A stretch of 64,000 nt of DNA from contig NC_044037.1 in NCBI RefSeq assembly GCF_901765095.1, positions 104,423,279 to 104,487,278 on the forward strand, written 5' to 3'. Below are positions 1 to 64,000 of this stretch, one piece after another (positions within the stretch are counted from its first letter, which is position 1; each line of letters begins with the position of its first letter). The notes under the pieces are model-generated. The model did no database searches, had not been told where the DNA came from, and saw only the letters and a list, made by a program, of their open reading frames with translations. The stretch is from Microcaecilia unicolor (lineage: Eukaryota). A program made the translations under genes and the position numbers.

Positions 1-1444
1 TTCTACTGCGGCCCACCTCTTTAACATAACTTCCTGTTTCCTTGGATGCAGGCTGAATTGGGAATTACTGCCACTGCCACCTTTTAGAAAACAAGAAAAG
101 AACTTTGGGGAAGGAAGGGTGGGGAGAGATGATGCCTGAGCAGAGTGGCACCTGAAGCTCCCGCCTCAGTTGGCCTAATGGTAGGGCCACCACTGTATAG
201 TTATAACCAAGACTCCAAGTATTGTCGAAAGTATTCAACTTACCAGTCATGATATGTTCCCCTCCCCTCTAAGCTGCACAGCACTCTCACTCGCACATGG
301 GACAATAATCTGTAACACTGGAGTTGCCGAAGCTTCACCTTTTTGCCATTTGCAAGACAGACCATAGAAGTCTGTCCAGCAATGGCCTCAGTTCCCACTA
401 CTCTTGCCCAATGTAAGAGCCACATTGTGTTTACATGCTCTTTCTATTTAGGCATCCCCTGTGTATTTCCCATGCATTTTTTAATTTGCTCATCTTCTGG
501 CTGGCTTTTATTTATTCAGGGCCCAGGGCAACTGTCCCTTTGCCCATAAGTAAAAGTGGCTCTGCTCCTCTCCCACTCCTGTCCTCAGTCTCCCTCTTTT
601 CATCTATCACCTACTTACTAGCTCTCCATTTCAACACTTACCCCCCTAGTCCCATTCTTACTTGTCTCATTTCTTTGCCAGTGTTCTAATCCCTTTCTCT
701 TTCATTTACTTTCTAGTACCCCATTTCTACCCTCTACATTCATCCCATCCTCACTCCCATCGACCTCTGCCTTATATCCCCTCACCAGCCCCACCCAGGG
801 GCATAGCCAGACACCTAATTTTGGGTGGGCCTGGGCCCAAGATGGGTGGGCAGAACTCCACCTTGTCTCAAAAGTGATTTGGTCTCTCCCGCTCTCGCCT
901 GCATGCCATATGGTCTCTCAAAACATCCCCCTCCCCCGCATACCTTTTAAATTGCAGAGTTTCACCAGCAGCAAGCAGCAACTAATACACACTGCTCATG
1001 TTGACCCCACAGCCTTCCCTATGATGCAACTTGTTGTTTCCGCATAGGTGGGAATACATCAGAGGAAAGGCCATGGGGCCATTGCAAACAGTATGTATCA
1101 GTCGCTGCTCGCTGCAGACGAAGACCTGCTATTTACAAGGTATGCAAGAGGGACAGTTGTTGCGAGTTTTTGGCTGATGGGGCTTGTGGATTCCTGTCAG
1201 CCACATTATAGGTGTGCTGCTACGGGGTGGGCCTGAGCCCACCCAGGCCCACCCTTGGCTACGCCACTGGCCCCGCCTACTTCCCTGTCATTTTCCCCTA
1301 TCCACTTCTAGTCCCTTAAATTGTTTTATCTCCTTATCCAGGCTCCCAGTTCCCATTTTACCTCCCCCAGTTCTACTCTTTCTCCCCTTCAAAGACCTGT
1401 CCTCTGCCTTTGTCTTTCACTCTCCTCTTAGCCCTCTACCATTA

Positions 1445-2632
1445 AGAACAAAATATCAGAGCACATTCTAAAGCATGAACTAATGAGACAAAGTCAGCAT
1501 GGATTTAGTGAAGGGAAGTCTTGCCTTACCAATCTACTTTCTTTGAAGGGGTAAACAAACATGTCGACAAAGGTGAGCCGGTGGATATTGTGTATCTGGA
1601 TTTTCAGAAAGCATTTGACAAAGTCCCTCATGAAAGGCTCCAGAGTAAATTAGAGAGTCATGGGATCGGAGGTAGTGTATTGTTATGGATTAAAAACTGG
1701 TTGAAAGATAGGAAACAGAGAGTAGGGTTAAATGGTCACTATTCACAATGGAGAAGGGTAGTTAGTGGGGTCCCTCAGGGATTTGTGCTGGGACCGTTGC
1801 TATTTAACATTTTCATAAACTAGCGAGGTTACCAGATTTGCTGACGACACAAAGTTGTTTAAGGTCGTCAAATCGCGGGAAGATTGTGAAAAGTTGCAGG
1901 AAGATATTGCGAGACAAGGAGTCTGGGCGTCTAAATGGCAGATGACGTTCAATGTGAGCAAGTGCAAAGTGATGCATGTGGGAAAGAGGAACCCAAACTA
2001 TAGCTACGTCATGCAAGGTTCAGCGTTAGGAGTCACGGAACGAGAAAGGGACCTGAGAGTCATCTTCTGCTCAGTGTGCTGCTGCGACTAAGAAAGCAAA
2101 TAGAAGGTTAGGTATTATTAGGAAAGGGATAGAAAACAAAAATGAAGATATTATGCCACTGTACCGGTCCATGGTGCGACTGCACCTAGAATATTGTGTT
2201 CAATTCTGGTTGCTGCACCTCAAAAAATACATAGTGGAATTAGAAAAGGTGCAGAGAAGGGCAACGAAAATGATAAAGGGGATGGGACAACTTTCCTATG
2301 AGGAAAGGCTAAAGCAGCTGGGGCTCTTCAGCTTGGAGAAAGGCGGCTGAGGGGTGATATGATAGAGGTATATAAAATAATGAGTGGAGTGGAGTGGAAA
2401 AGATAGATATGGAGCGTCTGTTTACGCTTTCCAAAAATACTAGGACAAGGGGGCATGCGAAGAAGCTGGAATGCAGTAAGTTTAAAACAAATAAGAGAAA
2501 ATATTTCTTTACTTAGCGCGTAATTCGACTCTGGAATTCGTTGCCGGACAATGTGGTTGGGGCGGTTAGCTTGGCAGAGTTGAAGAAGGGTTTGGACGGC
2601 TTCCTGAAGGAAAAGGCCATAGAATGTTATTA
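1445..2632 (+). mobile_element. CR1-like LINE, 5'-truncated degenerate copy (ORF2 RT region with stops and frameshifts)
   Basis: Plus ORFs 1521..1823, 1855..2091 and 2153..2350 encode [60 protein letters not shown] and PLYRSMVRLHLEYCVQFW..ERLKQLGLFSLEKG. They are homologous piece by piece to the intact copy at 2633-4063. Confidence 0.85.
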
Positions 2633-4330
2633 AATGGACGTAGGGAAAAATCCACTATTCCTGGGCCAAGCAGTACAAAATGCTTTGCTCTGTGGATCTG
2701 TGTAATACCGGAAGATTGGAGGGTAGCCAATGTTACTCCGATTTTTAAGAAAGGTTCCAGAGGAGATCCGGGAAATTATAGACCGGTGAGTCTGACGTCG
2801 GTGCCGGGCAAGATGGTGGAGGCTATTATTAAGAATAAAATTGCAGAGCATATACAAAAACATGGACTGATGAGACAAAGTCAGCACGGATTTAGTGAAG
2901 GGAAGTCTTGCCTCACCAATCTAATGCATTTTTTTGAGGGGGTAAGCAAACATGTGGACAATGGGGAGCCGGTTGATATTGTATATCTGGATTTTCAGAA
3001 GGCGTTTGACAAAGTGCCGCACGAAAGACTCCTGAAGAAATTGCAGAGTCATGGAATCGGAGGTAGGGTATTATTATGGATTAAGAACTGGTTGAAAGAT
3101 AGGAAGCAGAGAGTAGGATTGCGTGGCCAGTATTCTCAGTGGAGGAGGGTAGTTAGTGGGGTCCCGCAGGGGTCTGTGCTGGGTCCGTTGCTTTTTAATG
3201 TATTTATAAATGACCTAGAGATGGGAATAACTAGTGAGGTAATTAAATTCGCCGATGACACAAAATTATTCAGGGTCGTCAAGTCGCAGGAGGAATGTGA
3301 ACGATTACAGGAGGACCTTGCGAGACTGGGAGAATGGGCGTGCAAGTGGCAGATGAAGTTCAATGTTGACAAGTGCAAAGTGATGCATGTGGGTAAGAGG
3401 AACCCGAATTATAGCTACGTCTTGCAAGGTTCCGCGTTAGGAGTTACGGATCAAGAAAGGGATCTGGGTGTCGTCGTCGATGATACGCTGAAACCTTCTG
3501 CTCAGTGTGCTGCTGCGGCTAGGAAAGCGAATAGAATGTTGGGTGTTATTAGGAAGGGTATGGAGTCCAGGTGTGCGGATGTTATAATGCCGTTGTATCG
3601 CTCCATGGTGCGACCGCACCTGGAGTATTGTGTTCAGTACTGGTCTCCGTATCTCAAAAAAGATATAGTAGAATTGGAAAAGGTACAGCGAAGGGCGACG
3701 AAAATGATAGTGGGGATGGGACGACTTTCCTATGAAGAGAGGCTGAGAAGGCTAGGGCTTTTCAGCTTGGAGAAGAGACGGCTGAGGGGAGATATGATAG
3801 AAGTGTATAAAATAATGAGTGGAATGGATCGGGTGGATGTGAAGCGACTGTTCACGCTATCCAAAAATACTAGGACTAGAGGGCATGAGTTGAAGCTACA
3901 GTGTGGTAAATTTAAAACGAATCGGAGAAAATTTTTCTTCACCCAACGTGTAATTAGACTCTGGAATTCATTGCCGGAGAACGTGGTACGGGCGGTTAGC
4001 TTGACGGAGTTTAAAAAGGGGTTAGATAGATTCCTAAAGGACAAGTCCATAGACCGCTATTAAATGGACTGGAAAAATTCCTCATTTTTAGGTATAACTT
4101 GTCTGGAATGTTTTTACGTTTGGGGAGCGTGCCAGGTGCCCTTGACCTGGATTGGCCACTGTCGGTGACAGGATGCTGGGCTAGATGGACCTTTGGTCTT
4201 TCCCAGTATGGCACTACTTATGTAGTTATGTATGTACTTATATTGTGACCTTAGCCACTGTCGGAGAAAGGGTGCTGGGCTAGATGGACCTTTGGTCTGT
4301 CCCAGTGTGGCGATGCTTATGTCTCTGCCT
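2633..4330 (+). mobile_element. CR1-like LINE, 5'-truncated copy with intact 479-aa ORF2 C-terminal portion (RT domain) plus its 3' UTR tail
   Basis: ORF 2624..4063 carries RT motifs: [82 protein letters not shown] and FTQRVIRLWNSLPENVV. The 3' tail (GCCAGGTGCCCTTGACCTGGATTGGCCACTGTCGGTGACAGGATGCTGGGCTAGATGGACCTTTGGTC) occurs twice in tandem at 4130-4210 and 4240-4320. Confidence 0.9.
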
Positions 4331-7300
4331 TTCTCCCTTCTCCAACATCCGTTATCCCTGTCTCTTTCCAGTCCCCAGCATCCATTCCCCCACCTCTTCC
4401 CCCACATATGTCCCCATTTTCCTCCACATATGCTTTTGTTTCTCCCCCAACAAAGTATATGTCCTCTTTTCTCCTTCTTTCTCTTAGAACATCTGCCCCT
4501 TTCTCCCACCATCATCTGCCATCTCAGCCCCATTCTCCCAGCTTCAACAGCAGACTTATCTTCACTCTAACTCCCCTTCTCCTACCTGTTCCCTTGTCAG
4601 CTCCCTGCCCATGCATCAGACCCTTCTCTCAACATGATGCGCCCTTCTCCTACCCCAGTGCTTGTCAGCATCTCCCCTCTGTCTCTTTATTCTCCCTTTT
4701 ACATGTCCATCTCATCTCTCTCTTCCCTACCCCCTCTCTCAATGTGGTTCAGTATTTCCTCTGAGACCGCCTTCCTTTGCTCCTGTTGTCACAGTCTGTC
4801 ACAGCCCACAGCATCAGCAGCAGTAAACAAACAACTTTGCACCTGCTGCAAAGCCTAATTAGGTCACTACTGTTCCCTGCACCCTCCAATTCATACTTCC
4901 TGTTTCTGAAGGAGTGGGAGTTGGCATAGGTTAAAAGGCTCCACAGCAGGTGTTTTGAATTTGTTTTACTGCGGTAGCTGCTGCAGCCCAGCAACAGAAG
5001 CAATGTGTGTGCGTGTGCATGTATGTTATATACAATGGTGACAAGCGTTCAGGTATAAGACCCTGTATGATATGTTGGTAACTAGGGCAGTGGAAAATAA
5101 AATGACTTGTTCAGGGGTACATAGAGGGGCATTTTTGATGATGTCTTAAGTCCAATTTTGGACGTTTTGCTAAAAACATCCAAAATTCAAGTGGGGAATA
5201 TAGCCATTTTCAAAACAGAAAAACGTCTATCTTTATTTTTTTTAATAACTATTTGCTAGATGTTTTTGTGGACTGTGTGTTATTCTTCTTGGTCATTTTT
5301 GAAAAATACACAAAAACAAACCATTGGTATGTAGGAGGAGCCAGCATTTTTAGTAAACTGGCCACACACACAGCTCAGGAGAGCAGTGGGGCACCCTAGG
5401 GGACAGTGCAGTGGACTTCAAATAAATGCTCGCAGGTACACATTTCACCATTGCTCCCTTATCTTGTCTGTTGAGCCCACCCAAAACCCACTACCCCCAA
5501 CTGTACACTACTACAATAGCCCTTAGGGGTGAAGGGGGCACCTATATGTAGGTGCAGTGGATTGCTGGTGAGTGTTGGAGGGCTCACAGTTTCCACTATG
5601 AGTGTAACAGATAGGGGGAGGTATGGGCCTGGGTTGACCTGTTGCACCCAACACTAGACTACTCCAGGGACCTGTATGCTGCTGTAATGAACCCGAGTAT
5701 AACATCTGAGGCTAGCAGAGGCTGGTAATGTTTTTAATCACATTTTGGAGGGTGGGAGGGAATCAGTGACCACTAGGGGAGAAGGGGAGGTCATCCCTGA
5801 TTCCCTTCTATGGTCATCTGGTCATTTAGAGCTCTACTTTGTGGCTTATTCATGAATAAGACAGGTGTAGACCAAAATGTGCAATTTATAGCCCTGGAAG
5901 TTTTTGTTTTGTTCCATTATGGCTGAAAAACGTCAAAGTGTTAGGAATACCCAGCTCAAATCTCTTACACGCCCCCCCCCCCCCCCCTCCCCGGTGACTT
6001 GAACACACTTTCGACAGACTTCATAGAAAAAAGTCTAAAATTGGTTTCAAAAATACCAATTTCGACATTTTGGTGAGAAAAACACCCAAGTGCAGATTTG
6101 TGCCACTTTTTGAACATTTTACTCTTTTGAAAATGAGCCCCATAGCGTGTTAATTTTTTAGGAATGACTTGAATATTGATTTGCAGCTCATTGCTATATA
6201 TCTATTCCTTTGCATTTTAATAGGCTGTCACCTAGGGTTGCAGCTTCCAGGGGTCCAGCAAAGAGCAGCAGTGGTCAAAGCAAAATAATAGAGCCGCAAA
6301 GAACCATCAGCCCGTACTTTTATAAATTTCATATTTAACATTATGCTGGTTAATATTCAGCTGGCAGCGGTCAGTGTTTTTTTAAATGCTTACCACCGCG
6401 GGCAGAATTAAGCCCTGCTGGATCCTGTGCGGGTCCCAGCCAATATTCAGTTGGGAGCCGCATAAGACACTTAGCTGAATATCAGTCATACCTGCATATG
6501 GGAATCAGGTGCCCTCCCCCCTCCCCCCAATCTCCCTGGACAATTAAAGCCCCTGATCAAGAACCCAATTCCTTCACCCTCATAGGCCCCCATGCCTACC
6601 TTGGATAGCTCTGGACTGGTCTGAAGGGTCTAAACGAAAGTAGATTAGCAGGTAGGATCTAATTTATCCTTTCTTAGCATCACTCCAAACTGATGGGAGT
6701 ACCAGCGCAGTAAACTTCAAGCATGGGCCCCTGCGAACCCCGTAAACAAGACACACAGACCAAAGGCCATATCCTAAATAGTTTGAACATATACTAGATC
6801 TTGTCTCACTAAGGAATGCAAAGAGGACCAAATGGCAGACTTACAAATCTCCTACAAAGGCACTGAAGAGCTGTCTGCCCACAAGGTCAACTGTTCTCTG
6901 CTGGAATGGGCTTCAGGGCCTTTGGCAGCAACTCTTCTTTGAGAATATATGGTGGCACAATTGCTTCCTTTATCCACTTTGGACACAGCCTCACCTTGCT
7001 TCAAGCCACCAAATAAAATGAATAAAACACTCTGAGCAACAAAACTCTTCCAACCTGTGTATAAACCCACATGGTGCCCCTCTGATTTCCAGTCAATGCA
7101 CCTATTGCTGCTCCTCAATTCCATTGGCCTCCCCCAATGCAGGCAATGCAATAGCTTGGTTAACATGAAAGTCTGCCACTACCTTAGGTGGCAGTATGAG
7201 CACTACTTCTTCCTTGAAAAACAACAGATAGGGTTTGCTGCACCATGACTAGGCCTGTAACTCAGAAATTCTCCTGGCTGATTAAATAGCTACCAGAAAC

Positions 7301-7639
7301 AAACAGTCTTCAGGGTGAGATCCTTTACTCTTGGTCAAGGTCTTAAAGAGAGACCTCACTAAAGCCAAAAGGATGAGATTTAAATCCCAAAACCAAATGT
7401 GGCAAAATAAGCTTAACTCCTCTAAGAAACCTAGCACATCCGGATGTGAAACCACCTTCCCTCACTCCAGACCCCTGATGCACACAAGTACTACCACTTA
7501 GACTTTCAAGTTTATTTAGAATTTACTATCTAACACAAAATAGTATGTACCATCTGAGCAGCTTACAATCTAAAAGCAAAGAGAAACAAGTCAGTTGAAC
7601 AGGACTACCCACAATTGGGGGAAAAGGGGCAGAAATACA

Positions 7640-8625
7640 ATTGGTGATAGGATGGGTGGGGTTCACAGAAGGCTAGCCTATCCATGCTTCTGGGCACCAC
7701 AACTGGTTCCACCGAGCCCTCAGTGAATAAAGAGAAGTGAGAAATATGCACGGTCCATCCAGTCTGCCAAACAAGATAAACTCATATGTGCTAGTTTTTG
7801 TGTATACCTTACCTTGATTTGTACTTGTCTTTTTCATGGCACAGACCATATAAGTCCGCCCAGTACTATCCCCGCCTCCCACCACCGGCTCTGGCACAGA
7901 CAATATATGTCTGCCCAGCACTATCCCTGCCTCCCACCCACCAGCCCCGGCACAGACCGTATAAGTCTGCCCAGCACTAGCCCCGCCTCCCAACCACCGG
8001 CTCTGCCACCCATTCTAGGCTAAGCTCCTGAGCATCCCTTCCTTCTGAACAAGATTCCTTTATGTTTATCCCACGCATGTTTGAATTCCATTACCGTTTT
8101 CATCTCCACCACCTCCCGCGGGAGGGCATTCCAAGCATCCACCACCCTCTCCGTCAGTCGGTATATCTTCATAAGACTGGTTTGAATTTGTTCCTGAGAG
8201 AGGTGAATGCCCAAGTCTGTATTCCATTGCTGAGTCACCCTCTCATAGTCATACTGCTTTGTAGAGTCTCTGAGGTGCGAGTGAAAAAACTTCAAAGGGA
8301 TATGTGATTGCGCATCAAGCCCAAGCATGGAGTTATAGCATTCCCAAGTTTCTGTTGCCAGAGAGCGAACATAATGTCTTAGCTGTATATAGGCAAAGAT
8401 ATCTTGTTTGTCCAATTTATACTTCCTACAAAGGTCAGAAAAGGCTTTTATTTTACCCTGCTCTGATACCACGATACAAATATTGTATTCCCTGAGATGC
8501 CCATCTCTGAAAGACCTTCGAAGTGCTGCCCACTGGGAAGGAGGGGGTTCCCTCTTATGGGTAATAAGGGAGAAACTGAATTGCTCAGAGAAAATATTTG
8601 ACATAACCATCTCCACATCTGGCAC
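7640..8625 (-). mobile_element. LINE family 2 (CR1/L2-like) 3' end: ORF2 C-terminus plus characteristic 3' tail
   Basis: Minus ORF 8020..8625 ends ..ERVVDAWNALPREVVEMKTVMEFKHAWDKHKGILFRRKGCSGA. The tail at 7640-8020 is the reverse complement of the tail at 55540-55900 (GGGCAGACTTATACGGTCTGTGCC repeats, CTGGATGGACCGTGCA). Confidence 0.85.
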
Positions 8626-9435
8626 AGGGGACGGAAAATGTGAGAAACTGGACCCAAGTTTGCTGCCTGGCCCGCCGGAGCTTGAAGCCAGTAAGCAAAG
8701 TATTGGGATTCAAACCAGTGGGTCTCTGAGGGGGTGTTAGAGAAATATTGGGAGTTATGAAACCAGTCCGAGAGATGGTGCATACAGCCAGCCACTGAAA
8801 AGAGGCGGAGATCCAACAGTCCCAAGCCCCCTTTGTTTTATGGTAGCGATGCCCTCGAGATGGATAGGCAGGCCCGCTTCCCTTGCCAAAGAAATTTGTT
8901 CAGCTATGTAGCCATCTCTCGTCTTTATAGTGTAAAAACAGGGGTATTGGTGGCATTGCAAAACAAAAATATATCAGTGTTGTAGAGCACAATTTTCTCT
9001 TTCAGATGATACTGTTCACAAGCTGATTCAGGCAGACTCTTTTTTAATAATTGAGTTTGAACTTTGGTATATTTTACCATTTGCGCTGACAGTGCCAACT
9101 TTGAAGAGATCCTGCAGGGCGGTTATAGATGCTGGTTAGTTGCAAATCTGGCAGTATTATGTCCAGCACAAGCTTGTTCAAAATTTCAAGTCCGTATCTT
9201 TGTTTGCATGGAAGTTGTTGCAGTCTGAATATTGGTCCAAATATGTTCCGATGAGTCACGACCAATTTTGATGCACACTTTGAGTCAACTTGTTTGACTG
9301 GATTTTGCATCCATAATGTTAAAATATATTTCATCGGAATTAGCATCAAAAACTGTACAGGATTTGAATTTTTTAGCCATTCTTATAAACGTGTTTGGAT
9401 TTTATTAGACCCCAAAAATGGCATTTTGGTAAATG

Positions 9436-9960
9436 TCACGCGTTCATGGACTGACAACCTTTCAGAAAAGGGGGTCTACATCTGCAACTATTGCAGTTAG
9501 AGACCTCAAATTTTGGGAAACTTCGTTTAACACCTGACTCGTGCAACAGATAAAACTTGAACAAAATTGGAGAACATGATGGTGGGAACTTTAGACCACT
9601 TGGCATGGAATGACCCTTTACTACATTCTCTGGCAACAAATTCCAGAGTTTAATTACACATTGAGTGAAGAAACATTTTCTCCGATTCGTTTTAAATTCA
9701 GTACTTTGTAGCTTCATCGCGTGCCCCCTAGTCCTAGTATTTTTGGAAAGAGTAAACATGCAATTCACATCTACCCATTCTACTCCACTCATTATTTTGT
9801 AGACCTCTATCATATCTCCCCTCAGCCATCTTTTCTCCAAGCTGAAAAGCCCTAGCCACTTTAGCCTTTCCTCATAGGGAAGTCGTCCCATCCCCTTTAT
9901 CATTTTTGTCGCCCTTCTCTGTACCTTTTTCTAATTGAACTATAACTTTAAGATGCGGTG
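9436..9960 (-). mobile_element. CR1-like LINE 3' fragment
   Basis: Minus ORF 9436..9903 contains MIKGMGRLPYEERLKWLGLFSLEKRWLRGDMIEVYKIMSGVEWVD..FTLSKNTRTRGHAMKLQSTEFKTNRRKCFFTQCVIKLWNLLPENVV, which matches the CR1 ORF2 C-terminus at 3700-4000. Confidence 0.85.
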
Positions 9961-12229
9961 ACCAGAATTGAACACAATATTCAAGGTGTGATCACACCAC
10001 AGAGTGATACAAAGGCATTATAACATCCTCATTTTTATTTTACATTCCTTTCCTAATACTTAGCATTCTATTTGCTTTCTTAGCCACCGCCACACACTCA
10101 TACACATGTGTTGGTGTTCTTTTGAAATACAGGTGCCATTTTTTAGGTCAGCGTGGTCATTGTAAACTGCAACTCCATGATCTGCCAAGATGGAGTAAAA
10201 TTTATTTTATTTTGAAATTTTCAACTGTTTTTAATTAAATGGGCCCTGTTGGGATTTCTTACAAGATAAGTGATTTTGCAACAATGTAGCATTTAGAATG
10301 AAATGCATATTTGGTTTGATTTTCAAAGTCACAGTGTTCACAAGATGCATCACAGTACAAAAAATAATGGTGCAACCCCCCACCCTTCCAACCAGAACAG
10401 TAGTTGACTTCTTCTACCCCAAGGATTCCGAATCCACCCTGTTAAAATGTCCAGGGGTACAAAATATAACCCGCTCTGTATGCCCTAGTGGGGGAGAAGT
10501 ATACCATAGGAAGCACTGGTATGATTTTTTAATTGGTTTATGAATCAGTCAACAACATTCTTAGGATTCAGTCTAGGTCTCCTGTCTTCCACAGTCCTTC
10601 CTGCAATAGAAAATGTCTTCTCAGAAGATGTGCTGGTAGCAGAAATGCACAGGATCCCACATGAAAATTTTGCCAGTTGTGGCCAGCACTTTTCCTTGTT
10701 TTTCAAAAAGTTAAAATATCATCTATCACTCAAACATAAATAACTGTCCAATTCATTAACAGCCTTCAAAGTAGAGAATGACACTGGGTCAAGTTTGTCC
10801 CTGTACCCGTGGGCTCTATACCAGTCCCCGCCCCGTCCATGCAGGCTCTAGCCCCGTCGTCTCTGTCCCAGTGTCATTCTCTAGTCAAGAGGTCTCAGTC
10901 AGTCTGTCTTGGTCTGGAGGGACACTACTATTACTACTTATCACTTCTATACTGCTGCAAGCCATACGCAGCGCTGTACACCATACACAAAAAGACAGTC
11001 TCTGCTCAAAGAGCTCACAATCTAAATAAGACAGGTAAACAGACAGAACAATTAAGAGGTAAGGGAATTAAAGAGATGGGGTACAGGTAAGTTAGTAGAG
11101 ATTAGGAATCAAAAGGAAGGTGTGGGGTAAACAGACTTTCAAAAAGACAGGGAGGTGTAGCCTGCAAAGAGCAAAATGTAGAACTCTAGCCATCTTATGG
11201 GCAGCCTAGACTACACTACTATGTATATGTTGGTGATACAGCTCCATTTACCACTACAGCCCCCATAGCATGCTGTGCTCCAAGCTGCCCGACATCCTCT
11301 ACAGATCCAGAGTATTTGCCCATGTTCAGGCCTAGCAGTGCCTTTTTCACAGAGGTGCAGAAAGTAAAGTACTGCTGCAGATGCTTCCTGCAAATCCTCT
11401 TCCTCATCAACAACCAATCCCAATGCTCTTTTGTCTAGTGTTTTTTTTTTTTTTTTTTAAAGCTTTACTGCTGCTGGCAAGACAGATGAGAACACAAAAA
11501 GAAATCATACACACCAAGGTTCAATGGTGGAAGCTGGGCATCCAACCAACACCTCAACTGCCTCCCCTCCACCCACCCTACACAATCAAACTCTACCTCT
11601 ACAGTGCACCACAAAAACCCTTGGCCCAGAACAAGGGGACAATTTTACCTTAGGAGATCAAACAGGTAGAGAATACTATCAAGTTGAGTTATACAGCAGT
11701 AGTGATGTCACTGCAAAGCTGTGTTCTCTGTTTCCACTGTATGCTGGTAGGAAGGCATAAACTTATTCATCTGGACTGGTCTAGAAGGATGATTAGGAAA
11801 GACCTATTTAGTCCCATTGTAATTTTCATTTTCAACCCCTAAAGTCCCATCTCTTAAAGAGGTTTCACCAGCTGCCATCTCCTGTTGTACAACTGAAGCA
11901 AGAGACTCATCCTGATGTTTAACAGGAGAACCAAGCTACCAAGAACAAAGGAGAAAAGAATATAAAGATATAGCTTCCTTGCACTGCCCATCCCTCCCCT
12001 AAATCTGCTCAAAGAATTATCAACCAGATGCTTACCTCAGGATTACCACAATAAGAAACTTTATTTCCTTTTTTAAGGCATAGTACAGAAGACAGACCTA
12101 ACAGTTACTATAGTCACAGCAGCTCCTCCCCCTTCTCTAGAGATCCATTGGAAGTGTAGGGAGAGATGAAGGTCCCTGCTGCCCACCTGATCAAAGCAGC
12201 CCTGTTCCTTATTTATCCATTTATACCAG

Positions 12230-12780
12230 GAAGCTTCCCATCCTCCCCCTTTCCCCTCTGAGGGGCTGTCCAAGGCAGGGCCGCCGAGGGGGGGGGGGGG
12301 GGGGCTGGCAGGGGGGACAAAATTCCCCGGGCCCGGGCCTCCAAAGGGGGCCCGGCGCCGGGGGTCTCTCTCCTTCTCCTGCTCCCAGGCCACCGGCGCT
12401 GCAGTCCCTGGTCTCACCTGCTTCCCTCGGCTCTGTCGACAGCCCCCCTCCGTCTGCCACAGGGCCACCTGCATTCAAATCGGCAGCGCCTCACCTCCTT
12501 GTGTAAGCAGCAGATCACCTCCCTTCGGGCCTTCCCTCAATGTCCCGCTCTCGTCTGATTTAACTTCCTGTTTCCGCGAACGCGGGACACAGGGAGGGCC
12601 CAAAGGGAGGCGATCTGCTGCTTTCACACGGAGGTGAGGCGCTGCTGATTTGAATGCAGGGGGCTCGGTGGTGGACTGAGGGGGGCTGTCGACGGGGCTG
12701 GGGGTGGGCGGCCTTGCCCTGGATCAGTCTCTCGGTGGCCCTGGTCCAATGATCCTATCCAGCTGGGGGCACTATTGTCC
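12230..12780 (+). repeat. Family-B long palindromic element (poly-G/C terminus, GGGGACAAAATTCCCCGGGCCCGGGCCTCCAAAGGGGGCCCGGCGCC arms, central loop ..TGTCCCGCTCTCGTCTGATTTAACTTCCTGTTTCCGCGAACGCGGGACA..) just downstream of the MVP 3' UTR
   Basis: 12480-12560 and 12585-12665 are reverse complements (cagcgcctcacctcc..gatcacctcccttcgggccttccctc / gagggagggcccaaagggaggcgatc..ggaggtgaggcgctg). Outer arms 12290-12420 mirror 12660-12780. Confidence 0.8.
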
Positions 12781-13256
12781 TTGACAGATAAAAATATCTC
12801 CTGTCTACCCCTAGCACTCACATCTATAAATCTTCTGAATGTAAACATAGAATGCTTGTCACATGCATCCTATATAAGCTTCCTTCCAAATATGACGGGT
12901 GGAGACATGATAGCATTAGGATGTGGTCGTAGTCCTTAGTGTGTATCTAATGCTTTAAAAGTTTGATTACATGATCCATGCCTTCCTTTCACTCATATAG
13001 ACATGTATTTTTGGTTTCTTAGCAGGATTTAAGCTTCTTGCACAATAGAATCCTTAGAGGTAAAGGAGGGTCTTGCTACCCAAGATAGAAAAAGTGCAAA
13101 AATTAAAGCAGGGTCTATTGGAGAGGAAGAGATTTGGGGATTGGAGTGGGTTGGTGTGAATTAATGTCTTCCTGCTCCCCTTTATGTCTCTTACTGGTAC
13201 ATTGGTTGTATAACCCTCTGCCCATATCTTCTTGGGGCAGTGAACCCCCCTTTCCT

Positions 13257-13397
13257 TCACTCCCGTTTATCCTGGCCCCCTGGGAGGGTTTTGGGCAGAA
13301 TCCCTAGTAGCCCACTGGCAGCACTGAAGAGGTTGATTGGTGTTGAGCCATCTGTAATGAGAGTGGAGTGTAGTCCCAGACCCTGCAGTAGCTTCAC
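13257..13397 (-). CDS. MVP: MVP terminal coding exon ([46 protein letters not shown], stop TGA at 13259..13257)
   Basis: Acceptor ttcacag|GTG. Matches human [32 protein letters not shown]. The C-terminal tail is shorter than in mammals. The 3' UTR extends below 13257; no canonical AATAAA was found by eye within about 500 nt. Confidence 0.8.
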
Positions 13398-13509
13398 CTG
13401 TGAAGAGAGAAACAGAAGCCATAACAGCAACAGTTAAACCAGCACAGGCAGCATATCGCCAACACAAAAATCATTCCAGGCCCTCCCCAGTACATCTGCT
13501 GTAGCTCAC

Positions 13510-13698
13510 CTGCAGCTCAGGCCCTGCCAGTGCGATGTCCCGGATGGTCTGCGGCCCAATGGCCTCTGTCATCTGCTGGAACTTTTTCACCTCAATGGCA
13601 GCCAGTGCTTGAGCCTTCTCCACTTCAAGTTTATTTTGCTGGTTGATGTACTGCAGCTCCAGCTCCCGTGCTTTCTTCAGCCGTTCTAGCTCTGCTGT
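13510..13698 (-). CDS. MVP: MVP coding exon 15 ([63 protein letters not shown])
   Basis: Minus ORF 13471..13731. Acceptor cttgcag|ACA, donor CAG|gtgagc. Matches human [62 protein letters not shown]. Confidence 0.9.
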
Positions 13699-13841
13699 CT
13701 GCAAGGGAAGTGGAATAAATATAAATGCCAATTTGTATTAAATTTAAAAGGACAGGGGGGCAGCTGGTCTATAATTTAACCACATGTTTATTCCTGATAT
13801 CACAATGTGGCTGTAACAAGTGGATCTCTTTTCCCTCTCAC

Positions 13842-13968
13842 CGACTCAATTTCCAGTGCTTCAGCCTTCATTTTGGCCTGCTGCACAGCCCCCTCACCCT
13901 CGATCGAGGCTGCCTCCGCCTTTGCCTGCGCCTCCGCCTTGGCTGCGCCTGTGCTCTCCACTACAGTA
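13842..13968 (-). CDS. MVP: MVP coding exon 14 ([42 protein letters not shown])
   Basis: Minus ORF 13800..13982. Acceptor cttacag|T, donor TCG|gtgaga. Matches human [43 protein letters not shown]. Confidence 0.88.
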
Positions 13969-14581
13969 CTGTAAGCAGGCAAGGAAATCAGATTAGAATT
14001 AAGTCAACTTACAAGTCAAAAAGTTACTTATTTTCTTTGCAAACAGAGGACCAGAAGATCAATTTTCTGCACTGTTAAAAACAGCACTGGAACAGCGCAG
14101 GGAACTAACTCCACAATGATCAACACTGCTATGCCAATGTAGGTGCATTATTAGCGTTGATCGGGAGAAACTTATTAAACATTCCAAGAACCCCTGGACC
14201 CCAAGAGGCAAGGCCCTGGGGGCCTAGTACCTCCCCAGCCCCCCCCCCCCCCCCGGACACTGACACCTGGTGGTCTAGTACGCCCCGCCCCGGTGGTCTA
14301 ATGGCCCTGAACCCTCCCCCCCACCTCCGTAACTTTAGGTTCCAGAGGAGGGAGTAAATTTTGCAGACCCTCTGATCATGCCACTCATAGTGCATCAAGA
14401 GAAGGTTCTGTACTGCAACTAATGAGCTCAGACAAATACAGTAATTATCTCACAATTTCAGTAGCGTCGGATAACAGGTGTAATAAAAACACATGCTGAG
14501 CTTAGTATTCTATTATCACTGTGTAGTAACAATTCTTAAGTTAGTGATGTGCAGTGAACTAAGAAATTTTGATCCAGATAC

Positions 14582-14698
14582 CTCAGTGCCTCCAGCTCTA
14601 GCAGCTCCTTCCTGGCTCTCTCTGCCTCAGCTTGGTCTGTGATCTTTTGCCGCTCCAGCCGGCCCCGTGCCTCCTGCTCAAGGCGCTGTGCTTCATGC
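14582..14698 (-). CDS. MVP: MVP coding exon 13 ([40 protein letters not shown])
   Basis: Minus-strand translation. Acceptor ttttcag|G, donor AG|gtatct. Matches human [40 protein letters not shown]. Confidence 0.9.
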
Positions 14699-15194
14699 CT
14701 GAAAATGAGGAGGGAGAAACTGTCATACTTCCATTAAAAGCAATTCAGCATCTGTCAAACAGCAATCACATGCACAAAATCACAACTATCTACCTGCTAC
14801 TCCCCTAAAAGAAAAGGTATCTAAAACTCAGTAGCACTCCTCTTTAAAGGATATAGTTGACAAATTCCCATGTAGAAGGGCTACGCCCTCCCCTTTAAAA
14901 ATATGACTCAGAGAAGCTCCAGAGGTGGAACAGCAGCATTTCAGTGTGTAGAATATGAAAGGGCAATTTTCAAACCCTATTCCAAGAATGAATAGCTGTT
15001 TACCCTATTTTTAGCAGGGAAAATCCCTGCTAAAAATGCACCCCCCCATCAACTGGGTAAACAAGTTCCCAGGCTTAAAAGAGGAGTGGAGTCAGGGTAG
15101 AAAGGGGCCTAAAGGAAAGTCACTGTGGATATCTGCACCTACTAATATGCAGGGGCAAAATGTATATGGGTATACTGTCAGGCATATTTTCAAA

Positions 15195-15282
15195 GCACTT
15201 AGCCTTCCAAAGTTCCATAGGTTTCTATGGAACTTTGGAAGGCTAAGTGCTTTGAAAATATGCCTTTATGTCTGCTGGCCAA
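15195..15282 (+). repeat. About 85-bp perfect palindrome (small MITE); second copy at 34992-35075 inserted in a CR1 3' tail
   Basis: catattttcaaagcacttagccttccaaagttccataggtttctatggaactttggaaggctaagtgctttgaaaatatgcc. The near-identical sequence at 34992-35075 interrupts the CR1 tail AAGAACATAAGAGTAGCCAT..GGGTCAGACCAAGGTCCATCTAGCCCAGTATCC. Confidence 0.8.
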
Positions 15283-15669
15283 ATTTTCAAAGTAAACATC
15301 TATTAGAAAGCAGTGTATAATTAACCCTAACCCCATTACAGTTGCTGACTGAAACAGCAAATGCATAACTCCACCTATAACAAAATCAATATGTAGCACA
15401 AAAAAAAAAAAAAGGTTTTCAAACTGAAGTGTCACCTTCCTGTGACACACTAACACAGGCTAACAATCACTAAGCTAAAACCAAACACAACCCTCCCTTT
15501 GAAGATGTGGCTCCCCAAAATTCCACCCAGCTATGACCTCCCCTTTTAAATAATATGTGACTGACAAAAATTCAAACGATGAGAAAGCTGCAACAGACTT
15601 CCCCTTAGTGCGACTGACCACAAAAAACTCCACATGGTGAAGACCATTTTGCACACCCCTCCTTCTCAC

Positions 15670-15881
15670 CGGGCAGTAGCCTCCTGAGAGTTGGTGGTGA
15701 TCTCGATGGCCAGCTGTACACTCTTTTGCAGTGCATCCCGGGTGCGCTGGTCCACAGGCTCCACTGACTGGATGTCCACACTCGTCACCACCAGGTTGTT
15801 CTGTGGGAAACGTAAGGAACTGCGGATCTTGGCAGCCTCGTCAAAACCGAAGACAGCAGAGCAGATGATGCGGCTTGAGTT
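15670..15881 (-). CDS. MVP: MVP coding exon 12 ([70 protein letters not shown] + 2 nt)
   Basis: Minus ORF 15666..15947. Acceptor ctgcag|AAC, donor CG|gtgaga. Matches human [60 protein letters not shown]. Confidence 0.9.
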
Positions 15882-15939
15882 CTGCAGAGAGAGAGAACGA
15901 ATGAATTTACATGCCCTAGGCCAGGGGCGGACTGGCCAT

Positions 15940-16330
15940 TCGGGCAACCACGCAGTGCCAGAGGGCCCAGAGGCTCTGCCCAGAATGCCGCTGGTGATCT
16001 AGTGGCCTCAGCGGAGGGAACATGTTCTTTCCTGGCTGGCCTGCCGCTATTCCCCCCCCCCCCCCCCCCAGCACCACCGTATTTTAAAAATGGCGGCCGA
16101 GACTAGTCTCGCAAGATTACCATGGGAAGTCTCTGCTGCCATTTTGAAAACACGGCAGTGCCAGCAAACGGGGGAATTGCAGAAGCACAGCGGGCAAGAA
16201 AGAACATGCCCCCCCCCCCCCCCCCCCCCACAGAGGCTACCAGACTACTAGGACCCCTCAAGTAGGACTGGGGCAGTGGGGGTGGCGACAGGGGGGTATC
16301 AGGCAGCAGCTGGGCTGGGGACACAGACCA
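15940..16330 (+). repeat. Palindromic element flanked internally by two C20 homopolymers (16058-16078, 16211-16230)
   Basis: ggaacatgttctttcctggctggcctgccgctattCCCC(20) ... gcgggcaagaaagaacatgCCCC(20). The inner segment aaaatggcggc..gctgccatttt is partially self-complementary. Confidence 0.6.
16058..16078. repeat. C20 homopolymer (one of more than 15 poly-G/C tracts of 14-24 nt in the window)
   Basis: Other poly-G/C tracts lie near 5969, 12288, 14241, 16211, 18000, 18579, 22987, 24105, 25837, 26427, 27001, 32291, 39572, 40417, 40489, 44896 and 57707. Most sit at the ends or centres of the palindromic elements. Confidence 0.9.
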
Positions 16331-16424
16331 CCCTCAGTCCACCCCTGCCCTAGGCACTTTAATTTGGAACGCAGAGGGATGGGTAAAGGTCTCATGTTCC
16401 ATAGCTCCTCCTGGCTCCTGTTAC

Positions 16425-16569
16425 CTTGTGGAAGTCATCAAACTGCACCGAGGCTACAGCCCCACGGATGCGAGAAGCAATAGCCTTGCAGGCATCTCCC
16501 ACGAAGTCTGGCACACTGAAGAGCTTAGCAGCTTCTAGAAGGTCATTTTTATCCTTAATGTCAAAGTGC
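16425..16569 (-). CDS. MVP: MVP coding exon 11 ([48 protein letters not shown])
   Basis: Minus-strand translation. Acceptor ttttcag|G, donor AAG|gtaaca. Matches human [48 protein letters not shown]. Confidence 0.9.
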
Positions 16570-16974
16570 CTGAAAATAAGAGATAGAGACGGAGAAAATG
16601 GGGAGAGAAAAAATAATAATACAAAACACCAGGCAGATCAATATTCAGCACAGTTCAAATAGACAGGAGGCATTTACTAACCTGTGTTAGGCAAAGAACT
16701 TGCATTAATGTGCATTAGTTAGTAAATTGGCCACAAGGAGAATAATGGAGCTTGCGCTATATATATCATATCTAATAAAACGCACCTCCAACGTTCTGAA
16801 GCTGACTGCGTGGCTGTTTGGCTGAGGCATTCGTGCGCTGCTCTGCTGTAAGGCTACTGACTGAACGTCACATAGTTCCGGGAACGTCAGCCACAGCACT
16901 GACCAACCGCATGAGGCCCCGCCCCTGCCACAACGCCATGCCCCCCCAGGTTGCCGCCACCAGGCATGCAGGCT

Positions 16975-17260
16975 CGGCCCTTCTCTCTCTGTTAGCTCTG
17001 GTCCCGCCCTCATTTCCTCTTTCCGCAATGAGGGCGGGACCAGAGCTAACACAGAGAGAAGGACCGAGGCTGCACGTCTTTAAACACTGCTTTCCTGGGA
17101 AGATGATTTTTAAAACTTGGAGCGAGTGGGCTCGCCTCCAGCCTTTCCCTTCCCTCACTCAGTGTCCCGTCTTCTTGTGATGATGTATTTCCTGTTTCCA
17201 CAAGGACGGGACACTGTGTGAGACAAGGGAAAGGCTGGAGGCGAGCCTGCTGTGTTGTGT
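16975..17260 (+). repeat. Two adjacent family-A hairpin palindromes (16975-17075 and 17100-17260) in the MVP intron between exons 11 and 10
   Basis: gccttctctctctgttagctctggtcccgccctcat..atgagggcgggaccagagctaacacagagagaagg, and gagtgggctcgcctccagcctttcccttccctcactcagtgtcccgtc..gacgggacactgtgtgagacaagggaaaggctggaggcgagcc. Confidence 0.85.
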
Positions 17261-17472
17261 GCTTCACTGCCATCACTGCGAGGAAATACTTGGTAGGCAC
17301 TACAGATGGAAGTACACCACAGAGCGTGTATGTGTCACAGAACAAGTGGGGAACAAGTGGGTATCAGAGAGTGTGTGAACAGATGCCCCCCTCTGCACTA
17401 AAGATGGATGTTTAACACAGAGCACACACGTGTCACAGGACAGGTGGATATCAGAGGAACAGATGCCCTCAC

Positions 17473-17670
17473 CAGTTGTAGGAGAGCTGGATCTGTAGTC
17501 GGGCATGGTCTGCAGTCTCAATATTGATAATATCTGTACAGAAGTCTGGTCCCAGCAGAAGGCAGATGGATTTGATGACATTGGAGCGTTTTGGCTTCTC
17601 CCCAGAGAGACTGATCACCGTAAACTGCTCGTCTGGTCCAAGAACCACCAGCTCAGGGCCAAAGACCACC
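17473..17670 (-). CDS. MVP: MVP coding exon 10 ([67 protein letters not shown])
   Basis: Minus ORF 17469..17669. Acceptor cctcag|G, donor TG|gtgagg. Matches human [66 protein letters not shown]. Confidence 0.9.
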
Positions 17671-18329
17671 CTGAGGAGAGAAGGAGAAAATGGTAAGACA
17701 GAAAGGCTGGGAAAAGTGAAAGGAAGGAAAAGAGAAAAGTGCAGAGCATGTAACTCAATAGGAGAGCACTTGGGTTTGATTCCCCCTGGGAAGGGGCTCT
17801 TTCACTATACATTGGTAACACTTACTTGCCAGACGTATGGCGCACATATCCCAGGAAAGGGAGAATGTTATAGACTAGAGGGAAAACCCCTTGGTAGTTT
17901 CTTATTAAATTTTATGATACTGAAGCGCAATAAAGGTTGAGTCCAAGCAGGGCTGCCAAGAGACTGAGCCAGGCCTAGGGCAGGGCCACCGCATCCCCCC
18001 CCCCCCCCCCCCCAGGATCATCGAAGCTGCTGTATCCCCAGGATCGCCCCACCTCCGCCCCCCCCGGATCGCTGTCACTGCTGCCCCCCCCCCAAACTCC
18101 AAATACCTTGGCTGGCAGAGATCCCGAGGCCCTGCAAGCAGAAGAAATCTTCCTCCAGCTCTGCAGTGCTCTTCACTCCGCTGCCTCAATGTCTGCCTTG
18201 CCCCTGTGGCTGCTTTTCCCCTCAGGCCGTGCATGATCAGTTTTGAATCCGACCACGCCTGACGTGAGAGAAAAAGCAGCCGCTTGGTAGGCAATGCAGC
18301 AGAGAGTGAAGAGCAGCGCTTGAGGAAGA

Positions 18330-18610
18330 CCTCTTCTGCTGGCAGAGCCTGGGGGGGTGGGGACCCCTGCCAGCAAAACCAGATGCCCTGGCCTGAAGCC
18401 CTGCTGCGTCTGCTCCTTCCCAGCCTCCAAGGGGGGCCCGGCACTGGAGTTCTCTCTCTCCTGCTCCTGTCGGGACGTGATCACCAGGGTCCTGTCAGGA
18501 GCAGGAGAGAGAGAGAGAGAGAGATCCTGGCGCCGGGCCCCCCTTGGAGGCTGGGCCCGGGGAATTTTGCCCCCCCCCCCCCCCCCCTTGGCGGCCCAGA
18601 GTCCAAGTGA
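18330..18610 (+). repeat. Family-B-related palindromic element in MVP intron 9 (poly-C18 at terminus; (GA)n in the loop)
   Basis: ctccaaggggggcccggcactggagttctctctctcctgctcctgtcgggacgtgatcaccagggtcctgtcaggagcaggagagagag..cgccgggccccccttggaggctgggcccggggaattttgcccccccccc. It shares the GGGGCAAAATTCCCCGGGCCC..CCTCCAAGGGGGGCCCGG motif with 12300-12360. Confidence 0.8.
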
Positions 18611-19061
18611 GCTGAAAGCTCACATAGATAAGGAGAATCCACCTGGCCCAAATAAATGGACGTTTAAAAAGGACAAATGTGGAGTCGATTTTGGGATACG
18701 TTGCAGCCAGCTGCTAGGAGTAGTCTCCTCAATAGTTAAATGCCTCTGGACTGCCTTGTTGTACAATGTTATGTCTTTTAGCCTTTATTCTGGGGGAGGG
18801 GAAGAACGGGTTGGGTAGTAGAAATAATATGTCGGATGCTAGACATCTTGTAGATAGTTGCTGTATAGCATTGGAGAGATGTTGCAATTTTTGCATGTAT
18901 GCCTCATTTGTATATCCATCAATAAAAAGATTTAAACATAAAAAGGACAAAATGGGTTAAGAAATAGCAGGAGGGAAAGAGAAAGGTAGCAAGCTAGGGG
19001 AAAGGATATATCCTACAGAGAAGGAGAGGAACAAAAAAGGTACAGAGAATAAGGCATTTAC

Positions 19062-19300
19062 CTGGCTTTCTTCTCCCGGTAATCATAGACCTGCACAGTA
19101 GCGTTGTGGGGCACTCTAAAGCAGATGGCACGAGTCTTATCACGGATTTTCTTTTCTCGCTGTGAATGGGATCGATCTGAGCGATCAGCCAGGGGATCTT
19201 TATCCGAGCTCAACAGGGCTTCCACATTTGGGGGCAGCTCCTTCTCCCATAGCTCCTCGTCATGTGTCAGCATGTAGCTGTGGCCTATGACAGCCCTCAC
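19062..19300 (-). CDS. MVP: MVP coding exon 9 ([79 protein letters not shown] + 2 nt)
   Basis: Minus ORF 19058..19411. Acceptor ttcaag|GTG, donor AG|gtaaat. Matches human [64 protein letters not shown]. Confidence 0.9.
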
Positions 19301-19689
19301 CTTGAAGCAGCAACATATTAAAGTCAAGCTACACTGGGTCTTTCTGGGATTTGTATTTAAAATCCTGTATACCTGTAACCTCCAGTTACAGTCTCCTCTT
19401 GTCCGATCCACTGAAACCCTCAGTTGGAATAATTAATGGTCCGAAAAGACTGGAAGCTTCCTTTGAGGATTTCAGTCGCTCGCACACAGGAAAACTCAGA
19501 CCATCTTACTGGACCCTCGATTTAGGAGGACCCCACGGACAATGTCCTGCATGCAAGTACTGTGGGCGGTTTCTGGAAGCTCATCTCTTTTGAGAAGCAT
19601 TAAATGTGGATAGTTAACCTTCTCCTTTCTAAAGTATTATAGTGTTAGCAGTGGAGAAGGAACTGTGTGCCAGGACCTGAAGACATTTT

Positions 19690-19875
19690 ATTTTTGTTAC
19701 ATTTGTACCCTGCACTTTCTCACTCATGGCAGGCTCAATGCGGCTTACATGGGGCAATGGAGGGTTAAGTGACTTGCCCAGAGTCACAAGGAGCTGCCTG
19801 TGCCTGAAGTGGGAATTGAACTCAGTTCCTCAGGACCAAAGTCCACCACTCTAACCATTAGGCCACTCCTCCACT
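19690..19875 (-). mobile_element. tRNA-derived SINE
   Basis: This is the reverse complement of the SINE at 21870-22085. It has a tRNA-like head with A box (GGCCTAATGGTTAGAG) and B box (GTTCAATTCCC), then the ..CTTGGGCAAGTCACTTAACCCTCCATTGCC.. body. Confidence 0.8.
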
Positions 19876-19999
19876 CATGAGATCTCAGCAGTACTGTTTG
19901 CTTTTATCTTTCCTTATGTTGATGGACTTCCTTTCAGACAACAGTCCTGACTTTTATATGATACTAGTAAATAAGGCCCGTTTCTGACACAAATGAAAC

Positions 20000-20520
20000 G
20001 GCCGCTAGCAAGGTTTTCCTCGGCTCCCCTGCAGCCACCCATGTCCAGCGACCCTCCTCTCTCCCTGCAGCCACCCATGTCTAGCTACCCTCCTCTCCCC
20101 CTGTGCCCACTGCAGCCACTCATGTCCAGCGAACCTCCTCTCCCCTGCCCCCCCTCCTGCCACCCATGTTCAGTGACCCTCCTCTCTCACCTGCCCCCCC
20201 TCCAGCCACCCATGTCCAGTGGCCCCTCCTCCAGCCACCCATGTTCAGAAACCCTCCTCTCTCCCCTCCCTCCCTGCAGCCACCCCTGTCCAGCGACCCT
20301 CCTCTGTACCCTGCCCCCCCTCCAGCCACCCATGTCCAGCGACCCTCCTCTGGACATGGATCAGCTATGAGGCATGTTTTTTTCCCCCCGGGTTCTGAAG
20401 TTGACATCATAATGGCTACCCTGATGTCAGCCTGATCTACGGAGCCTAGCAGACCAACTCGGAATGAGCCACGGTCCCAGGCAAGTCAGAACATTGGAGG
20501 TGAGAATTATTATATAGGAT
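20000..20520 (+). repeat. Satellite-like tandem array (about 45-bp unit CCACCCATGTCCAGCGACCCTCCTCTCTCCCTGCAG, about 8 copies) plus conserved 3' flank; in MVP intron 8
   Basis: Directly visible periodicity. The 3' flank GATCTACGGA..CCACGGTCCCAGGCA..GGAGGTGAGAATTATTATATAGGAT recurs at 53060-53170. Confidence 0.85.
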
Positions 20521-21869
20521 GTTGTACTCCACATTCTGAACCACAGATTAGTGGTAGATGATTCTATAACCTTTAGTGCCTAAATATAAGTGCCACTTGC
20601 GTGCTAAGATTATGGAATACTAGCACAAATTTAGGCATGTGCTCAGCGGTATTCAATAATGTGACTGCGCAAGTTGCATAAATGCCAAGGGGATGTGCAT
20701 AGGGGGAGGCGCATTGGCGGGATACGTGCATGTCCAAAATACATCACTTCTGCGCTAAAGTGCTACATTTAGGTGCTCACATTTACATCTGCTACTGACA
20801 TGGCATAAGCGGGTGCACCTAAATATACCAATGTACGCTAAGTGGGCATTTCTATAAAGTGCCCCAAATATTAGGTGTGACGTGTGAATTCTGTAACGGG
20901 AACTGGGTGCCCAGATTCCATTAAAGAATACTAGCTGAAGTCGGCATTTACGTACCTACATAATATCTGCATGCAGTTATGCAATGTCTATGGTAGGCGT
21001 ACATGTGTGTGCCTATAAGCAGGAGTTTAGCACGTACAGTAATTGGGGGAATGCCCATGCTTCACCCTCCTTGCATTTGTGCACTATACAAGTTACGCAC
21101 TAAGGGGGTCTTTTATTAAGACCCGCCAGCCAAAGAAATTCAGTGCCTGAGTTGCGCCTCTCCTCTTTGTACTGCTGCTGTAATGCGATAGGTGACAGTG
21201 TGCCTCCAGCCACTGACTCCGGGATTCCCTGAGCATGCTCAGGTCTTAAACAAACATGAGGAAACATCCCAGCGTCAGCAGCTGGAGGCAAACCACTGAC
21301 TTCCTTATTACAGCAGTGGCAACACAAGGAGGAGGGGAGTAGCTCAGGTACTGAATTTCTTAGGCTGGGGGGGCTTCAGTATCCCCACAAGTTGTTTAAT
21401 GGGATGCTGCATGTTTGGAGGGGGCCTGAGCCCAAAGCGAGGGGTCTCCCCCCATGGCTATGGATGGTGTCCAAATTTGTGTGCACGGGCCCAAGATGTG
21501 CATGCAAACTGGGTAACAAGCCCTTAACTAACAATGATTGGGTTCTAACAACCAATTATTGATATTGATGGGCACTCATTAAAATTTGCACATGCATCTG
21601 GCTGCGTGCTATTCTAGAAGACATGGCACCTAGCTCTACCAATATGCAGCTCAAAAGGGAAAAGTGACCGTGTGTGTTGGGGCATTCCGAAAAGTTACAC
21701 CCATACTTAAAGAATATGGTCTCAGCACACCTAATTTGGACACTGGCATTTCCATCAGGTTTCATCAGGCGTAAGTCTGGCACGCCCTTTATAGACTTGC
21801 GCTTAGCGTCCATTTTTTTATGATGCCGAATTTTGAGCGCCATTTACTGAATCCAGCCCCGACTGCACA

Positions 21870-22085
21870 AATGGAGTGGAGGAGTGGCCTAGTGGTTAGA
21901 GCACCGGTCTTGCAATCCAGAGGTGGTTGGTTCAAATCCCACTGCTGCTCCTTGTGATCTTGGGCAAGTCACTTAACCCTCCATTGCCTCAGGTACAAAC
22001 TTAGATTGTGAGCCCTCCTGGGACAGAGAAATATCCAGTGTACCTGAATGTAACTCACCTTGAGCTACTACTGAAAAAGGTGTGA
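21870..22085 (+). mobile_element. tRNA-derived SINE
   Basis: Head GGAGTGGCCTAGTGGTTAGAGCACCGGTCTTGCAATCCAGAGGTGGTTGGTTCAAATCCCACTGC shows pol III A and B boxes. Body is TTGGGCAAGTCACTTAACCCTCCATTGCCTCAG..., ending in an A-rich tail. Confidence 0.8.
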
Positions 22086-23089
22086 GCAAAATCCAAATAA
22101 ATAAAATTTAGGCACTCACATTACAGAATGAGGTGGTTCAATTCATGATCTGTATAGCACTGGTACAAGTCTGTCTAACCATCTCAGCACTGAATAGTGC
22201 TGGGGCAGCCTTAGGGGTGTAGCAACTATTATACATATAGCAGTAATCAGCTGCCATTGGTGCTGACAACATGTGTCATTAACTCAGCGCTGCCACCTAT
22301 CCATATTTTCTAAGTGCCATGGATGGCATTTAAAAAGCTGCAAGCACTGCCATTGCTTAAAAGCGATCATTTAATGTTTGTATAGTACCTAGGAGTTGAT
22401 AAACACAAATGTTAATTGAAAGGCAGTTTACTATTATTTAAGTTTTCACAGCTCAAAACTATTCACAGAGGAGAGAGCTGCCCTGTACAAGGAGAGATAA
22501 ACACTTGTGGACCACTTCACTAGGTGAAAGACCAATGATTTAAGAACCCTAGAGCTAGAGAATGACACAGGGACATGGATCTGTGATAAACCGCAGTAAT
22601 CCACAGTAAATCCGCGCTAAAAGAAAAAAAATCTAGCCGTTTACCGCTGATGTGGGAGCAAAACTTTTACCGCCCCACGGGAGCAGTAAAAAAAACTTTG
22701 CTCTCGCGGTTTAAAAAAACAAAGTTGCAGTTACCATTTCCGGTCCAGCATCTCCGTGACTGCCTTCCTCCCTCTCTCCCGCAGTAGCTCTACCTTATGC
22801 AGCCAGACAGTGGTGCGCTGGAGCTGGCTCGTATGAGCAGTTTGTTAATTTTTTAAAAATTTTGGGAGCCGGTTGTTAAACTAACAACCGGCTTCCAAAA
22901 TTTGGGCTCAGGTCCCTTCTCAGCATCTTTGTCCTCCTCCTCCCCTGTGGCTTGTTCCAGTGGCGTAACTACAGGGTGCCTCTGTCTCAGCACCCCCCCC
23001 CCCCCCCAACAATAGTGCCCAGACAGGTGGTTTTTTGCTTTCTCAGGCTCCCTATGCTCCTTGTCCTCACAGTCAGACAGCTGAGCTCT

Positions 23090-23345
23090 CCCTCCCTTCC
23101 TTCGGTTCCGGCCGGCTATCTCTCCTCCCTGTTTCCAGCAGTGAGCCGCGGCGCGGGCAGCGTTGAAGACAGCTGCTTCCGGCTGCCCTGTTCCCATCGC
23201 TGCTTCATCCTGCCTTTTCAACTTCCTGTGAGTGGGACGAAGCAGCGAGACAGACCTGGACAGCCAGAAGCAGCTAACTTCAGTGCTGCCCGCGCTGCGG
23301 CTTACTGCTGGAAACAGGGAGGAGAGATAGCCGGCCAGACCCGAA
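23090..23345 (+). repeat. Palindromic element (arms GGCCGGCTATCTCTCCTCCCTGTTTCCAGCAGTGAGCCGCGGCGCGGGCAGCGTTGAAG)
   Basis: 23105-23165 is the reverse complement of 23275-23340. This explains the two overlapping opposite-strand ORFs of about 200 aa (22853..23458 and 22952..23545). Confidence 0.75.
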
Positions 23346-24546
23346 GAAAGGGAGGAAGAGCTCAAATACCTGACTGCGGGGACAGGGAGCCTCAAAAGAA
23401 AGCAACCAAACCTGTGAGCTACTTTTTCCACGTTCTTGTTCTTTATTGTTGGTACCATTTTTATTTGATCCCACTTATATTTTCAAACATGCCAGCTTGT
23501 GCAGCATACGCATATACACACAGAGGAAGTATAATAACAGAATAACTTTTCATAGGTAGAGTAGTAATTTGCTATAAATTGTAATCAGTGTGTGATTTGG
23601 AGGGACTGGTTATAGAGACCCACGTGTGTGTGTGGGGGTGCTGCAGTGGACCCACGGAAAGGGAGGGGGCTGCTGGACCCGAAGGGGTTGCTGAAGAGAA
23701 GGGAGAAAGACACTGGACCACTGAGGTGAGGGAGGGCTGGCTGGACGGAAGGGAGAGAGGCACGCTGGACCCTTGGGGAGCTAGGGCTGGAGGAAAGAGA
23801 GAGGTGCTGGACCTGTAGGGGAGGAAGGGACACAGAGGGAAGATGCTAGACATCAGGGAACATAGGAATGCATAAGGGAGATGCTGGACATAGGTGGAGG
23901 GTATAGGGATAGGCTAAGGGCTCTCTCTGGCCAGGGGGCAGATGTCCTAGTTGCACCTCCCTAACACCATCTCTGGCATGTGTGATCTTTATATTTTGCA
24001 TCGTATAGGAGGAAATGTATATCTTTCTATTTCTGTGGTGTGGCTTCTTGTAGTTTTACATTAATATATGTTTATCATTTTTGGTCAGCTATTGGCATTT
24101 GTGTTCTGTGGGTGGGGGGGGGGGGGGGGGTGGCTGAGGTATTCTGTTAGCAAGAATTTTCTATGTAGCATTCTGTAGTAATTTGGCTTGTTCAGTTTTC
24201 CTGATAGTGGAGGGGATATTTGTGAGGGGAGACGGGGATTTTGTTGACCCTTGTTCTGTATTGTTTGTGATTTATAAAACAGTTATAAAAAGAAACAATA
24301 TTCTGTACATGTTAATAAAATGATTTAAATATAAAAATCAGAATGAGGCTTGGGGATGGGGCGGGGACAAGGAAACATTTTGTCCCCACGTCATTCTCTA
24401 CCTAGAGCCCTCCTAACAGCAAAGACCTGAGTAGCAGCTATACAGATAACCATATTACATCATCATATTAACACCAGATCCATCCCTGCTTTATCATCTT
24501 CTAGGAGCAGGGACTTTGCTGAATGCACTCTCCTCTTTCCCCTCAC

Positions 24547-24705
24547 CTTGCCAGTTTTGATGTCTCTCACATAGATACCCTCATTCTCATTCAGGGGGAT
24601 AGCCTCCCTGGTCAGCATCACTTCTACTTCCACAGGAGGCACATATTCCATAGGCCCCCGAATCATCCAGCGGTCTCCAGGCTTCCTTTCCACATCATTC
24701 CCGTC
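24547..24705 (-). CDS. MVP: MVP coding exon 8 ([53 protein letters not shown])
   Basis: Minus ORF 24463..24693. Acceptor gcatag|GAC, donor AAG|gtgagg. Matches human [47 protein letters not shown]. Confidence 0.88.
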
Positions 24706-25294
24706 CTATGCCAAGGGGAGAGAAGATCAAACATCTGCAGTTGTTCTGCCCACACAGTTTGTGTTTGCATGTTTACATCATGATCCTGTGAGCTGTGATG
24801 CTCAAAGCATAACAGCTTTGGGCAAAGATCATATAATCTTTACTCTTATAGGTCGAATGCTGCATGTGATCCATTCTCTCCAAGCTCATTGAAATCTCCT
24901 TGCATTCATGCCTTAGCTCAGGGTGTAATTTTTTTTACCCTATTAGGTAATTTACTGTATTCCTCCTTATGAGGCAGATATCTCCATTTTAGAATCTAAT
25001 CACTCTTTCCTCCCCTCTCTGCCTCTGTAAACTGCATTGTCTTTTTACCAATTATTCAATCATTCAGTCAGTCACACTCAACTGAAATATCTACATAACT
25101 CACCACACTTGTACTGACTCAGAATCATGGCAGCACTCTTGATTTCAACAATCTACAGCAAGTTCCTTGTTTGCCTATTTGCAATAAAATAGTTGAACTT
25201 AAGAAATTGAGTCATCTCATATGGATGCTGATCCGCTTGGTACCACAAAGCACTTCCTGTCTGTTGCAGAGTTCCACAGCTATCTGTCACTTAC

Positions 25295-25420
25295 CTCATC
25301 CTTCTCTTCCAGGCACTCCAAGGCTTTCAGCACCAGCCCCTCCTCCTCTGATAAGATGTACACATTCTGGATCCCGTTCTCCAGGTACTCCCCAGGCTGC
25401 AGGAAAAAGGATTTCTCCCC
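25295..25420 (-). CDS. MVP: MVP coding exon 7 ([42 protein letters not shown])
   Basis: Minus-strand translation. Acceptor ctacag|GGG, donor GAG|gtaagt. Matches human [43 protein letters not shown]. Confidence 0.88.
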
Positions 25421-26329
25421 CTGTAGGAGAACGCCAAGAGCTGTTTTAGTCCTCTACATGCTCACTCCAGCTCAGTGTTATGGTGTCCCGAGCCACAAGT
25501 TGCAAAATGGGGTAAATTTTCAGACAGCACAGACACTGGCGTTACCTTGGCACATTTTTTTTTTTAACTAAAGGGCAGTAGGCCTTTTGCACTTACCATG
25601 CATTAGGTGCAAAACTTTATGCAGGGTAAGTGCAAAGACTGTATGGTAAATGCAGAGGGCATGCCCAGTATCTGCCCTGCATTTACTACACAGGGCAAAC
25701 ATTTACTGCACAGGCACTGGCAGATAGCGTACTATGTAACACGGTTGCCAACCCAAGAAACATTCCTACTGCAGTGACAAACCTATACGATACAATCCCT
25801 GCCATCAAATCCGCTTCCCCCCAGCCCAACCCCCCCCCCCCCCCCCCCAATATCAGCCCTGACCCCTTCTGAAAGACCCTCCACCTGTGGGCCATCCCTG
25901 GTGGTCTAGTAGGACTGGGCAGGAGCAAGCCCCCTTCATTCCACCACATCTTGCTGTGGATGCAAAATGATGCCCGCTGACCCCTAGTGGTAGTATTGTA
26001 GTACTATTGCCAGCCTTCCAAATAAGGGCATAACTTATCCGAATCATGGCTAAGTATTGCCACCATCTGGATGATTTTCTGTCCTTCCTGCACTTTTCCC
26101 CTAACATAGCCCATAAATATATTGTTGATATTTAGCAACTTAAAAGGCCCAATATTATCTGTAAATTTTTTTTTTAAATACACGGATAGGCTAATTATGC
26201 ATTTGCCAGGATTGCCTTTGAATCTCGATCAGATAGAGTATATTCATTCATTCAAATGGAACATTCCCTGATGAACCAACTCCCCTAACAATGGGTGCAG
26301 AGCCAATGTACTTCTGTACTTTTCAAATG

Positions 26330-26690
26330 CCTCCCAACCAGTGGCGTTCCTAGTGTCGACGACACCCGGGGCGGATCGCCGATGCGCCCCCCCGGCGAAA
26401 TGACACCCCCCCCGGGTGCATGCTGCTGGGGGGGGGGGGGGGGGGGGTGCCGCGGCGCGCGCCTGTCGGCTGTGAGTTCGACTCGCTACGCTAAATTCTC
26501 TCGTTTGCTGCAGCTCCCTCCCTCTGCCCCGGAACAGGTTACTTCCTGTTCCGGGGCAGAGGGAGGGAGCTGCAGCGAACGAGAGAATTTAGCGTAGCGA
26601 TTCAAACTCGCAGCCGATAGGCGCTCGCCGCGGCACCCCGCCAGCGGCGTGCACCCGGGGCGGACCGCCCCCACCGCCCCTTGGTACGTC
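26330..26690 (+). repeat. Long GC-rich palindromic element with G21 tract (26427-26447) and central hairpin 26480-26600
   Basis: gactcgctacgctaaattctctcgtttgctgcagctccctccctctgccccggaacaggttacttcctgttccggggcagagggagggagctgcagcgaacgagagaatttagcgtagcgattc. The outer arms (gggcggatcgccgatgcgcc../..cacccggggcggaccgcc) also pair. Confidence 0.8.
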
Positions 26691-27560
26691 ACTGCTCCCA
26701 ACACCTCCCCAAACTATCTCCCCTCTCCATATTTCTATCCTTGGTATTGCAGCCCTACTCATACCTCTCACCCAATTAGCTAGACCCTCAGTCCCCACTA
26801 TTCCCCCACTCTTACACCATATCCAGTCCCCACTTACACTCCCAATACCCAGTCCATCTTAGGATCTGCCATCTTCTGGCCTCCCACCCAGATTCCCTGC
26901 TCTCCTGCATCCCTCATTCCCCCAGCACCTGCCCATCCACTTCCTTCTCCAATATTCATTGACCCTGTCTTTCCTCTTCATTACCTATCATCCAACCCTG
27001 CCCCCCCCCCCCCCCCACACTTTCCCACAGCATCAGCCCATTTCCAGTCCCTGCCTCTCCATCAATCCCCCTTTCCAGTTCCAATCAGTCTGCCTACTAC
27101 CCCTGGATGAATCCTTTTACACAATAATGGCACCTTTTGCCTTTGCCCCTGCTGCTGTACTGCCCTTCTGATGGCTCTGCCATAGCATTTTTAAAAGATG
27201 AAGATAAGCACTTAACAGAAATAGAAGTTTTTTTTCACCTTTTAAAAATTCCACAACAGCCAGCATCAAAACAGTATAGTGGCAGGACTGAAGCCACAAG
27301 CTCCCACTGCTGTGAAGCGGCAGACTGCTGATACAGGCTTTTGGCACTTTAAGCCAGTGCCTCACTGGCTCAGTCCTCATACTGACACTGCTCCTGCTAC
27401 TCCAAATAGACCTCACCACTCTCAGTGCAATCTAACTTGCTAATAAAAGGTAGGATTGGAAGTTGAGTCTACAAGTGTACTACCTCCATATAAGTCAATG
27501 CTGAAGGTTACAGAGTGAAGGCTGGTGGCTGCACTGGGATTAATGTTAGGACATATTTAC

Positions 27561-27797
27561 CTTGACCACTTTCTTTTGGCCCAGCTGGGGTTTGCCATCC
27601 AGTCCCACAGGATCTAGCACGACACAGTATTGACGACTGTTGAGTGTGGTGATTTCTACAATGCCAACCACTTCCTCATAGACATTGGGGATGTGGGCCT
27701 CTGTGTCCTGCATGGTGACCAGCCACTCCTCCCCGACTTTGCGCAGTGGCCCCTTGTCCTCCCGAAATGTCTTTGTGGCCCGTAAGTGCAATGCTTT
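27561..27797 (-). CDS. MVP: MVP coding exon 6 ([79 protein letters not shown])
   Basis: Contained in minus ORF 27546..27833. Acceptor gtgcag|AAA, donor AAG|gtaaat. Matches human [79 protein letters not shown]. Confidence 0.9.
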
Positions 27798-27892
27798 CTG
27801 CACGAGCGGGGAGAAAGGTGTGAGAGCCAGCAAGAAGCAGCAATGTCACAGTCAAGAGCACTTTTATAGGAAAAAATGTATTAAATACATAC

Positions 27893-27987
27893 CTTTTCGG
27901 TAAGGATGAAGGCATCAACTATGTCCACAACTTCTTCAAAGACCCCAGGGAGATATGCACCCACCTTCTTCACGAGCCACTCCTCCC
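27893..27987 (-). CDS. MVP: MVP coding exon 5 ([31 protein letters not shown])
   Basis: Acceptor ctgcag|GG, donor AAG|gtatgt. Matches human [31 protein letters not shown]. Confidence 0.9.
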
Positions 27988-30185
27988 CTGCAGATATCAA
28001 AAGGAGGAATAAGAGGGGAAAAAAAGTGCAACAGGGAGGGGCAAAGAGTCATATACAGAAAGTACTGTAGAGCTTGGGACATTATGGCTAAAAGACAAAT
28101 GTTAACACTTAGGCCTCAATGTAATAAAAAAACAAATTACAATTTACAATAATTTTTGGCATACATTTTAATTAACTCACCCATCAAAAAAGGTCTTAAC
28201 ACATGATGCGCTAATGTATTGGTGTGAGGGGGTTTACAGAACACTGCCCCACACCCTTAAGTTACCTCTTTAACTAGCCTGAGCCACATTAAGAGCACTG
28301 ATCCTGCCCCAGCAGGAAGTGAGCTGGGACTGAGAGGGGTGGAGTCAATTCTTGTGAGTTTAAAAGACAGGGCCAGGCTGAGGTTAAGGAGGCCCAGGCA
28401 AGAAAGAACTGAGCCCCAGCTTACGCCTTTACTGAATACTTCTAGCTGCAGTCACTTGGCTGAGGTAAGCCAATCTTTTATTTCAAGATTTGCAAGCCTT
28501 TTTCTGAGGTCTAGCTGGAGCCAGACCTGGAAATCCAAAGAGAAACTCCAACCTGTGTTTGAGGCATGGCAATCACAGCCATAGACTATGTTTTCGGCCC
28601 TGTAGGGCACAGGCCCATGCTAAGACTTTTTTCCCCTCTGAAGATAAGAGTCTTTACCTTTGTTCTAGGCCTAGAGTGGAGGGTGGGCTCACAATAACAT
28701 AGCAGGATAAGGTTGTAAACATGAAATAAGTGCTTTATTAACTTAAATCTGAGGCATTCTATGTTATTGTGAAGGCCCACCCTCAACTCTTGCTCACAGT
28801 ATCACAATTGGGCATGAAAAAATTCATGCTAGACCCAAATAAAACTGGATGCAAAGCCAAGTACATTGGGTGATGCTTAAAAAATGGTAAAAGAGAAAAA
28901 ATATTACTACTGGTTTTCAAACAGAAAAAAAACTGGAGGCTCTCTAGTCTGGCCCATAAGCCCCAAGCCAAAGGGACTCTGGTGAGCCTAATATCCCTCA
29001 CCTACCTTCTACCATCAACCTCCAATGGTGCCTTCATACTTACTAATGAAAGAGAAAGCCTCCTCCCCCTTTTCTGATCTTCTTGTGTGGCAGTCATTTT
29101 AAACACTCATGGGTTCAGCTGGGTCACTAACTTCAATTGAACCAGCGCTATTTTTTAAAATATTCTTTTATTAAAGTCATATAAAACAAGATAATAGGAT
29201 CAGAAAACCGTACAGTACAGAATGCCATTAAGAAGAAACCATCCACAGCCAAAGAACTTCCGAATTTTTCACATTTTCACCCAATTCCCACCCTTCACCA
29301 CCACCCTAAAAGGTTACCGAACAACAGATACAGTGAGCTATCCCGATCTGAGTCATCCACTACTGACCAACAGATACATTGAGCTATCCTGAACCAGTAC
29401 TATTTTTAATATGGCAACCACACAGGTGGAGCAAAGAAAAGAATAGGAAAGGGTCATGGTAACATCACAAGATAGAGGGGTACATGGAGGAGGTGGGGAG
29501 CAGATAGAATGACTATCCTGGGACCAGTTTGACTTTCTGCTCCCAAGATACAGTTCTACTGGAGTGGGGGTCCCAAATTTAGGTCTCCTGGTATCCCCAG
29601 TTTGGGGAGTCCAGGTCTCAGGATGGATGAATATATCTATATATAAATAAAATTTATTTTCATTTAAATAAATGGAAGGGGGAGGAGGAAAAAAGCTTTA
29701 CTTCAATTCTAGGGTTGCTGTTAAAAATTCAGTGCTAAGAGGTGAAGACAAAGTTTGTTTGGTGCATTTTCTTGACTGAAAGTAATTCCACGTTCAAAGT
29801 CTTTTCCTTCCATCTTCAAGGAAGTATAATAAACTCACAATCACTTATTTTAACATGCACTGTAATGGCATTGAGCCCAGTATCAAAAAGAAGAAACCAG
29901 CCCTCAGAAATGCACACTAAAACCAAAGCTAAACCGTGTACTAACCTTCATGCATTTTATTACATTGGAGTTTTAATAAGCTAACAAGCCCTCCCCTCTT
30001 CCCTGGGCTTAGATAATATCAGAAGTTCTCCCCAGAGTGAGTTCTGAGCTGTGTTGAATGTCACAGGTAAACAAAAGTCATAGTTAAGCCCTGATTCTGA
30101 CTAGGGTATGAGATCATGACATTAATTTTTCAAAACTCACTCATTGTTCCCTTAACTCTAGTTCCCAGCGCAGCCCTTGGTTTAC

Positions 30186-30317
30186 CTGTCACCCGGTCAT
30201 GTCCCTCCCGGTCCTTGCACTCCTTCCGTGCTCTCAGCCGGATGGCTTGGTTGTGGTGGATCACTGTAGCCTGAATGGTCTCTACCACCTCCACCTCCTT
30301 CCGTGGAATATATGTCC
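30186..30317 (-). CDS. MVP: MVP coding exon 4 ([45 protein letters not shown])
   Basis: Acceptor ctccag|GG, donor ACAG|gtaaac. Matches human [44 protein letters not shown]. Confidence 0.9.
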
Positions 30318-30654
30318 CTGGAGAAAATCAGAGAGGAGCCCTCAATACCTCAGCAGAGACTGAAGTCACTACACGATCCTTCTATAAACTGCCCCAAAAT
30401 GCAACAGCCATGCTATAACAGGTCTGTGGTAGACACCACATTGGAGAGAAGCTTGCACGGTTTCCTGTGCTATACTTTTGAGGCAAAATACATGAAACAC
30501 AGATACATCCTCAAATAAATACACTGTAAGGGGGGTAATTTTATAAGGGGTCATGTACTTTAAGCGGTCAAGTACATGCCTACGTTTGCAGTATTTTAGT
30601 CATTTATACGTATATGTGGCCACAAATGCATGTAAAATACCTTTTATAAAATAC

Positions 30655-30990
30655 CAATCAGTACATAAGAACATAAGAATAGCCACACTGGGGCAGACTG
30701 ACAGTTCATCTAGCCCAGTATCCTGCTTCCAGAAGTGGCCAATCCAGGTCACAAATACCTGGAAGAATCCCAATTAGTAGCAAAATTCCATGCTACCAAT
30801 ACCAGGAACAGCAGTGGCTTTCCCATGTATCGCAATAGCAGACTACGGATTATTCCTCCAGGAACTTGTCCAAACTTTTTTTAAACCCAGATACGCTAAC
30901 TGCTGTTAGCGCTGTTACCACACCCTCTGGCAACGAGTTCCAAAGCTTAACAATTCATTGAGTGAAAAAGTATTTCCTCCTATTTGTTTA
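30655..30990 (-). mobile_element. CR1-like LINE 3' end fragment (3' tail plus short C-terminal ORF2 remnant), reverse orientation
   Basis: 30660-30770 aagaacataagaatagccacactggggcagactgacagttcatctagcccagtatcctgcttccagaagtggccaatccaggtcacaaatacctgg is the reverse complement of the CR1 tail at 4130-4330. Minus-strand ..KLWNSLPEGVV-like coding remnants follow at 30840-30990. Confidence 0.75.
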
Positions 30991-31199
30991 GTATTACATG
31001 TAACTTCATTGTCCCTTAATCTTTGTACTTTTTGAAAGAATAAATTGATTCATGTTTACCCAATCTACAACAGGATTTTGAAGACCTCTGTCATCCCCCC
31101 TCAGCTGTCTCTTTTCCAAGCTAATCTGTTTAGCCTTTCCTCATACAAGAGGCATTCAATCGGAGGCACTGGTAAGCACCAAGACCAATGACAGCATAA

Positions 31200-31930
31200 G
31201 GAGTGAGCTCTGAGGAATCTCATAAAAAGCAGGGGCGTAGCCACGGGCGGGCCTGGGCCCACCCAATTTTGGGTCAGGCCCGCCCAGCAGCAAAGTTCCT
31301 GACGGTGATTCCAGTCGCAGGCTCCGCTCGCACTCGCAGCGATTCCCACACGCTGCCTGCCGGCTGCCGCTCAATCTCCTTGCGCTACTAAGCGCTAACC
31401 CGGAAGTCTCTTCTCTGCAGCAGAGACTTCCAGGTTAGCGCTTAGTAGCGCAAGGAGATTGTTGAGCGGCAGCCGGCAGGCAGCGTGTGGGAATCGCTGC
31501 GACTGCGAGCGGAGCCTGCGAGTAGAATCGCCGTCAGGAACACTGCTGCTGGGCGGGCCTGCAAGGAGGGTGAGATGCTGCAGCTGCACGGGGGGGAGGG
31601 AAGACGGGGGACACAGCAGCTGATGGAAAGAAAGATGCTGCACAGGGGGGAGGGAAGATGGAAAGATGAGGCTTGGTTGGTGAGTGAGGGAGATGCACGG
31701 GGAAAAAGGGAGAGATGCAGCAAAGGGGTGGAGGGGTGAGGAAGGGAGAAGTCTTGGCTGTGTATGAGGTGGAGGGGAGGGACACATGCTGCATACAGAG
31801 GGGATAGGTGGGGAGGGGGAGAAATTGTGGGTATAGTGGTGGAGGGAGGGCGGAGCAGAGAAAATTTTGTGCCCACCCAGTTTGGGCTCAGGCCCACCCA
31901 AAACTGGCTGTCTGGCTACGCCACTGCTAA
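31200..31930 (+). mobile_element. TIR-bounded non-autonomous element: about 60-bp terminal inverted repeats (GCAGGGGCGTAGCCACGGGCGGGCCTGGGCCCACCCAATTTTGGGTCAGGCCCGCC) with an internal 270-bp perfect hairpin and an AG/CT-rich body
   Basis: 31220-31275 is the reverse complement of 31865-31925. The internal palindrome 31290-31560 is centred on aagtctcttctctgcagcagagactt. TIR-like half-sites with adjacent CT-rich sequence also occur at 780-850 and 1200-1270. Confidence 0.7.
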
Positions 31931-33289
31931 AAAGACTCTTTTTCCAACCTAATTTGTGAGTTAAATGTTGCTGCACCAGTTTTGTTAGCATTTATAGTAT
32001 GTTATTTGGGAAAACTTTTAAAACAGAGGTGGCAAATTCCTTTTCTATCAAAAGTAAAAGACACAAAACCCGAGCCTCTATCCTCACAAAAAATGGCATC
32101 TGGCAAACTGGAAGAGCAGTAGTGTGCTGGAGCTGACTCGCACCGGCTCACAAGAGCTGGCTGTTAAAAAACACTTTGTGAGGCGGTTGTTGAACAGGCT
32201 GGTACACAGTGGTGTACAGTGAACATCTGTTTTTTTTTCTCCCCACTAAAGGTAACAGCATCGTCCTCATCTCTCCCTCCTCTATCCCCCCCCCCCCCCC
32301 CCACGAGTCCAGCACACCTCTCAACTTTCAATTACTCTTCCAGCTGCACTAGCAGTAACACTACCTGGCCAACTCGGAGTCATTTCTCTGCCAGATCCCG
32401 CCCACACGTAAACAGAAAGTTGCATCAGTGGGCCAGGACATGGCAGAGAAAAGGCTCCAGGTCGGCCAGGTAGTGTATTATCACTAGTGCTGATGGATGA
32501 GTAGTGATGTTTGAAGGACAGCCGGTGATTGGGGGTGGGGGGGTGGGGGGAAGCCCAACCTAAAGCTTAAAGCCCACCTCTTTGCTACTGCTTTCGACTC
32601 CTAACCATGACTCACTTATCACCCCTACCACTGCAATTTCCCCACCCCTAGCTGTCTGTTCGTCTGTCCAATTTAGATTGTAAGCTCTGTTGAGCAGGGA
32701 CTGTCTTTTCATGTTAATTTGTACAACGCTGCGTAAGTCTAGTAGCGCTATAGAAATGTTTAATAGTAGTAGTAGTAGTAGGAAGGACTGGACTTGTGAA
32801 GTAGGGTAAAAGATTTGTTTTTTTTTTGGGGGGGGGGGCTGGGGGAGAAGTGTTGGATTTGCAGGTGAGGGGGAGAGGAGAGATATTGGACTTTTGAGGC
32901 GCACTGGGGCAGGAAAAATGCCAGACAATAGATGAGGAAACCAGGGAGAGAGAGGGGAGATGCTGGGTGAGGGGTGGGAGAGAGTGATTAAGAGAGAGAT
33001 GCTGGACTGTGGGATGCAGGGAAGAGAGGAAGAGAGATGCTGGGCCTACAAGCACATGCGACTATAGAAATCCAAACACTGCTCCTTCCCGAATTGTGTA
33101 GGCACTAAACCACATTTAGCAAGCTTTCACTTCTAATATGCTATTTACTGCCTACATGGATAGGCTAGGTTTCCTGCAGCCTCTCTCCCCTTGAAGCCAC
33201 TGCCTGAAAGAACATTAAAGCTGCATTTTTTTTCAGGGGGAGGGAGGAGGAAGGGGAGGACAGGGAGCTGCTGGACCATAGGGGATGAA

Positions 33290-33312
33290 AAGAGAGAGAG
33301 AGAGAGAGAGAG

Positions 33313-33343
<31 letters not shown>

Positions 33344-33350
33344 GATGCTG
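33290..33350. repeat. (GA)n/(GAAA)n microsatellite
   Basis: agagagagagagagagagaaagaaagaaagagagagagagagagagag, directly visible. Confidence 0.95.
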
Positions 33351-34959
33351 AGCTACGAGTGTGGGTGAAGAAAAAGAAAGGACAGTCTGGGCTGGGCTAC
33401 AGTGGTGTAAGAAGAAAAGATACTGGGCATGGAGGAACCTTGTGTAAGAGATTATGGGGATTTTCCAAGAGATGAGTAATAAAAGGATGGTACAAGAGGA
33501 GTAATGGGGAGTAGGTGAAAGATAAGTGATGAGGAAGCCAGGGAAGGAGTGAGACAGGAGGCAATAGAAAGTTGATAAGTGAAATATTAGGTGGAGGACT
33601 GAAGAGTGAGAGGGTAAAATTTGAGTGGGCAGACTCAAATTTTAGAGACTGAGCAGAGAAAATATGTCAAGAGATGAATTAGTGAGGAAATGAAAGAAGC
33701 TAGGAAGAAAGTTGAGAAAAGGACAAATGAACAGCACACATTGGAAAGAGAGCAGAAGACAGAACAGCAGAGAGAAACTGGGACCAAATATGATTAGAAA
33801 AATAAAATGCCCAGAATACAAAGGTAGAAAAACTGTTTTGTTTTGAATTTATTAACTGGAGTATGCTAGCTTTGGGAAATGTGTATTTGTATTTTGTTCA
33901 GTACAGGAGGAAATGCATTTCCATTTTAATTTCTCTCAGGTTGTAGTACCTACCTAGCTTTACTTCTTGGGGTTCCCAGTTTAATTTTGTCTTCATATTT
34001 ATATTTCTAATGTGTGATCCCTTGTTCTGTATTTGGTGAGGGTTTGTCTTTGATTTGTGTGGTGTGATAGTCTGTTTGCATATTGTTCTACCAGTAGTAG
34101 TTATATTGATCTTTTAGATCCCCATGAACTATGTAGCACTACCTATTCTTAAGTAGGGTTCATGTTGCTAGAATCACAGGAATTAGTGCTAGAATTAGTG
34201 TTAAATCAGTTTGCTACATGTGTTGTTTTTTTCCAGGTTTTGTATTATTTTACAGTGTGCCTGATAGTGAAGAGATTTATGTTGCTATTACTCAGATAGC
34301 ATAGAAAAGAACATTTCTGATTCTCATGTCAACTTCCATGGATAAAATATACTAGTTATGATCTGAACCTGTTGTTGGTGGGAGATTTGGTATTTCTGGA
34401 TGCCAAGCATGGTTACATTTAATTCATAAGAACTGCCATACTGTTTCACACCAAAGGTCCATGAAGGTCATATAATGCAGTGTGTCATATATGCTAGCAT
34501 TATTCATCAAGTGAGTCTGCTCTAGAGAATTCTGGCAACAATTACTATTACTGCTATCACTTACTATTTCTAAAGCACTACCAAGCGAATACAGCACTAT
34601 AGCCACATCGTAACTCTGTTATGTCCAGCAACTAGGAAGGGTTAAGCTTCTGCTGGGCCTGTGCCTTGCTACGCTCTGATAGCCGTATTAAAATAATTCA
34701 CTTCCTGAGCTCAGGATAAATGAGGGCTGTGCCTTTTCAGCTCCAATACAATTTTATTTCAGAATACTGAACTATATTTTGAACAGATTTGCTCACAGGG
34801 GTGAGTTTCGAGAGGCTGTATGGCCATATGGAGTTTACAGTAAAGAATATTGTATGTTTTAATATTATTTGTAAATCGGTTGCTACACTGTACCTTTGTA
34901 CCAATAATATGTATAATAAAGTAAATTGAGGGGTTTTTTTTGGAAAGAGTCCATTGTTA

Positions 34960-35175
34960 CATAAGAACATAAGAGTAGCCATAGGGGCTCATTTTCAAAG
35001 CACTTAGCCTTACAAAGTTCCACAGATTACAATGTAACTTTGTAAGTCTAAATGCTTTGAAAATACGCCTCATACTGGGTCAGACCAAGGTCCATCTAGC
35101 CCAGTATCCTGTTTTCCAAACAGTGGCCAAGCCAGGTCACAAGTACCTGGCATAAACCCAAATCATGGCAACACT
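34960..35175 (-). mobile_element. CR1 3' tail fragment (reverse) interrupted by the 85-bp palindrome
   Basis: aagaacataagagtagccatagggg[palindrome]tactgggtcagaccaaggtccatctagcccagtatcctgttttccaaacagtggccaagccaggtcacaagtacctggc. Confidence 0.75.
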
Positions 35176-35689
35176 CCATACTACAAATCCCAGGGCAAGC
35201 AGTTGTTAAACATTTACCAGAACACCACTGCGGAAGAAATATCACTGGAAACCATTATGACTGAAATACAGGCAATTAAAGAACTCATTGCTGATGCTAA
35301 AAAGGACACTGCTGAAATAAAATTAGAACTGCTCTAAAAAGTAATATGGCTGTCTTTCACACCGGGATGGATATGCAGCTGTCACTGAGCCAGGCTGGGC
35401 TGCTCTGGTCTCTCCATCAATCAAAGTGTTTCAGGTTGGATGGCTATTTGTATTTTGTTTGAATGTATTGTAAGCCTGAATTGTTTACTACATCTTTGCA
35501 TTTTGGATTTTAAATTTTTTTAAAAACTTCTACAAATTAAACAGAGAAAAAAAAATCAAATACTCAAATCATACAGAATCAAATTCATAAATAAATCTTA
35601 AGAGGATATCTTTAAAAAAATATTAAAAGAAAAACATGTTAGATCCATGCATAAAATACATAATGTAGCCAAAACAAGTAATGAAGATA

Positions 35690-35865
35690 CATCGGGGTCC
35701 TTTTACTAAGGTGCTATAATGGATTTAGGGTGTGCACCAAAGATTAGCATGTGCTAAATGACATGCCAATTATATTCTTATGGGCATCTTATTTAGCACG
35801 CTCTAAATCTGTTAGTGCACCTTAGTAAAAGGACCCATAGGTAAAAGGTACATGCTAATGTGCAG
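35690..35865 (+). mobile_element. MITE (GGGGTCCTTTTACTAAGGTGC TIRs), related to 48035-48425
   Basis: Perfect terminal inverted repeats of about 21 bp are visible in the sequence. Confidence 0.75.
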
Positions 35866-36039
35866 CTGATAAACAGAATTCTGCTGAATCGTGAGCTTGA
35901 CAGTGGCATAGTGAACAGATCAATATAACAATATCCAGTAAGTCGTGGTGTATCATAGTACATGTATATACCTGGTTATGCTAGTATTCTAAATATGCAC
36001 CTATTTTCCTTTATACAATGGCTACCTATATAGTAACAT

Positions 36040-36335
36040 AGTAAATGACAGCAGATAAAGACCTGTACAGTCCATCCAGTCTGCCCAACAAGATAAACTC
36101 ATTTTACATGGTATGCAATACTTTATATGTATACCCAAGTTTGATTTGTCCTTGCCATTCTCAGGGCACAGACTGTAGAAGTCTGCCCAGCACTCTTCTT
36201 GTTCTGAAGCTAACGTCGAAGCCCCTTAAAATTTACACTCAAGCCCATCCATATCCATTCAGTCACAACCAGGACGTAGACCGTAGAAGTCTGCCCAGCA
36301 CCGGTTTTGCTTTCCAATTACTGGCGCACTATTGT
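36040..36335 (-). mobile_element. LINE family 2 3' tail fragment (reverse)
   Basis: gtaacatagtaaatgacagcagataaagacctgtacagtccatccagtctgcccaacaagataaactca..ggcacagactgtagaagtctgcccagcac. This is the reverse complement of the 55700-55900 tail, including the GGGCAGACTT..GTCTGTGCC motif twice. Confidence 0.75.
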
Positions 36336-36455
36336 AAAAATTATCCCCTCTATACTTTTAGTACCATATATACAAACGGCCATGCCTCTGAAGTTTCCCC
36401 AACTCAAAGCATGCAGGGGAGGACATCAGAAGACAAGGCAGTGAATGTGACTCAC

Positions 36456-36579
36456 CAGGACCCTCAAAGAGCCACTCATCTCCTGCTACAAACTTGTCCC
36501 CAGCATCATCCTCAAAATCGAGCAGCGCCTTCAGATGTAGGGCAGTGTTTGCAATGACAATCTTCAGGGGTGTGATGCC
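36456..36579 (-). CDS. MVP: MVP coding exon 3 ([41 protein letters not shown] + 1 nt)
   Basis: Acceptor cacacag|GGC, donor G|gtgagt. Matches human [41 protein letters not shown]. Confidence 0.9.
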
Positions 36580-37086
36580 CTGTGTGAAGAAAAAAAAAAA
36601 AAAATCAAAGACCCTGAAACCAAACAAGAAACAGGAACTTGGCCCACATCTGCTCTTTACATAAAAACAGTAAACCAAATACAATTAGGATAATGTGTAA
36701 GAGTGCAAACGCCCAGGAGCCAGTCTGCTTGTACAGATTTGAAACAGCACATCTTTTGCCAGGCACTCATTTCCTGCAACTTCTGCACTGAAAATTAAAT
36801 AAAAAAGCTCATAAAGGAAAAATGTGTAAAAAAAAAAAAAAATTCCTCTCACTTGGACCCCAAATGCGTACAATTTCAAAACCAAGCTCAAATGTCCCAT
36901 AGTACATTTAACAGAAGTTGGGGTGGGGGTGGGAGAATTTTATTTCTGGAGAATTTTTCCCAACCAGGAAATGAATGTCTCATGCATAAGATGTGGGATT
37001 TTATGGCTTATTTGGTTTTTTCTTTTGTTTTCACCGTAAGAATCTCACACAAAGCCTGGCTGCCGCCCCCCTACTGCCAGCGTTAC

Positions 37087-37282
37087 CTGTTTCAGCTCCT
37101 CGCCTGGATAGAGTGGAAAGGGGTCCTGAGCAAGCCGGACCTCCAGGTCACCGTGACGCAAGCGAGCCTGTCCTGCATCATCAAAGAGCAGCTGCTTTTC
37201 TGCATCTCGAGCCACTGGATTCTCAATGATGCAATAGTGCCGCGGTGGAACCAGCACCATCTTCACTGGAGTGAACAACACC
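37087..37282 (-). CDS. MVP: MVP coding exon 2 ([65 protein letters not shown])
   Basis: Acceptor ctcag|G completes the split Arg codon from exon 1. Donor is CAG|gtaacg. The sequence matches the MVP repeat-domain region [28 protein letters not shown]. Confidence 0.9.
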
Positions 37283-37479
37283 CTGAGCAAGAAGAGTCAA
37301 AAACAGACCATTATGAGGAACAAGACATATGAAAGCAAATTTTAGATACAATGTAGATATCGGAACTGAGACATCCAGGTCAGGATGTCTCAAATTCCAC
37401 TAGCGTTTTACAAAATGGCTCTGCCGACGTAATCTTTTCTAAATTCATGTAGGAACAATGATGGATACTTATAGCCAGG

Positions 37480-37870
37480 GCCGCTGAAAGGGGGGAGGGG
37501 GGGCAGGAGGGACCCGGCGCCGCAATCCCCGATCTCACCCGCCCTTGGCTCCGTCGACTGTCCGCCACTGGGCCGGGCCCCCCGCATTGAAATCATTACA
37601 GCGCCTCACCTGTCACCTCGCTCTGTGACTGAAAGCGCAGCAGCGGCAGATCGGATTCGCCTCCCTTCGGGCCTTCCCTCCCTGTGTCCCGCCCTCGTGT
37701 GATGTAACTTCCGTGAGGGCAGGGCACAGGAAGGGAAGGCCCGAAGGGAGGCGAATCCGATCTGCGGCTGCACTTTCAGTCAGGGAGCGAGGTGACAGGT
37801 GAGGTGCTGTAATGATTTCAATGCAGGGGGCCCAGCCCAGTCTCTCGGTGGCCCTGCTTATAGCCCGCTA
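37480..37870 (+). repeat. Family-B long palindromic element in MVP intron 1 (same loop family as 12230-12780)
   Basis: Arms ..cattgaaatcattacagcgcctcacctgtcacctcgctc..gcagcggcagatcggattcgcctcccttcgggccttccctccctgtgtcccgccctcgtgtgatgtaacttccgtgagggcagggcacagg.. pair with their reverse complement at 37735-37830. Confidence 0.85.
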
Positions 37871-40849
37871 CTCTCCCTAAAACTAGGCTCAGCGTGGGTT
37901 AACAAAAGAAAAACTATGAGACTGATTGTTTCTGGAAACAAAAAGATGAAGATGCTCCAATATCTACAGGAAGTGCATTCCAATATTTAGTCATGCAAAA
38001 TAATGCAGACTTTTCCTGAAAACCTTTAAGTTTGATTCCTCTAAACGAAGGAACTCTCAGCATAAGATGGTAGAGAACATTATTCTTGTAGCTATCATAT
38101 AAATAATGTGACTAATGAAGTCAGATGAGAAGGGCAAAAGCCCTCTAAAATCATAACAACAAAGCAACATATTTTTAAAAGTATTCTTGCTCTTATTGGA
38201 AGCCGATGCAGTTCAACCAACTAAGGAGATACATGGTCATACTTAGCTTGGCAAAAAATTAGCCTAGCAACTGTATTCTGGATCTAATGTAACCTTTGCA
38301 GTTGTTTTTCTGCGATTCCTACATACAGAGAATTACAGTAGTCTAGTTGCGACAACATCAACAGCTGTACCAACACCTTAAAATGGCTCGGGAAAAAATA
38401 AGAACAGACCAGCCATAGCTGTTCCAGCTTAAAGACCTTTTGTGACAGATTTTTAATCTGAGCATCCATAGTCATAGTAAAGTCTAGGATAACCCCTAGC
38501 ACTCTTCTTTTACGATCTACAATCAACTGAGATCCATTGAAACATGAGACATAATTTGGAATATTAGTCTCACTTACACCATACCATAAAATCTTTGTCT
38601 TATCTGCATTTAGTTGAGCTTAACAAAGACCAAACACTTAATTTCCTCCATACAGTAACTGATTTTAGTAAACAAGCTATCTTGAGATAATCCAGTTGAA
38701 ACCAATACGAAAATATGATATGCTGGCTACATGTGGTGGCGGCAGCATCCATTTGCAAACATTGGTGTCTACAGTATTGTCACGGTCACCCCAGTGCTCC
38801 CTTACCTCCGTGTCAGGGCCCAGTGTGACAAGCTCTGCTGCCCTCCGACCTGCTCTTTCCTCCGACCTTCCTACAGCTGTGCATGCTCGTTTGGTGGAGG
38901 CTGGATGGGGGTTGGCGCTGCTCAGGCCCGTCCCTCACTGACATCATCACCCTGGGCCTTCTTCTGCAGTTGCTACTCTGCTTTGCAACAGGTCATCCTG
39001 GTTCCAGCTTCCAGCACAGCTTCAGATTCCAGCCTTGGTTCCAGCTCAGCTTCTGCTTCCTGCCCTGGTTCCAGCCTCCAGCTCAGCTTCAGCTTCCAGC
39101 CTTGGTTCCAACTCCAGCACAGCTTCAGCTTCCAGCAAAGGTCCTGGTTCCAGCTCCAGCACAAATTCAGATTCAGTTCTGGGTACAGCTTCCTTCAACG
39201 CCTCTACTGGAGCAATCCCTTCTGCAGGGACTCGTCCGCCGTTTGCTACAGTCTGTCTGTCCCCTGGGCAGGCAGGCACTACTGTTCCACTACAGTCCTA
39301 GGGCTCACTCATCCTAAATCGTGACATATGTATGTGCCGTGTTGCCTCTGTTGATATATCTATGTTTTCCAAGCTCACAGAGTCCAATATCATTTGCCAC
39401 CACTTTTGAGGGGGATAAAAATACTAGGGGATTTAGGGGACAATATCCCCTAATCCCTACTGTAGAATACTGCACAAAATGAGCACCTTTAAAGAACTTA
39501 GATGTCCCCAGGAGTAGCTGTGAATCCTGATGTTAATCTTGAAAAACCGCACAAGCCAAAAAAAAAAAAGGGGGGGGGGGGGGGTCAAAGCCACCATATC
39601 TGTTTTATAACAGAAGTGTGTGTGTATGTGTTCATATATATAGTTGCATATGGTTTACCTTCATACAGGACCCCTGACGAAGGCTACTTTGCCGAAACAC
39701 AGCTCGTGTCTAGTTTTGCCTGTATGGACTATTGATGAATAAACTATTTGGAACATTAAACCTGTATGTCCTTGAAATTTGTTGTCTTTTGACCTGTGGG
39801 TTTGGAGGCTTCCATCCCTTTTTCAGCTTGTGCAGTGCAGCTTCTTGTGGAAGTGTTTTGCTCTTCTTTTTGTTTTTTTCTCTGATCTTGGAGAACAAAT
39901 AGGTATTCCATTTCTAAAATGGGGAATATATGAGTATATATTAACCCCAACCTAGTCCCACTCAAAACACATCCAGACCATGCCTCCTCACCACATACAT
40001 GTACTCTCAATCTGGACATGTATATCCCAGTTTTCTAAAACTGGGATTTAGACATGTATATGATAAACATGTCTAAGTGCCAGTTTATAACCACCTTTAA
40101 TTTATATGTAACTTTTTATGTGCAGTGTGCTTGATTTATTACCCCAAGAAACTGATTCCTGTTATGAACTGTATCTTTTGGATCTTTTACCGCACTGAAG
40201 ACCTCAATAGATTTTTTTTTTGTTGTTGTTATTTTCCTCCCACCTTCTTCCAAATTATGTTTTGAAGAAAGCCACAGCAGAATCAGAAGACGGCGTCCTT
40301 TTAGTGTTACTGCTTCTCCTCCCCTCATTCTAATGTGACAAGACTGTTGGGTCTCAGACAGTGGTGTGCTGGTAAATGTTTAACAACAAGCTCTCTCCAC
40401 GGTCCACCTCTGCGCCCCCCCCCCCCCCCCCACATCTACCTCTGCACCCCCCCAAATTGTAGAGCTGGCTATAGCCGGGGAAAGAGCCGGGGGGGGGGGG
40501 GGGGGGGCAATGCATTACTCTCTCCAGGAAAAAAAAATTAAATGATCCCAGGTTCCAATCTAATTCATGTTTAATGTGGGATAAAATGCCATAAATAAAT
40601 AAATATAAACTTTTAATGTTCAGCACCTGATTTTCAAAGTGGACATATTCCAAGCACTATAATGAAAATAAAATGATTTTTTTCTACCTTTGTTGTCTGA
40701 TAACTGTTTTTCTGATCATGCTGGCCCAGTATCTGATTCTGCTGCTATCTGTCCTCTTAACTTCGTTTCCAGGGCTTCCTTTCCATTTATTTCTTTACTT
40801 TCCGCCTTTCTTCATCATTTCTTGCCCTACATCCGTAAGTAAAAACTGT

Positions 40850-41400
40850 GTCCTCCGCAGACTTGACTGTCCAGCATTTCTTCTCTCTCTCCCTTCCCTC
40901 TCCTCCATCCATGTCCAGCATTTTTCCTGTCTCCCCTCCATTCCTCTCTCTTCCCTCCCCTCTATCCATGTGCAGCTCCTTCCTGTCTTCCCTCCATCCA
41001 CCCATGTCCAGCAAACCTCCTCTCTCTCCTGCCCTCCTCTCCATCCACCCATGTCCAGCAACCCTCCTCTCTCCCCTGCCCTCCAACTATCCATCCATAC
41101 CCAGCAATTCTCTTCTCTCCCCTGACCCCCTTTCCATCCATACCCAGCAATTCTCTTCTCTCCCCTGACCCCCTTTCCATCCATACCCAGCAATTCTCTT
41201 CTCTCCCCTGACCCCCTCCCATCCATCCATACCCAGCGATTCTCCTCTTTCCCCTGCCCTCTCCTCCCGCTCCCATCCATGTCCAGCAATTCTCCTTCGC
41301 CCCCGCCCTCTCCTCCCACTCCCATCCATGTCCAGCGATTCTCCTTCTCCCCCATCCTCCCCTCCCATTCATATTTCACCTGCCCGCCCTCTTCTCCCCC
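40850..41400 (+). repeat. Satellite-like tandem array, same family as 20000-20370 (units ..CCATCCATGTCCAGCAA(T/C)CCTCCTCTCTCCCCTGCCC..; later units CCATCCATACCCAGCAATTCTCTTCTCTCCCCTGACCCCCTTT); in MVP intron 1
   Basis: About 11 tandem units are visible. This explains the large overlapping ORFs on both strands (40795..41433, 40962..41372). Confidence 0.85.
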
Positions 41401-41499
41401 CAACATCCCCCTTTTTCTTCCTACCAGTGCCACCCTGTGTGATTTAAATCTTTTTTATTACTTCCGTCGAAGTGGCCGCGTCATTGAAAGCCCTGCCTG

Positions 41500-41640
41500 T
41501 CTCTAGCCTTCCCTTCGTGAGTTTGTTCCCTCAGAGTCCCGCCTTCTGACCTCATTTCCTCTTTTCGCAAGGGCGGGACTCTGAGGGAACGAACTCACGA
41601 AGGGAAGGCTAGAGGCAGGCAGGGCTTTCAATGACGCGGC
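41500..41640 (+). repeat. Family-A hairpin palindrome in MVP intron 1
   Basis: gcctgtctctagccttcccttcgtgagtttgttccctcagagtcccgcc..ggcgggactctgagggaacgaactcacgaagggaaggctagaggcaggc. Confidence 0.85.
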
Positions 41641-42034
41641 CGCTTTGATGGAGGTAATAAAAAAAGATTTAAAACCACACAGGGCGGTGCGGGGCGGGAA
41701 CAGGCAAACGAGGGCTGTGGGAGGTGAGGTAAGCGGGGTAAGCATGGTTTGTGGCGCCCTCCTGCCACGCTTACCTCGTTTACTGGAGCCGGCTCGCAAG
41801 ATCTTAAAAACAAAACAAAAAACTTAACAACCAGCTCTTGCAAGCCGGTGCGAGCCGGCTCCAGCACACCACTGGTCTCAAGCTCCCATAGCACAGACTT
41901 TCTTAAGAGCTGACGACACAAATGCCCGTCCCAGGAAGGAGGTCCTCAAGGACACTTTTAAGCAGGCTCCAGAGCCCCCCCCCCCAACACACCCACAGCA
42001 CATACCCCACAGTGACAACTGAGATTGCACTTAC

Positions 42035-42156
42035 CGCTCATTGTCCTGTCGGATGTAGGTCTTGGGCCCAGTTTCCACACGAGAGATGTTGTTGTTCTGG
42101 TCTAGCACATGGATAAAGTGGAAGGGGGGAATACGGATGATAGCTTCTTCACTCAT
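42035..42156 (-). CDS. MVP: MVP coding exon 1 (start codon ATG at 42156..42154; [40 protein letters not shown] + 2 nt)
   Basis: Minus-strand ORF 42031..42249 contains [30 protein letters not shown], a near-identical match to the vertebrate major vault protein N-terminus. The exon ends CG followed by donor gtaagt. A polypyrimidine tract plus AG acceptor at about 42184-42200 upstream implies this is not the first exon of the transcript. Confidence 0.9.
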
Positions 42157-44052
42157 TGTGAGGGTTATGGAGCTATGGAAGTCACTGGAGAGAGAGAGAG
42201 GAAATAATTTACAGAAACAAAGAATGATATGAGAAGGAAATTTCCTCAATACTAAAAATATTCTGTAGTTCTTACAGAATATACACTTGTTCCCAGCTCC
42301 TATGTTTGAGGCATATTACAATCATATGACATTAGTTTCTGAGAGTGCCCAACATCTGTTAAGAAGCATCAGAAGCAGCATTGCCAACTGTCAGCAAATG
42401 CGCTGACAGATTAAAAAAAAAAAAAAAAAAAAAAAAAGACGATATGGCTATAAAATAATTTCATGACAATACAAACATCATGAGCCACAAAGTCTGTCTC
42501 TGGTGTCGAGGGCTTGGGCTCAAACTCAGAACAGGGTTGGTAGGTCAGATTTACGTATAAACTAGGCAAGCAACAGCTTAGGGCCTTACGCTTTACTAGA
42601 ATGGAAAAAAGTATTGAAACCCCAGATTTACTTCCTACTAAATTGACAGGGGATGGGGGGAAGCTCTTAAATATTGCAGTTTAGGGGCCACAATAAGCAT
42701 AAATCTGGCCCTGTCTCTGAACTACTCGGGAATTGGGAATTATACCTCCGTCCACAAAGAGTCTGGGATATGAAATGTCCACATAAACAGGTGTGCACAA
42801 AATGGCGCTGGTAAGAAACATGTCAAAAATAGAAGATGGGAAACTCAAAAAATATTTACATGAGTTGGCAAACCTGATTAGAGTTCTGGGAACAGTACAT
42901 GTTTCCCTAATAAAGGGACATCCTTTTAAAGCAAGAGATTACCACCACAAATAGAACCTCTCTTTGAGGCCATTGGATCACAGAAACCCACAGTGCTGAG
43001 GTGATACAAGTTTACCTTCCCTAGTATCATGCCCACGTTAAGGCCTCAGAGAGAAAATCCTGTACAGCAGTAAGATAAAGCCTTCATTTACAGAATAACC
43101 ATCACAGTGAAAGGAAGGTGGGAAAGGCAAGGTGAGGCACAGTACAGAGGTGAGCGAAAGAAAGAAAGAAAGAGATCAGAAGCAAGGGAAGTGAGTAGGG
43201 ACTGGGAGGAATAGAAATGAAGAGGGAGAGAGTGCGGAAAGGATGACGTGGGGAGGGCGTGGGCAAGGCCCTTTCACCTACAGGATTTGAGAGTCACACC
43301 TTGTACTGTCAGTACAGAGAGATATCATAGGGCTTCAATGATGCTTCCTCTGCTAGTCTTTCCAAATCTTTACCCCTACCCAACCAGAAGTGCTGGCATG
43401 CACTGAGATGTTAGAGTTGGTATGTGCTCATACATGTTTATTTGTGTTACAAACACTATCAGATTTGCTGTAACCTCCTTAGGGTGCTGAAGGGCCCCAG
43501 TCATGAACCAGTTCTGATATATAGCCCTCAATTCTACCACTTGCCTGTGCCTTCAGGCCCAGGATGTATTTGGGTACAGGGTGCTCTACTTTCTTACTAC
43601 TTTTACAGCACTCGGATTTCTATCGTTATACATGAATGAGGAAGACACTTAGAAAGTGAAAACAGAATGTGTGTGTGCACCTTTCACTCTTCCCAGCCTC
43701 GAACTCTGCCTGTTTTCTGAGGCAGGCTCAGGAGAAGCTGTCTCTCAAGACTATGTCCCTATACTTCTAGAGAAGGCATTAGCCTGACAACACACACAGG
43801 CCATGGTTACTCGAACCCAGCTCTGCTCTACTGTGAAATCCCTACCAAAGGAAGGCAGAATCCTTTACCTTGATTGCAACATTCCCTGCCATCTCAGGAC
43901 TGCCAAACTATCAGGAAAAATACATTTATGTAATTATTTATAATCCACACCAATATTCTAAGTGGAGTACAAGCAATACACCCATAATTAAAATCAAAAC
44001 TCAAACATATGTAAAAAGAAACATATATTCAATGCATACATTACACAGTCAG

Positions 44053-44056
<4 letters not shown>

Positions 44057-44090
<34 letters not shown>
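44057..44090. repeat. (TA)17 microsatellite
   Basis: atatatatatatatatatatatatatatatatat, directly visible. Confidence 0.95.
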
Positions 44091-44092
<2 letters not shown>

Positions 44093-44099
44093 TCAAGTC

Positions 44100-44570
44100 C
44101 CTCTCCTCCGAGTTCCAAGCCCCCCTCCCTCTCCCTCCATCCCGCCTCCATTCCAGACCCCCCTCGCTCCCTCCGAGTTCCAGGCCCAGTGGCCCGCCCT
44201 CCCTCCGACTGAGTTCCAGCCCAACCTCTTCTCCCACTCCAACAGTGCTTCGCCTGCCCCTCGCCTTCCTGCATGCCGCCCAGAATTTAAAAGTCATCTT
44301 ACCGGGGTCTCGGCGGCAGCAGTGAAATGCGAGCAGGCTCGGTGAGTCGACGCTTCAGCAGGCTGCCTTCCCTTCTCTTCGCTCTCAGCTCTGCCTCTGG
44401 TCCCGCCCTCATTTCTTGTTTCTGCAAGGGTAGGACCAGAGGCAGAGCGAAGAGAAGGGAAGGCAGCCCGCTGAAGCGCCGACTTGCCAAGCCAGCTCGC
44501 CTTTCACTGCTGCCGCCGGGACCCCAGTAAGATGACTTTTAAATTCTAGGCGGCATGCAGGAAGGCGAGG
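44100..44570 (+). repeat. Composite element: tandem CTCCGAGTTCCAGGCCC units (44100-44270) joined to an approximately 300-bp near-perfect palindrome (44270-44570)
   Basis: Arms 44270-44415 and 44425-44570 are reverse complements (..gaatttaaaagtcatcttaccgggg.. / ..ccccagtaagatgacttttaaattc..). The loop core is ctctggtcccgccctcatttcttgtttctgcaagggtaggaccagag. A (TA)17 microsatellite lies just upstream at 44057-44090. Confidence 0.8.
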
Positions 44571-44639
44571 GGCAGGCGGACTCTGTTGAGGGAGATGGGA
44601 GAAGACGTCAGGCAGCGGGCTGGCTCCTGGCTGGGAGCT

Positions 44640-44900
44640 TCCGGCTTCCGGTTCCGGTGGGGAAAATTGCATGATGCGGTGCCCTTGAAGGCAGGCGCCC
44701 CCCTGCGGTGCTTACCGGGTTAGGCCGGCCCTGCTGCCATGGACCCGGATGATTACATTAACACGATATTGCGTTAATGTAATCATCCGGTTCCTGACTC
44801 CTGGCACACAGGAGTACTGGAGCAGGAGAGGACAGAGCGAGGGAGCAGCGCAGCAGTGATTCAGAGAGAGAAAGGTGCAGGGACAGGTGGCGCGTTCGGG
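44640..44900 (-). promoter_or_regulatory. MVP: Candidate MVP promoter and non-coding first exon (TATA-less, tandem ETS/GABP-like CCGGAAGC motifs, CpG-rich)
   Basis: On the minus strand this region reads ..accggaaccggaagccggaagctccc.., i.e. tandem GGAA/ETS cores. A possible exon-1 donor ccggtaagcacc lies at about 44708-44722. The region sits about 2.5 kb upstream of the ATG exon, whose acceptor implies an upstream non-coding exon. It also contains a perfect 20+20 nt palindrome at 44745-44790. Confidence 0.3.
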
Positions 44901-46699
44901 GGGGGGGGGGGGGAGCGCTGCAGCAGTCCAGTCCTGCCCCGGGCCCAGCTATGTCTCTCAGTAGCCCTGATCCATACCATATGCCTTTTGCATTCAAAAA
45001 AGGCCTGAAATGCTTTGATGTACCCATGCATACATCCTACCCACCCCTACCTTGCTAGACTGTCATTGAAATGCTTTGAAGCTTCACTTATATCTACTAT
45101 CAACTAACACATTTGCTTATTTCCGATCTGACGAAGAAGGGCAACCTTCGAAAGCTAATCAAGAAATGTATTAAGTTATGTCCAATAAAAAAAGGTATCA
45201 TATTTTCTTTTCCATGTTTTATTTTGTTTGATTTCTATTGATAACCTTTAAGAGTGGACTAACACGGCTACCACACCTCTCTACTTAAAAAAAGGACTGA
45301 AAATTTATTTTTTAATTTCGATATTCTTCAACATTCTTAAATTGCATGCCATGGTATTCCACAATCTCGGAGCAATTACATTAAAAATTGAGTTACGAAT
45401 CATAACTTACAATACTCTGGTAACAAGGAGACAAGGGCATCTCCAACAATGCCACACTGGCCGATCTCCAGGCCCTCGGTGGATGATAAATCTTAAGAGT
45501 GGAGGCAATGACCATAGATATACAATTATATAAAACTTTAAAACTAAAAGTAAAACCTTACATTTTATCCTTTGTTCAATGGGTAACCAATGTAGTCATT
45601 TCAGCACTGGAGTGATCCCTAACAGCAGCATTTTGGGCTACTTCAAGTGCTTTTAACATATTTTTTAGGTATCCCTATTAATAATCCATTACAGTAGTTA
45701 AAATACAGCATCAAAATACTTTGGATTACCAGTCTAAAGTTACCCACAGTTAATCTTTTAACCTTCTCATCCATCTCCTGACTCATTATCCTATGGACTT
45801 AATGCATCATAGTCAGCTTGGAGTAGAGAGCTGCATGGGGTTAGCGGGAATCCTAGGGATCCCTTCCAGGCCCACAGGACTCCTGTAGAGACCCCTCCAG
45901 GTCTGTGGGGATGGACACAATTCCTTTGGGGTTCCCACGAAGTGTAGTGCCAGGCCAGCTTACCTATCCTTTCCTTGTGTTTCTAAGCTAGCTTAGCAAT
46001 CATAATAGCATTACAAAAATTAATGGATACGGTTGCTAGCATTGAAATCCCCATAAGCACTGAGGAGGGAAGTTACCAACATGGCCTACTGTTGAGTTGG
46101 GTTATTTTGCCACAAGATAGTCACAACAACAGAGGAAAACCTCCACAGATAGATAGAGTATACCACATATATAAAACTGTAGAGGAAAGAAGAAGAGGAG
46201 TCTCTTGCAAATGGTGTCCAAGGAACTTTAATTCAAAAATCTTCAGGTTATTTTAGCATAGGGGATGGGCAGAGATGGAGAAGATTACTTGTGGGGATAG
46301 AGGAGATTCCAGTGGGGATGGCAGGGATGGGTGAAATTTCTGTCACCATATAATTCTCTAGCCTGGAGTCCAGGATCATTCCCATGTTACGGAGCTGAAA
46401 AACCACTGAAATTGATTCATTATCAATACCGATATTAGATGGAACATCAGCAGGAGGATACCCCAACAATAACATCATTTGAATCTTAGCCATTTGTCAT
46501 TAGCATAGAATCAAAACTGAAGGCCTAGACAGCCTAACAGTCTATATAATGTTTATTTGAAAACTTTATATACCACCACTTCTAGAGAAAGTTGCAGCGG
46601 TTCACATAAAAAAAAAACTATAATATGAATAAAATGGAAAGGAACACCAAAATATAAATAGAAAAGAATCATTCAACCAAAGAAACAGACACAACAGGC

Positions 46700-47480
46700 A
46701 AACTAAGGCCTAAGTATTTCCTCTGAACCAAACCATCGAAATACTGTTCCACTTAGACCAACTGACTGCAAATGGTTCAATAAAATTTGATAATCAATAT
46801 TATCAAATGCTGCTGTAATACTAAAGTTACCAGCAACAACCTTTTTCCTTTGTGAAAGCCCACTATATTCAACAATGAGATCAATAAATTTATTTATGAC
46901 ACTTTTACCCCACATTAGCCTGAGAGGGACTCAGATTCAATGTGGCTTACACAATAATTAAATTAATGATATATTAAAAATTATATAAACAGATTATAAA
47001 GTACAATAAATAATGTAACATTGGCTTTGTAAAACAAATATAACGTGGTGAAAACCTGGATGCAACTGTTCTTATGGGTTGATGGATAGAGATGATGATT
47101 AAATCATAATTAAGTTTGTAAACAAAGAAGAGGATGAATAAATATGGGTACAATTAGGGCTAGATAGGATTAGGGAGGAAAGAAGAAATGAAATTAATTG
47201 TATGAATGGATAATGTTCAAATAAAAAATTTTTGTTTTCTGAAAGGCTAAATTGAAAAAAAGAGTTTTCATTAGGTTTCTGAAGGACAAGTAAATCATCT
47301 GTGCATTTACTTGTTTTTGGTAGAGAATTCCAAATTTTAGTACCTTCATATGTGAATCTGGCATTGTGAATTGTTTTATACATTACATTCCTACAAATAG
47401 GGAAATGCAGAATGAGATACTCTCTGGATGAGGAAATGGCATTACGTAGGAGTAATTCACTGAGATTGTTCATACATCCT
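46700..47480 (-). mobile_element. Degenerate LINE RT fragments (reverse orientation)
   Basis: Minus ORF 46703..46915 reads ..AFDNIDYQILLNHLQSVGLSGTVFRWFGS (RT motif AFD..H..L). Minus ORF 47099..47473 reads ..ARFTYEGTKIWNSLPKTSK (LINE ORF2 C-terminal WNSLP motif). Confidence 0.6.
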
Positions 47481-48034
47481 GGAGCAGAACCACATAGAAT
47501 TTGATGAATAAAAACACAGAACTTGAAAGATATTCTATCTATCTTTTATTGGTAACCAGTGCAGGTTATACAGAAGAGGAGTTGCTTTGGCGAAGCGAGG
47601 TGATCTACATATGAGGTGTGCAGCGGTATTTTGAGCAGTTTGTAATTTTTTGATAAGGCCGCCTTTAATTCATGCATAAATGGAGTTGCAGTAGTTGAAT
47701 GTTTCTGTATCATGGTTCTGTCCAAATTGATCATTATCTAGTAAATCATTCGCAATAAAAAAATTCAGTAATATTGTCATAAACCACCTTTTAGTTTTGA
47801 GAGAAAAGGTAGTGATGAAATGAGTCTATAATTATCCAAAGATGAATGTTTAATGATGGGCTTCACGCAATCTGTTTTCAAAAAGATAGGCATAATTCCT
47901 AGGCAGATAGCAGATAGGATGAAACAGTTAATTCCTTATTTCGTTCATTGATTTCACAATTGATGGTTGAACTACATCTAAATTTACAATGGTACTGACA
48001 GTCAGTAAATAACATCTTTAAAAATAACTTAGGG

Positions 48035-48425
48035 GCCCTTTTACTAAGCAGTGGTAAAAGGGGGCCTGTGCTAGTGTCAGCGTGTGCATTTGACATGCTC
48101 TGAGGCCTCCTTTTACCACAGCGGGTAAAAGGCTGTCCATTCTTGACAAAAAGAAATGGCTGTGCAGTAAGTGAACCACTTACCGCACGGCCATTTCGGT
48201 GCAGAGCCCTTACCGCCACCCACTAAGATGGCGATAGGGGCTCCCATGCTAACCCGGTGGTAACCGGGCAGCAATTGCTGCCAGTTAATTCCAGCACTAC
48301 AAAAATTGGAAAAATTCCTTTAGCGCCAGAAATGGTCCACGCTGGGGATGGGAACTACTGCCGGGCTCCTGCAGTAGTTCCAGGTTGCTGCACGCCAACC
48401 CTTTAGTAAAAGGGCCCCTTAATGT
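48035..48425 (+). mobile_element. MITE with GGGGCCCTTTTACTAAG terminal inverted repeats
   Basis: 5' end ggggcccttttactaagcagtggtaaaagg.. and 3' end ..ccctttagtaaaagggcccc. A related element at 35690-35865 runs ggggtccttttactaaggtgc..gcaccttagtaaaaggaccc. Fragments cgcggcttagtaaaagggcccc lie at 60330-60360 and taagggggtcttttattaagaccc at 21100-21125. Confidence 0.75.
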
Positions 48426-49059
48426 CCACAAAACCATCCTGAGTCACAGGGCCTGTCTGTAGTGCGGTAGATGGAAGTTCTGTGAAGCTGCATATCAGAG
48501 TGAAGTTTAGCACAGCAAGTCCAGCTATGTCCAAAATGGCAACAGTAAAATGGGCCTTTTTTTTTTAATCTAGACTAGTACAGAAAAAAAATATGAGTTG
48601 GTCTCTCAACAACTATTATTTAGTTGCCTGCTGCATTATTAAAGCATGATAACAGAGCCAAACGTTTGAAGAGAATTAACTTGGAATGTCAAACAAAACC
48701 TTTTCTGATTTGTATTTATTTCCTGAGGTAAATGTTTAAAATATGTTGAGCCACTTCCTCTGTTGTCAATCTAACAAAACTAGAGCTACTTCAGAGTATT
48801 GATTATCGTTTACTAGTGTGACCCCCCCCCCAACAAAATGCCCCTGGTTTAGGGCAGGGGGAGGGAGATCACTAAGGAAACAAGGGCTAGGATTGGTGGG
48901 TGGACATGGGAAGGGCCAGCACATTTGGCCAGGACCAGGAGTTAATAAAAGGAGTGGGTCTGAAAAGAATGTGGTCTGATTGTCCAACCCTGCCGAGACC
49001 TAAGTACCGAGGGGGAAGTCTTGGACTTATGGGTATTCAGTGAATGAAGCTTCTGCCAC

Positions 49060-49400
49060 AGGGCAGAGGGTGCCTTACACTACTACTAGTCATTTCTATA
49101 GCGCTACTAGATGTACGCAGCGCTGTACACTTGAACATGAGGAGACAGTCCCTACTCGACAGAGCTTACAATCTAATTAGGCCAGACAAACAGGACAAAT
49201 AAGAGATAAGGTAATTACTAAGGTGGGGATGATAAAATAAGGGTACTGAACAGGTAAGTAAGGGTTAGGAGTTAAAAGCAGCATCAAAAAGGTGGGCTTT
49301 AACCTAGATTTGAAGACGGCCAGAGATGCAGCGTGACCAACCGGCTCAGGAAGTTTATTCCAGGCATGTGTGTTGTACTTTCTCCTGACATTGTACGCCA
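49060..49400 (+). mobile_element. Interspersed repeat family (SINE-like; head CATTTCTATAGCGCTACTAGATGTACGCAGCGCTGTACA)
   Basis: The same unit occurs at 10920-11100 (+) and, reversed, at 32690-32770 (..gcgtaagtctagtagcgctatagaaatg..tagtagtagtag). Confidence 0.7.
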
Positions 49401-51599
49401 CATAGAGCCTGCCTTAGTGGGAATATGTGGGATATAAATGTTCACAATAAATAAATATGGTGCAGCACGATAAAAGGAATGGAGTCTGGAGTTAGCGGTG
49501 GAGGAGAAGGGTGCAGATAAGAGAGAGAAGTTCCTGACAGGAACAAGGAGTGGTGCCCGGGGGAAAATTCACCGCGGGTAAGAGAAGAGGGAGCCTCACT
49601 TCTAGCAGGACATTTGGTGGATGCTCGAAGGAATTCCTGATCTGGGATGAGAGAAGTATAGAGGAAACTATTGGAGATGATTAAAGACTGCTTGCATTTC
49701 TTTTGGCGATTTGGAGATGATGTCTGAAGCTGACCTGGAACTGTTATAAGCCCTAACTGTACATATTAATTTGTGGTTTTAAACTCTTTTCCAAGTCGCT
49801 ATTAAGTAAAGCCAGTTGAAGTTTAACTCAACGACTGCTAGTTGTTCTTGAACAAGAGTGGACTTGAAAGTGTCCCAGAGAAATTACCCTTCTGCCTACC
49901 GGTCTGCGCCCAGCTCCCTGAAGTACAATCCATTTTATGACCCCTGGTCCTGGGTAATTGGTTTGGGGAGCTTAGCTGGCTGCCCTGACTGAGGGGCGGG
50001 CAAGGTTAACACTAGGTTGGGGAACTTCTCCTTGCACCTTTTCTAGTTCCTCTTTCCCTTACCCCTAACTCTGGATGCAGACATTTAGTGATACAGGTAG
50101 AGAGGGGAGGGAGGGGAAGATGAATGCCATTCAGAATACACATCACTCACAGACACAGACAGTATAAAACAGAAACAATATATTATATGACAAAAAGAGG
50201 CGCCCAGGAAATAAAACTGCAAACCTGAATACAGTCAAACTGTGAATATTGCAAAACGATTTATGGTGTTCTAGGGCGTGGTATTGGCTGGGTTACAAAC
50301 CCATAAAGGGGAGTGAGGGATTGGGGATCGGAATGTAAGTTAACTCTTTCCTGTTTGCCACACAACAAGCCAACTACTGCTCCAAGGCCCATACCGGACT
50401 CTCTCCCTGTAATGTTTCGCCAACTCACTAGCCTGGAACCTTTTTTTAAAACTTACTTCCTCCTTTTTTGCTGGACTGGAGTGTCCATACTGTCAATGCT
50501 CCACTCCCGTCCCAACTAGTTCTCTCATCGCCCTCGCAGAACAGTTCCCAGCCCTCCAACTCTCGACAATCCTACCCTCTCTTCTTTTTCTCGTCTCAGT
50601 CCAAAACTGAACCTGGAAAAGATTTCTAATGGCAGCACTGGTTCTGCATATGGCCTGTGCCCAGTGTGTCATCAATAAAATAAAAAGGAATACACGTGTG
50701 CGGGTCTCCGTCCGAAACTCACCTGCTTGTCTTGCTCCCTGCAAGGTCGGCTTCTCTGCTTCGTCCCGAGATGACGAAGTTAAAAGTCTTGCACAGCCAC
50801 TCCCTAGTTCCCTGCACCAAGAGGAGGAGGAGATTTAACTTCAATGGGCGGGGAGGTGGCAGAGTCGATTCCGGTAGGAAAGAAGGAAGGGTTTCATCTT
50901 GCAACACTGTCACCTCCCCCGCCTGTCTATTCTGCGTATTGCTGACTTCCTTGTCTGGCTTTCTCAGCCCCGTGTTGAACTCTAGCCTTGTCCGGCTCTT
51001 CTCCCACCTTGTTTGGACATTTTGAAGTCCTTACGTTTTGTTGGAGTTACACATGAAAAGTTGGGCTGAATTTTCATTTTTTTTGTCTTTGTTTAATTTT
51101 TTCCTTAAAAGTATTTGTGGAGGAAAGATCATTATTTGACAAATTCTTCACATCGGAAACTAATATGTTTTAATATTAAACAATCAAACTTTATTTTATA
51201 TGTAGATAGGTATACATTGATATGCATATCTGAGTTCAAAAATGGTTTTGGAAAAGTTCCTGGAGGAAAAACCCATTGTCTGGTATTGAGTTCCATAGTA
51301 GAGCATCAAAACCAGGCCACATGGACAACATCCTATGAACAAGGACCAATCAACATAATAACCATCATACCCGATCATCTAACAGCCCAAAGCGTACCAC
51401 CACCAAAATGAACACCGCCAAACTGCCCCTATTAATTTACTCCCTACCCTTAATTCACCACACACTAACCACCCCTCTCACAGATACCAACAACATACCC
51501 ACAATACACAAGCCCAACAGACTACTCAGATACAATACATCTCACCAAAATAATAACCAAAACAATGGGAGAACTACTATACACGGACAAAATCAATAC

Positions 51600-51932
51600 A
51601 AAGGAAAGAAAGGACACAACAAACCCACACTACGAGAGAACAGACAACTAACAAAAATCAACACAACTTCGAACCTCGCCAACCCCTACCAAACAATTCA
51701 AGTGGGATACATAAACGCCAGATCAGTAGTCAACAAAACAACAATAATAACAGACTGGATCACGGCAGACAACCTCGACCTACTATTCATCAGTGAAACC
51801 TGGATCCAAGATCATAAGGACCCCATAATTTTAGATCTAAGCCCCCCAGGCTACAAAATCACTCACTGGACAAGAAAAGAAAAAAGAAGAGGAGGCATAG
51901 CACTAATCAGGGCCGGTCTTAGGGCGAGGTGA
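51600..51932 (+). mobile_element. LINE 5' region encoding apurinic-endonuclease-like (EN) domain N-terminus
   Basis: ORF 51408..51932 contains ..IQVGYINARSVVNKTTIITDWITADNLDLLFISETWIQDHKDPIILDLSPPGYKITHWTRKEKRRGGIALI, a typical L2/CR1/RTE EN signature (NARS..NK, ETW, GGG(I/V)A). It is truncated where it abuts the hairpin at 51930. Confidence 0.7.
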
Positions 51933-52090
51933 CCGCATAGGGCCTCGCGCTCAAGGCGCTTCGGGAGCCTTCCTTTCCCTTCCCTCGTTCAGCTCTGGTC
52001 CCGTCCTCGTTTTGAGGGCGGGACCAGAGCTGAGTGAGGGAAAGGAAGGCTCCTGAAGCGCCGCCCAGCAGCTCGCATGCTTTTCACGGC
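51930..52090 (+). repeat. Hairpin palindrome (family A core GCTCTGGTCCCGTCCTCGTTTTGAGGGCGGGACCAGAGC) adjoining the 52130-52460 tandem array
   Basis: Arms ..gcgcttcgggagccttcctttcccttccctcgttcagctctggtcccg.. and ..cgggaccagagctgagtgagggaaaggaaggctcctgaagcgc.. are reverse complements. Confidence 0.8.
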
Positions 52091-52129
52091 TGCTGCTACC
52101 TGCCGGCCGCTCCGATGTCGACAACGAGG

Positions 52130-52460
52130 TAACTTTTAAAATTCAGAGGGAAGGGGGCCTTGGAGCTGGTGGATGGGAGGGAGCTGGGCCTTGGAGCTGG
52201 GTGGGAGCTGGGTGGGGGGCCTTGGAGCTGGTGGGTGGGAGGGAGAGAGAGACAGGCCTTGGAGCGGGGAGGGAGGGGGGGCCTTGGAGCTGGTGGGTGG
52301 GAGGGAGAGAGAGACCGGCCAGCCGGCCTTGGAACTGGGAGGGAGGGAGGGGGGCCTTGGAGCTGGGGAGCCTAGCCCTGGAGCTGGGGAGCCCAGGGGA
52401 TGGCCCTGGAACTCGGAGGGAGGGGTAGCCGGCCCTGGAGCTAGGGTGGGGGTGGGGCTA
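52130..52460 (+). repeat. Tandem repeat (unit about GGCCTTGGAGCTGGTGGGTGGGAGGGAG...), same family in inverse orientation at 44100-44270
   Basis: Visible repetition of gggccttggagctgg at least 8 times. 44100-44270 carries CTCCGAGTTCCAGGCCC units, the reverse complement of ggccctggaactcggag found at 52400. Confidence 0.8.
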
Positions 52461-53369
52461 GGATGGGGCCCCATCAGATTGGTCTGCATAGGGCCCCGCA
52501 CTTGCTAAGACCAGCCCTGGTGACGTGCAGGGGAGAGGAGGAGCGGCTGCAAAGACGACAGCCAATGCCAGATGGCTGTCTACGGAGCCGCATTTTTCAG
52601 GTTGGGTTTTTTTTTTTTTTAATTCTTTCTTTTTGTACCGGCTGCTGCTGCTCAACAGGAGAAGCAGCAGCGGCCGGACAGGGTTACTATTGGGGGTTGC
52701 GGGTGTCGAGGGGATTGATGTCCCCGGGGGGGTTAGGGTCTTGGGTGATGCGCCGAGGGGAGGGGAGGGTCGCTGGACATGGGTGGCTGGAGGGGGAGAA
52801 AGGGGGGAGGGGCTTGGGTGATGCGCCGAGGGGGGGTAGGGACTTGGGTGATGCGCCGAGGGGGGGCACTGACAGCTGATTCCTAGGCAGAAAGAGGAGT
52901 AGGGCCCTACTCCTCCCCCTGCCTGGCTCGCGGTTTGGCAGGGGAGGGGCTTGGATGATGTGCCGAGGGGGATGGCACTGACATCTGATTCCTAGACAGG
53001 GGAGTAGGGACTCCTCCCCCTGCCTGGGTCGCTGTTTGCTATTGGATTCTCTCAGCAGTGTCATTGTGATGTCACTGATCTACGGACGGAAGCTCACCAC
53101 CTCCAAGGGATCCACGGTCCCAGGCAGCTTCAGAATGTTGGAGGTGAGAATTATTATATAGGATAATTATTAATTAATTTTCAAAATTATTGGGGGTGCT
53201 AAACCCAATGTAAATTACCTCTCCCTGGACACAATTAACCAATTTGTTCAATATTGGGGGTGCTCAATTACTCACTGCACCCACAGAGTTGGCTCCATTC
53301 ATATGCAACCTTCAGCTATCCTGCCTCTTAACAGTAAGCTTGATCAGTTACAATCACAAAAATAAAATT

Positions 53370-53800
53370 AATGCAGATAAACAAAGGCTATGACCCTAGC
53401 AGGGTCCACAGAAATATTACTGCCTGTTTCTCTTATACTGTATATGCAGACTTGAAAGTTAATATTGTACATGCCTTAAAGATCTTGGGAGTTATTATTG
53501 ATGACCAACTCGATTTTCATTTACATATCTCATCAGTGGTGCAAAAATCTTTCTTAAATTATGACTAATCTGCTCAGTAATATCTTTTTTCAATCAAAAG
53601 CCTTTACATAAATTAATTTGCATGTTAGTACTAGGACATCTAGATTACTGCAACACATTATGTTCAGATTTTCAACTGACAGACATGAAAAGATTACAAC
53701 ATATTCAGAATCCCTCCAGTGGTCATCTGGTCAGTTTGGGCTTTTAGGGGTGTTGTGTGTTGCTCCCCATAGATTACAGGGGGAACAAATAGTTTATTTA
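53370..53800 (+). mobile_element. LINE RT fragment
   Basis: ORF 53371..53568 reads ..KILGVIIDDQLDFHLHISSVVQKSF (RT palm-thumb motif LGV.ID..L.F..H). Confidence 0.55.
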
Positions 53801-54299
53801 GTTTGTTAAAACTGAATATACCACCTTTCATAAAATTCAAAGTAGTTTACAATAATTAAAATACATAATATAGCACACAAAGATAAAGAACTGCAACTCA
53901 TAAGTTTGGAAGCCTGCACCGTAGGAAAATTGCAAACCACTTTAACAGAGAAACCCAGTTTTGATGAGGTCAGTTGAGCACTATGAAAATCAACATACCT
54001 GGGTTCTGTTGAAATGTTTGTAGCATCTTTCCTATGAATACTATAGGAGGATAGGTGTAGAGTGAGGTCAGTCCCAGGGTATTTGCTAAAGCATCCTTCA
54101 CCAGTTGGTCTGGGGTTAGGAAGACTGAACAATGAAGCAGCAGTTTTGTATTTTTGATGCTAGTGGATAGATTTATTTGAGGGTCCCCCAAGCTCAGAAG
54201 ATAGGCTGCATGACAATCTGTCAGCCACTTGATTGTCAAGGCTGAAGAGATGAGTTGCTTCTATTTTGCACATGACTCACTTCAGTTATTGGAAAAGTA

Positions 54300-55900
54300 A
54301 TGGAAGCGATGCTGAAGGAAAGGGTAGTGAATTTCCTGGAAGCCAATAAGTTGCAAGATCCGAGACAACATAGTTTTACCAGAGGGAAATCGTGCCAAAC
54401 GAATCTCATTAAATTCTTTGATTGGGTAACTGGAGAATTGAATCATCGACATGCTATAGACGTAATCTACTTAGATTTTAGCAAAGCTTTTGACACGGTT
54501 CCCCACAGGAGGCTTTTAAATAAACTCGATGGGCTGAAGATAGGTCCCGAAGTGGTGAACTGGATTAGGAACTGGTTGACGGACAGACGACAGAGGGAGG
54601 TGATAAATGGAGTTCACTCGGAGGGAAAGGTGAGTAGTGCAGTGCCTCAGGGATCGGTGCTGGGGCCGATTCTGTTCAATATATTTGTGAGTGACATTGC
54701 CGAAGGGTTAGAAGGTAAAGTTTGCCTATTTGCGGATGATACTAAGATTTGTAACAGAGTGGACACCCGGGAGGGAGTGGAAAACATGAAAAAGATCTGC
54801 GGAAGCTAGAAGAATGGTCTAAGGTTTGACAATTAAAATTCAATGCAAAGAAATGCAAAGTGATGCACTTAGGGAGTAGAAACCCACGAGAGACTTATGT
54901 GTTAGGCGATGAGAGTCTGATACGTACTGAGGGGGAGAGGGATCTTGGGGTGATAGTATCCGAGGATCTGAAGGCGACAAAACAGTGTGACAAGGCGGTG
55001 GCCGTAGCGAGAAGGTTGCTAGGCTGGATAGAGAGAGGTGTGACCAGCAGAAGAAAGGAAGTGTTGATGCCCCTGTACAAGTCGTTGGTGAGGCCCCACC
55101 TGGAGTATTGTGTTCAGTTTTGGAGGCCGTACCTTGCTAAGGATGTAAATAAAATTGAAGCGGTGCAAAGAAAAGCTACGAGATTGGTATGGGATTTGCG
55201 TTCCAAGACATATGAGGAGAGACTTGCTGACCTGAACATGTATACCCTGGAGGAAAGGAGGAACAGGGGTGATATGATACAGACATTCAAATATTTGAAA
55301 GGTATTAATCCGCAAACAAATCTTTTCTGGAGATGGGAAGGCGATAGAACGAGAGGACATGAAATGAGATTGAAGAGGGGCAGACTCAAAAAAGATGTCA
55401 GGAAGTATTTTTTCACAGAGAGAGTGGTGGATGCTTGGAATGCCCTCCCGTGGGAGGTGGTGGAGATGAAAACAGTAACGGAATTCAAATATGTGTGGGA
55501 TATACATAAAAGAATCCTGTGCAGAAGGAATGGATCCTCAGGAGCTTATCCAAAATTGGGTGGCGGAGCCAGTGGGGGGAAGAGGGGTTGGTGGTTGGGA
55601 GGCGAGGATAGTGGTGGGCAGACTTATACGGTCTGTGCCAGAGCCGGTGGTGGGAGGCAGGGCTGGTGGTTGGGAGGAGGGGATAGTGCTGGGCAGACTT
55701 ATACGGTCTGTGCCCTGAAAAAGACAGGTACAAATCAAGGTAAGGTATACACATATGAGTTTATCTTGTTGGGCAGACTGGATGGACCGTGCAGGTCTTT
55801 TTCTGCCGTCATCTACTATGTTACTATGTTACTTGCTGTGGCAAAAATCCAGATCTTTAGTGTTTTGCTGCCTATTTTTGCTTGTTGACACAAGTCATTG
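54300..55900 (+). mobile_element. LINE family 2 (CR1/L2-like), 5'-truncated: ORF2 RT domain (one frameshift near 54810-54860) plus 3' tail
   Basis: ORFs 54300..54809 (HSFTRGKSCQTNL..IDVIYLDFSKAFDTVPH..PQGSVLGPILFNIFVSD..FADDTKI) and 54860..55888 (LMPLYKSLVRPHLEYCVQFW..ERVVDAWNALPWEVVEMKTVTEFKYVWDIHK). The tail 55540-55900 has (GGGCAGACTTATACGGTCTGTGCC)x2 ..CTGGATGGACCGTGCAGGTC. Confidence 0.85.
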
Positions 55901-56189
55901 CCATTTTTTAAAAACTTTTAACTGAGGCTGAGCAGCCTCAAAGGAAATGGGCAAAGTCTCAAAGAGCAGAACATATGACTCAGAGCTCCAGGTGATTGAT
56001 GTAGAAATGCAGTTTGGATTTCGACCAGGTTCTTTGAGTGAGGTAGGAGTATAAGTGGACTCCCCACTCTACGTTTTATTTATTAACTAGCCGTTGAGCC
56101 CGTAAAAACGGGCTAGTAAAGGAAGGGGGGGTTTGAAAGCCCCCCCCCCGGATAGGTCGCCGCCTCCGCCACCCCTCCACCCGGGTCGG

Positions 56190-56590
56190 GTACCTGGCTT
56201 CACTATTCAAACCCCCGGAACGCAGCACACAGCTCATCTGAGCTGCCGTCGGCCTTCCTTCTTCTCTGCGTGTGTTCCGCCCTCGTGTGACGTAACGTCA
56301 GCGAGGGCGGGACACAGGCAGGTAAGGAAGGCCAACGGCAGCTCAGATGAGCTGTGTGCTGCGTTTCCGGGGGTTTGAATAGTGAAGCCAGGTACCCGGG
56401 CCGGGTGGAGGGTGGGTGGTGGCGGCGACTCCGGGTGGGTGGAGGGAGCAGTAGCGGCAACCCTGGGGGGGGGGGGAGCGGTGGCGACGGCGGTTCCCTC
56501 ACTCGCAGGTGCGCAGGTTCCCTCTCTGTTTCGCCCCCGTCATCACGTATTGACGCGGGGGCAGGACAGAGAGGGTCTCTACTGCGCATT
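56190..56590 (+). repeat. Two family-A hairpin palindromes (56200-56380; 56500-56585) in a GC-rich block with poly-G/C tracts
   Basis: ggaacgcagcacacagctcatctgagctgccgtcggccttcc..gtgttccgccctcgtgtgacgtaacgtcagcgagggcgggacacag..ggaaggccaacggcagctcagatgagctgtgtgctgcgtttcc. A second smaller hairpin is ccctctctgtttcgcccccgtcatcacgtattgacgcgggggcaggacagagaggg. Confidence 0.85.
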
Positions 56591-59500
56591 TGCGAGTGAG
56601 TACGCCTCTTGCCATTTATATGTTTGATTAATTCATTTTATTTTTATTGCAATTTATAACATAATCCAAGGTATAAACTCTTAGAAGGAAATACAGAAAT
56701 ATTTATAAGGAAACAAGGCCAAAGCCAACTTAAATACACTCCACAACACTGTGAGGAGGAATTCAAAAGAAATTTAAGAAGAAATAAAGATAACTATGTC
56801 AAAACATGACATTCATATCATATTATGCAAAAGCAGAAGCAAAGTAGCAAACTCCAGAAATTACTAAATTAATGCGAATCAATAGGAACAGCCATAACTG
56901 GAGAACTAGACAGAGATCTCTTATCACTAGGAAAGGCAGAGGAAAGCTGTGAGGGTTCAATAAATATATATTACACTGATTTCCACTTAACACATTTACA
57001 AGGATATTTATAAAAAAAAAAACAAAAACAAAAACCTCCCAACTGGAGGACAGCTGGTTTAAGAAGAAGAAAATTCTTCCTTCTCCTTTGTGCCTCTTCA
57101 GTTAAGTCAAGAAAAATCCTGACTTGACAACCCAAGAAAGGAACACCTCTTTTTTTGAAGAAATGTTTTAACAGCCATTCACGATCAGATGGTAAAGCCA
57201 GTGATTCAGTACGAAGTCTCCAATAACTGTGATATATTTAATATGTCAGTCTCAGGATCAGAGGCTAAAACCACAACCTGGACAGCATGTATAGGTTCCT
57301 TCTTAGCCTGGGGCAAATAATAAATACAAGTGAGTGGAGGCATTGCTTCTTACAAAATTTGGAGAACTTCTTTCAAGTAGCATTGAAACATATCTCTAGC
57401 AGACACCAGAGGAAGTTTAGGAAAATTAATCAATCTTAAATTTGAAAACCTCACAGAATTTTTCAAAAATTCTATTTTCCTTTTTAGAATAGAGTTCTCC
57501 TTTACCACAGACATAGCCAATACTTGAGAGATTTTAATCTGTTTGGTATTGTCTGCCACCTTCTGCACAGTTTAATTTAAATCTGTACGAAGCTGCTCAA
57601 TTTTAATAGAATTCAATTGTATATTGGCATTCATAATAGCAAACTGCCCAGACAGGGCCTTACCAAGTCTGAAACTGCATTCCAAATGGACTTGAGAATG
57701 AAAGTTGGGGGGGGGGGGGGTCTCTGAAGCTGAATCGGGCCCACCGCTAACTCAACATTCCGCACAATAACAGAAGCCTTGTTGGTCTCCAGCACAGATC
57801 CAACACCTCTCATTGCTTCATCCAGGCTTCCCTCTATCAGCGGACTCCTCCAATAATACAAGTAGGAATCCAATGAACAATTTCTGGAGCTCAATAAACC
57901 AGATTGAGGTGGGGGAATTTGCATATCGGGAGTGAATGAGATGTCTGAGCCAACGCCCGACACTGCCCCACCTGATAGCGGCTTTTGAGGAGCTGGCAAA
58001 CCTCGACCCCCTAAATCTGGAGAAACCAGACCCCTGCGGGTCAGAAAAACATCCATAGGTCCTGACAGCAGAAGTAAGCATCAGCAAGGGTTCTGAGGGA
58101 AAAATCCTCACTTTACCCTTCTTCTTCACAATAACTGCTTGTTAGAACTCTCAAGCTTTCAAGGGAAAACAGGATTTGTGAGCCCTTGGGCCACTGCTGA
58201 GGAGCGGCAGGCAAAACCACCCCAAAAAGCACTTGGCTAACACACCAGCAAGGCAGGGACTGCAGACGCAGATAAGCAAGCTGGAACACATGGACTGGAA
58301 CACACCGGACTGGAACTAGGCTTCACCTATACTTGACTGCTGTTCCCCAGGGGTTGAGCCCCTGGGTGCAGGCAGCCGGCAGGACTTAGAGGAAAGCTGG
58401 TACTGGAGCAGGCAGGCTGGAACACCAAGAAACTCATACTAGAAAAGATTGTTAAACAAGCTTGGCCAAAACAGGGTTCAGGATAGGAATCAGGATTCAG
58501 GATTTCCAAACAGGCTTGGCTGGAAGGAAACTGAAAGCAAGCAGGGCAGACACAAGCAGGAGGGGAACTGAAGCTGAAGACAACCAGCCACAAACAGAGG
58601 AAGAATGGATACTATATAGGGTAAAGGACTTTTAAGACAAGCTTGACTAACCAGGGTAGGGCAGAAGCCCAAGGTGAACAGGGAACCAAACAAGACAGAC
58701 TAGACAGGACACAAAGCTAGGCTACACAGACAAGAACTAGGGCAATGACTGAAAGCTGCCAAGCAGCCACTAAGAAAGACATACATACAAGCAATAAAGC
58801 TAGACTGAAAGCAGAACCTAGCAGACAAACAGAGAACACAAAGGCTAAAGTACACACAGGCACCAAGATCTAAACACAGAACAGAACAAGGCTAAAGTAC
58901 ACACAGGCACCAAGAAATAAGCACAGCACAGAACAAGGCAAGAGTGCAACTGCACACCGGTTACCTCGAAACCCTTGGCAATGCAAAGGCCCTGCTGAAA
59001 GGGCCAGGTGCCTAATAAATGCAATCAGCAGCTGAGGCTCACTGCAGGAATCTCAAGGCAGCTAAGGGTGAGGCTAGCTGCCAAACTTGCAACCAAGTCT
59101 GAAGGGCTAGAATATCTGGACCGGACTGGAATGAAAGTCTGGAATGTGTAAGGAGACAGCAAGACAGTCTATGGCAGCCACCGGCTCTGACCACCAGAGG
59201 GTGAGGTGAGCACAGCCAAGGAAAATAGTCACCACTGCTAGACCGGAAGGGAGCACTGCTACTGGGCTGCCATTATCTTGGAACCTCCACCTCTCCACTT
59301 GATGTTTAAAGCACCCATTATCAGGACAGAATGATATTCCAACAGATCAAAGAGAACACCTCAAGTGATGATGTTGTTGGATATCCTCATGTTTCCTAAC
59401 TGAAGTGAAGGATGCAGTATGGTGAAAAGAGGTTGGCTACATTGGTTCTGTTGAAATTGAGATCCCATTGAAGCCATCTCATTTTCCAATAGGGAAAAGA

Positions 59501-59934
59501 ACTAACTGCACTGAAACAGGTATGCGACCCAGCATCTATAAGTAGGCCCTAGCTGTGACGTTTGCCAAAGTTTGTTTCTAATGCAAATATATCGTAGTAT
59601 AGTCCATCCAGCAGCAGAAAGGCTGTATTGTGTCTAGAATGGTACCTATGAGCTATGAATGAAAGTTAGTCTGAAAAATGTGAATCCAGCTTCTGGAAAA
59701 TTATTACAAGCCTAGACTCTGGAGAAGATGAATTGTCTCAATGCCAATGAGCAATGGAAGTCAACATTGAGAGCCAATGCAAGGCGAAAATCAAGGACAT
59801 TGTACTGATAGTGGTCCTTGCACAGTTGAAACTGAAGATATTGGATGAAAAGTAAATATAAGCATCTGTGTGATTCAAAGCACACAGCTAGTCACCCTTC
59901 TTCAGGAAACGAGTAGGAGGAAATAGTTTTTCAC

Positions 59935-60330
59935 TTAACTAATAGTTAAGTTTTGGAACTCGTTTCTAGAGGATATAGTAACAGGTGTAATGCCGGCGGC
60001 GGTCAGCAAAATGCTGATTGTTACCGGAAGAATATCAGGCTCTGTATCGGCAGGTTTGGCCCACCTTTGCAGTAACCTTTTCCAAACTGCTATAGTATGC
60101 TTTGTAAGAACACAGAAAAATAGAAACATAGACGGCAGATAAGGGCCAAATGGCATCTTCAGTAACCACTAACTTTCCTTTCCTAAGGGATCCCATATGC
60201 CTGTCCCACGCTTCCTTAAATTCTGACACAGTCCTCGTCTCCACAGCCTCCACCAGGAGGCCATTCCATACATCCACCACCCTTTCGGTGAAAGAGTATT
60301 TTCTTAGATTACTCCTAAATCTATTTCCTC
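59935..60330 (-). mobile_element. LINE family 2 3' fragment (reverse)
   Basis: Minus ORF 60035..60280 reads MVDVWNGLLVEAVETRTVSEFKEAWDRHMGSLRKGKL, matching the family-2 ORF2 C-terminus (VDAWNALP.EVVEMKTV.EFK..WD.H). Confidence 0.7.
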
Positions 60331-61139
60331 TTAACGCGGCTTAGTAAAAGGGCCCCTAAATAAATGAAGCGATATGAGCAATCTTCAAGGCAGGAAAACC
60401 TTTTGGTTGGCACTAAGAAAACAAATGTGATACATTTTTTAATTTCCACAAATGCATGAGCATGAGTACTCTGCCTTAGGTGAATCTCTTCATAAAAGCA
60501 GTTAATAAATCCCAATAAATATATTAGCCTCTACATCTAATTGCATCACCCAGCAAGCACTGTTCTCCCATCCCCAGCAAGCACCGACCCCTGCTTCTGG
60601 CAATTGTTTGGCTATTTATTGCTTCCAGTGCCTTTGGATATTATGAGTGTATTTTGACTCTAGTAGGGTTCACAGGGGCCTAAAGACACTGGGAGGGGCA
60701 ATGCATGGCAGTGACTATTGATGCCATCTCTTCTCAGACAGAAGTCTAATGACTCTGGGGGGAGGGGTACCAATATATTGTGCCAGGCTAGCTGATAAGA
60801 CAGATGACTAATGACATCATATTTTGTCCTGTATGGGCCACGCAGAAACCATGACTGATAACATCATCTGTTTTCTGTGGGGACCCTAAGAAGGGATGGA
60901 TTGAGCATATCTGACAATGTCTTCTGCAACTGTTTCGGCCATAGACAAGTGGTGCCTAATTTGCTCCTGCTCTGACAGTCTTATGTATTAATTTTAGTAA
61001 TCTTTTGCTAATAATATTTTGGATACGTTTAGAAGTAAGATTAGTCTGTAGTTCTGACATTGCAAAGGATTGTATTAAGACAGACATGGTAGCATGGAAT
61101 GTTGCTACTCTTTGAGATTCTGAATGGAATCTTGCTATT

Positions 61140-61290
61140 CTTTGGGGTTCTACACGGAATGTTGCTACTAATTGGGTTTCTGCCAGGTACTTGTGACCTG
61201 GATTGGTCACTGTTAGAAACAGGATACTGGGCTAGATGGACCATTGGTCTGACCCAGTATGGCTATTCTTATGTTCTTATCCGTGTAGCA
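61140..61290 (+). mobile_element. CR1 3' tail fragment
   Basis: ggtttctgccaggtacttgtgacctggattggtcactgttagaaacaggatactgggctagatggaccattggtctgacccagtatggctattcttatgttctt. A second copy lies at 62565-62680. Confidence 0.8.
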
Positions 61291-63904
61291 GAATGATAAT
61301 CATCTGACCCTCAAACCTGGGAATTTACTGGACTAAATACTTGCATAAGGATGCTAATATGGGGATCAGAATCATATTAATTATCTTGTAGGCTCACTAG
61401 GAGCCCATCTTCTCTTGAGGATTTAACATTTGATCTGGGGAAAGTCACTGCTTAACCCAGGGGGTAATTAACATTGTTATGGTATAAGCCAATCATCAGA
61501 ATTAAATGTGTAGCATGATGTTGTGTTGGGTCAGATACATATATATATATATATATATTTGTGCAGCTTTTAAAAATACACTGCAGCAGAACTGTCTTTC
61601 ATTCCAAAAGCCCTCTTCCCTCTCCCTTTGGGGAATCTCATTCCTTAAACAAAAGACTTAAGACTGCTTTAAAGTTTTAAATTGACTCTATTCCTCTGAT
61701 CAACACAACAAAGATTGGACCTAACCAGTAGAGGCAAGGAGACAAGCAGGTGGGAAAGGTGTGAATACCCCATTGAAGACAAAGGCTTCAGAGGGGAAAC
61801 CATAAACAGGACATTTGCTTGTCAAAGGTATACCTGCCCCTCCCATCAGCTTTCAGACATGTGCAGAAAGGAAGGACTTGTAATGTGTATCTGCTCCAGA
61901 GACTGAGCAGGAAGCCTTTTCACATCAAAAGACCATTTGTCAGCAAGATCCAGACAGCAAGTCTTGTGATGTCATAAGACATGAGACCAAGATACCACAA
62001 TGCTTTGCAAATGCCCAAGGGTCATGTGGAAACCAGGACAAAGATCCACATGGCATATCCTCCTGCAGCTTGCAAGATATAAAAGCAAAAGCTGTTTCCC
62101 CAAGATTCAGATTCTCTTCAACTGCAAGCAACTCAGGAATCCACTCACTGCAGAAGCCCTCCTGTCCTGCAAACATGTGCTTACCTAATGCTGTTCATAC
62201 TGTGTAACAAGGACTTGTAAGTAACATAACTTTTGATCTAGACCTGCTACCTTGCCTTACTTAAGCACAGATTATCTGTAAAGATCTCTTAAAACCTACC
62301 TCTCGTGTGCAATTGTATATTAAATCAACCTTTTTGAAGCTAAAAATACGGTCTCTTTGTGTTCTGAGTATATGGTATCTTTTATGTATACTTAATTTAT
62401 TTAATTTATTGCAATTATCACCTTTGGTGATTGGTGGAGAAATTAATATCCTAAAACTTATAAATATAGCACCTGCTCTTAAATTATAAACAGTAGCGAG
62501 TGCTCTAGAGCTCTTTCCCCCAAGATAAATCATTTCTTGTAACAACATCAAATCTTGCTTCTTTTTGGGATTCTGCCAGGTACTTGTGACATGAACTGGC
62601 CACTGCTGGAAATAGGATACTGGGCTAGATGGACCCTTGGATCGACCCAGTAGGGCAGTTCTTATGTTCTTTTGTTCTACATCAGTGGTTCTCAACCAGT
62701 CCTTGGTGCACACCCAGCCAGTTGGGTTTTCAGAATATCCACAATCAATATGCATGCAATAGATTTGCATACCAAAGAGGCAGTACATGCAAATGTATCT
62801 CATGCATAATCACTGTGGATATCATGACAACCTGACTGGCTGGGTGAGCCCCAAGGGCTGGGTTGAGAAGCACTGTTCTACATCATTAATTGTATCTAAT
62901 ATCTATGGAATTATCTTCTATTAATGTTTGGGGCTAAACTATATCCCCCCAAAAGATCTTAATATTTACTAATTATTTCTTGTTTGACTGAGGAGTATAA
63001 GATTTCAATAATTGTATGAAGTCTTTATAGATAAGATTCAATTGAGTGATAAAGCCTCCACTGTGAATGTATTTCTACCTCCCTAGCTTATCTCAACCTG
63101 TACACTGAGTAAGTAAGAGAGAATGTGGCTGCACTTGTTCCTGTGGGTGCAGAATTTACAGTTGGTTTGGTTCATTGTATACATTCCTTTCTTAGAAAAA
63201 ATATTGTTAAGCTCATAGTTTGCTTAAGCAAGGACTGAGTTAGCAGCCCAACGAGAATGTGGTCAAGGGTGTGGCTTGGATCGGGCACAAACTCAGAGAT
63301 GCACAAGGTTTACAAGAAAAAGGGAAATATTTTATTATTTGACACACCATGTGCCCCCTGTTACTCACAGGCTTTCATCCAGCACAAGTCCCGCACAAGC
63401 CTAGCCCAACACATTGTCTATTCACATCAAAAGAAGTACTTTCTGAATGTAACTCAAGGTGTCTCCTGCTTTTCCAGTCTTCCCACACAATTCTGGTACC
63501 AGTGAAGCCTGAGCCACACCACTTCACTGGTTGTCTCCTCAGTTACTACAGCTCAGCTTGCAGTGGAGTCCTCTCCTCTCTGAACCTCCCTCCTTGAAAC
63601 CTCTGTATTGGGGCCTCCCTCTCTTTCAGTGACTCAGGGCATTTAATGCCCTCCTGGTCTGAGCCCCGCCCCTCTGACAGCCTCAGTCTCAGCAGACTAG
63701 TGCCACATGCTTCCAGGTGACTGAACTGCATCATCAGTGAGGAAGTGCTCTTCACTATACCATCCACTCCCTTAGGGGACTATTTGTAAACTCTCTGTCT
63801 TTTAAATTTCTTGATTAAGAATCAAAAGTCTCTTCCCTGTCTTGAAAAATTCATCCCAGAGTATTAATAGAACTGAAAAATGAACTTGTAGAGCTACTGT
63901 TAGT

Positions 63905-64000
63905 AATATGCAATCTATCCCTAAAATCGAGTGTGGTACCGGAAGACTGGAGGGTAGCCAATGTTACGCCAATTTTTCAAAATGGTTCCAGAGGAGATCC
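63905..64000 (+). mobile_element. Start of another 5'-truncated CR1 copy running off the window end
   Basis: ccggaagactggagggtagccaatgttacgccaatttttcaaaatggttccagaggagatcc is near-identical to 2700-2770 (IPEDWRVANVTPIFKKGSRGDP). Confidence 0.8.

Follow-up and report, generated by a model that had tools for sequence, protein, structure and literature searches.

Three regions of the window (the whole 64-kb stretch of Microcaecilia unicolor DNA that was analysed), here called E1, E2 and E3, are copies of one non-autonomous hAT-like transposon, or MITE, as is seen from the anatomy of their terminal inverted repeats (TIRs) and target-site duplications (TSDs). An 8-bp TSD combined with YARNG ends is the signature of the hAT superfamily, whose members move by cut-and-paste, and non-autonomous hAT-N families are abundant in the genomes of frogs. 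The copies are bounded by a 13-nt TIR, CAGGGCCRCCRAG, which E1 and E3 carry at either end, and in E2 the YARNG end is mutated to CTGGG at one of the two ends. The TSDs of the three copies match at 7/8, 8/8 and 8/8 positions. With sizes of 381, 468 and 652 bp, the family is represented in the 64 kb by these three copies and by one lone terminus. In all features that can be tested the elements are hAT MITEs, and they form a new family with an internal mononucleotide microsatellite in what is otherwise an ordinary mobile element. A first-pass annotation had described a second palindromic family with homopolymeric termini; a second element family bearing G/C homopolymers does exist, but the poly-G is not its terminus, as it begins 12 nt into the element, immediately following the 13-nt TIR, which is in turn flanked by the 8-bp TSD. 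The account as a whole, in which a hAT MITE family carries an inherited poly-G as cargo and the G/C microsatellites have grown by slippage, is probably correct. It is based on the TIR and TSD anatomy, the common position of the tract, the enrichment of G/C runs in elements, the occurrence of long runs opposite short seeds and the bimodal run lengths, all of which were seen directly.

E1 is a 468 bp element on the plus strand (12276-12743). Its left end consists of the TIR CAGGGCCGCCGAG followed by a G17 tract (12288-12304, plus strand) that starts 12 nt inside the end, and its right end reads ...CAGTCTCTCGGTGGCCCTG. The flanking TSD is GTCCAAGG on the left (12268-12275) and GTCCAATG on the right (12744-12751). 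Internally E1 contains a long inverted repeat (12424-12704) with arms of 114 nt (12424-12537 and 12591-12704) that are 86% complementary, and its apex bears a GTCCCGC.CTC motif that is common to the other palindromes of the window. As single-stranded DNA the element is predicted to form one long hairpin of -183.8 kcal/mol (z = -18.8).

E2 is the largest copy at 652 bp and lies on the minus strand (17948-18599), so that its poly-G end is on the right. It is flanked on both sides by the TSD AGTCCAAG; the left end is CAGGGCTGCCAAGAGACTG and the right end is the reverse complement of CTGGGCCGCCAAG followed by G18. This tract, which appears as C18 on the plus strand (18570-18587; G18 in element orientation), is located 12 nt inside the end, the same position as the G17 of E1. 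A second tract, C19 (17995-18013, plus strand), is found 47 nt inside the other end and forms part of the first Cn-(A)GGATC module. The internal palindrome of E2 (18419-18555) is composed of the module GCCTCCAAGGGGGGCCCGGCRCC...CTCCTGCTCC and an inverted copy of it, matches at 74% over 150 aligned positions and includes a (GA)n stretch.

E3 is a 381 bp copy on the plus strand (37476-37856) with the TSD CTTATAGC on both sides. At the place of the poly-G in E1 and E2 it carries a decayed G tract, GGGGGGAGGGGGGG (37490-37503), and its hairpin is built from two pairs of arms (37567-37644 with 37764-37841, and 37640-37696 with 37715-37771). E1 and E2 have in common the sequence poly(G)-CAAAATTCCCCGGGCCC...GCCTCCAA.GGGGGCCCGGCGCC at 76-82% identity, and E1 and E3 a hairpin core at 67% identity over 256 nt. 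The apex of the hairpin in both E1 and E3 carries the motif GTCCCGCCCTC, and since this motif recurs in the other palindromes of the window, the hairpin that had been set apart as ‘family A’ is an internal module of E1 and E3. The earlier statement that all three regions share poly(G)-arms around a related hairpin therefore holds for the arms of E1 and E2 and for the hairpin of E1 and E3, but not for E3 in full, where the G tract is degenerate and the CAAAATTCCCC...CCAAA block is missing. The regions themselves were rightly picked out, but their real bounds are those given here, and the first reading had taken in only the right third of E2.

A further E-like terminus is located on the minus strand at 44898-44969. 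Its reverse complement reads CAGGGCTACTGAGAGAC..., and it has a G16 tract (44898-44913) 56 nt inside. A second end and a TSD were looked for to match the terminus at 44969 and were not found; it probably belongs with the palindrome at 44251-44578. When the elements were searched by BLAST against the locus of the major vault protein gene (MVP) of Rhinatrema, the E family was not found, and only homopolymers and one unrelated MITE, F6, gave matches. Around E1-E3 there is no alignable Rhinatrema sequence at the MVP locus.

Other hAT-like elements are present besides the three copies. When the window was scanned systematically for 14-nt inverted ends between 8-bp duplications, 18 candidates were returned, eight of which have YARNG at both ends, a configuration that occurred neither in four block shuffles nor in the reversed sequence. 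E2 adds a ninth such element, having been left out of the eight by its one CTGGG end. After subtraction of a nested element the hAT-like elements are 190-650 bp long, and among the large open reading frames of the 64-kb window only LINE reverse transcriptase was recognised, and neither a hAT transposase ORF nor an autonomous hAT element; the small size and the lack of a transposase ORF in the window together identify the elements as non-autonomous, that is, as MITEs. The LINE fragments are of the CR1 type, and a protein search with the CR1 reverse transcriptase of the window matched chiefly proteins of birds and turtles and none of Rhinatrema. Scans of the window for Rfam families and tRNAs gave no matches, so that nothing points to an origin from a SINE or a structured RNA. 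DNA transposons are about 20 times scarcer than retrotransposons in the caecilian genome (PMC10195157), which makes the MITE-rich MVP locus locally atypical.

F1 is a different hAT-like MITE of 426 bp (15922-16347) with the TIR CAGGGGYGGACTG and the TSD CCCTAGGC on both sides. It contains two runs, C18 (16052-16069) and C21 (16209-16229), which are 130 and 118 nt from its ends. F2 (22556-24400; TIR TAGAGAATGAC, TSD CCTAGAGC on both sides) hosts a nested element (22958-24185) whose left TIR is CAGTGGCGTAACTACAG and which is flanked on both sides by the repeat GCTTGTTC; in the nested element a C15 run (22993-23007) is located 35 nt from the left end and a G17 run (24114-24130) 55 nt from the right end. 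F3 is a MITE of 356 bp (26339-26694; TIR CAGTGGCGT, TSD CTCCCAAC on both sides) with a G20 run in its left arm (26428-26447). Three further hAT-like elements (796-1269, 31230-31926 and 62683-62875) are devoid of any run. In addition, a segment at 40360-40520, the far boundary of which is uncertain, begins with the hAT-like end CAGTGGTGTGCTGG and carries C17 (40415-40431) and G19 (40489-40507); this segment, together with its two runs, is absent from the alignable orthologous site in Rhinatrema.

As assembled, the 64 kb contain 18 runs of pure G or pure C, 14-21 nt in length, where dinucleotide shuffles lead one to expect none; A/T runs of at least 14 nt number six. The excess noted on first inspection is thus borne out, as are the individual runs quoted there: two C20 tracts at 16058 and 16211 are found within a few bases as the C18 and C21 of F1, and a C18 and a G19 at 40417 and 40489 as the C17 and G19 of the segment just described. 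Eight of the 18 runs lie inside TIR- and TSD-bounded elements, 12-130 nt from an end, although such elements make up 8.6% of the window (8 observed vs 1.56 expected, permutation P about 2e-4). Three more (40415, 40489 and 44898) are 55-146 nt from a lone hAT-like terminus, and two (14239 and 25830) are in fragments with a motif common to F1. The first of these two, C16 (14239-14254), sits in a fragment with the GGTGGTCTAGTA motif, which is found in F1 and in the flank of C19 (25830-25848), and the fragment has no intact TIR or TSD. The remaining five runs are in no recognisable element, namely C16 (5972-5987), C16 (27001-27016), C17 (32286-32302), G14 (57707-57720) and G15 (39570-39584), the last directly after an A12. 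When the flanking 200 nt of each run were compared by BLAST with the window and the Rhinatrema locus, few paralogs were obtained, and hence these five stay unclassified.

The first-pass annotation had placed most of the runs in palindromic elements, either at an end or in the centre. The eight runs within TIR/TSD elements lend this partial support, but the link to palindromes themselves is not upheld: in a systematic scan of the window none of the 18 runs fell within the span of a long palindrome, whether arm or centre, and the proximity of runs to palindromes was not significant (P = 0.29). That observation as a whole is consequently confirmed only in part, as the excess, the quoted runs and the common arms stand, and the boundaries, the homopolymeric terminus and the palindrome link do not.

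The coding exons of MVP were located on the minus strand (42153-13272) by tblastn with vertebrate MVP sequence. The joined exons match M. unicolor MVP XP_030064741.1 at 98% identity and the MVP of Rhinatrema bivittatum at 88%, and at diagnostic residues they agree with XP_030064741.1 and not with a paralog that is 94% identical. Of the 18 runs, 16 fall in the interval 12.3-44.9 kb, which corresponds to the gene body and not to the LINE-rich flanks, and 14 are in MVP introns, in agreement with the intronic location first suggested. E1 is an exception to that suggestion, as it lies beyond the MVP stop codon (13257-13259), 520-980 nt further downstream. It is also upstream of the only AATAAA (at about 12065), and therefore E1 may be part of the MVP 3' UTR. 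Within the gene the G-rich strand is the sense strand in 10 of the 14 runs, which is not significant. Every run of at least 15 G matches the canonical G-quadruplex pattern, so that the supposed propensity for quadruplexes is confirmed at the level of sequence pattern.

The first-pass annotation had also supposed that the tracts mark the mechanism by which the family inserts. The ends instead show the 8-bp TSDs and YARNG TIRs of hAT elements, and because the TSDs lie outside the inverted repeats and the tract lies inside them, the poly-G is cargo and did not result from integration. The addition of bases without a template where the element inserted was rejected on the same grounds, the tracts being internal to both TIRs and TSDs. 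It is proposed that a hAT transposase encoded elsewhere would recognise the 13-nt TIR in trans, excise the element and reinsert it, and that a staggered 8-bp cut in the target would give rise to the TSD. The poly-G would already have been present in the common ancestor of the E copies and would have spread with them through transposition.

Instead of being passive cargo, the subterminal G run could be a functional part of the transposon end that is selected at the level of the element and not left to neutral microsatellite dynamics, acting as a spacer, a G-quadruplex or a stretch of unwound DNA that aids transposase binding or excision. Such a role is compatible with its location right next to the TIR in E1 and E2 and with the remnant in E3, and also with the likewise subterminal runs of other hAT-like elements (12-130 nt from an end) and the presence of a run at both ends of the nested element at 22958-24185. 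Yet only one end of the E family has a run immediately after the TIR, the C19 at the other end of E2 being 47 nt in, and the two arms of F3 have G20 vs only 7 nt. Moreover, the three run-free hAT-like elements of the window appear to do without, a related Rhinatrema MITE has T18 instead, and five runs are outside recognisable elements in the window and in Rhinatrema alike. A function at the transposon end is accordingly considered quite improbable.

How the tracts grew is suggested by several places in which a long run is paired with a short one. The left arm of F3 reads GCTGCT-G20-TGCCGCGGCG, and in perfect register the right arm has only the 7-nt GGCGGGG. At 40415, ACCTCTGCG-C17 is followed by the direct repeat ACCTCTGCA-C7. 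The Cn-(A)GGATC modules of E2 have n = 19, 4 and 8 and are followed by a C10 run (18084-18093). In an orthologous alignment near the MVP 5' end, a G17 of Rhinatrema aligns with Microcaecilia GAGGGGAGGAG. Interrupted tracts are found at 32531 and 37490. Transposable elements are known to seed microsatellites, as exemplified by the poly-A tails of Alu and the 3' ends of snake CR1 elements, whose copies spread seeds that later expand. Judging from the sequences, the long-run and short-seed pairs fit the birth of microsatellites by slippage and their subsequent spread by seed-bearing transposons, and polymerase slippage, already raised in the first-pass annotation, is the best explanation for tract growth. 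The 14-21-nt G/C runs would thus be mononucleotide microsatellites that arose when short G-rich seeds were extended by replication slippage, and several hAT-like MITE families would hold many of these seeds in their GC-rich subterminal parts.

Run lengths show a bimodal distribution. Counts of G/C runs are 36, 18, 2 and 0 at lengths of 6, 7, 8 and 9 nt, after which six runs measure 10-12 nt and 18 measure 14-21 nt, whereas A/T runs fall off steadily with length. Runs beyond about 9 nt thus appear to pass quickly into the 14-21-nt class. MITEs are one vehicle for the runs and not the whole cause, since five of the 18 runs are outside recognisable elements and none of the five runs at the Rhinatrema locus is in a TIR/TSD element.

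A different origin for the tract of the E family would be filler DNA, either untemplated or produced by repeated slippage, at the deletion junction formed as abortive gap repair turned a longer hAT element into the MITE, which would be a modified form of the first-pass idea that the tracts mark a mechanism. The end-to-end homology of the E family does stop exactly where the G run starts (CAGGGCCGCCGAG|G17 vs CAGGGCCACCGAG|AGACTG), as expected of such a junction. Against this, similar runs occur deep inside other elements as well as outside elements, the long-run and short-seed pairs point to gradual growth, and the window yielded no autonomous parent for comparison. Filler at a junction is the least probable of the origins considered here and carries very little weight beside growth by slippage.

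The number of G/C runs of at least 14 nt was compared at the MVP locus of five species, of which only two are caecilian. The M. unicolor window (CLR+10x) has 18 runs in 64 kb and the Rhinatrema locus, which was sequenced with the same VGP data types, has five in 41 kb, or 0.28 and 0.12 runs per kb. One run (C21) was found in 29 kb of the cichlid Archocentrus, one in 44.5 kb of the fish Myripristis and none in 49 kb of the frog Bombina; the fish loci thus have 5-10 times fewer runs, and the GC content of the Myripristis and Bombina loci is 0.40-0.43. The assemblies of Archocentrus and Myripristis are presumably also CLR+10x. The excess of G/C runs is hence common to the MVP locus of Rhinatrema and is not seen at the two fish loci or the one frog locus.

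These comparisons bear on the question of whether the runs are real, as the reference could contain G/C runs that are spurious, or short G runs inflated in the CLR consensus or by short-read polishing, with GC-rich hairpin-forming MITEs being merely the sites where consensus calling fails. PacBio CLR data underlie the M. unicolor reference, which was polished by Arrow and, using 10x linked reads, by freebayes (PMC10195157), and the VGP paper names short indels as the commonest error of the CLR consensus. The run lengths are confined to a narrow band, and the 14-21-nt mode could be a ceiling of consensus calling instead of biology; long runs also face a short G run in the partner arm, where inflation would look identical, and the C21 in 29 kb of the cichlid comes from an assembly that is likewise taken to be CLR+10x. 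On the other hand, neither assembly paper mentions an artefact of this kind. The two fish loci, presumably from the same pipeline, show one run each vs 18 and five in the caecilians. CLR consensus is more apt to shorten homopolymers than to lengthen them, which also counts against inflation. Furthermore, the tract is found at the same homologous position in two copies that are about 20% diverged, the third copy has an interrupted version, and interrupted tracts occur at both 32531 and 37490. The contrast between species, the common position at about 20% divergence and the decayed versions together argue for real tracts, so that an artefact of assembly or polishing is regarded as unlikely and the assembled tracts, in their existence and their lengths, are probably real. 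The poly-G artefact of two-colour Illumina chemistry was set aside, given that the tracts are found within long-read contigs and as both G and C.

The elements of the window resemble known hAT MITEs in having an 8-bp TSD and short TIRs that begin in 5'-YARNG (CAGGG, CAGTG, TAGAG), a length of 190-650 bp, several copies in and around a gene and a strongly hairpin-forming interior. Unlike the known ones, the E family has at one end a G homopolymer of 17-18 nt directly after the inverted repeat, and its interior is mosaic, with E1 and E3 containing the common ‘family A’ hairpin of the window and E2 a different palindrome. The Ac-mMITEs of pineapple are similar in that a MITE and a simple repeat occur together, but they insert into (TA)n so that the repeat flanks the element (PMC8449440), whereas the G runs of the window are inside the TIRs, the TSDs are unique 8-mers and the repeat unit is a G/C mononucleotide. 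None of the window elements is flanked by a microsatellite on both sides, as an Ac-mMITE is.

A closer likeness to the runs themselves is found in C. elegans, where poly-G/poly-C tracts are over-represented and show the same contrast in length distribution between G/C and A/T (Zhao, O'Neil and Rose 2007, PMC2211496). The tracts of both are in excess, bimodal in length, located mostly in introns or near genes and long enough to form G-quadruplexes. They differ in density, which for runs of at least 18 nt is far lower in C. elegans, and in their association with transposons, which are unmentioned for C. elegans (PMC2211496) and in which about half of the runs of the window ride. In C. elegans the maintenance of the tracts depends on a helicase of the FANCJ/DOG-1 type. 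Runs of at least 18 nt number seven in the 64 kb of the window (about 109 per Mb) and one in the 41 kb of Rhinatrema, so that the two caecilian loci have tens to about 100 per Mb, as compared to about 4 per Mb in C. elegans and about 0.06 per Mb in human (200 in 3.3 Gb; PMC2211496). The literature on caecilian poly-G, homopolymers or G-quadruplexes, on hAT MITEs with poly-G and on polishing artefacts, yielded nothing relevant beyond assembly methods. It may tentatively be suggested, as a possibility that is still doubtful, that caecilian genomes have a far denser population of 14-21-nt G/C homopolymers than other vertebrates, and that their seeding and spread are for the most part due to GC-rich hAT MITEs.

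The identification of the transposon is in itself ordinary, and it settles the nature and the mode of insertion of the ‘second palindromic family’. Should the runs instead be an artefact, they would represent a class of systematic error in CLR-era reference assemblies at GC-rich hairpin repeats. If they are real and genome-wide, caecilians would offer a vertebrate parallel to the G/C tracts of C. elegans and a model for the maintenance of G-tracts, with hundreds of thousands of intragenic sites prone to quadruplexes and slippage, many of them delivered by MITEs. This would bear on replication stress, intron evolution and the development of markers, and would imply a lineage-specific change in the replication, repair or tolerance of G-quadruplex-prone homopolymers, for example in a FANCJ-type helicase or in mismatch repair.

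Sixteen of the 18 pure G or C homopolymers of at least 14 nt in the window lie between 12288 and 44913, a stretch of about 33 kb covering the body of the MVP gene, whereas the LINE-rich flanks hold only two (5972 and 57707); a binomial test, applied post hoc, gives P ~1e-3 for clustering in this stretch relative to the rest of the window. Compound homopolymers occur in the window, where A12 passes directly into G15 (39558-39584) and T10 is followed by G11 (32818-32838), as well as in the MVP locus of Rhinatrema bivittatum (L001), where G12-C-G12 is placed between flanking T runs (L001 32669-32693), and therefore some G runs may originate within or beside A/T runs. An isolated C21 in AT-rich surroundings is found in the MVP flank of the cichlid Archocentrus centrarchus (6731-6751 of its MVP locus, L002). 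It may be genuine, or it may point to an effect of the technology. The Archocentrus assembly is also CLR+10x.

Near the MVP 5' end, a conserved block on the minus strand of the Microcaecilia window (40150-40620) can be aligned with Rhinatrema L001 10180-10480. Within this orthologous alignment the Rhinatrema G17 (L001 10302-10318) stands opposite GAGGGGAGGAG in Microcaecilia. Compared with Rhinatrema, Microcaecilia has an inserted segment here, which contains C17 and G19.

Many long palindromes of the window have in common, at their apexes, the words GTCCCGCCCTC, TGA(C/T)GTAA and ACTTCC(G/T), which are similar to GC-box, CRE and ETS-like words. Apexes of this kind are located at 12538-12590, 16962-17079, 17129-17247, 37697-37714, 44386-44443, 51975-52047 and 56261-56323, and all these palindromes seem to belong to a single superfamily of hairpin modules, at least some of which travel inside hAT-like MITEs. 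A 263 bp hAT-like MITE in the Rhinatrema MVP flank (L001 9467-9729) has target-site duplications that match at 7 of 8 positions and the terminal inverted repeat (TIR) CAGGGTTGCCAA, which is similar to the end CAGGGCTGCCAAG of E2, one of three copies (E1, E2 and E3) of a hAT-like MITE in the window; the Rhinatrema element carries a subterminal T18 in place of the G run. E2 itself contains a second TIR-like word, CAGGGCCACCG, at 17981-17994, 33 nt from its left end and followed by CAT and C19; this word may represent a terminus that was duplicated or is nested. A further hAT-like MITE of 193 bp (62683-62875), with the TIR CAGTGGTTCTCAAC and flanked on either side by the duplication TTCTACAT, is related at 70% identity to a sequence at Rhinatrema L001 7311-7450 and is the only window element found in both caecilian loci.

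CR1-type LINE fragments with an RVT_1 domain are present at 1512-4060, 9439-9930 and 54276-55885. One ORF (2570-4060) matches part of the annotated M. unicolor 'uncharacterized protein LOC115464802' at 99% identity, so that a LINE copy has entered the annotation as a gene.

The MVP stop codon is at 13257-13259, and because the sole AATAAA within 1.7 kb downstream is at ~12065, E1, another copy of the same MITE as E2, may be transcribed in antisense orientation within the MVP 3' UTR. The window's gene encodes P0001, one of two annotated M. unicolor MVP proteins; since P0001 and the second protein, P0121, are 94% identical and are encoded on the same 311-Mb chromosome, they point to a lineage-specific duplication of MVP.

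Follow-up and report, generated by a model that had tools for sequence, protein, structure and literature searches.

Major vault protein in the caecilian Microcaecilia unicolor: an intact 16-coding-exon gene with repeat-bearing introns

Introduction

The closest described systems to the present locus are the human and rat major vault proteins (MVP), known from solved vault structures (11dr, 4V60, 4HL8, and 7PKR), the human MVP gene, and the MVP locus of a second caecilian, Rhinatrema bivittatum (GCA_901001135.2, LR584392.1). The human gene was reported with 15 exons, carries its ATG in the second exon, and has a TATA-less upstream region with a GC box; MVP expression has been described as diverse and inducible, not strictly housekeeping (PMC7916137). 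The MVP gene of M. unicolor, its product, and the genome are all already published and annotated (GCF_901765095.1; PMC10195157), and there is nothing novel in the gene itself. Here, a 64-kb stretch of this genome (the window) was analyzed and compared with the 41-kb Rhinatrema locus, following up an earlier interpretation made from the letters of the window (the sequence-only reading).

Results

Structure of the MVP Gene

A tblastn search with an MVP guide gave 16 collinear blocks on the minus strand. The guide served solely for exon location, and the conclusions given below were drawn from database proteins. An independent junction search was restricted to introns running from GT to AG and to frames free of stops, and the splice finder reproduced the deposited Rhinatrema product exactly. 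The spliced model comprises 16 coding exons on the minus strand, from the ATG at 42156 to the stop ending at 13257, with a CDS of 2559 nt encoding 852 amino acids plus a TGA stop. Coding exon 1 (42035–42156, 122 nt) holds the ATG at 42156–42154, ends at the donor CG/gtaagt, and extends upstream as 5'UTR. It is followed by exons 2 (37087–37282, 196 nt), 3 (36456–36579, 124 nt), 4 (30186–30317, 132 nt), 5 (27893–27987, 95 nt), 6 (27561–27797, 237 nt), 7 (25295–25420, 126 nt), 8 (24547–24705, 159 nt), 9 (19062–19300, 239 nt), 10 (17473–17670, 198 nt), 11 (16425–16569, 145 nt), 12 (15670–15881, 212 nt), 13 (14582–14698, 117 nt), and 14 (13842–13968, 127 nt), each equal in length to its Rhinatrema counterpart. 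Exon 15 (13510–13698, 189 nt) contains a 23-residue peptide quoted in the sequence-only reading, and the coding part of exon 16 (13257–13397, 141 nt) has its TGA at 13259–13257, with the 3'UTR running on to lower coordinates. The sequence-only reading had given the same start, end, exon count, and ORF length as this model, and its exon boundaries, which it feared to be off by a few nucleotides, lie in the same place to the base. Its canonical splice sites and consistent phases were borne out (all 15 introns are GT..AG), its intron total of roughly 26 kb was measured as 26,341 nt, and both of its quoted peptides match the translated product exactly. The spliced model gives a continuous MVP ORF, free of frameshifts and stops at the junctions. 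This by-eye reconstruction of a 16-exon vertebrate gene was thus accurate to base level.

Identity of the Product

The product is identical to the NCBI entry "major vault protein [Microcaecilia unicolor]" (100% identity, 100% coverage); the NCBI/RefSeq annotation gives the same locus and the same 852-residue product, and the coding part shows no difference. The present analysis adds to it a candidate non-coding exon 1 with a promoter block and a repeat map. Tandem N-terminal vault repeats followed by a shoulder domain were found by Pfam, namely Vault (2e-66, in 4 stretches), Vault_2 (3.3e-38), Vault_3 (6.9e-35), Vault_4 (2.2e-22), and MVP_shoulder (3.5e-53; residues 517–635, profile positions 1–118 of 118), all exceeding the curated cut-offs by far. 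Residues 2–847 align as one stretch to positions 3–859 of a solved 893-residue MVP chain (1366 bits), further alignments were obtained with 4V60 and 4HL8 (chains of 861 residues), and the cap fragment 9z5n_B matches residues 740–843. The product is therefore collinear over its full length, including the cap-helix/cap-ring part, with the solved human and rat chains (1351–1366 bits), whose domain order is the same, as the sequence-only reading had maintained. The human protein has 893 residues as against 852 in the caecilian; its tail at the C-terminus is longer, and the shoulder region carries an insertion. The M. unicolor protein consists of vault repeat domains at the N-terminus, then a shoulder domain, a long cap-helix, and the cap-ring tail, and from the homologous rat and human particles of known structure its vault shell may be predicted to be built from 78 copies of MVP.

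Comparison with Rhinatrema

The Rhinatrema gene also has 16 coding exons, with equal phases and 15 of the 16 lengths identical; its last coding exon is 3 nt shorter (138 nt). The two proteins are 88% identical, and dN/dS was evaluated to be 0.115 at dS = 0.575. These values, together with the common exon lengths and the identical annotated product, indicate orthology in this locus-level comparison. The introns behave differently. Introns 5 and 14 are short in both species with conserved size, whereas intron 1 measures 4752 nt in M. unicolor and 495 nt in Rhinatrema, two further introns measure 6138 versus 966 nt and 5246 versus 1521 nt, and intron 10 measures 903 versus 11,791 nt. Such large differences between the two caecilians fit lineage-specific insertion. 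The intron totals (26.3 and 18.5 kb) are of the same order of magnitude.

Transcript Ends

The 5'UTR part of the ATG exon is predicted at 42157–42184 on the minus strand (28 nt), preceded by a polypyrimidine tract and the acceptor ctctccag/TGACTTCC. Since this acceptor lies 28 nt before the ATG, the ATG exon would not be the first exon; Rhinatrema likewise has an acceptor 28 nt ahead of its ATG. Further upstream, a block at 42859–43375 (minus strand) shares 69% identity over 536 nt with Rhinatrema and is a candidate for promoter plus exon 1. It contains a near-invariant 30-nt core, CTGTAGGTGAAAGGGCCTTGCCCAcGCCCTC, at 43253–43283, which includes a GC/CACCC-type box. Its conservation points to a candidate non-coding exon 1 at 43016–43250 (minus strand), whose 3' end at 43016 is the donor GGGAAG/GTAAAC shared with Rhinatrema and whose 5' limit is nominal. 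The gene thus probably begins with a non-coding exon and has a TATA-less promoter, both lying 0.7–1.2 kb upstream of the ATG. In this respect it would resemble the human gene, in which the ATG also lies in the second exon downstream of a TATA-less region with a GC box, though the exons would total 17 in M. unicolor as against 15 in human (PMC7916137). At the other end, the first canonical AATAAA after the stop, at 12060–12065 on the minus strand and 1191 nt downstream, may be the poly(A) signal, in which case a hairpin at 12424–12704 would fall inside the 3'UTR.

LINEs, Short Repeats, and Minisatellites

At least three intronic LINE 3' fragments, in agreement with the earlier claim, were recognized by their similarity to ORF2 (the reverse transcriptase protein) or to the 3' tail, with E-values computed against in-window ORFs having a Pfam-confirmed RT domain. 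A CR1-like 3' fragment in intron 3 (30660–31145, minus strand) shows C-terminal ORF2 similarity (30835–31122, E 2.5e-15) and an approximately 130-nt 3' tail common to other copies. The same intron has a piece of 3' tail from a second subfamily of CR1-like LINEs (36014–36209, minus strand, E 1.6e-10). The 3' half of a LINE in intron 1 (37917–38616, minus strand; E 2.4e-5 for 38242–38616), which we take to be L2-like, has the motifs ..LDYCNSLY.. and ..KYWNALP.., and the CR1 and L2 names are motif readings as distinct from Dfam or Repbase matches. These intronic CR1/L2 pieces match the C-terminal part and 3' tail of a master-like copy at 2570–4060, in which Pfam detects RVT_1 (E 1.4e-55) and the C-terminus is of CR1 type; the pieces themselves have no Pfam-detectable domain.

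Two short repeats, both multi-copy and both in intron 3 on the minus strand, correspond in number to the two SINEs claimed earlier. The one at 32564–32776 is an interspersed repeat of about 150–230 nt, with other copies at 10924–11081 and 49079–49305 and one in the Rhinatrema locus, and the one at 35071–35203 has only the tail of the CR1-type 3' end and is either a SINE or an extremely 5'-truncated LINE. The copies stand, while the label SINE is a guess for both: no Pol III promoter head (tRNA, 5S, or 7SL) was detected; ARAGORN predicted no tRNA gene, and Rfam, at gathering score, returned no match. The same two programs over the window gave no vault RNA, snoRNA, miRNA, or tRNA-derived SINE head. 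Three minisatellite arrays were mapped, exceeding the two satellite arrays claimed. Those at 20026–20352 in intron 8 (unit of about 44–46 nt, about 7 copies) and at 40887–41367 in intron 1 (about 43–49 nt, about 10 copies) are one family, and a tandem array with an 18/36-nt unit lies at 38997–39174 in intron 1. A separate, unrelated element at 62683–62875 has a clean 8-bp TSD and a CAGTG.. TIR, and is likened to the hAT MITEs of vertebrates.

Pfam searches of stop-to-stop ORFs of at least 60 residues gave only the MVP domains and two RVT_1 matches. This screen covered nearly the whole window, all but the last ORFs at about 55.9–56.3 kb, and at this ORF length it found no neighboring gene, whose short exons would escape it, and no DNA-transposase or LINE domain within the introns.

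Hairpin Palindromes

At least 11 hairpins were mapped in the gene, more than the at least eight palindromes reported earlier; as the repeats had been claimed without coordinates, they were compared by counts only. Four of the hairpins, all in plus orientation, share a GTCCCGCC core. Two are in intron 1, a CpG-rich one at 41430–41687 (116-nt arms, 91% complementary) and one at 37567–37841 (130-nt arms, 91% complementary; DNA fold −150.7 kcal/mol, z −27.5), and two are in intron 10, at 17129–17247 (51-nt arms) and 16967–17074 (48-nt arms, 94% complementary, with exact GTCCCGCCCTC..GAGGGCGGGAC). Intron 3 contains a hairpin at 31275–31561 (143-nt arms, 92% complementary, 4-nt loop), a degraded one at 32285–32551 (124-nt arms, 74% complementary, with a C-run and a G-run at its bounds), and an inverted-repeat element unrelated to the core family at 35695–35836 (41-nt arms, 60-nt loop). 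The others are a hairpin adjoining a G20 run in intron 6 (26441–26642; 98-nt arms, 93% complementary, 6-nt loop), a plus-strand hairpin (23056–23390; 156-nt arms, 84% complementary) and an inverted repeat (21118–21376; 111-nt arms, 78% complementary) in intron 8, and a perfect palindrome in intron 12 (15180–15265; 41-nt arms), which is related to 34974–35070. Upstream of the ATG exon, a further hairpin lies at 44224–44608.

The core family has at least eight copies with the consensus ..GCCTTCCCT..GTCCCGCCCTC-(GTGTGATGTAAC or TTCCTGTTTCCGC)-GAGGGCGGGAC..AGGGAAGGC.., and nearly all of them lie in one orientation over at least 56 kb. The center is conserved and promoter-like, with GC boxes around ETS-, E2F-, and CRE-like motifs, while the arms range from 48 to 186 nt and the outer ends vary among copies. 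These hairpins account for every CpG-island-like segment within the 64 kb, and none occurs in the 41-kb Rhinatrema locus. In the GTCCCGCC-core copies, neither a TSD nor fixed termini of the MITE/foldback kind were seen. An origin as LINE 5'UTR or 3'UTR parts was rejected from their positions, which are inconsistent with those of the LINE fragments, and one as DIRS inverted terminal repeats was rejected because such ITRs do not lie next to each other. The literature search gave nothing specific on hairpin or MITE families of caecilians. That the CpG-rich palindromes constitute an undescribed repeat class specific to the Microcaecilia lineage is a tentative and rather unlikely reading.

Discussion

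The locus is almost certainly a single, functional, protein-coding MVP gene on the minus strand, with copy number read at this locus only. An unprocessed pseudogene or a recently inactivated paralogue could still have an open frame, yet the 852-codon ORF is intact over 16 exons with every splice site canonical, the low dN/dS against Rhinatrema was maintained over a dS of 0.575, the exon lengths, flanking intron sequence, and upstream block are all conserved, and the identical product is entered at NCBI as MVP. A non-functional copy is hence left with next to no probability, and this reading is close to refuted. The hairpins raise another doubt, as the assembly was built from long reads, and missed adapters in long reads can create palindromes. 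Adapter or foldback chimeras of this kind are nevertheless an extremely unlikely source of the hairpins: the arms are 74–94% complementary, the elements (100–385 nt) are internal to a chromosome-scale record, and an asymmetric loop and an inner-arm consensus are conserved in at least eight copies, beside older, degraded ones. Imperfect arms, a shared consensus, and degraded copies are together characteristic of a repeat family that is evolving.

The sequence-only reading had further described the introns as transposon-dense. Repeats are indeed present, and introns 1, 3, and 8, at 5–10 times their Rhinatrema length, carry most of them; the enlarged introns and the at least 11 hairpins in 29 kb would favor an exceptional colonization of the locus, with exons needing special protection. 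However, the demonstrable repetitive share of intron bases is about 23%, a lower bound computed without a species repeat library, versus 69.3% genome-wide (PMC10195157), so the locus is not unusually colonized. Moreover, the intron totals of the two caecilians are of like order, and hairpins and LINEs are equally frequent in the flanks and inside the gene across the window. Exceptional colonization is very improbable, ordinary selection being sufficient with no other feature needed, and the locus is typical or below average in repeats and not remarkable. The same reading had taken the locus to show how a housekeeping gene stays intact amid repeats. Its intactness is upheld by dN/dS and by the 16 coding exons, in which no base was flagged as repeat, but the locus-specific meaning gives way to generic purifying selection. 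The introns have very probably grown in a lineage-specific manner by insertion of the 3' ends of CR1/L2-type LINEs, of short interspersed repeats and minisatellites, and of palindromic elements, and the ORF has remained intact because insertions into exons or splice sites were eliminated by purifying selection.

Overall, this is a real, correct, and already known gene, and the result matters little: in a genome of 4.7 Gb with 69% repeats, it is normal for a conserved gene to be intact and for its introns to carry repeats. The candidate 5' exon and promoter, the intron-size turnover between the caecilians, and the oriented CpG-rich hairpin family are by-products of modest use for annotation and for caecilian repeat research. 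If the hairpin family is a true lineage-specific class, it could propagate through a hairpin mechanism that is strand-specific (coupled to transcription or replication), or give rise to scattered CpG-island-like promoters or hairpin RNAs.

MVP Gene Model and Protein Identity

A tblastn search of the window with a major vault protein (MVP) guide gave 16 collinear minus-strand blocks from 42153 to 13272. The exon boundaries were then determined by an independent junction search that allowed only GT donors and AG acceptors, kept the frame open, and scored the candidates against the guide. This placed coding exons 1–8 on the minus strand at 42156–42035, 37282–37087, 36579–36456, 30317–30186, 27987–27893, 27797–27561, 25420–25295, and 24705–24547, and exons 9–16 at 19300–19062, 17670–17473, 16569–16425, 15881–15670, 14698–14582, 13968–13842, 13698–13510, and 13397–13257. 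Joined, they form a CDS of 2559 nt, namely 852 codons and TGA, which is interrupted by 15 introns, all GT..AG, summing to 26,341 nt. The sequence-only reading had described a complete 16-coding-exon MVP gene, and its start, end, exon number, ORF length, canonical splice sites, and both quoted peptides were all reproduced exactly by the junction search; the finding is real and was interpreted correctly.

The product matches the 852-aa NCBI entry "major vault protein [Microcaecilia unicolor]" at 100% identity and 100% coverage; next in rank are the proteins of Rhinatrema bivittatum (88%), newts and frogs (80–84%), and coelacanth and lungfish (79%). It contains the full MVP architecture in Pfam (Vault ×4, Vault_2, Vault_3, Vault_4, and MVP_shoulder), and its residues 2–847 align in one stretch to an 893-residue solved MVP chain (1366 bits), as well as to the 861-residue chains of 4V60, 4HL8, and 7PKR. 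The 4.7-Gb M. unicolor genome (GCF_901765095.1) is published and NCBI-annotated (PMC10195157); its annotation already includes the MVP gene, and nothing about the locus stands out.

Comparison with Rhinatrema MVP

The same junction finder, applied to the orthologous locus of the caecilian R. bivittatum (L001; GCA_901001135.2, LR584392.1), exactly reproduced the deposited product, with exons of 122, 196, 124, 132, 95, 237, 126, 159, 239, 198, 145, 212, 117, 127, 189, and 138 nt. Fifteen of the 16 lengths are equal in both species, whereas the last exon is 141 nt in Microcaecilia. The Nei–Gojobori estimates were dS = 0.575 and dN = 0.066, and the resulting dN/dS is 0.115. The gene is functional and strongly constrained by purifying selection; it is no pseudogene. 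Intron sizes, in contrast, have turned over strongly between these two caecilian families: introns 1, 3, 6, and 8 are 3–11 times as long in Microcaecilia (4752 vs. 495 nt for intron 1, 6138 vs. 966 for intron 3, and 5246 vs. 1521 for intron 8), while intron 10 measures 903 nt vs. 11,791 in Rhinatrema. Turnover of this kind is expected if neutral introns gain and lose sequence by insertions and deletions specific to each lineage.

A polypyrimidine tract with an AG acceptor (ctctccag|TGACTTCC; exon start 42184) lies 28 nt upstream of the ATG, and Rhinatrema has an acceptor at the same distance, which suggests that the ATG is located in exon 2, as in human MVP. Further upstream, 42859–43375 aligns with the collinear Rhinatrema region (L001 8980–9484) at 69% over 536 nt (E = 8e-44), and a second, non-coding match joins 43397–43480 to L001 8005–8090. 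The former block includes an almost invariant 30-mer (43253–43283) that carries a GC/CACCC-type box, and a conserved donor, GGGAAG|GTAAAC (GT at 43015–43014), which would place the end of a non-coding exon 1 at 43016. The block has no evident TATA box and is not a CpG island (GC ≥ 0.5, CpG o/e ≥ 0.6). This conserved sequence, a candidate promoter plus non-coding exon 1 as judged from its conservation, matches the type of the human MVP promoter, which is TATA-less with a GC-box (PMC7916137). The 3′ end is putatively marked by the first AATAAA past the stop, at 12065, 1191 nt downstream.

Repeats in the Introns and Flanks

Bases were flagged as repetitive when they lay in a tandem array or hairpin, matched a LINE, resembled another part of the window, or matched the Rhinatrema locus out of synteny. 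These flags covered 6130 of the 26,341 intron bases (23%, a lower bound since no species repeat library was used), mostly in introns 1, 3, 8, and 10, and not a single exon base. Repeats make up 69.3% of the whole genome, led by LINEs and then DIRS elements (PMC10195157), and by this comparison the MVP locus is ordinary in repeat load for M. unicolor. The introns described as transposon-dense thus do hold repeats, but at ordinary density. Likewise, the ORF is intact amid these repeats, as the sequence-only reading stated, and purifying selection suffices to explain this.

LINE fragments were searched by tblastn using the LINE ORFs of the window at 2570–4060 (497 aa; RVT_1, E = 1.4e-55) and 54276–55885 (RVT_1, E = 9.4e-23). 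Three 3′ fragments were found in the gene, at 30835–31122 (extended to 30660–31145 by DNA similarity), 36014–36209, and 38242–38616, the last continuing to 37917 with a ..KYWNALP.. C-terminus. Tandem Repeats Finder located minisatellites in intron 8 (20026–20352, unit ~45 nt; alternative bounds 20016–20351) and intron 1 (40887–41367, unit 43–49 nt; alternative bounds 40868–41372), an array with an 18/36-nt unit (38997–39174), plus a stretch of (AG)n at 33291. Both minisatellites and a short array upstream of the gene (52757–52812) constitute one family with a ~44-nt unit, CCAGCCACCCATGTCCAGCGACCCTCCTCTC.. An inverted-repeat search gave at least 11 hairpins inside 13257–42156, one of which folds at −150.7 kcal/mol (z = −27.5). 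The earlier counts of at least 3 LINE fragments, 2 satellite arrays, and at least 8 hairpins were hence equaled or exceeded (at least 3, 3, and at least 11). The count of 2 SINEs is equaled by two short multi-copy elements at 32564–32776 and 35071–35203, which are SINE-like or tail-only LINE copies; their SINE label is unproven because neither a tRNA-like head nor an Rfam family was found for them.

A 130-nt inverted pair (19746–19876 and 21874–21995), 2 kb apart in intron 8, brackets the minisatellite and a hairpin at 21118–21376, and may represent the terminal inverted repeats of a ~2.2-kb DNA transposon. A perfect palindrome with 41-nt arms and a 4-nt loop (AGGCATATTTTCAAAGCACTTAGCCTTCCAAAGTTCCATAG / reverse complement) at 15180–15265 and its diverged copy at 34974–35070 form a separate small foldback family.

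Human MVP has close neighbors. Pfam analysis of stop-to-stop ORFs of ≥60 aa, covering almost all 64 kb, detected only MVP domains and two LINE reverse transcriptases, and the flanks (1–13256 and 42157–64000; 35 kb) showed no neighboring gene within ~13 kb downstream or ~22 kb upstream at this ORF length, which short exons would escape. The intergenic space hence seems expanded relative to human. CR1-like LINEs occupy 1393–4322, 9439–10099, and 54276–55885. The first comprises two head-to-tail copies that share 79% identity across 1.26 kb, an older one (1393–2630) and a younger one whose RT-containing ORF at 2570–4060 is uninterrupted; another 5′ end of this type lies at 63931–64000. L2-like remnants were located at 45410–47545 (minus) and 51339–53744 (plus), the latter retaining an endonuclease N-terminus (..INARSVVNK..DLLFISETW..) and broken at 51955–53165 by a hairpin of the core family described below, tandem repeats, and the 44-nt minisatellite. 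A clean hAT-type MITE (62683–62875; TIR CAGTGGTTCTCAACC.., 8-bp TSD TTCTACAT on both sides) matches L001 7311–7450 at 70%.

An Oriented CpG-Rich Hairpin Family

At least eight hairpins, at 12424–12704, 16967–17074, 17129–17247, 37567–37841, 41430–41687, 44224–44608, 51955–52062, and 56140–56442, share the inner-arm and center consensus ..GCCTTCCCT..GTCCCGCCCTC-[GTGTGATGTAAC|TTCCTGTTTCCGC]-GAGGGCGGGAC..AGGGAAGGC.. (core family). Looser relatives occur at 23056–23390, 26441–26642, 31275–31561, and 32285–32551, and CpG-decayed old copies near 28, 1028, and 4894. In the window, the core 11-mer appears 12 times against 0.6 expected and the loop 16-mer 7 times against 0.5, six of them on the plus strand. 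Judged by eye, the asymmetric loops of ~12 of 13 informative copies point in the same direction, on the plus strand and antisense to MVP; this unexplained bias spans at least 56 kb, inside and outside the transcription unit.

The arms are 48–186 nt long and 84–94% self-complementary, and several elements are bounded by C-runs and G-runs. Long G/C homopolymer runs (10–20 nt) are also frequent in the window, often at the outer ends of palindromic elements (e.g., 26460–26480, 32285–32300, 32535–32551, 56125–56150, 22985–23000, and 24115–24135). As the arms vary in length, the outer arms differ between copies, and no target-site duplication or fixed ends were found on these hairpins, no transposon superfamily could be assigned.

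The mean CpG o/e of the window is 0.34, and its CpG-rich 400-nt windows (GC ≥ 0.5, CpG o/e ≥ 0.6) all overlie hairpin elements except two marginal ones (50501–50900 and 52501–52900). The island-like segments on hairpins are 16701–17100, 23101–23500, 26101–27000, 31001–31700, 37201–38000, 41101–41900, 44001–44900, 51701–52200, and 55901–56700. In our own reading, the hairpin center resembles putative GC-box, ETS, E2F, and CRE sites. The orthologous 41-kb Rhinatrema locus contains no core-family hairpin. Most likely, the family is a repeat of recent activity that lacks a classification and that the de novo library of the species already contains; this oriented, CpG-rich hairpin family is the sole thread of the locus that merits follow-up.

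Follow-up and report, generated by a model that had tools for sequence, protein, structure and literature searches.

The stretch of DNA analysed here, a 64-kb window of the genome of the caecilian amphibian Microcaecilia unicolor, contains the gene for the major vault protein (MVP), which lies on the minus strand with its coding sequence running from 42156 to 13260. On translation, the exons match the major vault protein XP_030064741.1, the majority of them at 100% identity, and at the 5' side of the gene a non-coding block (42859-43480) is conserved with Rhinatrema bivittatum. LINE reverse-transcriptase fragments are present within the window, where we found only these LINE reverse transcriptases and neither a hAT transposase gene nor an autonomous hAT element.

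Palindromes in and around the MVP gene

In a sequence-only reading of the window, nine palindromic loci with a common loop core had been listed, and inverted repeats were indeed found at or near all nine places. Based on a window-wide scan, 18 palindromes reached a score of at least 50, compared to none in five shuffles. The GTCCCGCCCTC core occurred 12 times with at most one mismatch, where 0.62 occurrences were expected, and none of 100 shuffles reached 12. The loops of the core-family palindromes have GTGTGATGYAAC-TTCCTGTTTCCGCA in common, and the conserved centre of 20-45 nt is asymmetric, with the order GTCCCGCCCTC - GTGTGATGYAACTTCCTGTTTCCGCA - GAGGGCGGGAC. The repeat family is real and statistically solid. 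With a profile of the palindrome centre we identified two members beyond the earlier list, at 938-1145 and 32285-32551. Around the copies we looked for larger palindromes or common flanks and found none, except for p12 and p37 (the palindromes of the elements E12 and E37 in the table below).

The hairpins had been described as perfect or near-perfect, which was too strong: the arms of the nine listed loci are 78-94% complementary, so that the hairpins are imperfect, the one at 56498-56600 being the weakest (78%). The stems of the core-family palindromes span 48-190 bp, and the proposed folding check showed that they pair, with RNA folds of -94 to -122 kcal/mol and z-scores of -13.4 to -17.9. 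Long GC-rich hairpins would thus be expected from folding in the MVP pre-mRNA, as had been suggested, with imperfect arms. A tRNA, 5S or other RNA origin of the palindromes was considered and rejected, as no tRNA was found and Rfam returned generic hairpin models only; a partial likeness of the p12 loop to 5S rRNA was dropped, having no Rfam support. Read by eye, the centre also holds putative promoter-like motifs, namely a GC-box, an ETS-like and a CRE-like motif.

With respect to the gene, four of the nine listed loci (starting at 16967, 17129, 37567 and 41430) lie in MVP introns, and not five as stated earlier; the palindrome at 12424-12704 is positioned past the MVP stop codon and the one at 44224-44608 upstream of the conserved 5' block, both outside the introns. 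The intronic copies had also been said to occur in either orientation. The four listed ones all have the same loop orientation, and the only reversed member, 32285-32551, was not on that list. Overall, eight loops are on the plus and one is on the minus strand (binomial p ~0.04). The bias weakens to 8:2 when the minisatellite is used to orient E51, and it may be due to chance. The position of the core-family elements inside MVP is incidental, and they are passengers in and around the gene.

Elements enclosing the palindromes

The palindromes are not free-standing hairpins, but the interiors of larger elements with their own termini. Right at the palindrome ends no direct repeats above chance were found, and the true ends are located 0-150 bp further out. 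The clue to these ends was a motif, CAGGGCCACCGAGAG, that p12 and p37 have in common just outside the palindrome, as an inverted pair around each. In a blind scan for YARNG-type ends, with a TIR match of at least 10/13, an 8-bp target-site duplication (TSD) of at least 7/8 and ends 80-900 bp apart, eight elements were detected, compared to a mean of 0.03 in 30 shuffles and none in the reversed sequence. As the hAT superfamily is characterised by 8-bp TSDs and YARNG termini (PMC3014272), these TIR/TSD structures identify the eight as non-autonomous hAT transposons. Seven of them enclose palindromes of the census, and three (E1, E12 and E37) carry core-family palindromes, which bears out the earlier suggestion of a MITE family, as does the check for TSDs that had been proposed with it. 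The TSDs are perfect in five of the scan elements and 7/8 in the other three; that of E37 can be read directly in the sequence. Apart from one end of E18 (CTGGG), each of the elements begins with CAGGG or CAGTG, and the TIRs match at 10-12/13. A Helitron identity, for which no target duplication, 5'-TC...CTRR-3' ends and insertion between A and T would be expected, was rejected, as 8-bp TSDs and CAGGG termini were found instead.

Core-family loci and related hAT elements in the 64-kb window (p1, p12, p37 and p51 denote the palindromes of E1, E12, E37 and E51)
Feature	Position	Strand	Description	Termini and TSD	Palindrome
E1	796-1269	+	complete hAT-type element, 474 bp, of a different TIR type (CAGGGGCRTAGCC); family HMM match inside at 1018-1073 (E 1.7e-4)	TIR 11/13; TSD GCCCCACC/GCCCCGCC, 7/8	938-1145, old core-family palindrome, loop TGATGCAACTTGTTGTTTCCGCA, arms 74% identical
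E12	12276-12743	+	complete hAT-type non-autonomous element, 468 bp, just past the MVP stop codon; order: 5' TIR, G17 tract, one arm belonging to a second type of palindrome, core-family palindrome	5' TIR CAGGGCCGCCGAG; 3' TIR CAGGGCCACCGAG as reverse complement; TIR match 12/13; TSD GTCCAAGG/GTCCAATG, 7/8	12424-12704, arms 85% identical
E15.9	15922-16347		hAT element of the blind scan	TSD CCCTAGGC, perfect	no census palindrome inside
p16	16967-17074	+	core-family palindrome, B subtype, in the MVP intron that separates exons 17472-17708 and 16425-16568; outer arms degenerate, flanks homologous to p44 outer arms		arms 48 nt, 94% identical; loop TCCTCTTTCCGC, flanked by GTCCCGCCCTCATT and AATGAGGGCGGGAC; fold -99.7 kcal/mol, z -15.7
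p17	17129-17247	+	core-family palindrome in the same MVP intron as p16, 55 bp away; nearest relatives p41 and p51		arms 51 nt, 90% identical; fold -94.2 kcal/mol, z -15.2
E18	17948-18599	.	related hAT element with C19 and C18 tracts	TIR 11/13; TSD AGTCCAAG, perfect	18123-18354 and 18419-18555
E26	26339-26694	.	related hAT element with a G20 tract	TIR CAGTGGCGTTCCT/CAGTGACGTACCA, 10/13; TSD CTCCCAAC, perfect	26441-26642, centre CCGGAACAGGTTACTTCCTGTTCCGG, arms 93% identical
E31	31230-31926	.	related hAT element with the E1 TIR type; right half minisatellite-like	TIR 12/13; TSD ATAAAAAG/CTAAAAAG, 7/8	31275-31561, different palindrome
p32	32285-32551	-	old core-family palindrome in an MVP intron, sole copy with reversed loop; HMM E 2e-4 on the minus vs 0.34 on the plus strand		arms 73% identical; non-CpG divergence 20%; CpG o/e 0.28
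E37	37476-37856	+	complete hAT-type element, 381 bp, in the first coding intron of MVP; order: 5' TIR, G-rich tract, palindrome, 3' TIR abutting the right arm	5' TIR CAGGGCCGCTGAA; TSD CTTATAGC, perfect 8 bp on both sides; left junction ...ACTTATAGC to CAGGGCCGCTGAAAG, right junction CTCTCGGTGGCCCTG to CTTATAGC...	37567-37841, arms 130 nt, 91% identical; fold z -17.9
p41	41430-41687	+	core-family palindrome of the B subtype; location, first coding intron of MVP; minisatellite 40887-41367 (unit 43-57 bp) on the left, subterminal region on the right; flanks homologous to p44 flanks		arms 116 nt, 91% identical; youngest copy, non-CpG arm divergence 2.6%
p44	44224-44733	+	palindrome plus right subterminal region, B subtype; ~750 bp upstream of the conserved MVP 5' block	right end TIR-like ...GGCCGGCCCTG at 44733, motif CAGGGCCGGC on the minus strand at 44724-44733; left end looked for, not found	44224-44608, arms 190 nt, 86% identical
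E51	51908-52437	.	probable element with palindrome p51, a long right arm homologous to p44 as far as the TTTTAAAA block, and a minisatellite	TIR-like CAGGGCCGGTCTT at 51908; TIR-like CAGGGCCGGC on the minus strand ending at 52437; TSD 4/8, ends tentative	51955-52062, loop reduced to GTTTT
p56a	56140-56442	+	core-family palindrome, A subtype, upstream of MVP; central 67 nt 82% identical to p37 in the same orientation		loop TGTGACGTAACGTCAG; arms ~150 nt, 86-87% identical
p56b	56498-56600	.	weak diverged palindrome, 56 bp from p56a; probable distant relative		arms 45 nt, 78% identical, score 37
E62	62683-62875		hAT element of the blind scan	TSD TTCTACAT, perfect	62683-62875

Termini and interiors of these elements are combined in several ways. 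E12 and E37 can be aligned end to end, and E18 has termini as in E12 and E37 with other palindromes inside. Similarly, E1 and E31 have ~50 bp in common at each terminus and differ in their interiors. The B-type copies (E44 and E51) have a related terminus, CAGGGCCGGYCT, plus an internal minisatellite. The termini are conserved within each TIR type, so the earlier view of the loop as the sole conserved part was not upheld. Across TIR types, however, conservation of the centre exceeds that of the termini, which is unusual for a transposase-driven element. CAGGGCCRCC-like motifs with at most one mismatch were counted 23 times, where 7.5 were expected, and clustered in E1, E12, E18 and E31 on both strands. 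Such TIR-like motifs recur within the arms, also in both orientations; short subterminal repeats that are related to the TIR are a typical hAT feature. The targets of hAT elements follow a weak consensus, nTnnnnAn, and in the TSDs found here T was present at position 2 in 5/8 and A at position 7 in 4/8, in a sample (n=8) that is too small to judge by.

For p16, p17, p41, p44, p56a, p56b, p23 and p32 a TIR/TSD search did not give the ends. In p16 and p17 no convincing pair of YARNG TIR and TSD was found, and the best end candidate (16811-17272; TSD 7/8, TIR 8/13, non-YARNG) was at about chance level. The homology of p16, p17, p41, p44, p56a and p56b to copies with defined termini suggests that these six belong to the family as well; in the case of p16 and p17 the homologous copies are p44, p51 and p41.

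Divergence and symmetry of the arms

Based on BLAST comparison, the similarity between copies is 65-84% and centred on the loop. The stems had been reported to differ, and this is true in so far as they are diverged, with an arm identity of 45-79% between elements compared to 84-94% within one element. However, in the arm alignment the same ordered blocks (CATT[C/G/T]AAA, GCCTTCCCTTC, CTCAG/CCTGTG and GTCCCGCCCTC) are present in all copies, which indicates that the stems are homologous but diverged. Two subtypes were distinguished: A comprises p12, p37 and p56a, with the loop GTGTGAYGTAAC..., and B comprises p16, p17, p41, p44 and p51, with the loop CATTTCCTSTTTCCGCAA.

At least two different symmetric states were seen in 102 of the 144 columns of the arm alignment. 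Between E12 and E37 we counted eight mirrored substitutions and no arm-specific or crossed sites, and indels of 21 nt and 6 nt are found in both arms of the one element and in neither arm of the other. Mirrored substitutions were also counted between p44 and p51 (eight) and between p41 and p17 (ten). These mirrored substitutions and indels indicate concerted evolution of the arms within the lineages from which the copies arose. The previous suggestion that the family regenerates as foldback elements thereby gained indirect support, consisting of the mirrored substitutions, the 21-nt and 6-nt indels and the lack of arm-specific sites.

After insertion the copies decay and their arms drift apart, partly via CpG transitions: 37 of the 135 arm mismatches are CpG-type transitions, and the non-CpG arm divergence across copies ranges from 2.6% to 20%. 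The elements are rich in GC (51-66%) and, while young, also in CpG; the CpG o/e is ~1 in the young copies, has dropped to 0.28 in the oldest one, and averages 0.34 over the window. Variable symmetric ends were at one stage taken as a sign of synthesis from the centre outwards, an idea that was withdrawn after the outer arms and the TIRs had been found.

At the orthologous MVP locus, neither the core motif nor a match to the profile was found in Rhinatrema bivittatum (41 kb) or in Discoglossus pictus (34 kb); both loci hold fewer palindromes, from other families. E37 and p41 lie in the first coding intron of MVP, which measures 4.7 kb in M. unicolor compared to 0.48 kb in Rhinatrema. The absence of the core family from the two orthologous loci, together with the longer first coding intron, points to a lineage-specific invader. 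As the Rhinatrema alignment is limited to the exons and a few intron blocks, no empty sites are readable in it.

Origin of the family and comparison with known systems

We consider it about 80% probable that the loci represent a caecilian-lineage family of small (~350-700 bp), non-coding, MITE-like DNA transposons of the hAT superfamily, in which the interior is one long inverted repeat. Rather than a new kind of element, the family is an undescribed member of the hAT MITEs that have a long inverted repeat inside. In the literature we did not find a description of this hAT-type palindrome family; the caecilian genome paper gives repeat figures at class level only, with class II elements being ~20 times rarer than retrotransposons. 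The elements would be moved in trans by a hAT transposase, by cut-and-paste, and in the propagating lineages one arm would now and then be re-copied from its partner. The simplest route for this may be intrastrand template switching, with fold-back synthesis from the short core hairpin while a gap is repaired or the palindrome is replicated; gene conversion between the arms is an alternative for which an identical pattern would be expected. Every new burst would then begin with a near-perfect palindrome. Such re-copying of arms would account for the mirrored indels, for the near-perfect young palindromes and for the differences between copies. The presence of the same palindromic module in shells of at least three TIR types suggests a reshuffling of interiors and termini. 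Hairpins formed by the MVP pre-mRNA, if any, would be a by-product.

More tentatively, the arms may be re-synthesised by hairpin-primed fold-back repair that is nucleated at the conserved 11-bp core stem, which would make the palindrome a 'self-perfecting' module, mobile between hAT shells, with a centre selected for this function. We regard this extension as rather doubtful.

A related but less probable explanation is that the palindromic module is a separate foldback MITE, with a mobilising mechanism of its own, that was inserted into differing hAT shells. This would fit the occurrence of the core palindrome in shells of three TIR types (CAGGGCCRCCGAG, CAGGGCCGGYCT and CAGGGGCGTAGCC) and of unrelated palindromes in shells of a single TIR type, and a TTTAAA block near the outer part of the B-type arms recalls the TTAA flanks of the Tol2/Angel precedent. 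However, the palindrome extends past TTTAAA (p1, 9 nt; p41, 13 nt; p44, >55 nt), and in A-type copies the block reads TTCAAA or TTGAAA, a change that is mirrored in both arms, so the block is part of the palindrome and not a TSD. Moreover, the palindrome ends have no direct repeats beyond chance length, and the E12 palindrome runs into the hAT TIR itself. A TTAA duplication flanking the ends of the caecilian palindromes was looked for and not found. We consider the insertion of a separate MITE to be improbable.

The sequence-only reading had also raised the possibility of Dicer/Drosha substrates, either miRNA-like or precursors of endo-siRNA, or of editing targets. As functional small-RNA genes or editing targets, the hairpins would be maintained by selection in the MVP introns. 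The RNA folds are very stable, pairing is preserved via mirrored changes, and miRNAs have arisen from palindromic DNA transposons elsewhere (miR-548 from MADE1 and miR-1302 from MER53). Nevertheless, such a function appears very unlikely to explain the loci. Rfam gave no matches at the gathering thresholds, with 60.7 bits for the best sub-threshold match where 93 were required, and the sub-threshold matches fell on both strands and on many unrelated single-hairpin models. The stems of 48-190 bp are far beyond the length of pri-miRNA stems, which are ~35 bp. In addition, some copies lie outside the MVP gene, the arms diverge with age (2.6-20% at non-CpG sites, with a CpG o/e of 0.28 in the oldest copy), and the hairpins are absent from the orthologous Rhinatrema and Discoglossus loci. 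The mirrored indels argue for copying rather than for compensatory selection acting base by base.

We give still less credence to the loci being relics of a self-priming, terminal-hairpin replicator of a parvovirus-like or rolling-hairpin kind, with the core as the priming hairpin, although the centre is conserved and asymmetric, the arms are mirrored, and the putative GC-box, ETS-like and CRE-like motifs might be promoter-like. The 8-bp TSDs and hAT termini are ordinary hallmarks of cut-and-paste transposition, which speaks against the hairpin-primed replication intermediate that had been proposed, and no Rep-like or NS1-like ORF was found within the 64-kb window. Of six matches of the core pattern to viral contigs, one was inspected and proved to be a chance GC-rich hairpin, the loop of which is unrelated, in a contig of 63% GC. 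Finally, assembly artefacts such as long-read palindromic chimeras can practically be dismissed: the palindromes are unusually frequent and the M. unicolor assembly is built from long reads, but the copies are short and set in unique flanks, differ mutually by 20-55%, show a spread of ages with CpG decay and bear TSDs.

For annotation, these hairpins are to be masked as hAT-derived repeats, and not listed as miRNA genes, viral relics or regulatory palindromes. Small DNA transposons account for about one tenth of this genic window, as roughly estimated by adding up the element lengths. Only the concerted evolution of the arms, with its clean signature of mirrored substitutions and indels, is of wider interest; given the whole genome, it could serve to test how palindromic MITEs keep their symmetry.

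Long inverted repeats of which the arms stay alike while the copies diverge are also found in the foldback elements FB and Galileo of Drosophila; the arms of these elements consist of tandem subrepeats, and they belong to superfamilies other than hAT. Correction of quasipalindromes by intrastrand template switching would account for mirrored indels. For the caecilian elements this mechanism is proposed only from the mirrored changes.

Among the mammalian palindromic MITEs, MADE1, which is derived from Hsmar1, is the source of miR-548, and MER53 is the source of miR-1302 (PMC5224488, PMC2996404). Being palindromic over the whole element, these fold into hairpins when transcribed from introns, as the caecilian palindromes would, and they are the precedent for the miRNA idea. 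They differ in being 80-193 bp long, in having TA duplications, in being related to Tc1/mariner and in having demonstrated small RNAs, whereas the caecilian elements are known from sequence alone.

A closer parallel in structure is Tol2, a hAT element of medaka, which according to a recent preprint carries internal inverted repeats of 302/303 bp that originate from the Angel MITE (bioRxiv 10.64898/2026.01.12.699174, citing Izsvak 1999). It resembles the caecilian elements in being a hAT element with a long internal inverted repeat that can form a hairpin, and in the modular relation of shell and palindrome. In contrast to the non-autonomous caecilian elements, Tol2 is autonomous and 4.7 kb long, with a nested MITE flanked by TTAA as its internal repeat.

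The vertebrate hAT MITEs are also represented in Anolis carolinensis, in which 32 non-autonomous hAT families have been described (PMC3014272). The caecilian elements share with these the 8-bp TSDs, the YARNG termini (CAGGG or CAGTG), the short TIRs and a non-coding length of a few hundred bp, and as in Anolis there are several families with common termini and differing interiors. Unlike in the Anolis hAT MITEs, the interior of the caecilian elements is almost wholly one long inverted repeat with a centre that is conserved across TIR types, and G/C homopolymer tracts and minisatellites are built into the elements.

Insertion, pairing and orientation of the palindromes

An endonuclease-like LINE ORF (51408-51932) continues directly into the left end, at 51908, of E51, the probable non-autonomous hAT element that encloses the B-type palindrome p51. 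This end resembles a terminal inverted repeat (TIR). The LINE sequence was not picked up again beyond E51, and a deletion or rearrangement during or after the insertion therefore has to be assumed.

Three close pairs of palindromes, with 55-65 bp between the partners, were found in the window, where about 0.35 would be expected. The pairing at 18123-18555 is accounted for by both palindromes sitting within one hAT element, E18 (17948-18599). The asymmetric loop of the core-family palindromes pointed in the same plus-strand direction in eight of the nine copies that could be oriented, some of them outside MVP (binomial p ~0.04), and the ratio becomes 8:2 when the minisatellite is used to assign a direction to E51 as well. 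This bias may be due to chance.

Minisatellites were present on the flanks of the B-type palindromes p41, p44 and p51, with a unit of the form CCATCCATGTCCAGC...CTCCTCTC that is also seen as its complement. They appear to be internal portions of the B-type elements, and spurious long Pro/Ser-rich ORFs arise from them.

Repeat features in the window (TSD, target-site duplication)
Feature	Position	Details
Close palindrome pair	16967-17247	
Close palindrome pair	18123-18555	
Close palindrome pair	56140-56600	
Minisatellite	20026-20352	43-57-bp units
Minisatellite	40887-41367	43-57-bp units
Minisatellite	~44100-44223	43-57-bp units
Minisatellite	52146-52320	43-57-bp units
Perfect palindrome, 86 bp	15180-15265	41-nt arms, 100% identical
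Diverged sibling of the 86-bp palindrome	34986-35069	
Palindromic hAT MITE, 193 bp	62683-62875	Charlie-like terminus CAGTGGTTCTCAA; perfect TSD TTCTACAT
hAT element, 426 bp	15922-16347	TIR CAGGGGYGGACTG; TSD CCCTAGGC; no long palindrome
TIR-like end CTCTCAGTAGCCCTG	ends at 44969	beyond right end of E44
G/C run (example)	12288-12304	
G/C run (example)	16209-16229	
G/C run (example)	17995-18013	
G/C run (example)	18570-18587	
G/C run (example)	26428-26447	
G/C run (example)	40415-40431	
G/C run (example)	40489-40507	

Other small elements and G/C runs

The 86-bp palindrome and its sibling are a separate small MITE family, for which no clear target duplication was made out. The 426-bp hAT element contains two C18-C21 tracts, and its end is separated by 78 bp from the MVP exon 16425-16568. 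The stretch between the right end of E44, the probable hAT element of p44, and the TIR-like end beyond it (44734-44969) contains a G16 tract as well as a short hairpin at 44741-44794, and is probably another truncated hAT element.

Homopolymer runs of G or C are very common in the 64-kb window: they numbered 26 at a length of at least 8 nt and 19 at a length of at least 12 nt, compared to seven A/T runs of at least 12 nt. Several of the G/C runs are integral to hAT elements, adjoining the TIR. Such runs are also abundant in the MVP loci of Discoglossus pictus (61 in 34 kb) and Rhinatrema bivittatum (14 in 41 kb).

The MVP gene in comparison with Rhinatrema

Two MVP paralogues are annotated in M. 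unicolor, both on one 311-Mb chromosome and differing at 49 of 852 residues; the window encodes XP_030064741.1 (13260-42156, minus strand). Upstream of the ATG exon, a non-coding block (42859-43480) showed 69-76% identity to positions 8005-9484 of the Rhinatrema locus (L001), and is probably the MVP promoter or a 5'UTR exon. A tRNA-like match at 21878-21950 scored 28.7 bits, slightly under the Rfam threshold of 29, and the adjoining 21929-22004 matched L001 4350-4425 at 83%; this may be a SINE-like repeat common to both caecilians. The first coding intron measures 4.7 kb in M. unicolor (37295-42031) in comparison to 0.48 kb in Rhinatrema (L001 10126-10605), whereas the intron at 16583-17403 has the opposite size relation, with 0.8 kb in M. 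unicolor and ~11.7 kb in Rhinatrema.

Follow-up and report, generated by a model that had tools for sequence, protein, structure and literature searches.

The tandem arrays described here probably represent the internal minisatellite of a family of short (~540–560 bp), non-autonomous Helitrons. The assignment is based on one complete copy (locus A) together with partial relatives, with three left and two right ends present in the window, that is, the entire 64,000 nucleotides of vertebrate genomic DNA (G+C 45.6%) that were analysed. Read on the minus strand, locus A begins after a host A with TCCTATATAATAATTC..., the start of a TA-rich left terminal sequence referred to here as F, and continues through a ~70-nt spacer, eight ~45-bp units and 28 nt of other sequence into a CCGTTTC/GAAACGG hairpin, a 7-nt spacer, CTAG and a host T. 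The positions of this element, and of the features related to it, are given in Table 1.

Table 1. Window coordinates of the arrays, terminal sequences and hairpins discussed in the text
Feature	Position	Strand	Description
Array A	20016..20352	+	8 units of 27–46 bp; C-rich on + strand
Array B	40868..41372	+	10 units of 36–57 bp; without F flank
Locus J, degenerate array of the A-type satellite family	23620..23910	-	GCTGGAC x7 at ~24–42-bp spacing; G-rich on + strand
Locus A element, 556 bp	19964..20519	-	5'-TC...CTAG-3', host A|T, no target site duplication (TSD); encloses the array
F copy, locus A (left terminal sequence)	20401..20519	-	TCCTATATAATAATTCTCACCTCC...; nhmmer E=6e-33
F copy, locus C	53046..53163	-	nhmmer E=1.6e-31
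F copy, locus D	16766..16890	+	more diverged; nhmmer E=1e-28
Right terminal sequence of A	19964..20001	-	GGCCGTTTC-atttgtgtca-GAAACGGGCC hairpin, 7-nt spacer, CTAG, host T
Palindromic junction, flank-proximal end of array A	20330..20359	.	CCATGTCCAG-cgaccctcct-CTGGACATGG; perfect 10-bp inverted repeat
Locus C2, ~539 bp	~52625..53163	-	collinear with A; 3' boundary inferred from hairpin position only
Single A-type unit in C	52753..52810	-	among 30-bp units (GGGGAGGGGCTTGGGTGATGCGCCGAGGGGG) and a 101-bp x2 repeat spanning 52716–53040
C2 hairpin, position equivalent to the A 3' hairpin	52638..52677	-	15-bp stem; z = -6.1
Palindrome adjoining array B, 258 bp	41430..41687	.	core GTCCCGCC...GGGCGGGAC; self-inverted match 85%
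Possible 3' end of the B composite	41729..41786	+	hairpin GAGGTAAGCG...CGCTTACCTC, GTTTA, CTGG|A

Satellite unit and arrays

The satellite arrays are real, and they are built from a complex 36–57-bp unit with the core CCAYCCATGTCCAGCRAYYCTCC. Tandem Repeats Finder, which the first-pass annotation had proposed as a check of unit and copy number, reported arrays at both loci, one at 20026–20352 with periods of 36/44–46/120 and one at 40887–41367 with periods of 43/49/57/89; the unit counts in Table 1 come from cutting the arrays at the conserved core motif. Searching with the 23-nt core at up to three mismatches gave 17 matches (seven in A, nine in B and one, on the reverse strand, in C), with none elsewhere in the window and none in 100 shuffles of the sequence, so the core is not a simple low-complexity motif. 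The satellite is therefore present at the three loci originally named, as two arrays and a unit in C, and the concern that it might be a ubiquitous simple motif does not hold, as all 17 matches are confined to those loci. A profile built from 18 units also gave significant matches in the window at A, B and C only.

Arrays A and B are 68–85% identical to each other. At 337 and 505 bp, with 8–10 units that are 68–97% identical, neither is the long (kb to Mb) homogeneous array of satellite DNA in the strict sense, and both are minisatellites or "satDNA-like" short arrays. Within array B, two consecutive 43-bp units are identical and the next unit opens with the same 43 nt (41091–41219 in all), which indicates recent local amplification. 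Array A is C-rich on the plus strand and thus G-rich on the sense strand of both the element and the MVP gene in which it resides. The degenerate array at locus J was picked up by three unit-profile nhmmer matches, each of them weak (E 0.2–1.7), including a reverse-strand series at 23785–23897. Homology of the A-type unit with the G-rich units at 52146–52470 and 44098–44240, and with the 30-bp units of C2, had been suspected by eye and was unsupported by the unit profile.

Searches beyond the window were negative for each sequence used. The translated open reading frame (ORF) of array A had no match in a set of 5.8 billion proteins, the unit core and the F terminus each returned 0 matches in a metagenome scan, and a full-text literature search for the repeat sequences likewise returned 0.

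Terminal sequences of locus A

The right end of locus A lies 28 nt beyond the final unit and has the minus-strand sequence GCTAGC-GGCCGTTTC-atttgtgtca-GAAACGGGCC-ttattta-CTAG followed by the host T, with the CTAG at 19964–19967. Its hairpin (CCGTTTC...GAAACGG, 7–9-bp stem) ends 11 nt from the terminus and has a fold z score of -2.8 relative to shuffled sequences. A pattern search for CCGT..ACGG..CTRR found only two loci in 64 kb, the 3' end of A and 56111–56087, and the match at A lies on the strand predicted from F, 555 bp from the F end, with T as the next base. In a less specific scan, perfect stems of 7 bp or longer followed by CTRR and T occurred 10 times in 128 kb of strand, so that for any one 100-nt target, with the strand fixed, the probability of a chance match is about 1%.

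The 8 nt of host sequence on one side of the element, ATATGATA, bear no relation to those on the other, TGTTGTAC, and the target is thus not duplicated; the ends of the element are not inverted repeats of each other, no terminal inverted repeats were found at A, and no paralogous empty site for its flanks was found in the window. These termini, hairpins and A|T flanks, like the absent target duplication and the repeat relationships, are read directly from the DNA. By this structure, locus A has all the defining features of a canonical Helitron, non-coding and with the array as its putative cargo.

The left end is supported by two further copies. A profile of F finds copies at A, C and D and nothing else in the window, and in the three-way alignment similarity ends at the same base in all of them (...GGAT in A and C, ...TGAT in D), leaving A|TC. 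On the other strand, a host A is followed by TCCTATATAATAATTCTCACCTCC... in A and C and by TCATATCTAATAAAACGCACCTCC... in D, so that a TC 5' terminus next to a host A is found in all three exactly where the similarity stops. The first-pass annotation had the flank of A repeated almost exactly at 53060–53170; the match is real (20422–20520 with 53067–53164), but its identity is 81% over 100 bp, and only the terminal 26 of 26 nt are identical, with identity falling to ~70–75% further in. Such a gradient between A and C is the usual signature of a transposase-recognised terminus, and the sharp A|TC boundary common to the three copies of F, with the 26 nt of identity between A and C, is what would be expected of such an end.

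At locus D, F is followed by two hairpin modules (16967–17074 and 17129–17247) with no A-type satellite, and a 3' end was looked for and not found. In total, three different interiors accompany F, and two or three different neighbours accompany the satellite. The idea that the satellite travels within a mobile composite element is supported at A and C, which have a terminal module of ~100 nt in common and, in A, termini that enclose the array; flank and satellite are nevertheless not a fixed unit, as B has the satellite without the flank, D has the flank without the satellite, and at C the lone A-type unit is surrounded by variant units oriented the other way. The earlier reading also depended on flanks being shared on alignment: A and C share F, and A and B share no flank.

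The F terminus also holds a string resembling a consensus 5' splice site, TTGGAG|GTGAGA (GTGCGT in D), at 20496–20505, 53140–53149 and 16783–16792. It lies opposite to the MVP strand in A and C and in the MVP sense in D, within the intron between 17472 and 16568.

A collinear relative at locus C

Locus C2 is collinear with A and similar in length, with F, a spacer, G/C-rich arrays and a hairpin with a 15-bp stem in the same arrangement. From 53163 on the minus strand, F is followed by a spacer weakly similar to that of A, by the 101-bp repeat in two copies, by four 30-bp C-rich units interrupted by a single A-type unit, and by 38 nt of other sequence; the hairpin comes next, then TACAAAAAGAAAG and a run of A14 (52603–52622). 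The A-type unit matches the first and the last unit of A at 92–97% identity, and it is the single inverted unit that had been placed within a GC-rich element at ~52745–52775. No CTRR end was recognisable at C2, the 3' end of which is regarded as decayed or undefined. Taken together, this layout suggests that C2 is an older relative of A, of the same length and organisation. LINE fragments around C were considered as a frame for the insertion and set aside, as they are not contiguous and hold no boundary information.

Relative to F, the A-type unit in C is inverted compared with the units of A. At the palindromic junction on the flank-proximal side of array A, a 12-nt remnant of a unit oriented as in C2 is joined to the flipped array, and a weak reverse-strand unit-profile match was obtained there (20361–20350). 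This suggests that the array was inverted in the A lineage by fold-back or template switching, a direction of change that two copies cannot prove.

These comparisons also define what speaks against the Helitron reading. Both canonical ends occur in A only, C2 being without CTRR; at B the satellite is accompanied by neither F nor an A-type 3' end; and the inverted orientation of the C2 unit relative to F, compared with A, differs from bivalve Helentron-derived elements, in which orientation is invariant (PMC7492417). No RepHel ORF was found in the window. Speaking for the Helitron reading, in addition to the collinearity of C2, is the second pattern match at 56087–56111, an end that can be aligned with that of A (CTAGC-CCGTTT..ACGGGC-spacer-CTAG|T) and that closes a block of ~541 bp with an internal palindrome.

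Locus B and palindromic elements

Locus B has only its array in common with A and C. The palindrome adjoining it is related to palindromes at 44224–44608, 16967–17247 and 51955–52062, the core GTCCCGCC...GGGCGGGAC being found at 44224–44608, at 51955–52062 and, within locus D, at 16967–17074 and 17129–17247. The putative right end of the B composite is followed by A, not T, and is homologous to the right end of the 44090–44733 element, which terminates in a hAT-like CAGGGCC-type repeat. Several further candidates at B were rejected: a 7/8 match proposed as a TSD (TCGTTTCC / TCGTTTAC) lacks significance once the free choice of its position is allowed for, F-like ends seen by eye at B, as well as F at 56087–56627, were unsupported by the F profile, and the similarity by eye to an A-type 3' end was equally unsupported. 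Array B may be carried by another Helitron subfamily, one whose interior is palindromic like that of 56087–56627, or by a foldback or hAT-type element.

The chief rival explanation matters mainly for B. It holds that the satellite belongs primarily to palindromic elements (foldback-like or hAT-type MITEs) with G/C-rich subterminal arrays, the ends of A being a chimeric accident or those of a capturing Helitron. Array B abuts its 258-bp palindrome as this would have it; the elements at 44090–44733 and 51908–52519, which align at 62% over 428 bp, carry C- or G-rich 31–37-bp arrays in the same position relative to a palindrome; related palindromic elements with CAGGGCC terminal inverted repeats (TIRs) and 8-bp target duplications lie at 37476–37856 and 12276–12743; and array A itself ends in a palindromic junction. 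The unit profile, however, misses the arrays of 44090–44733 and 51908–52519 (E>10), and the combination of TIRs and 8-bp TSD that marks hAT-type MITEs at 37476–37856 and 12276–12743 is lacking at A, which has neither a CAGGGCC repeat nor an 8-bp duplication. As both the A|TC boundary of the three F copies and the hairpin-CTAG|T end are left unexplained, we consider a primarily palindromic carrier unlikely.

Other origins of the array

The array could instead be a neighbour, not cargo, with a Helitron-like element or fragment represented by F having inserted beside a local minisatellite that was already there. Such a history would fit the ~70-nt unrelated stretch that separates F from the array, as well as the array without F at B and F without the array at D. 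Set against this, the sole site resembling a 3' end lies on the far side of the array, the interval from F to the array holds no hairpin with CTRR in the correct orientation, and at locus C, F again lies within ~260 nt of an A-type unit, an independent co-occurrence that would be unlikely if the two were unrelated neighbours. We therefore regard chance adjacency as improbable.

An SVA-type composite retroposon (SINE, VNTR and tail) mobilised by a LINE is more doubtful still. The A14 run that follows C2 on the minus strand and the abundance in the window of CR1-type LINEs whose 3' UTRs contain tandem repeats are features of the expected kind, but at A neither a poly(A) nor a microsatellite tail is present and the target is not duplicated, there is no tRNA- or 7SL-like head, and C2 has no flanking duplication. 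Rfam and tRNA scans, covering hammerhead or Penelope-type motifs and a SINE head, returned nothing. All of this makes a retroposon very unlikely.

Finally, the view that a low-complexity CT-rich motif gave rise to each array separately, or that segmental duplication spread them, is effectively refuted, despite arrays that are 74–81% pyrimidine and clear local amplification in B: there are 17 occurrences of the non-simple 23-nt core where chance would give 0, units of A match the one in C at up to 97% identity, and a complex unit at a few dispersed loci that share no host flanks rules out both. The earlier statement that the satellite travels rather than arising locally stands in part, as the arrays at A and C are not independent, while copy number has also changed locally, as in the 43-bp units of B.

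Position relative to the MVP gene

A tblastn search of the window with a human MVP sequence gave sixteen ordered MVP exon matches, all on the minus strand, from 42153–42034 (residues 3–42) to 13400–13272. The matches are self-validating, with 62–90% identity and the correct exon order. In a protein search, the concatenated matched exons (416 residues) retrieved, at E = 1e-216, proteins containing Vault and MVP-shoulder domains, the MVP of the window being at best 75% identical to its counterparts (in teleosts) and 68% identical to that of human. Array A and the degenerate array J lie between the eighth (24705–24538) and ninth (19303–19061) MVP coding exons and array B between the first and second, in agreement with the original placement of two arrays in MVP introns; locus C is ~10 kb upstream of the exon with the ATG. 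The human MVP gene has a non-coding first exon, and introns are numbered here by coding exons, a numbering that shifts by one if the MVP gene in the window has such an exon as well. A separate 18/36/67-bp array (CAGCTTCCAGC-type, with TTCCAGC periodicity) in MVP intron 1, at 38997–39174, is unrelated to the satellite of A and B.

The first-pass annotation read the arrays as CT-rich, polypyrimidine-like tracts on the MVP sense strand that could influence splicing. As MVP is on the minus strand and it is the plus strand that is pyrimidine-rich (74% in array A and 81% in array B), both arrays are purine-rich in the MVP pre-mRNA instead; array J alone is pyrimidine-rich on the sense strand. In addition, 661 nt separate the A element from the MVP exon downstream of it and array B lies ~660 nt downstream of the ATG exon, far from the positions of branch points and polypyrimidine tracts, so there is no basis for an effect on splicing. 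Nothing suggests that the arrays affect MVP expression or splicing. A role for G-quadruplexes was also considered and dropped, with 0 canonical motifs on the MVP sense strand in A and three in B.

The arrays are free of stop codons in several frames, giving a 125-aa Pro/Ser-rich ORF at 19993–20370 on the plus strand and a 212-aa Gly/Arg/Glu-rich ORF at 40795–41433 on the minus strand, which gene callers could mistake for proline- or glycine-rich coding sequence.

Additional repeats in the window

The block of ~541 bp at 56087–56627, on the minus strand, is a second Helitron-like element. Its 3' end, CTAGCCCGTTTTTACGGGCTCAACGGCTAG|T, can be aligned with that of locus A; on the 5' side, where the boundary is a guess, A|TCAAACATATAAATGG is a candidate TA-rich end; and its interior is a 303-bp palindrome (56140–56442) with C-rich and G-rich arms.

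The palindromic MITEs at 37476–37856 and 12276–12743 have CAGGGCCRC... / ...GGTGGCCCTG TIRs and are hAT-like, the first with the 8-bp TSD CTTATAGC/CTTATAGC and the second with GTCCAAGG/GTCCAATG (7/8 nt). Further CAGGGCTGCC... termini are located at 17948 and, on the minus strand, at 44969. Compared with genome contigs, the MITE terminus gave three chance matches in GC-rich bacteria; L001, the one checked, is unrelated to the window. The pair at 51908–52519 and 44090–44733, inverted relative to each other in their alignment, has CAGGGCCGG(T/C)CT-type ends, a GTCCCGCCC hairpin core and G-rich arrays with the 31–37-bp unit GGCCTTGGAGCTGGTGGGTGGGAGGG, with no target duplication seen in either; 51908–52519 directly abuts locus C2. 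Long self-complementary repeats are unusually dense between 12424 and 62875, with ~19 of them (50–385 bp, 70–100% complementary) at ~1 per 3–4 kb; they are MITE-like in structure, and many have the core GTCCCGCCCTC-loop-GAGGGCGGGAC.

CR1-type LINE 3' ends occur at 7747–8154, 36030–36194 and 55415–55833. Their 3' UTR contains a 56/75-bp tandem repeat with the motif GGGCAGACTTATA(C/T)GGTCTGTGCCA, and the copy at 55415–55833 has a (TACTATGT)n tail. An apparently intact reverse-transcriptase ORF of 479 aa is found at 2624–4063, with further reverse-transcriptase ORFs at 54300–55888. Inverted copies of a tRNA-derived, MIR-like SINE (...CTTGGGCAAGTCACTTAACCC...TAGATTGTGAGCCC...) lie at 19746–19876 and 21874–22090 and were called by neither ARAGORN nor Rfam.

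Discussion

Helitron carriage, a known and ordinary route for the spread of tandem repeats, is most likely the route at work here. Minisatellite-rich non-autonomous Helitrons include Helitron-N2_XT/Heli2Xen of Xenopus, with a 166-bp unit, and Helitron-N1_DR of zebrafish (PMC12001565), and Helitrons or Helentrons composed largely of minisatellites are also found in bats, Drosophila (DINE-1/HINE) and bivalves (PMC12001565; PMC7492417). Like locus A, the frog and zebrafish elements are dispersed, short non-coding shells, mostly minisatellite, with arrays that vary from copy to copy. Compared by description only, Heli2Xen differs from A in the length of its unit (166 bp versus ~45 bp) and in being a Helitron2-type element, whereas A has canonical Helitron1-type ends (TC/CTAG, A|T).

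Vertebrate Helitron ends have been described as TC with a TA-rich left end "TATATAAA", a right hairpin "CCCGTTA...TAACGGG" and CTAG (PMC12001565). The Heli1Xen1-type Helitrons of frogs, caecilians, lacertid lizards and bichirs share with A the 5'-TC, the TA-rich left end, the CCCGTT..AACGGG hairpin and the 3'-CTAG, a resemblance at the level of motifs; they too have many short non-autonomous copies, but are noted for the capture of gene fragments and not for 45-bp arrays (PMC12001565).

In the layout of their flanks, HINE, DINE-1 and Cg_HINE elements are also similar to A, with flanking modules around a central satDNA-like array and no TSD, and in oyster Helentron-derived elements related flanks can hold unrelated repeats, much like the modular pattern seen here, and elements of this kind seed dispersed short arrays (PMC7492417). 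Central tandem repeats between conserved flanking modules are present at A; a TT target, which Helentrons prefer, is not, the flanks here being A|T with TC/CTAG ends, and none of the inverted repeats reported joins the two ends of A. The orientation of the Cg_HINE repeats relative to their flanks never varied, whereas A and C differ (PMC7492417).

A different context, similar to that of B, is provided by Foldback-type elements, which have an array next to a long palindrome and arrays in both orientations. Tandem-repeat-containing MITEs belong to the same comparison, the MITE-derived satellites of Donax trunculus and Xenopus being cited as such in PMC7492417 (its refs 52 and 55). Arrays adjacent to a long palindrome, in both orientations among related elements, are what B has in common with these systems; A differs from them in having neither terminal inverted repeats nor a TSD. 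The present case joins the known minisatellite Helitrons, with a shorter unit, canonical A|T/TC/CTAG ends and a flip unseen in the oyster elements.

Transposition itself, a partner acting in trans and the order of events are what we infer from this structure. Under the Helitron reading, a RepHel transposase encoded elsewhere in the genome would recognise both ends and move everything between them, and the array would spread as cargo between Helitron ends. The array would also be altered by slippage or unequal exchange, whether after insertion or in master copies, as the near-identical 43-bp units in B suggest. Its orientation could be flipped by fold-back or template switching, to which the palindromic junction in A points, and modules could be reshuffled between elements, as may be seen from F with its three interiors and from the B satellite beside a palindromic module.

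For annotation, both intronic arrays should be masked as transposon cargo, and they are candidates for length polymorphism. They offer a small, clean example of rolling-circle transposons spreading minisatellites in a vertebrate genome. More tentatively, and with more doubt than confidence on our part, the elements may represent an undescribed canonical (A|T, TC/CTAG) Helitron family of tetrapods or fish, with ~45-bp minisatellite cargo, an array flip by way of a palindromic junction and an exchange of modules with palindromic hAT-like MITEs. If so, this family would seed G-rich and C-rich intronic arrays genome-wide and possibly true satellite DNA elsewhere.
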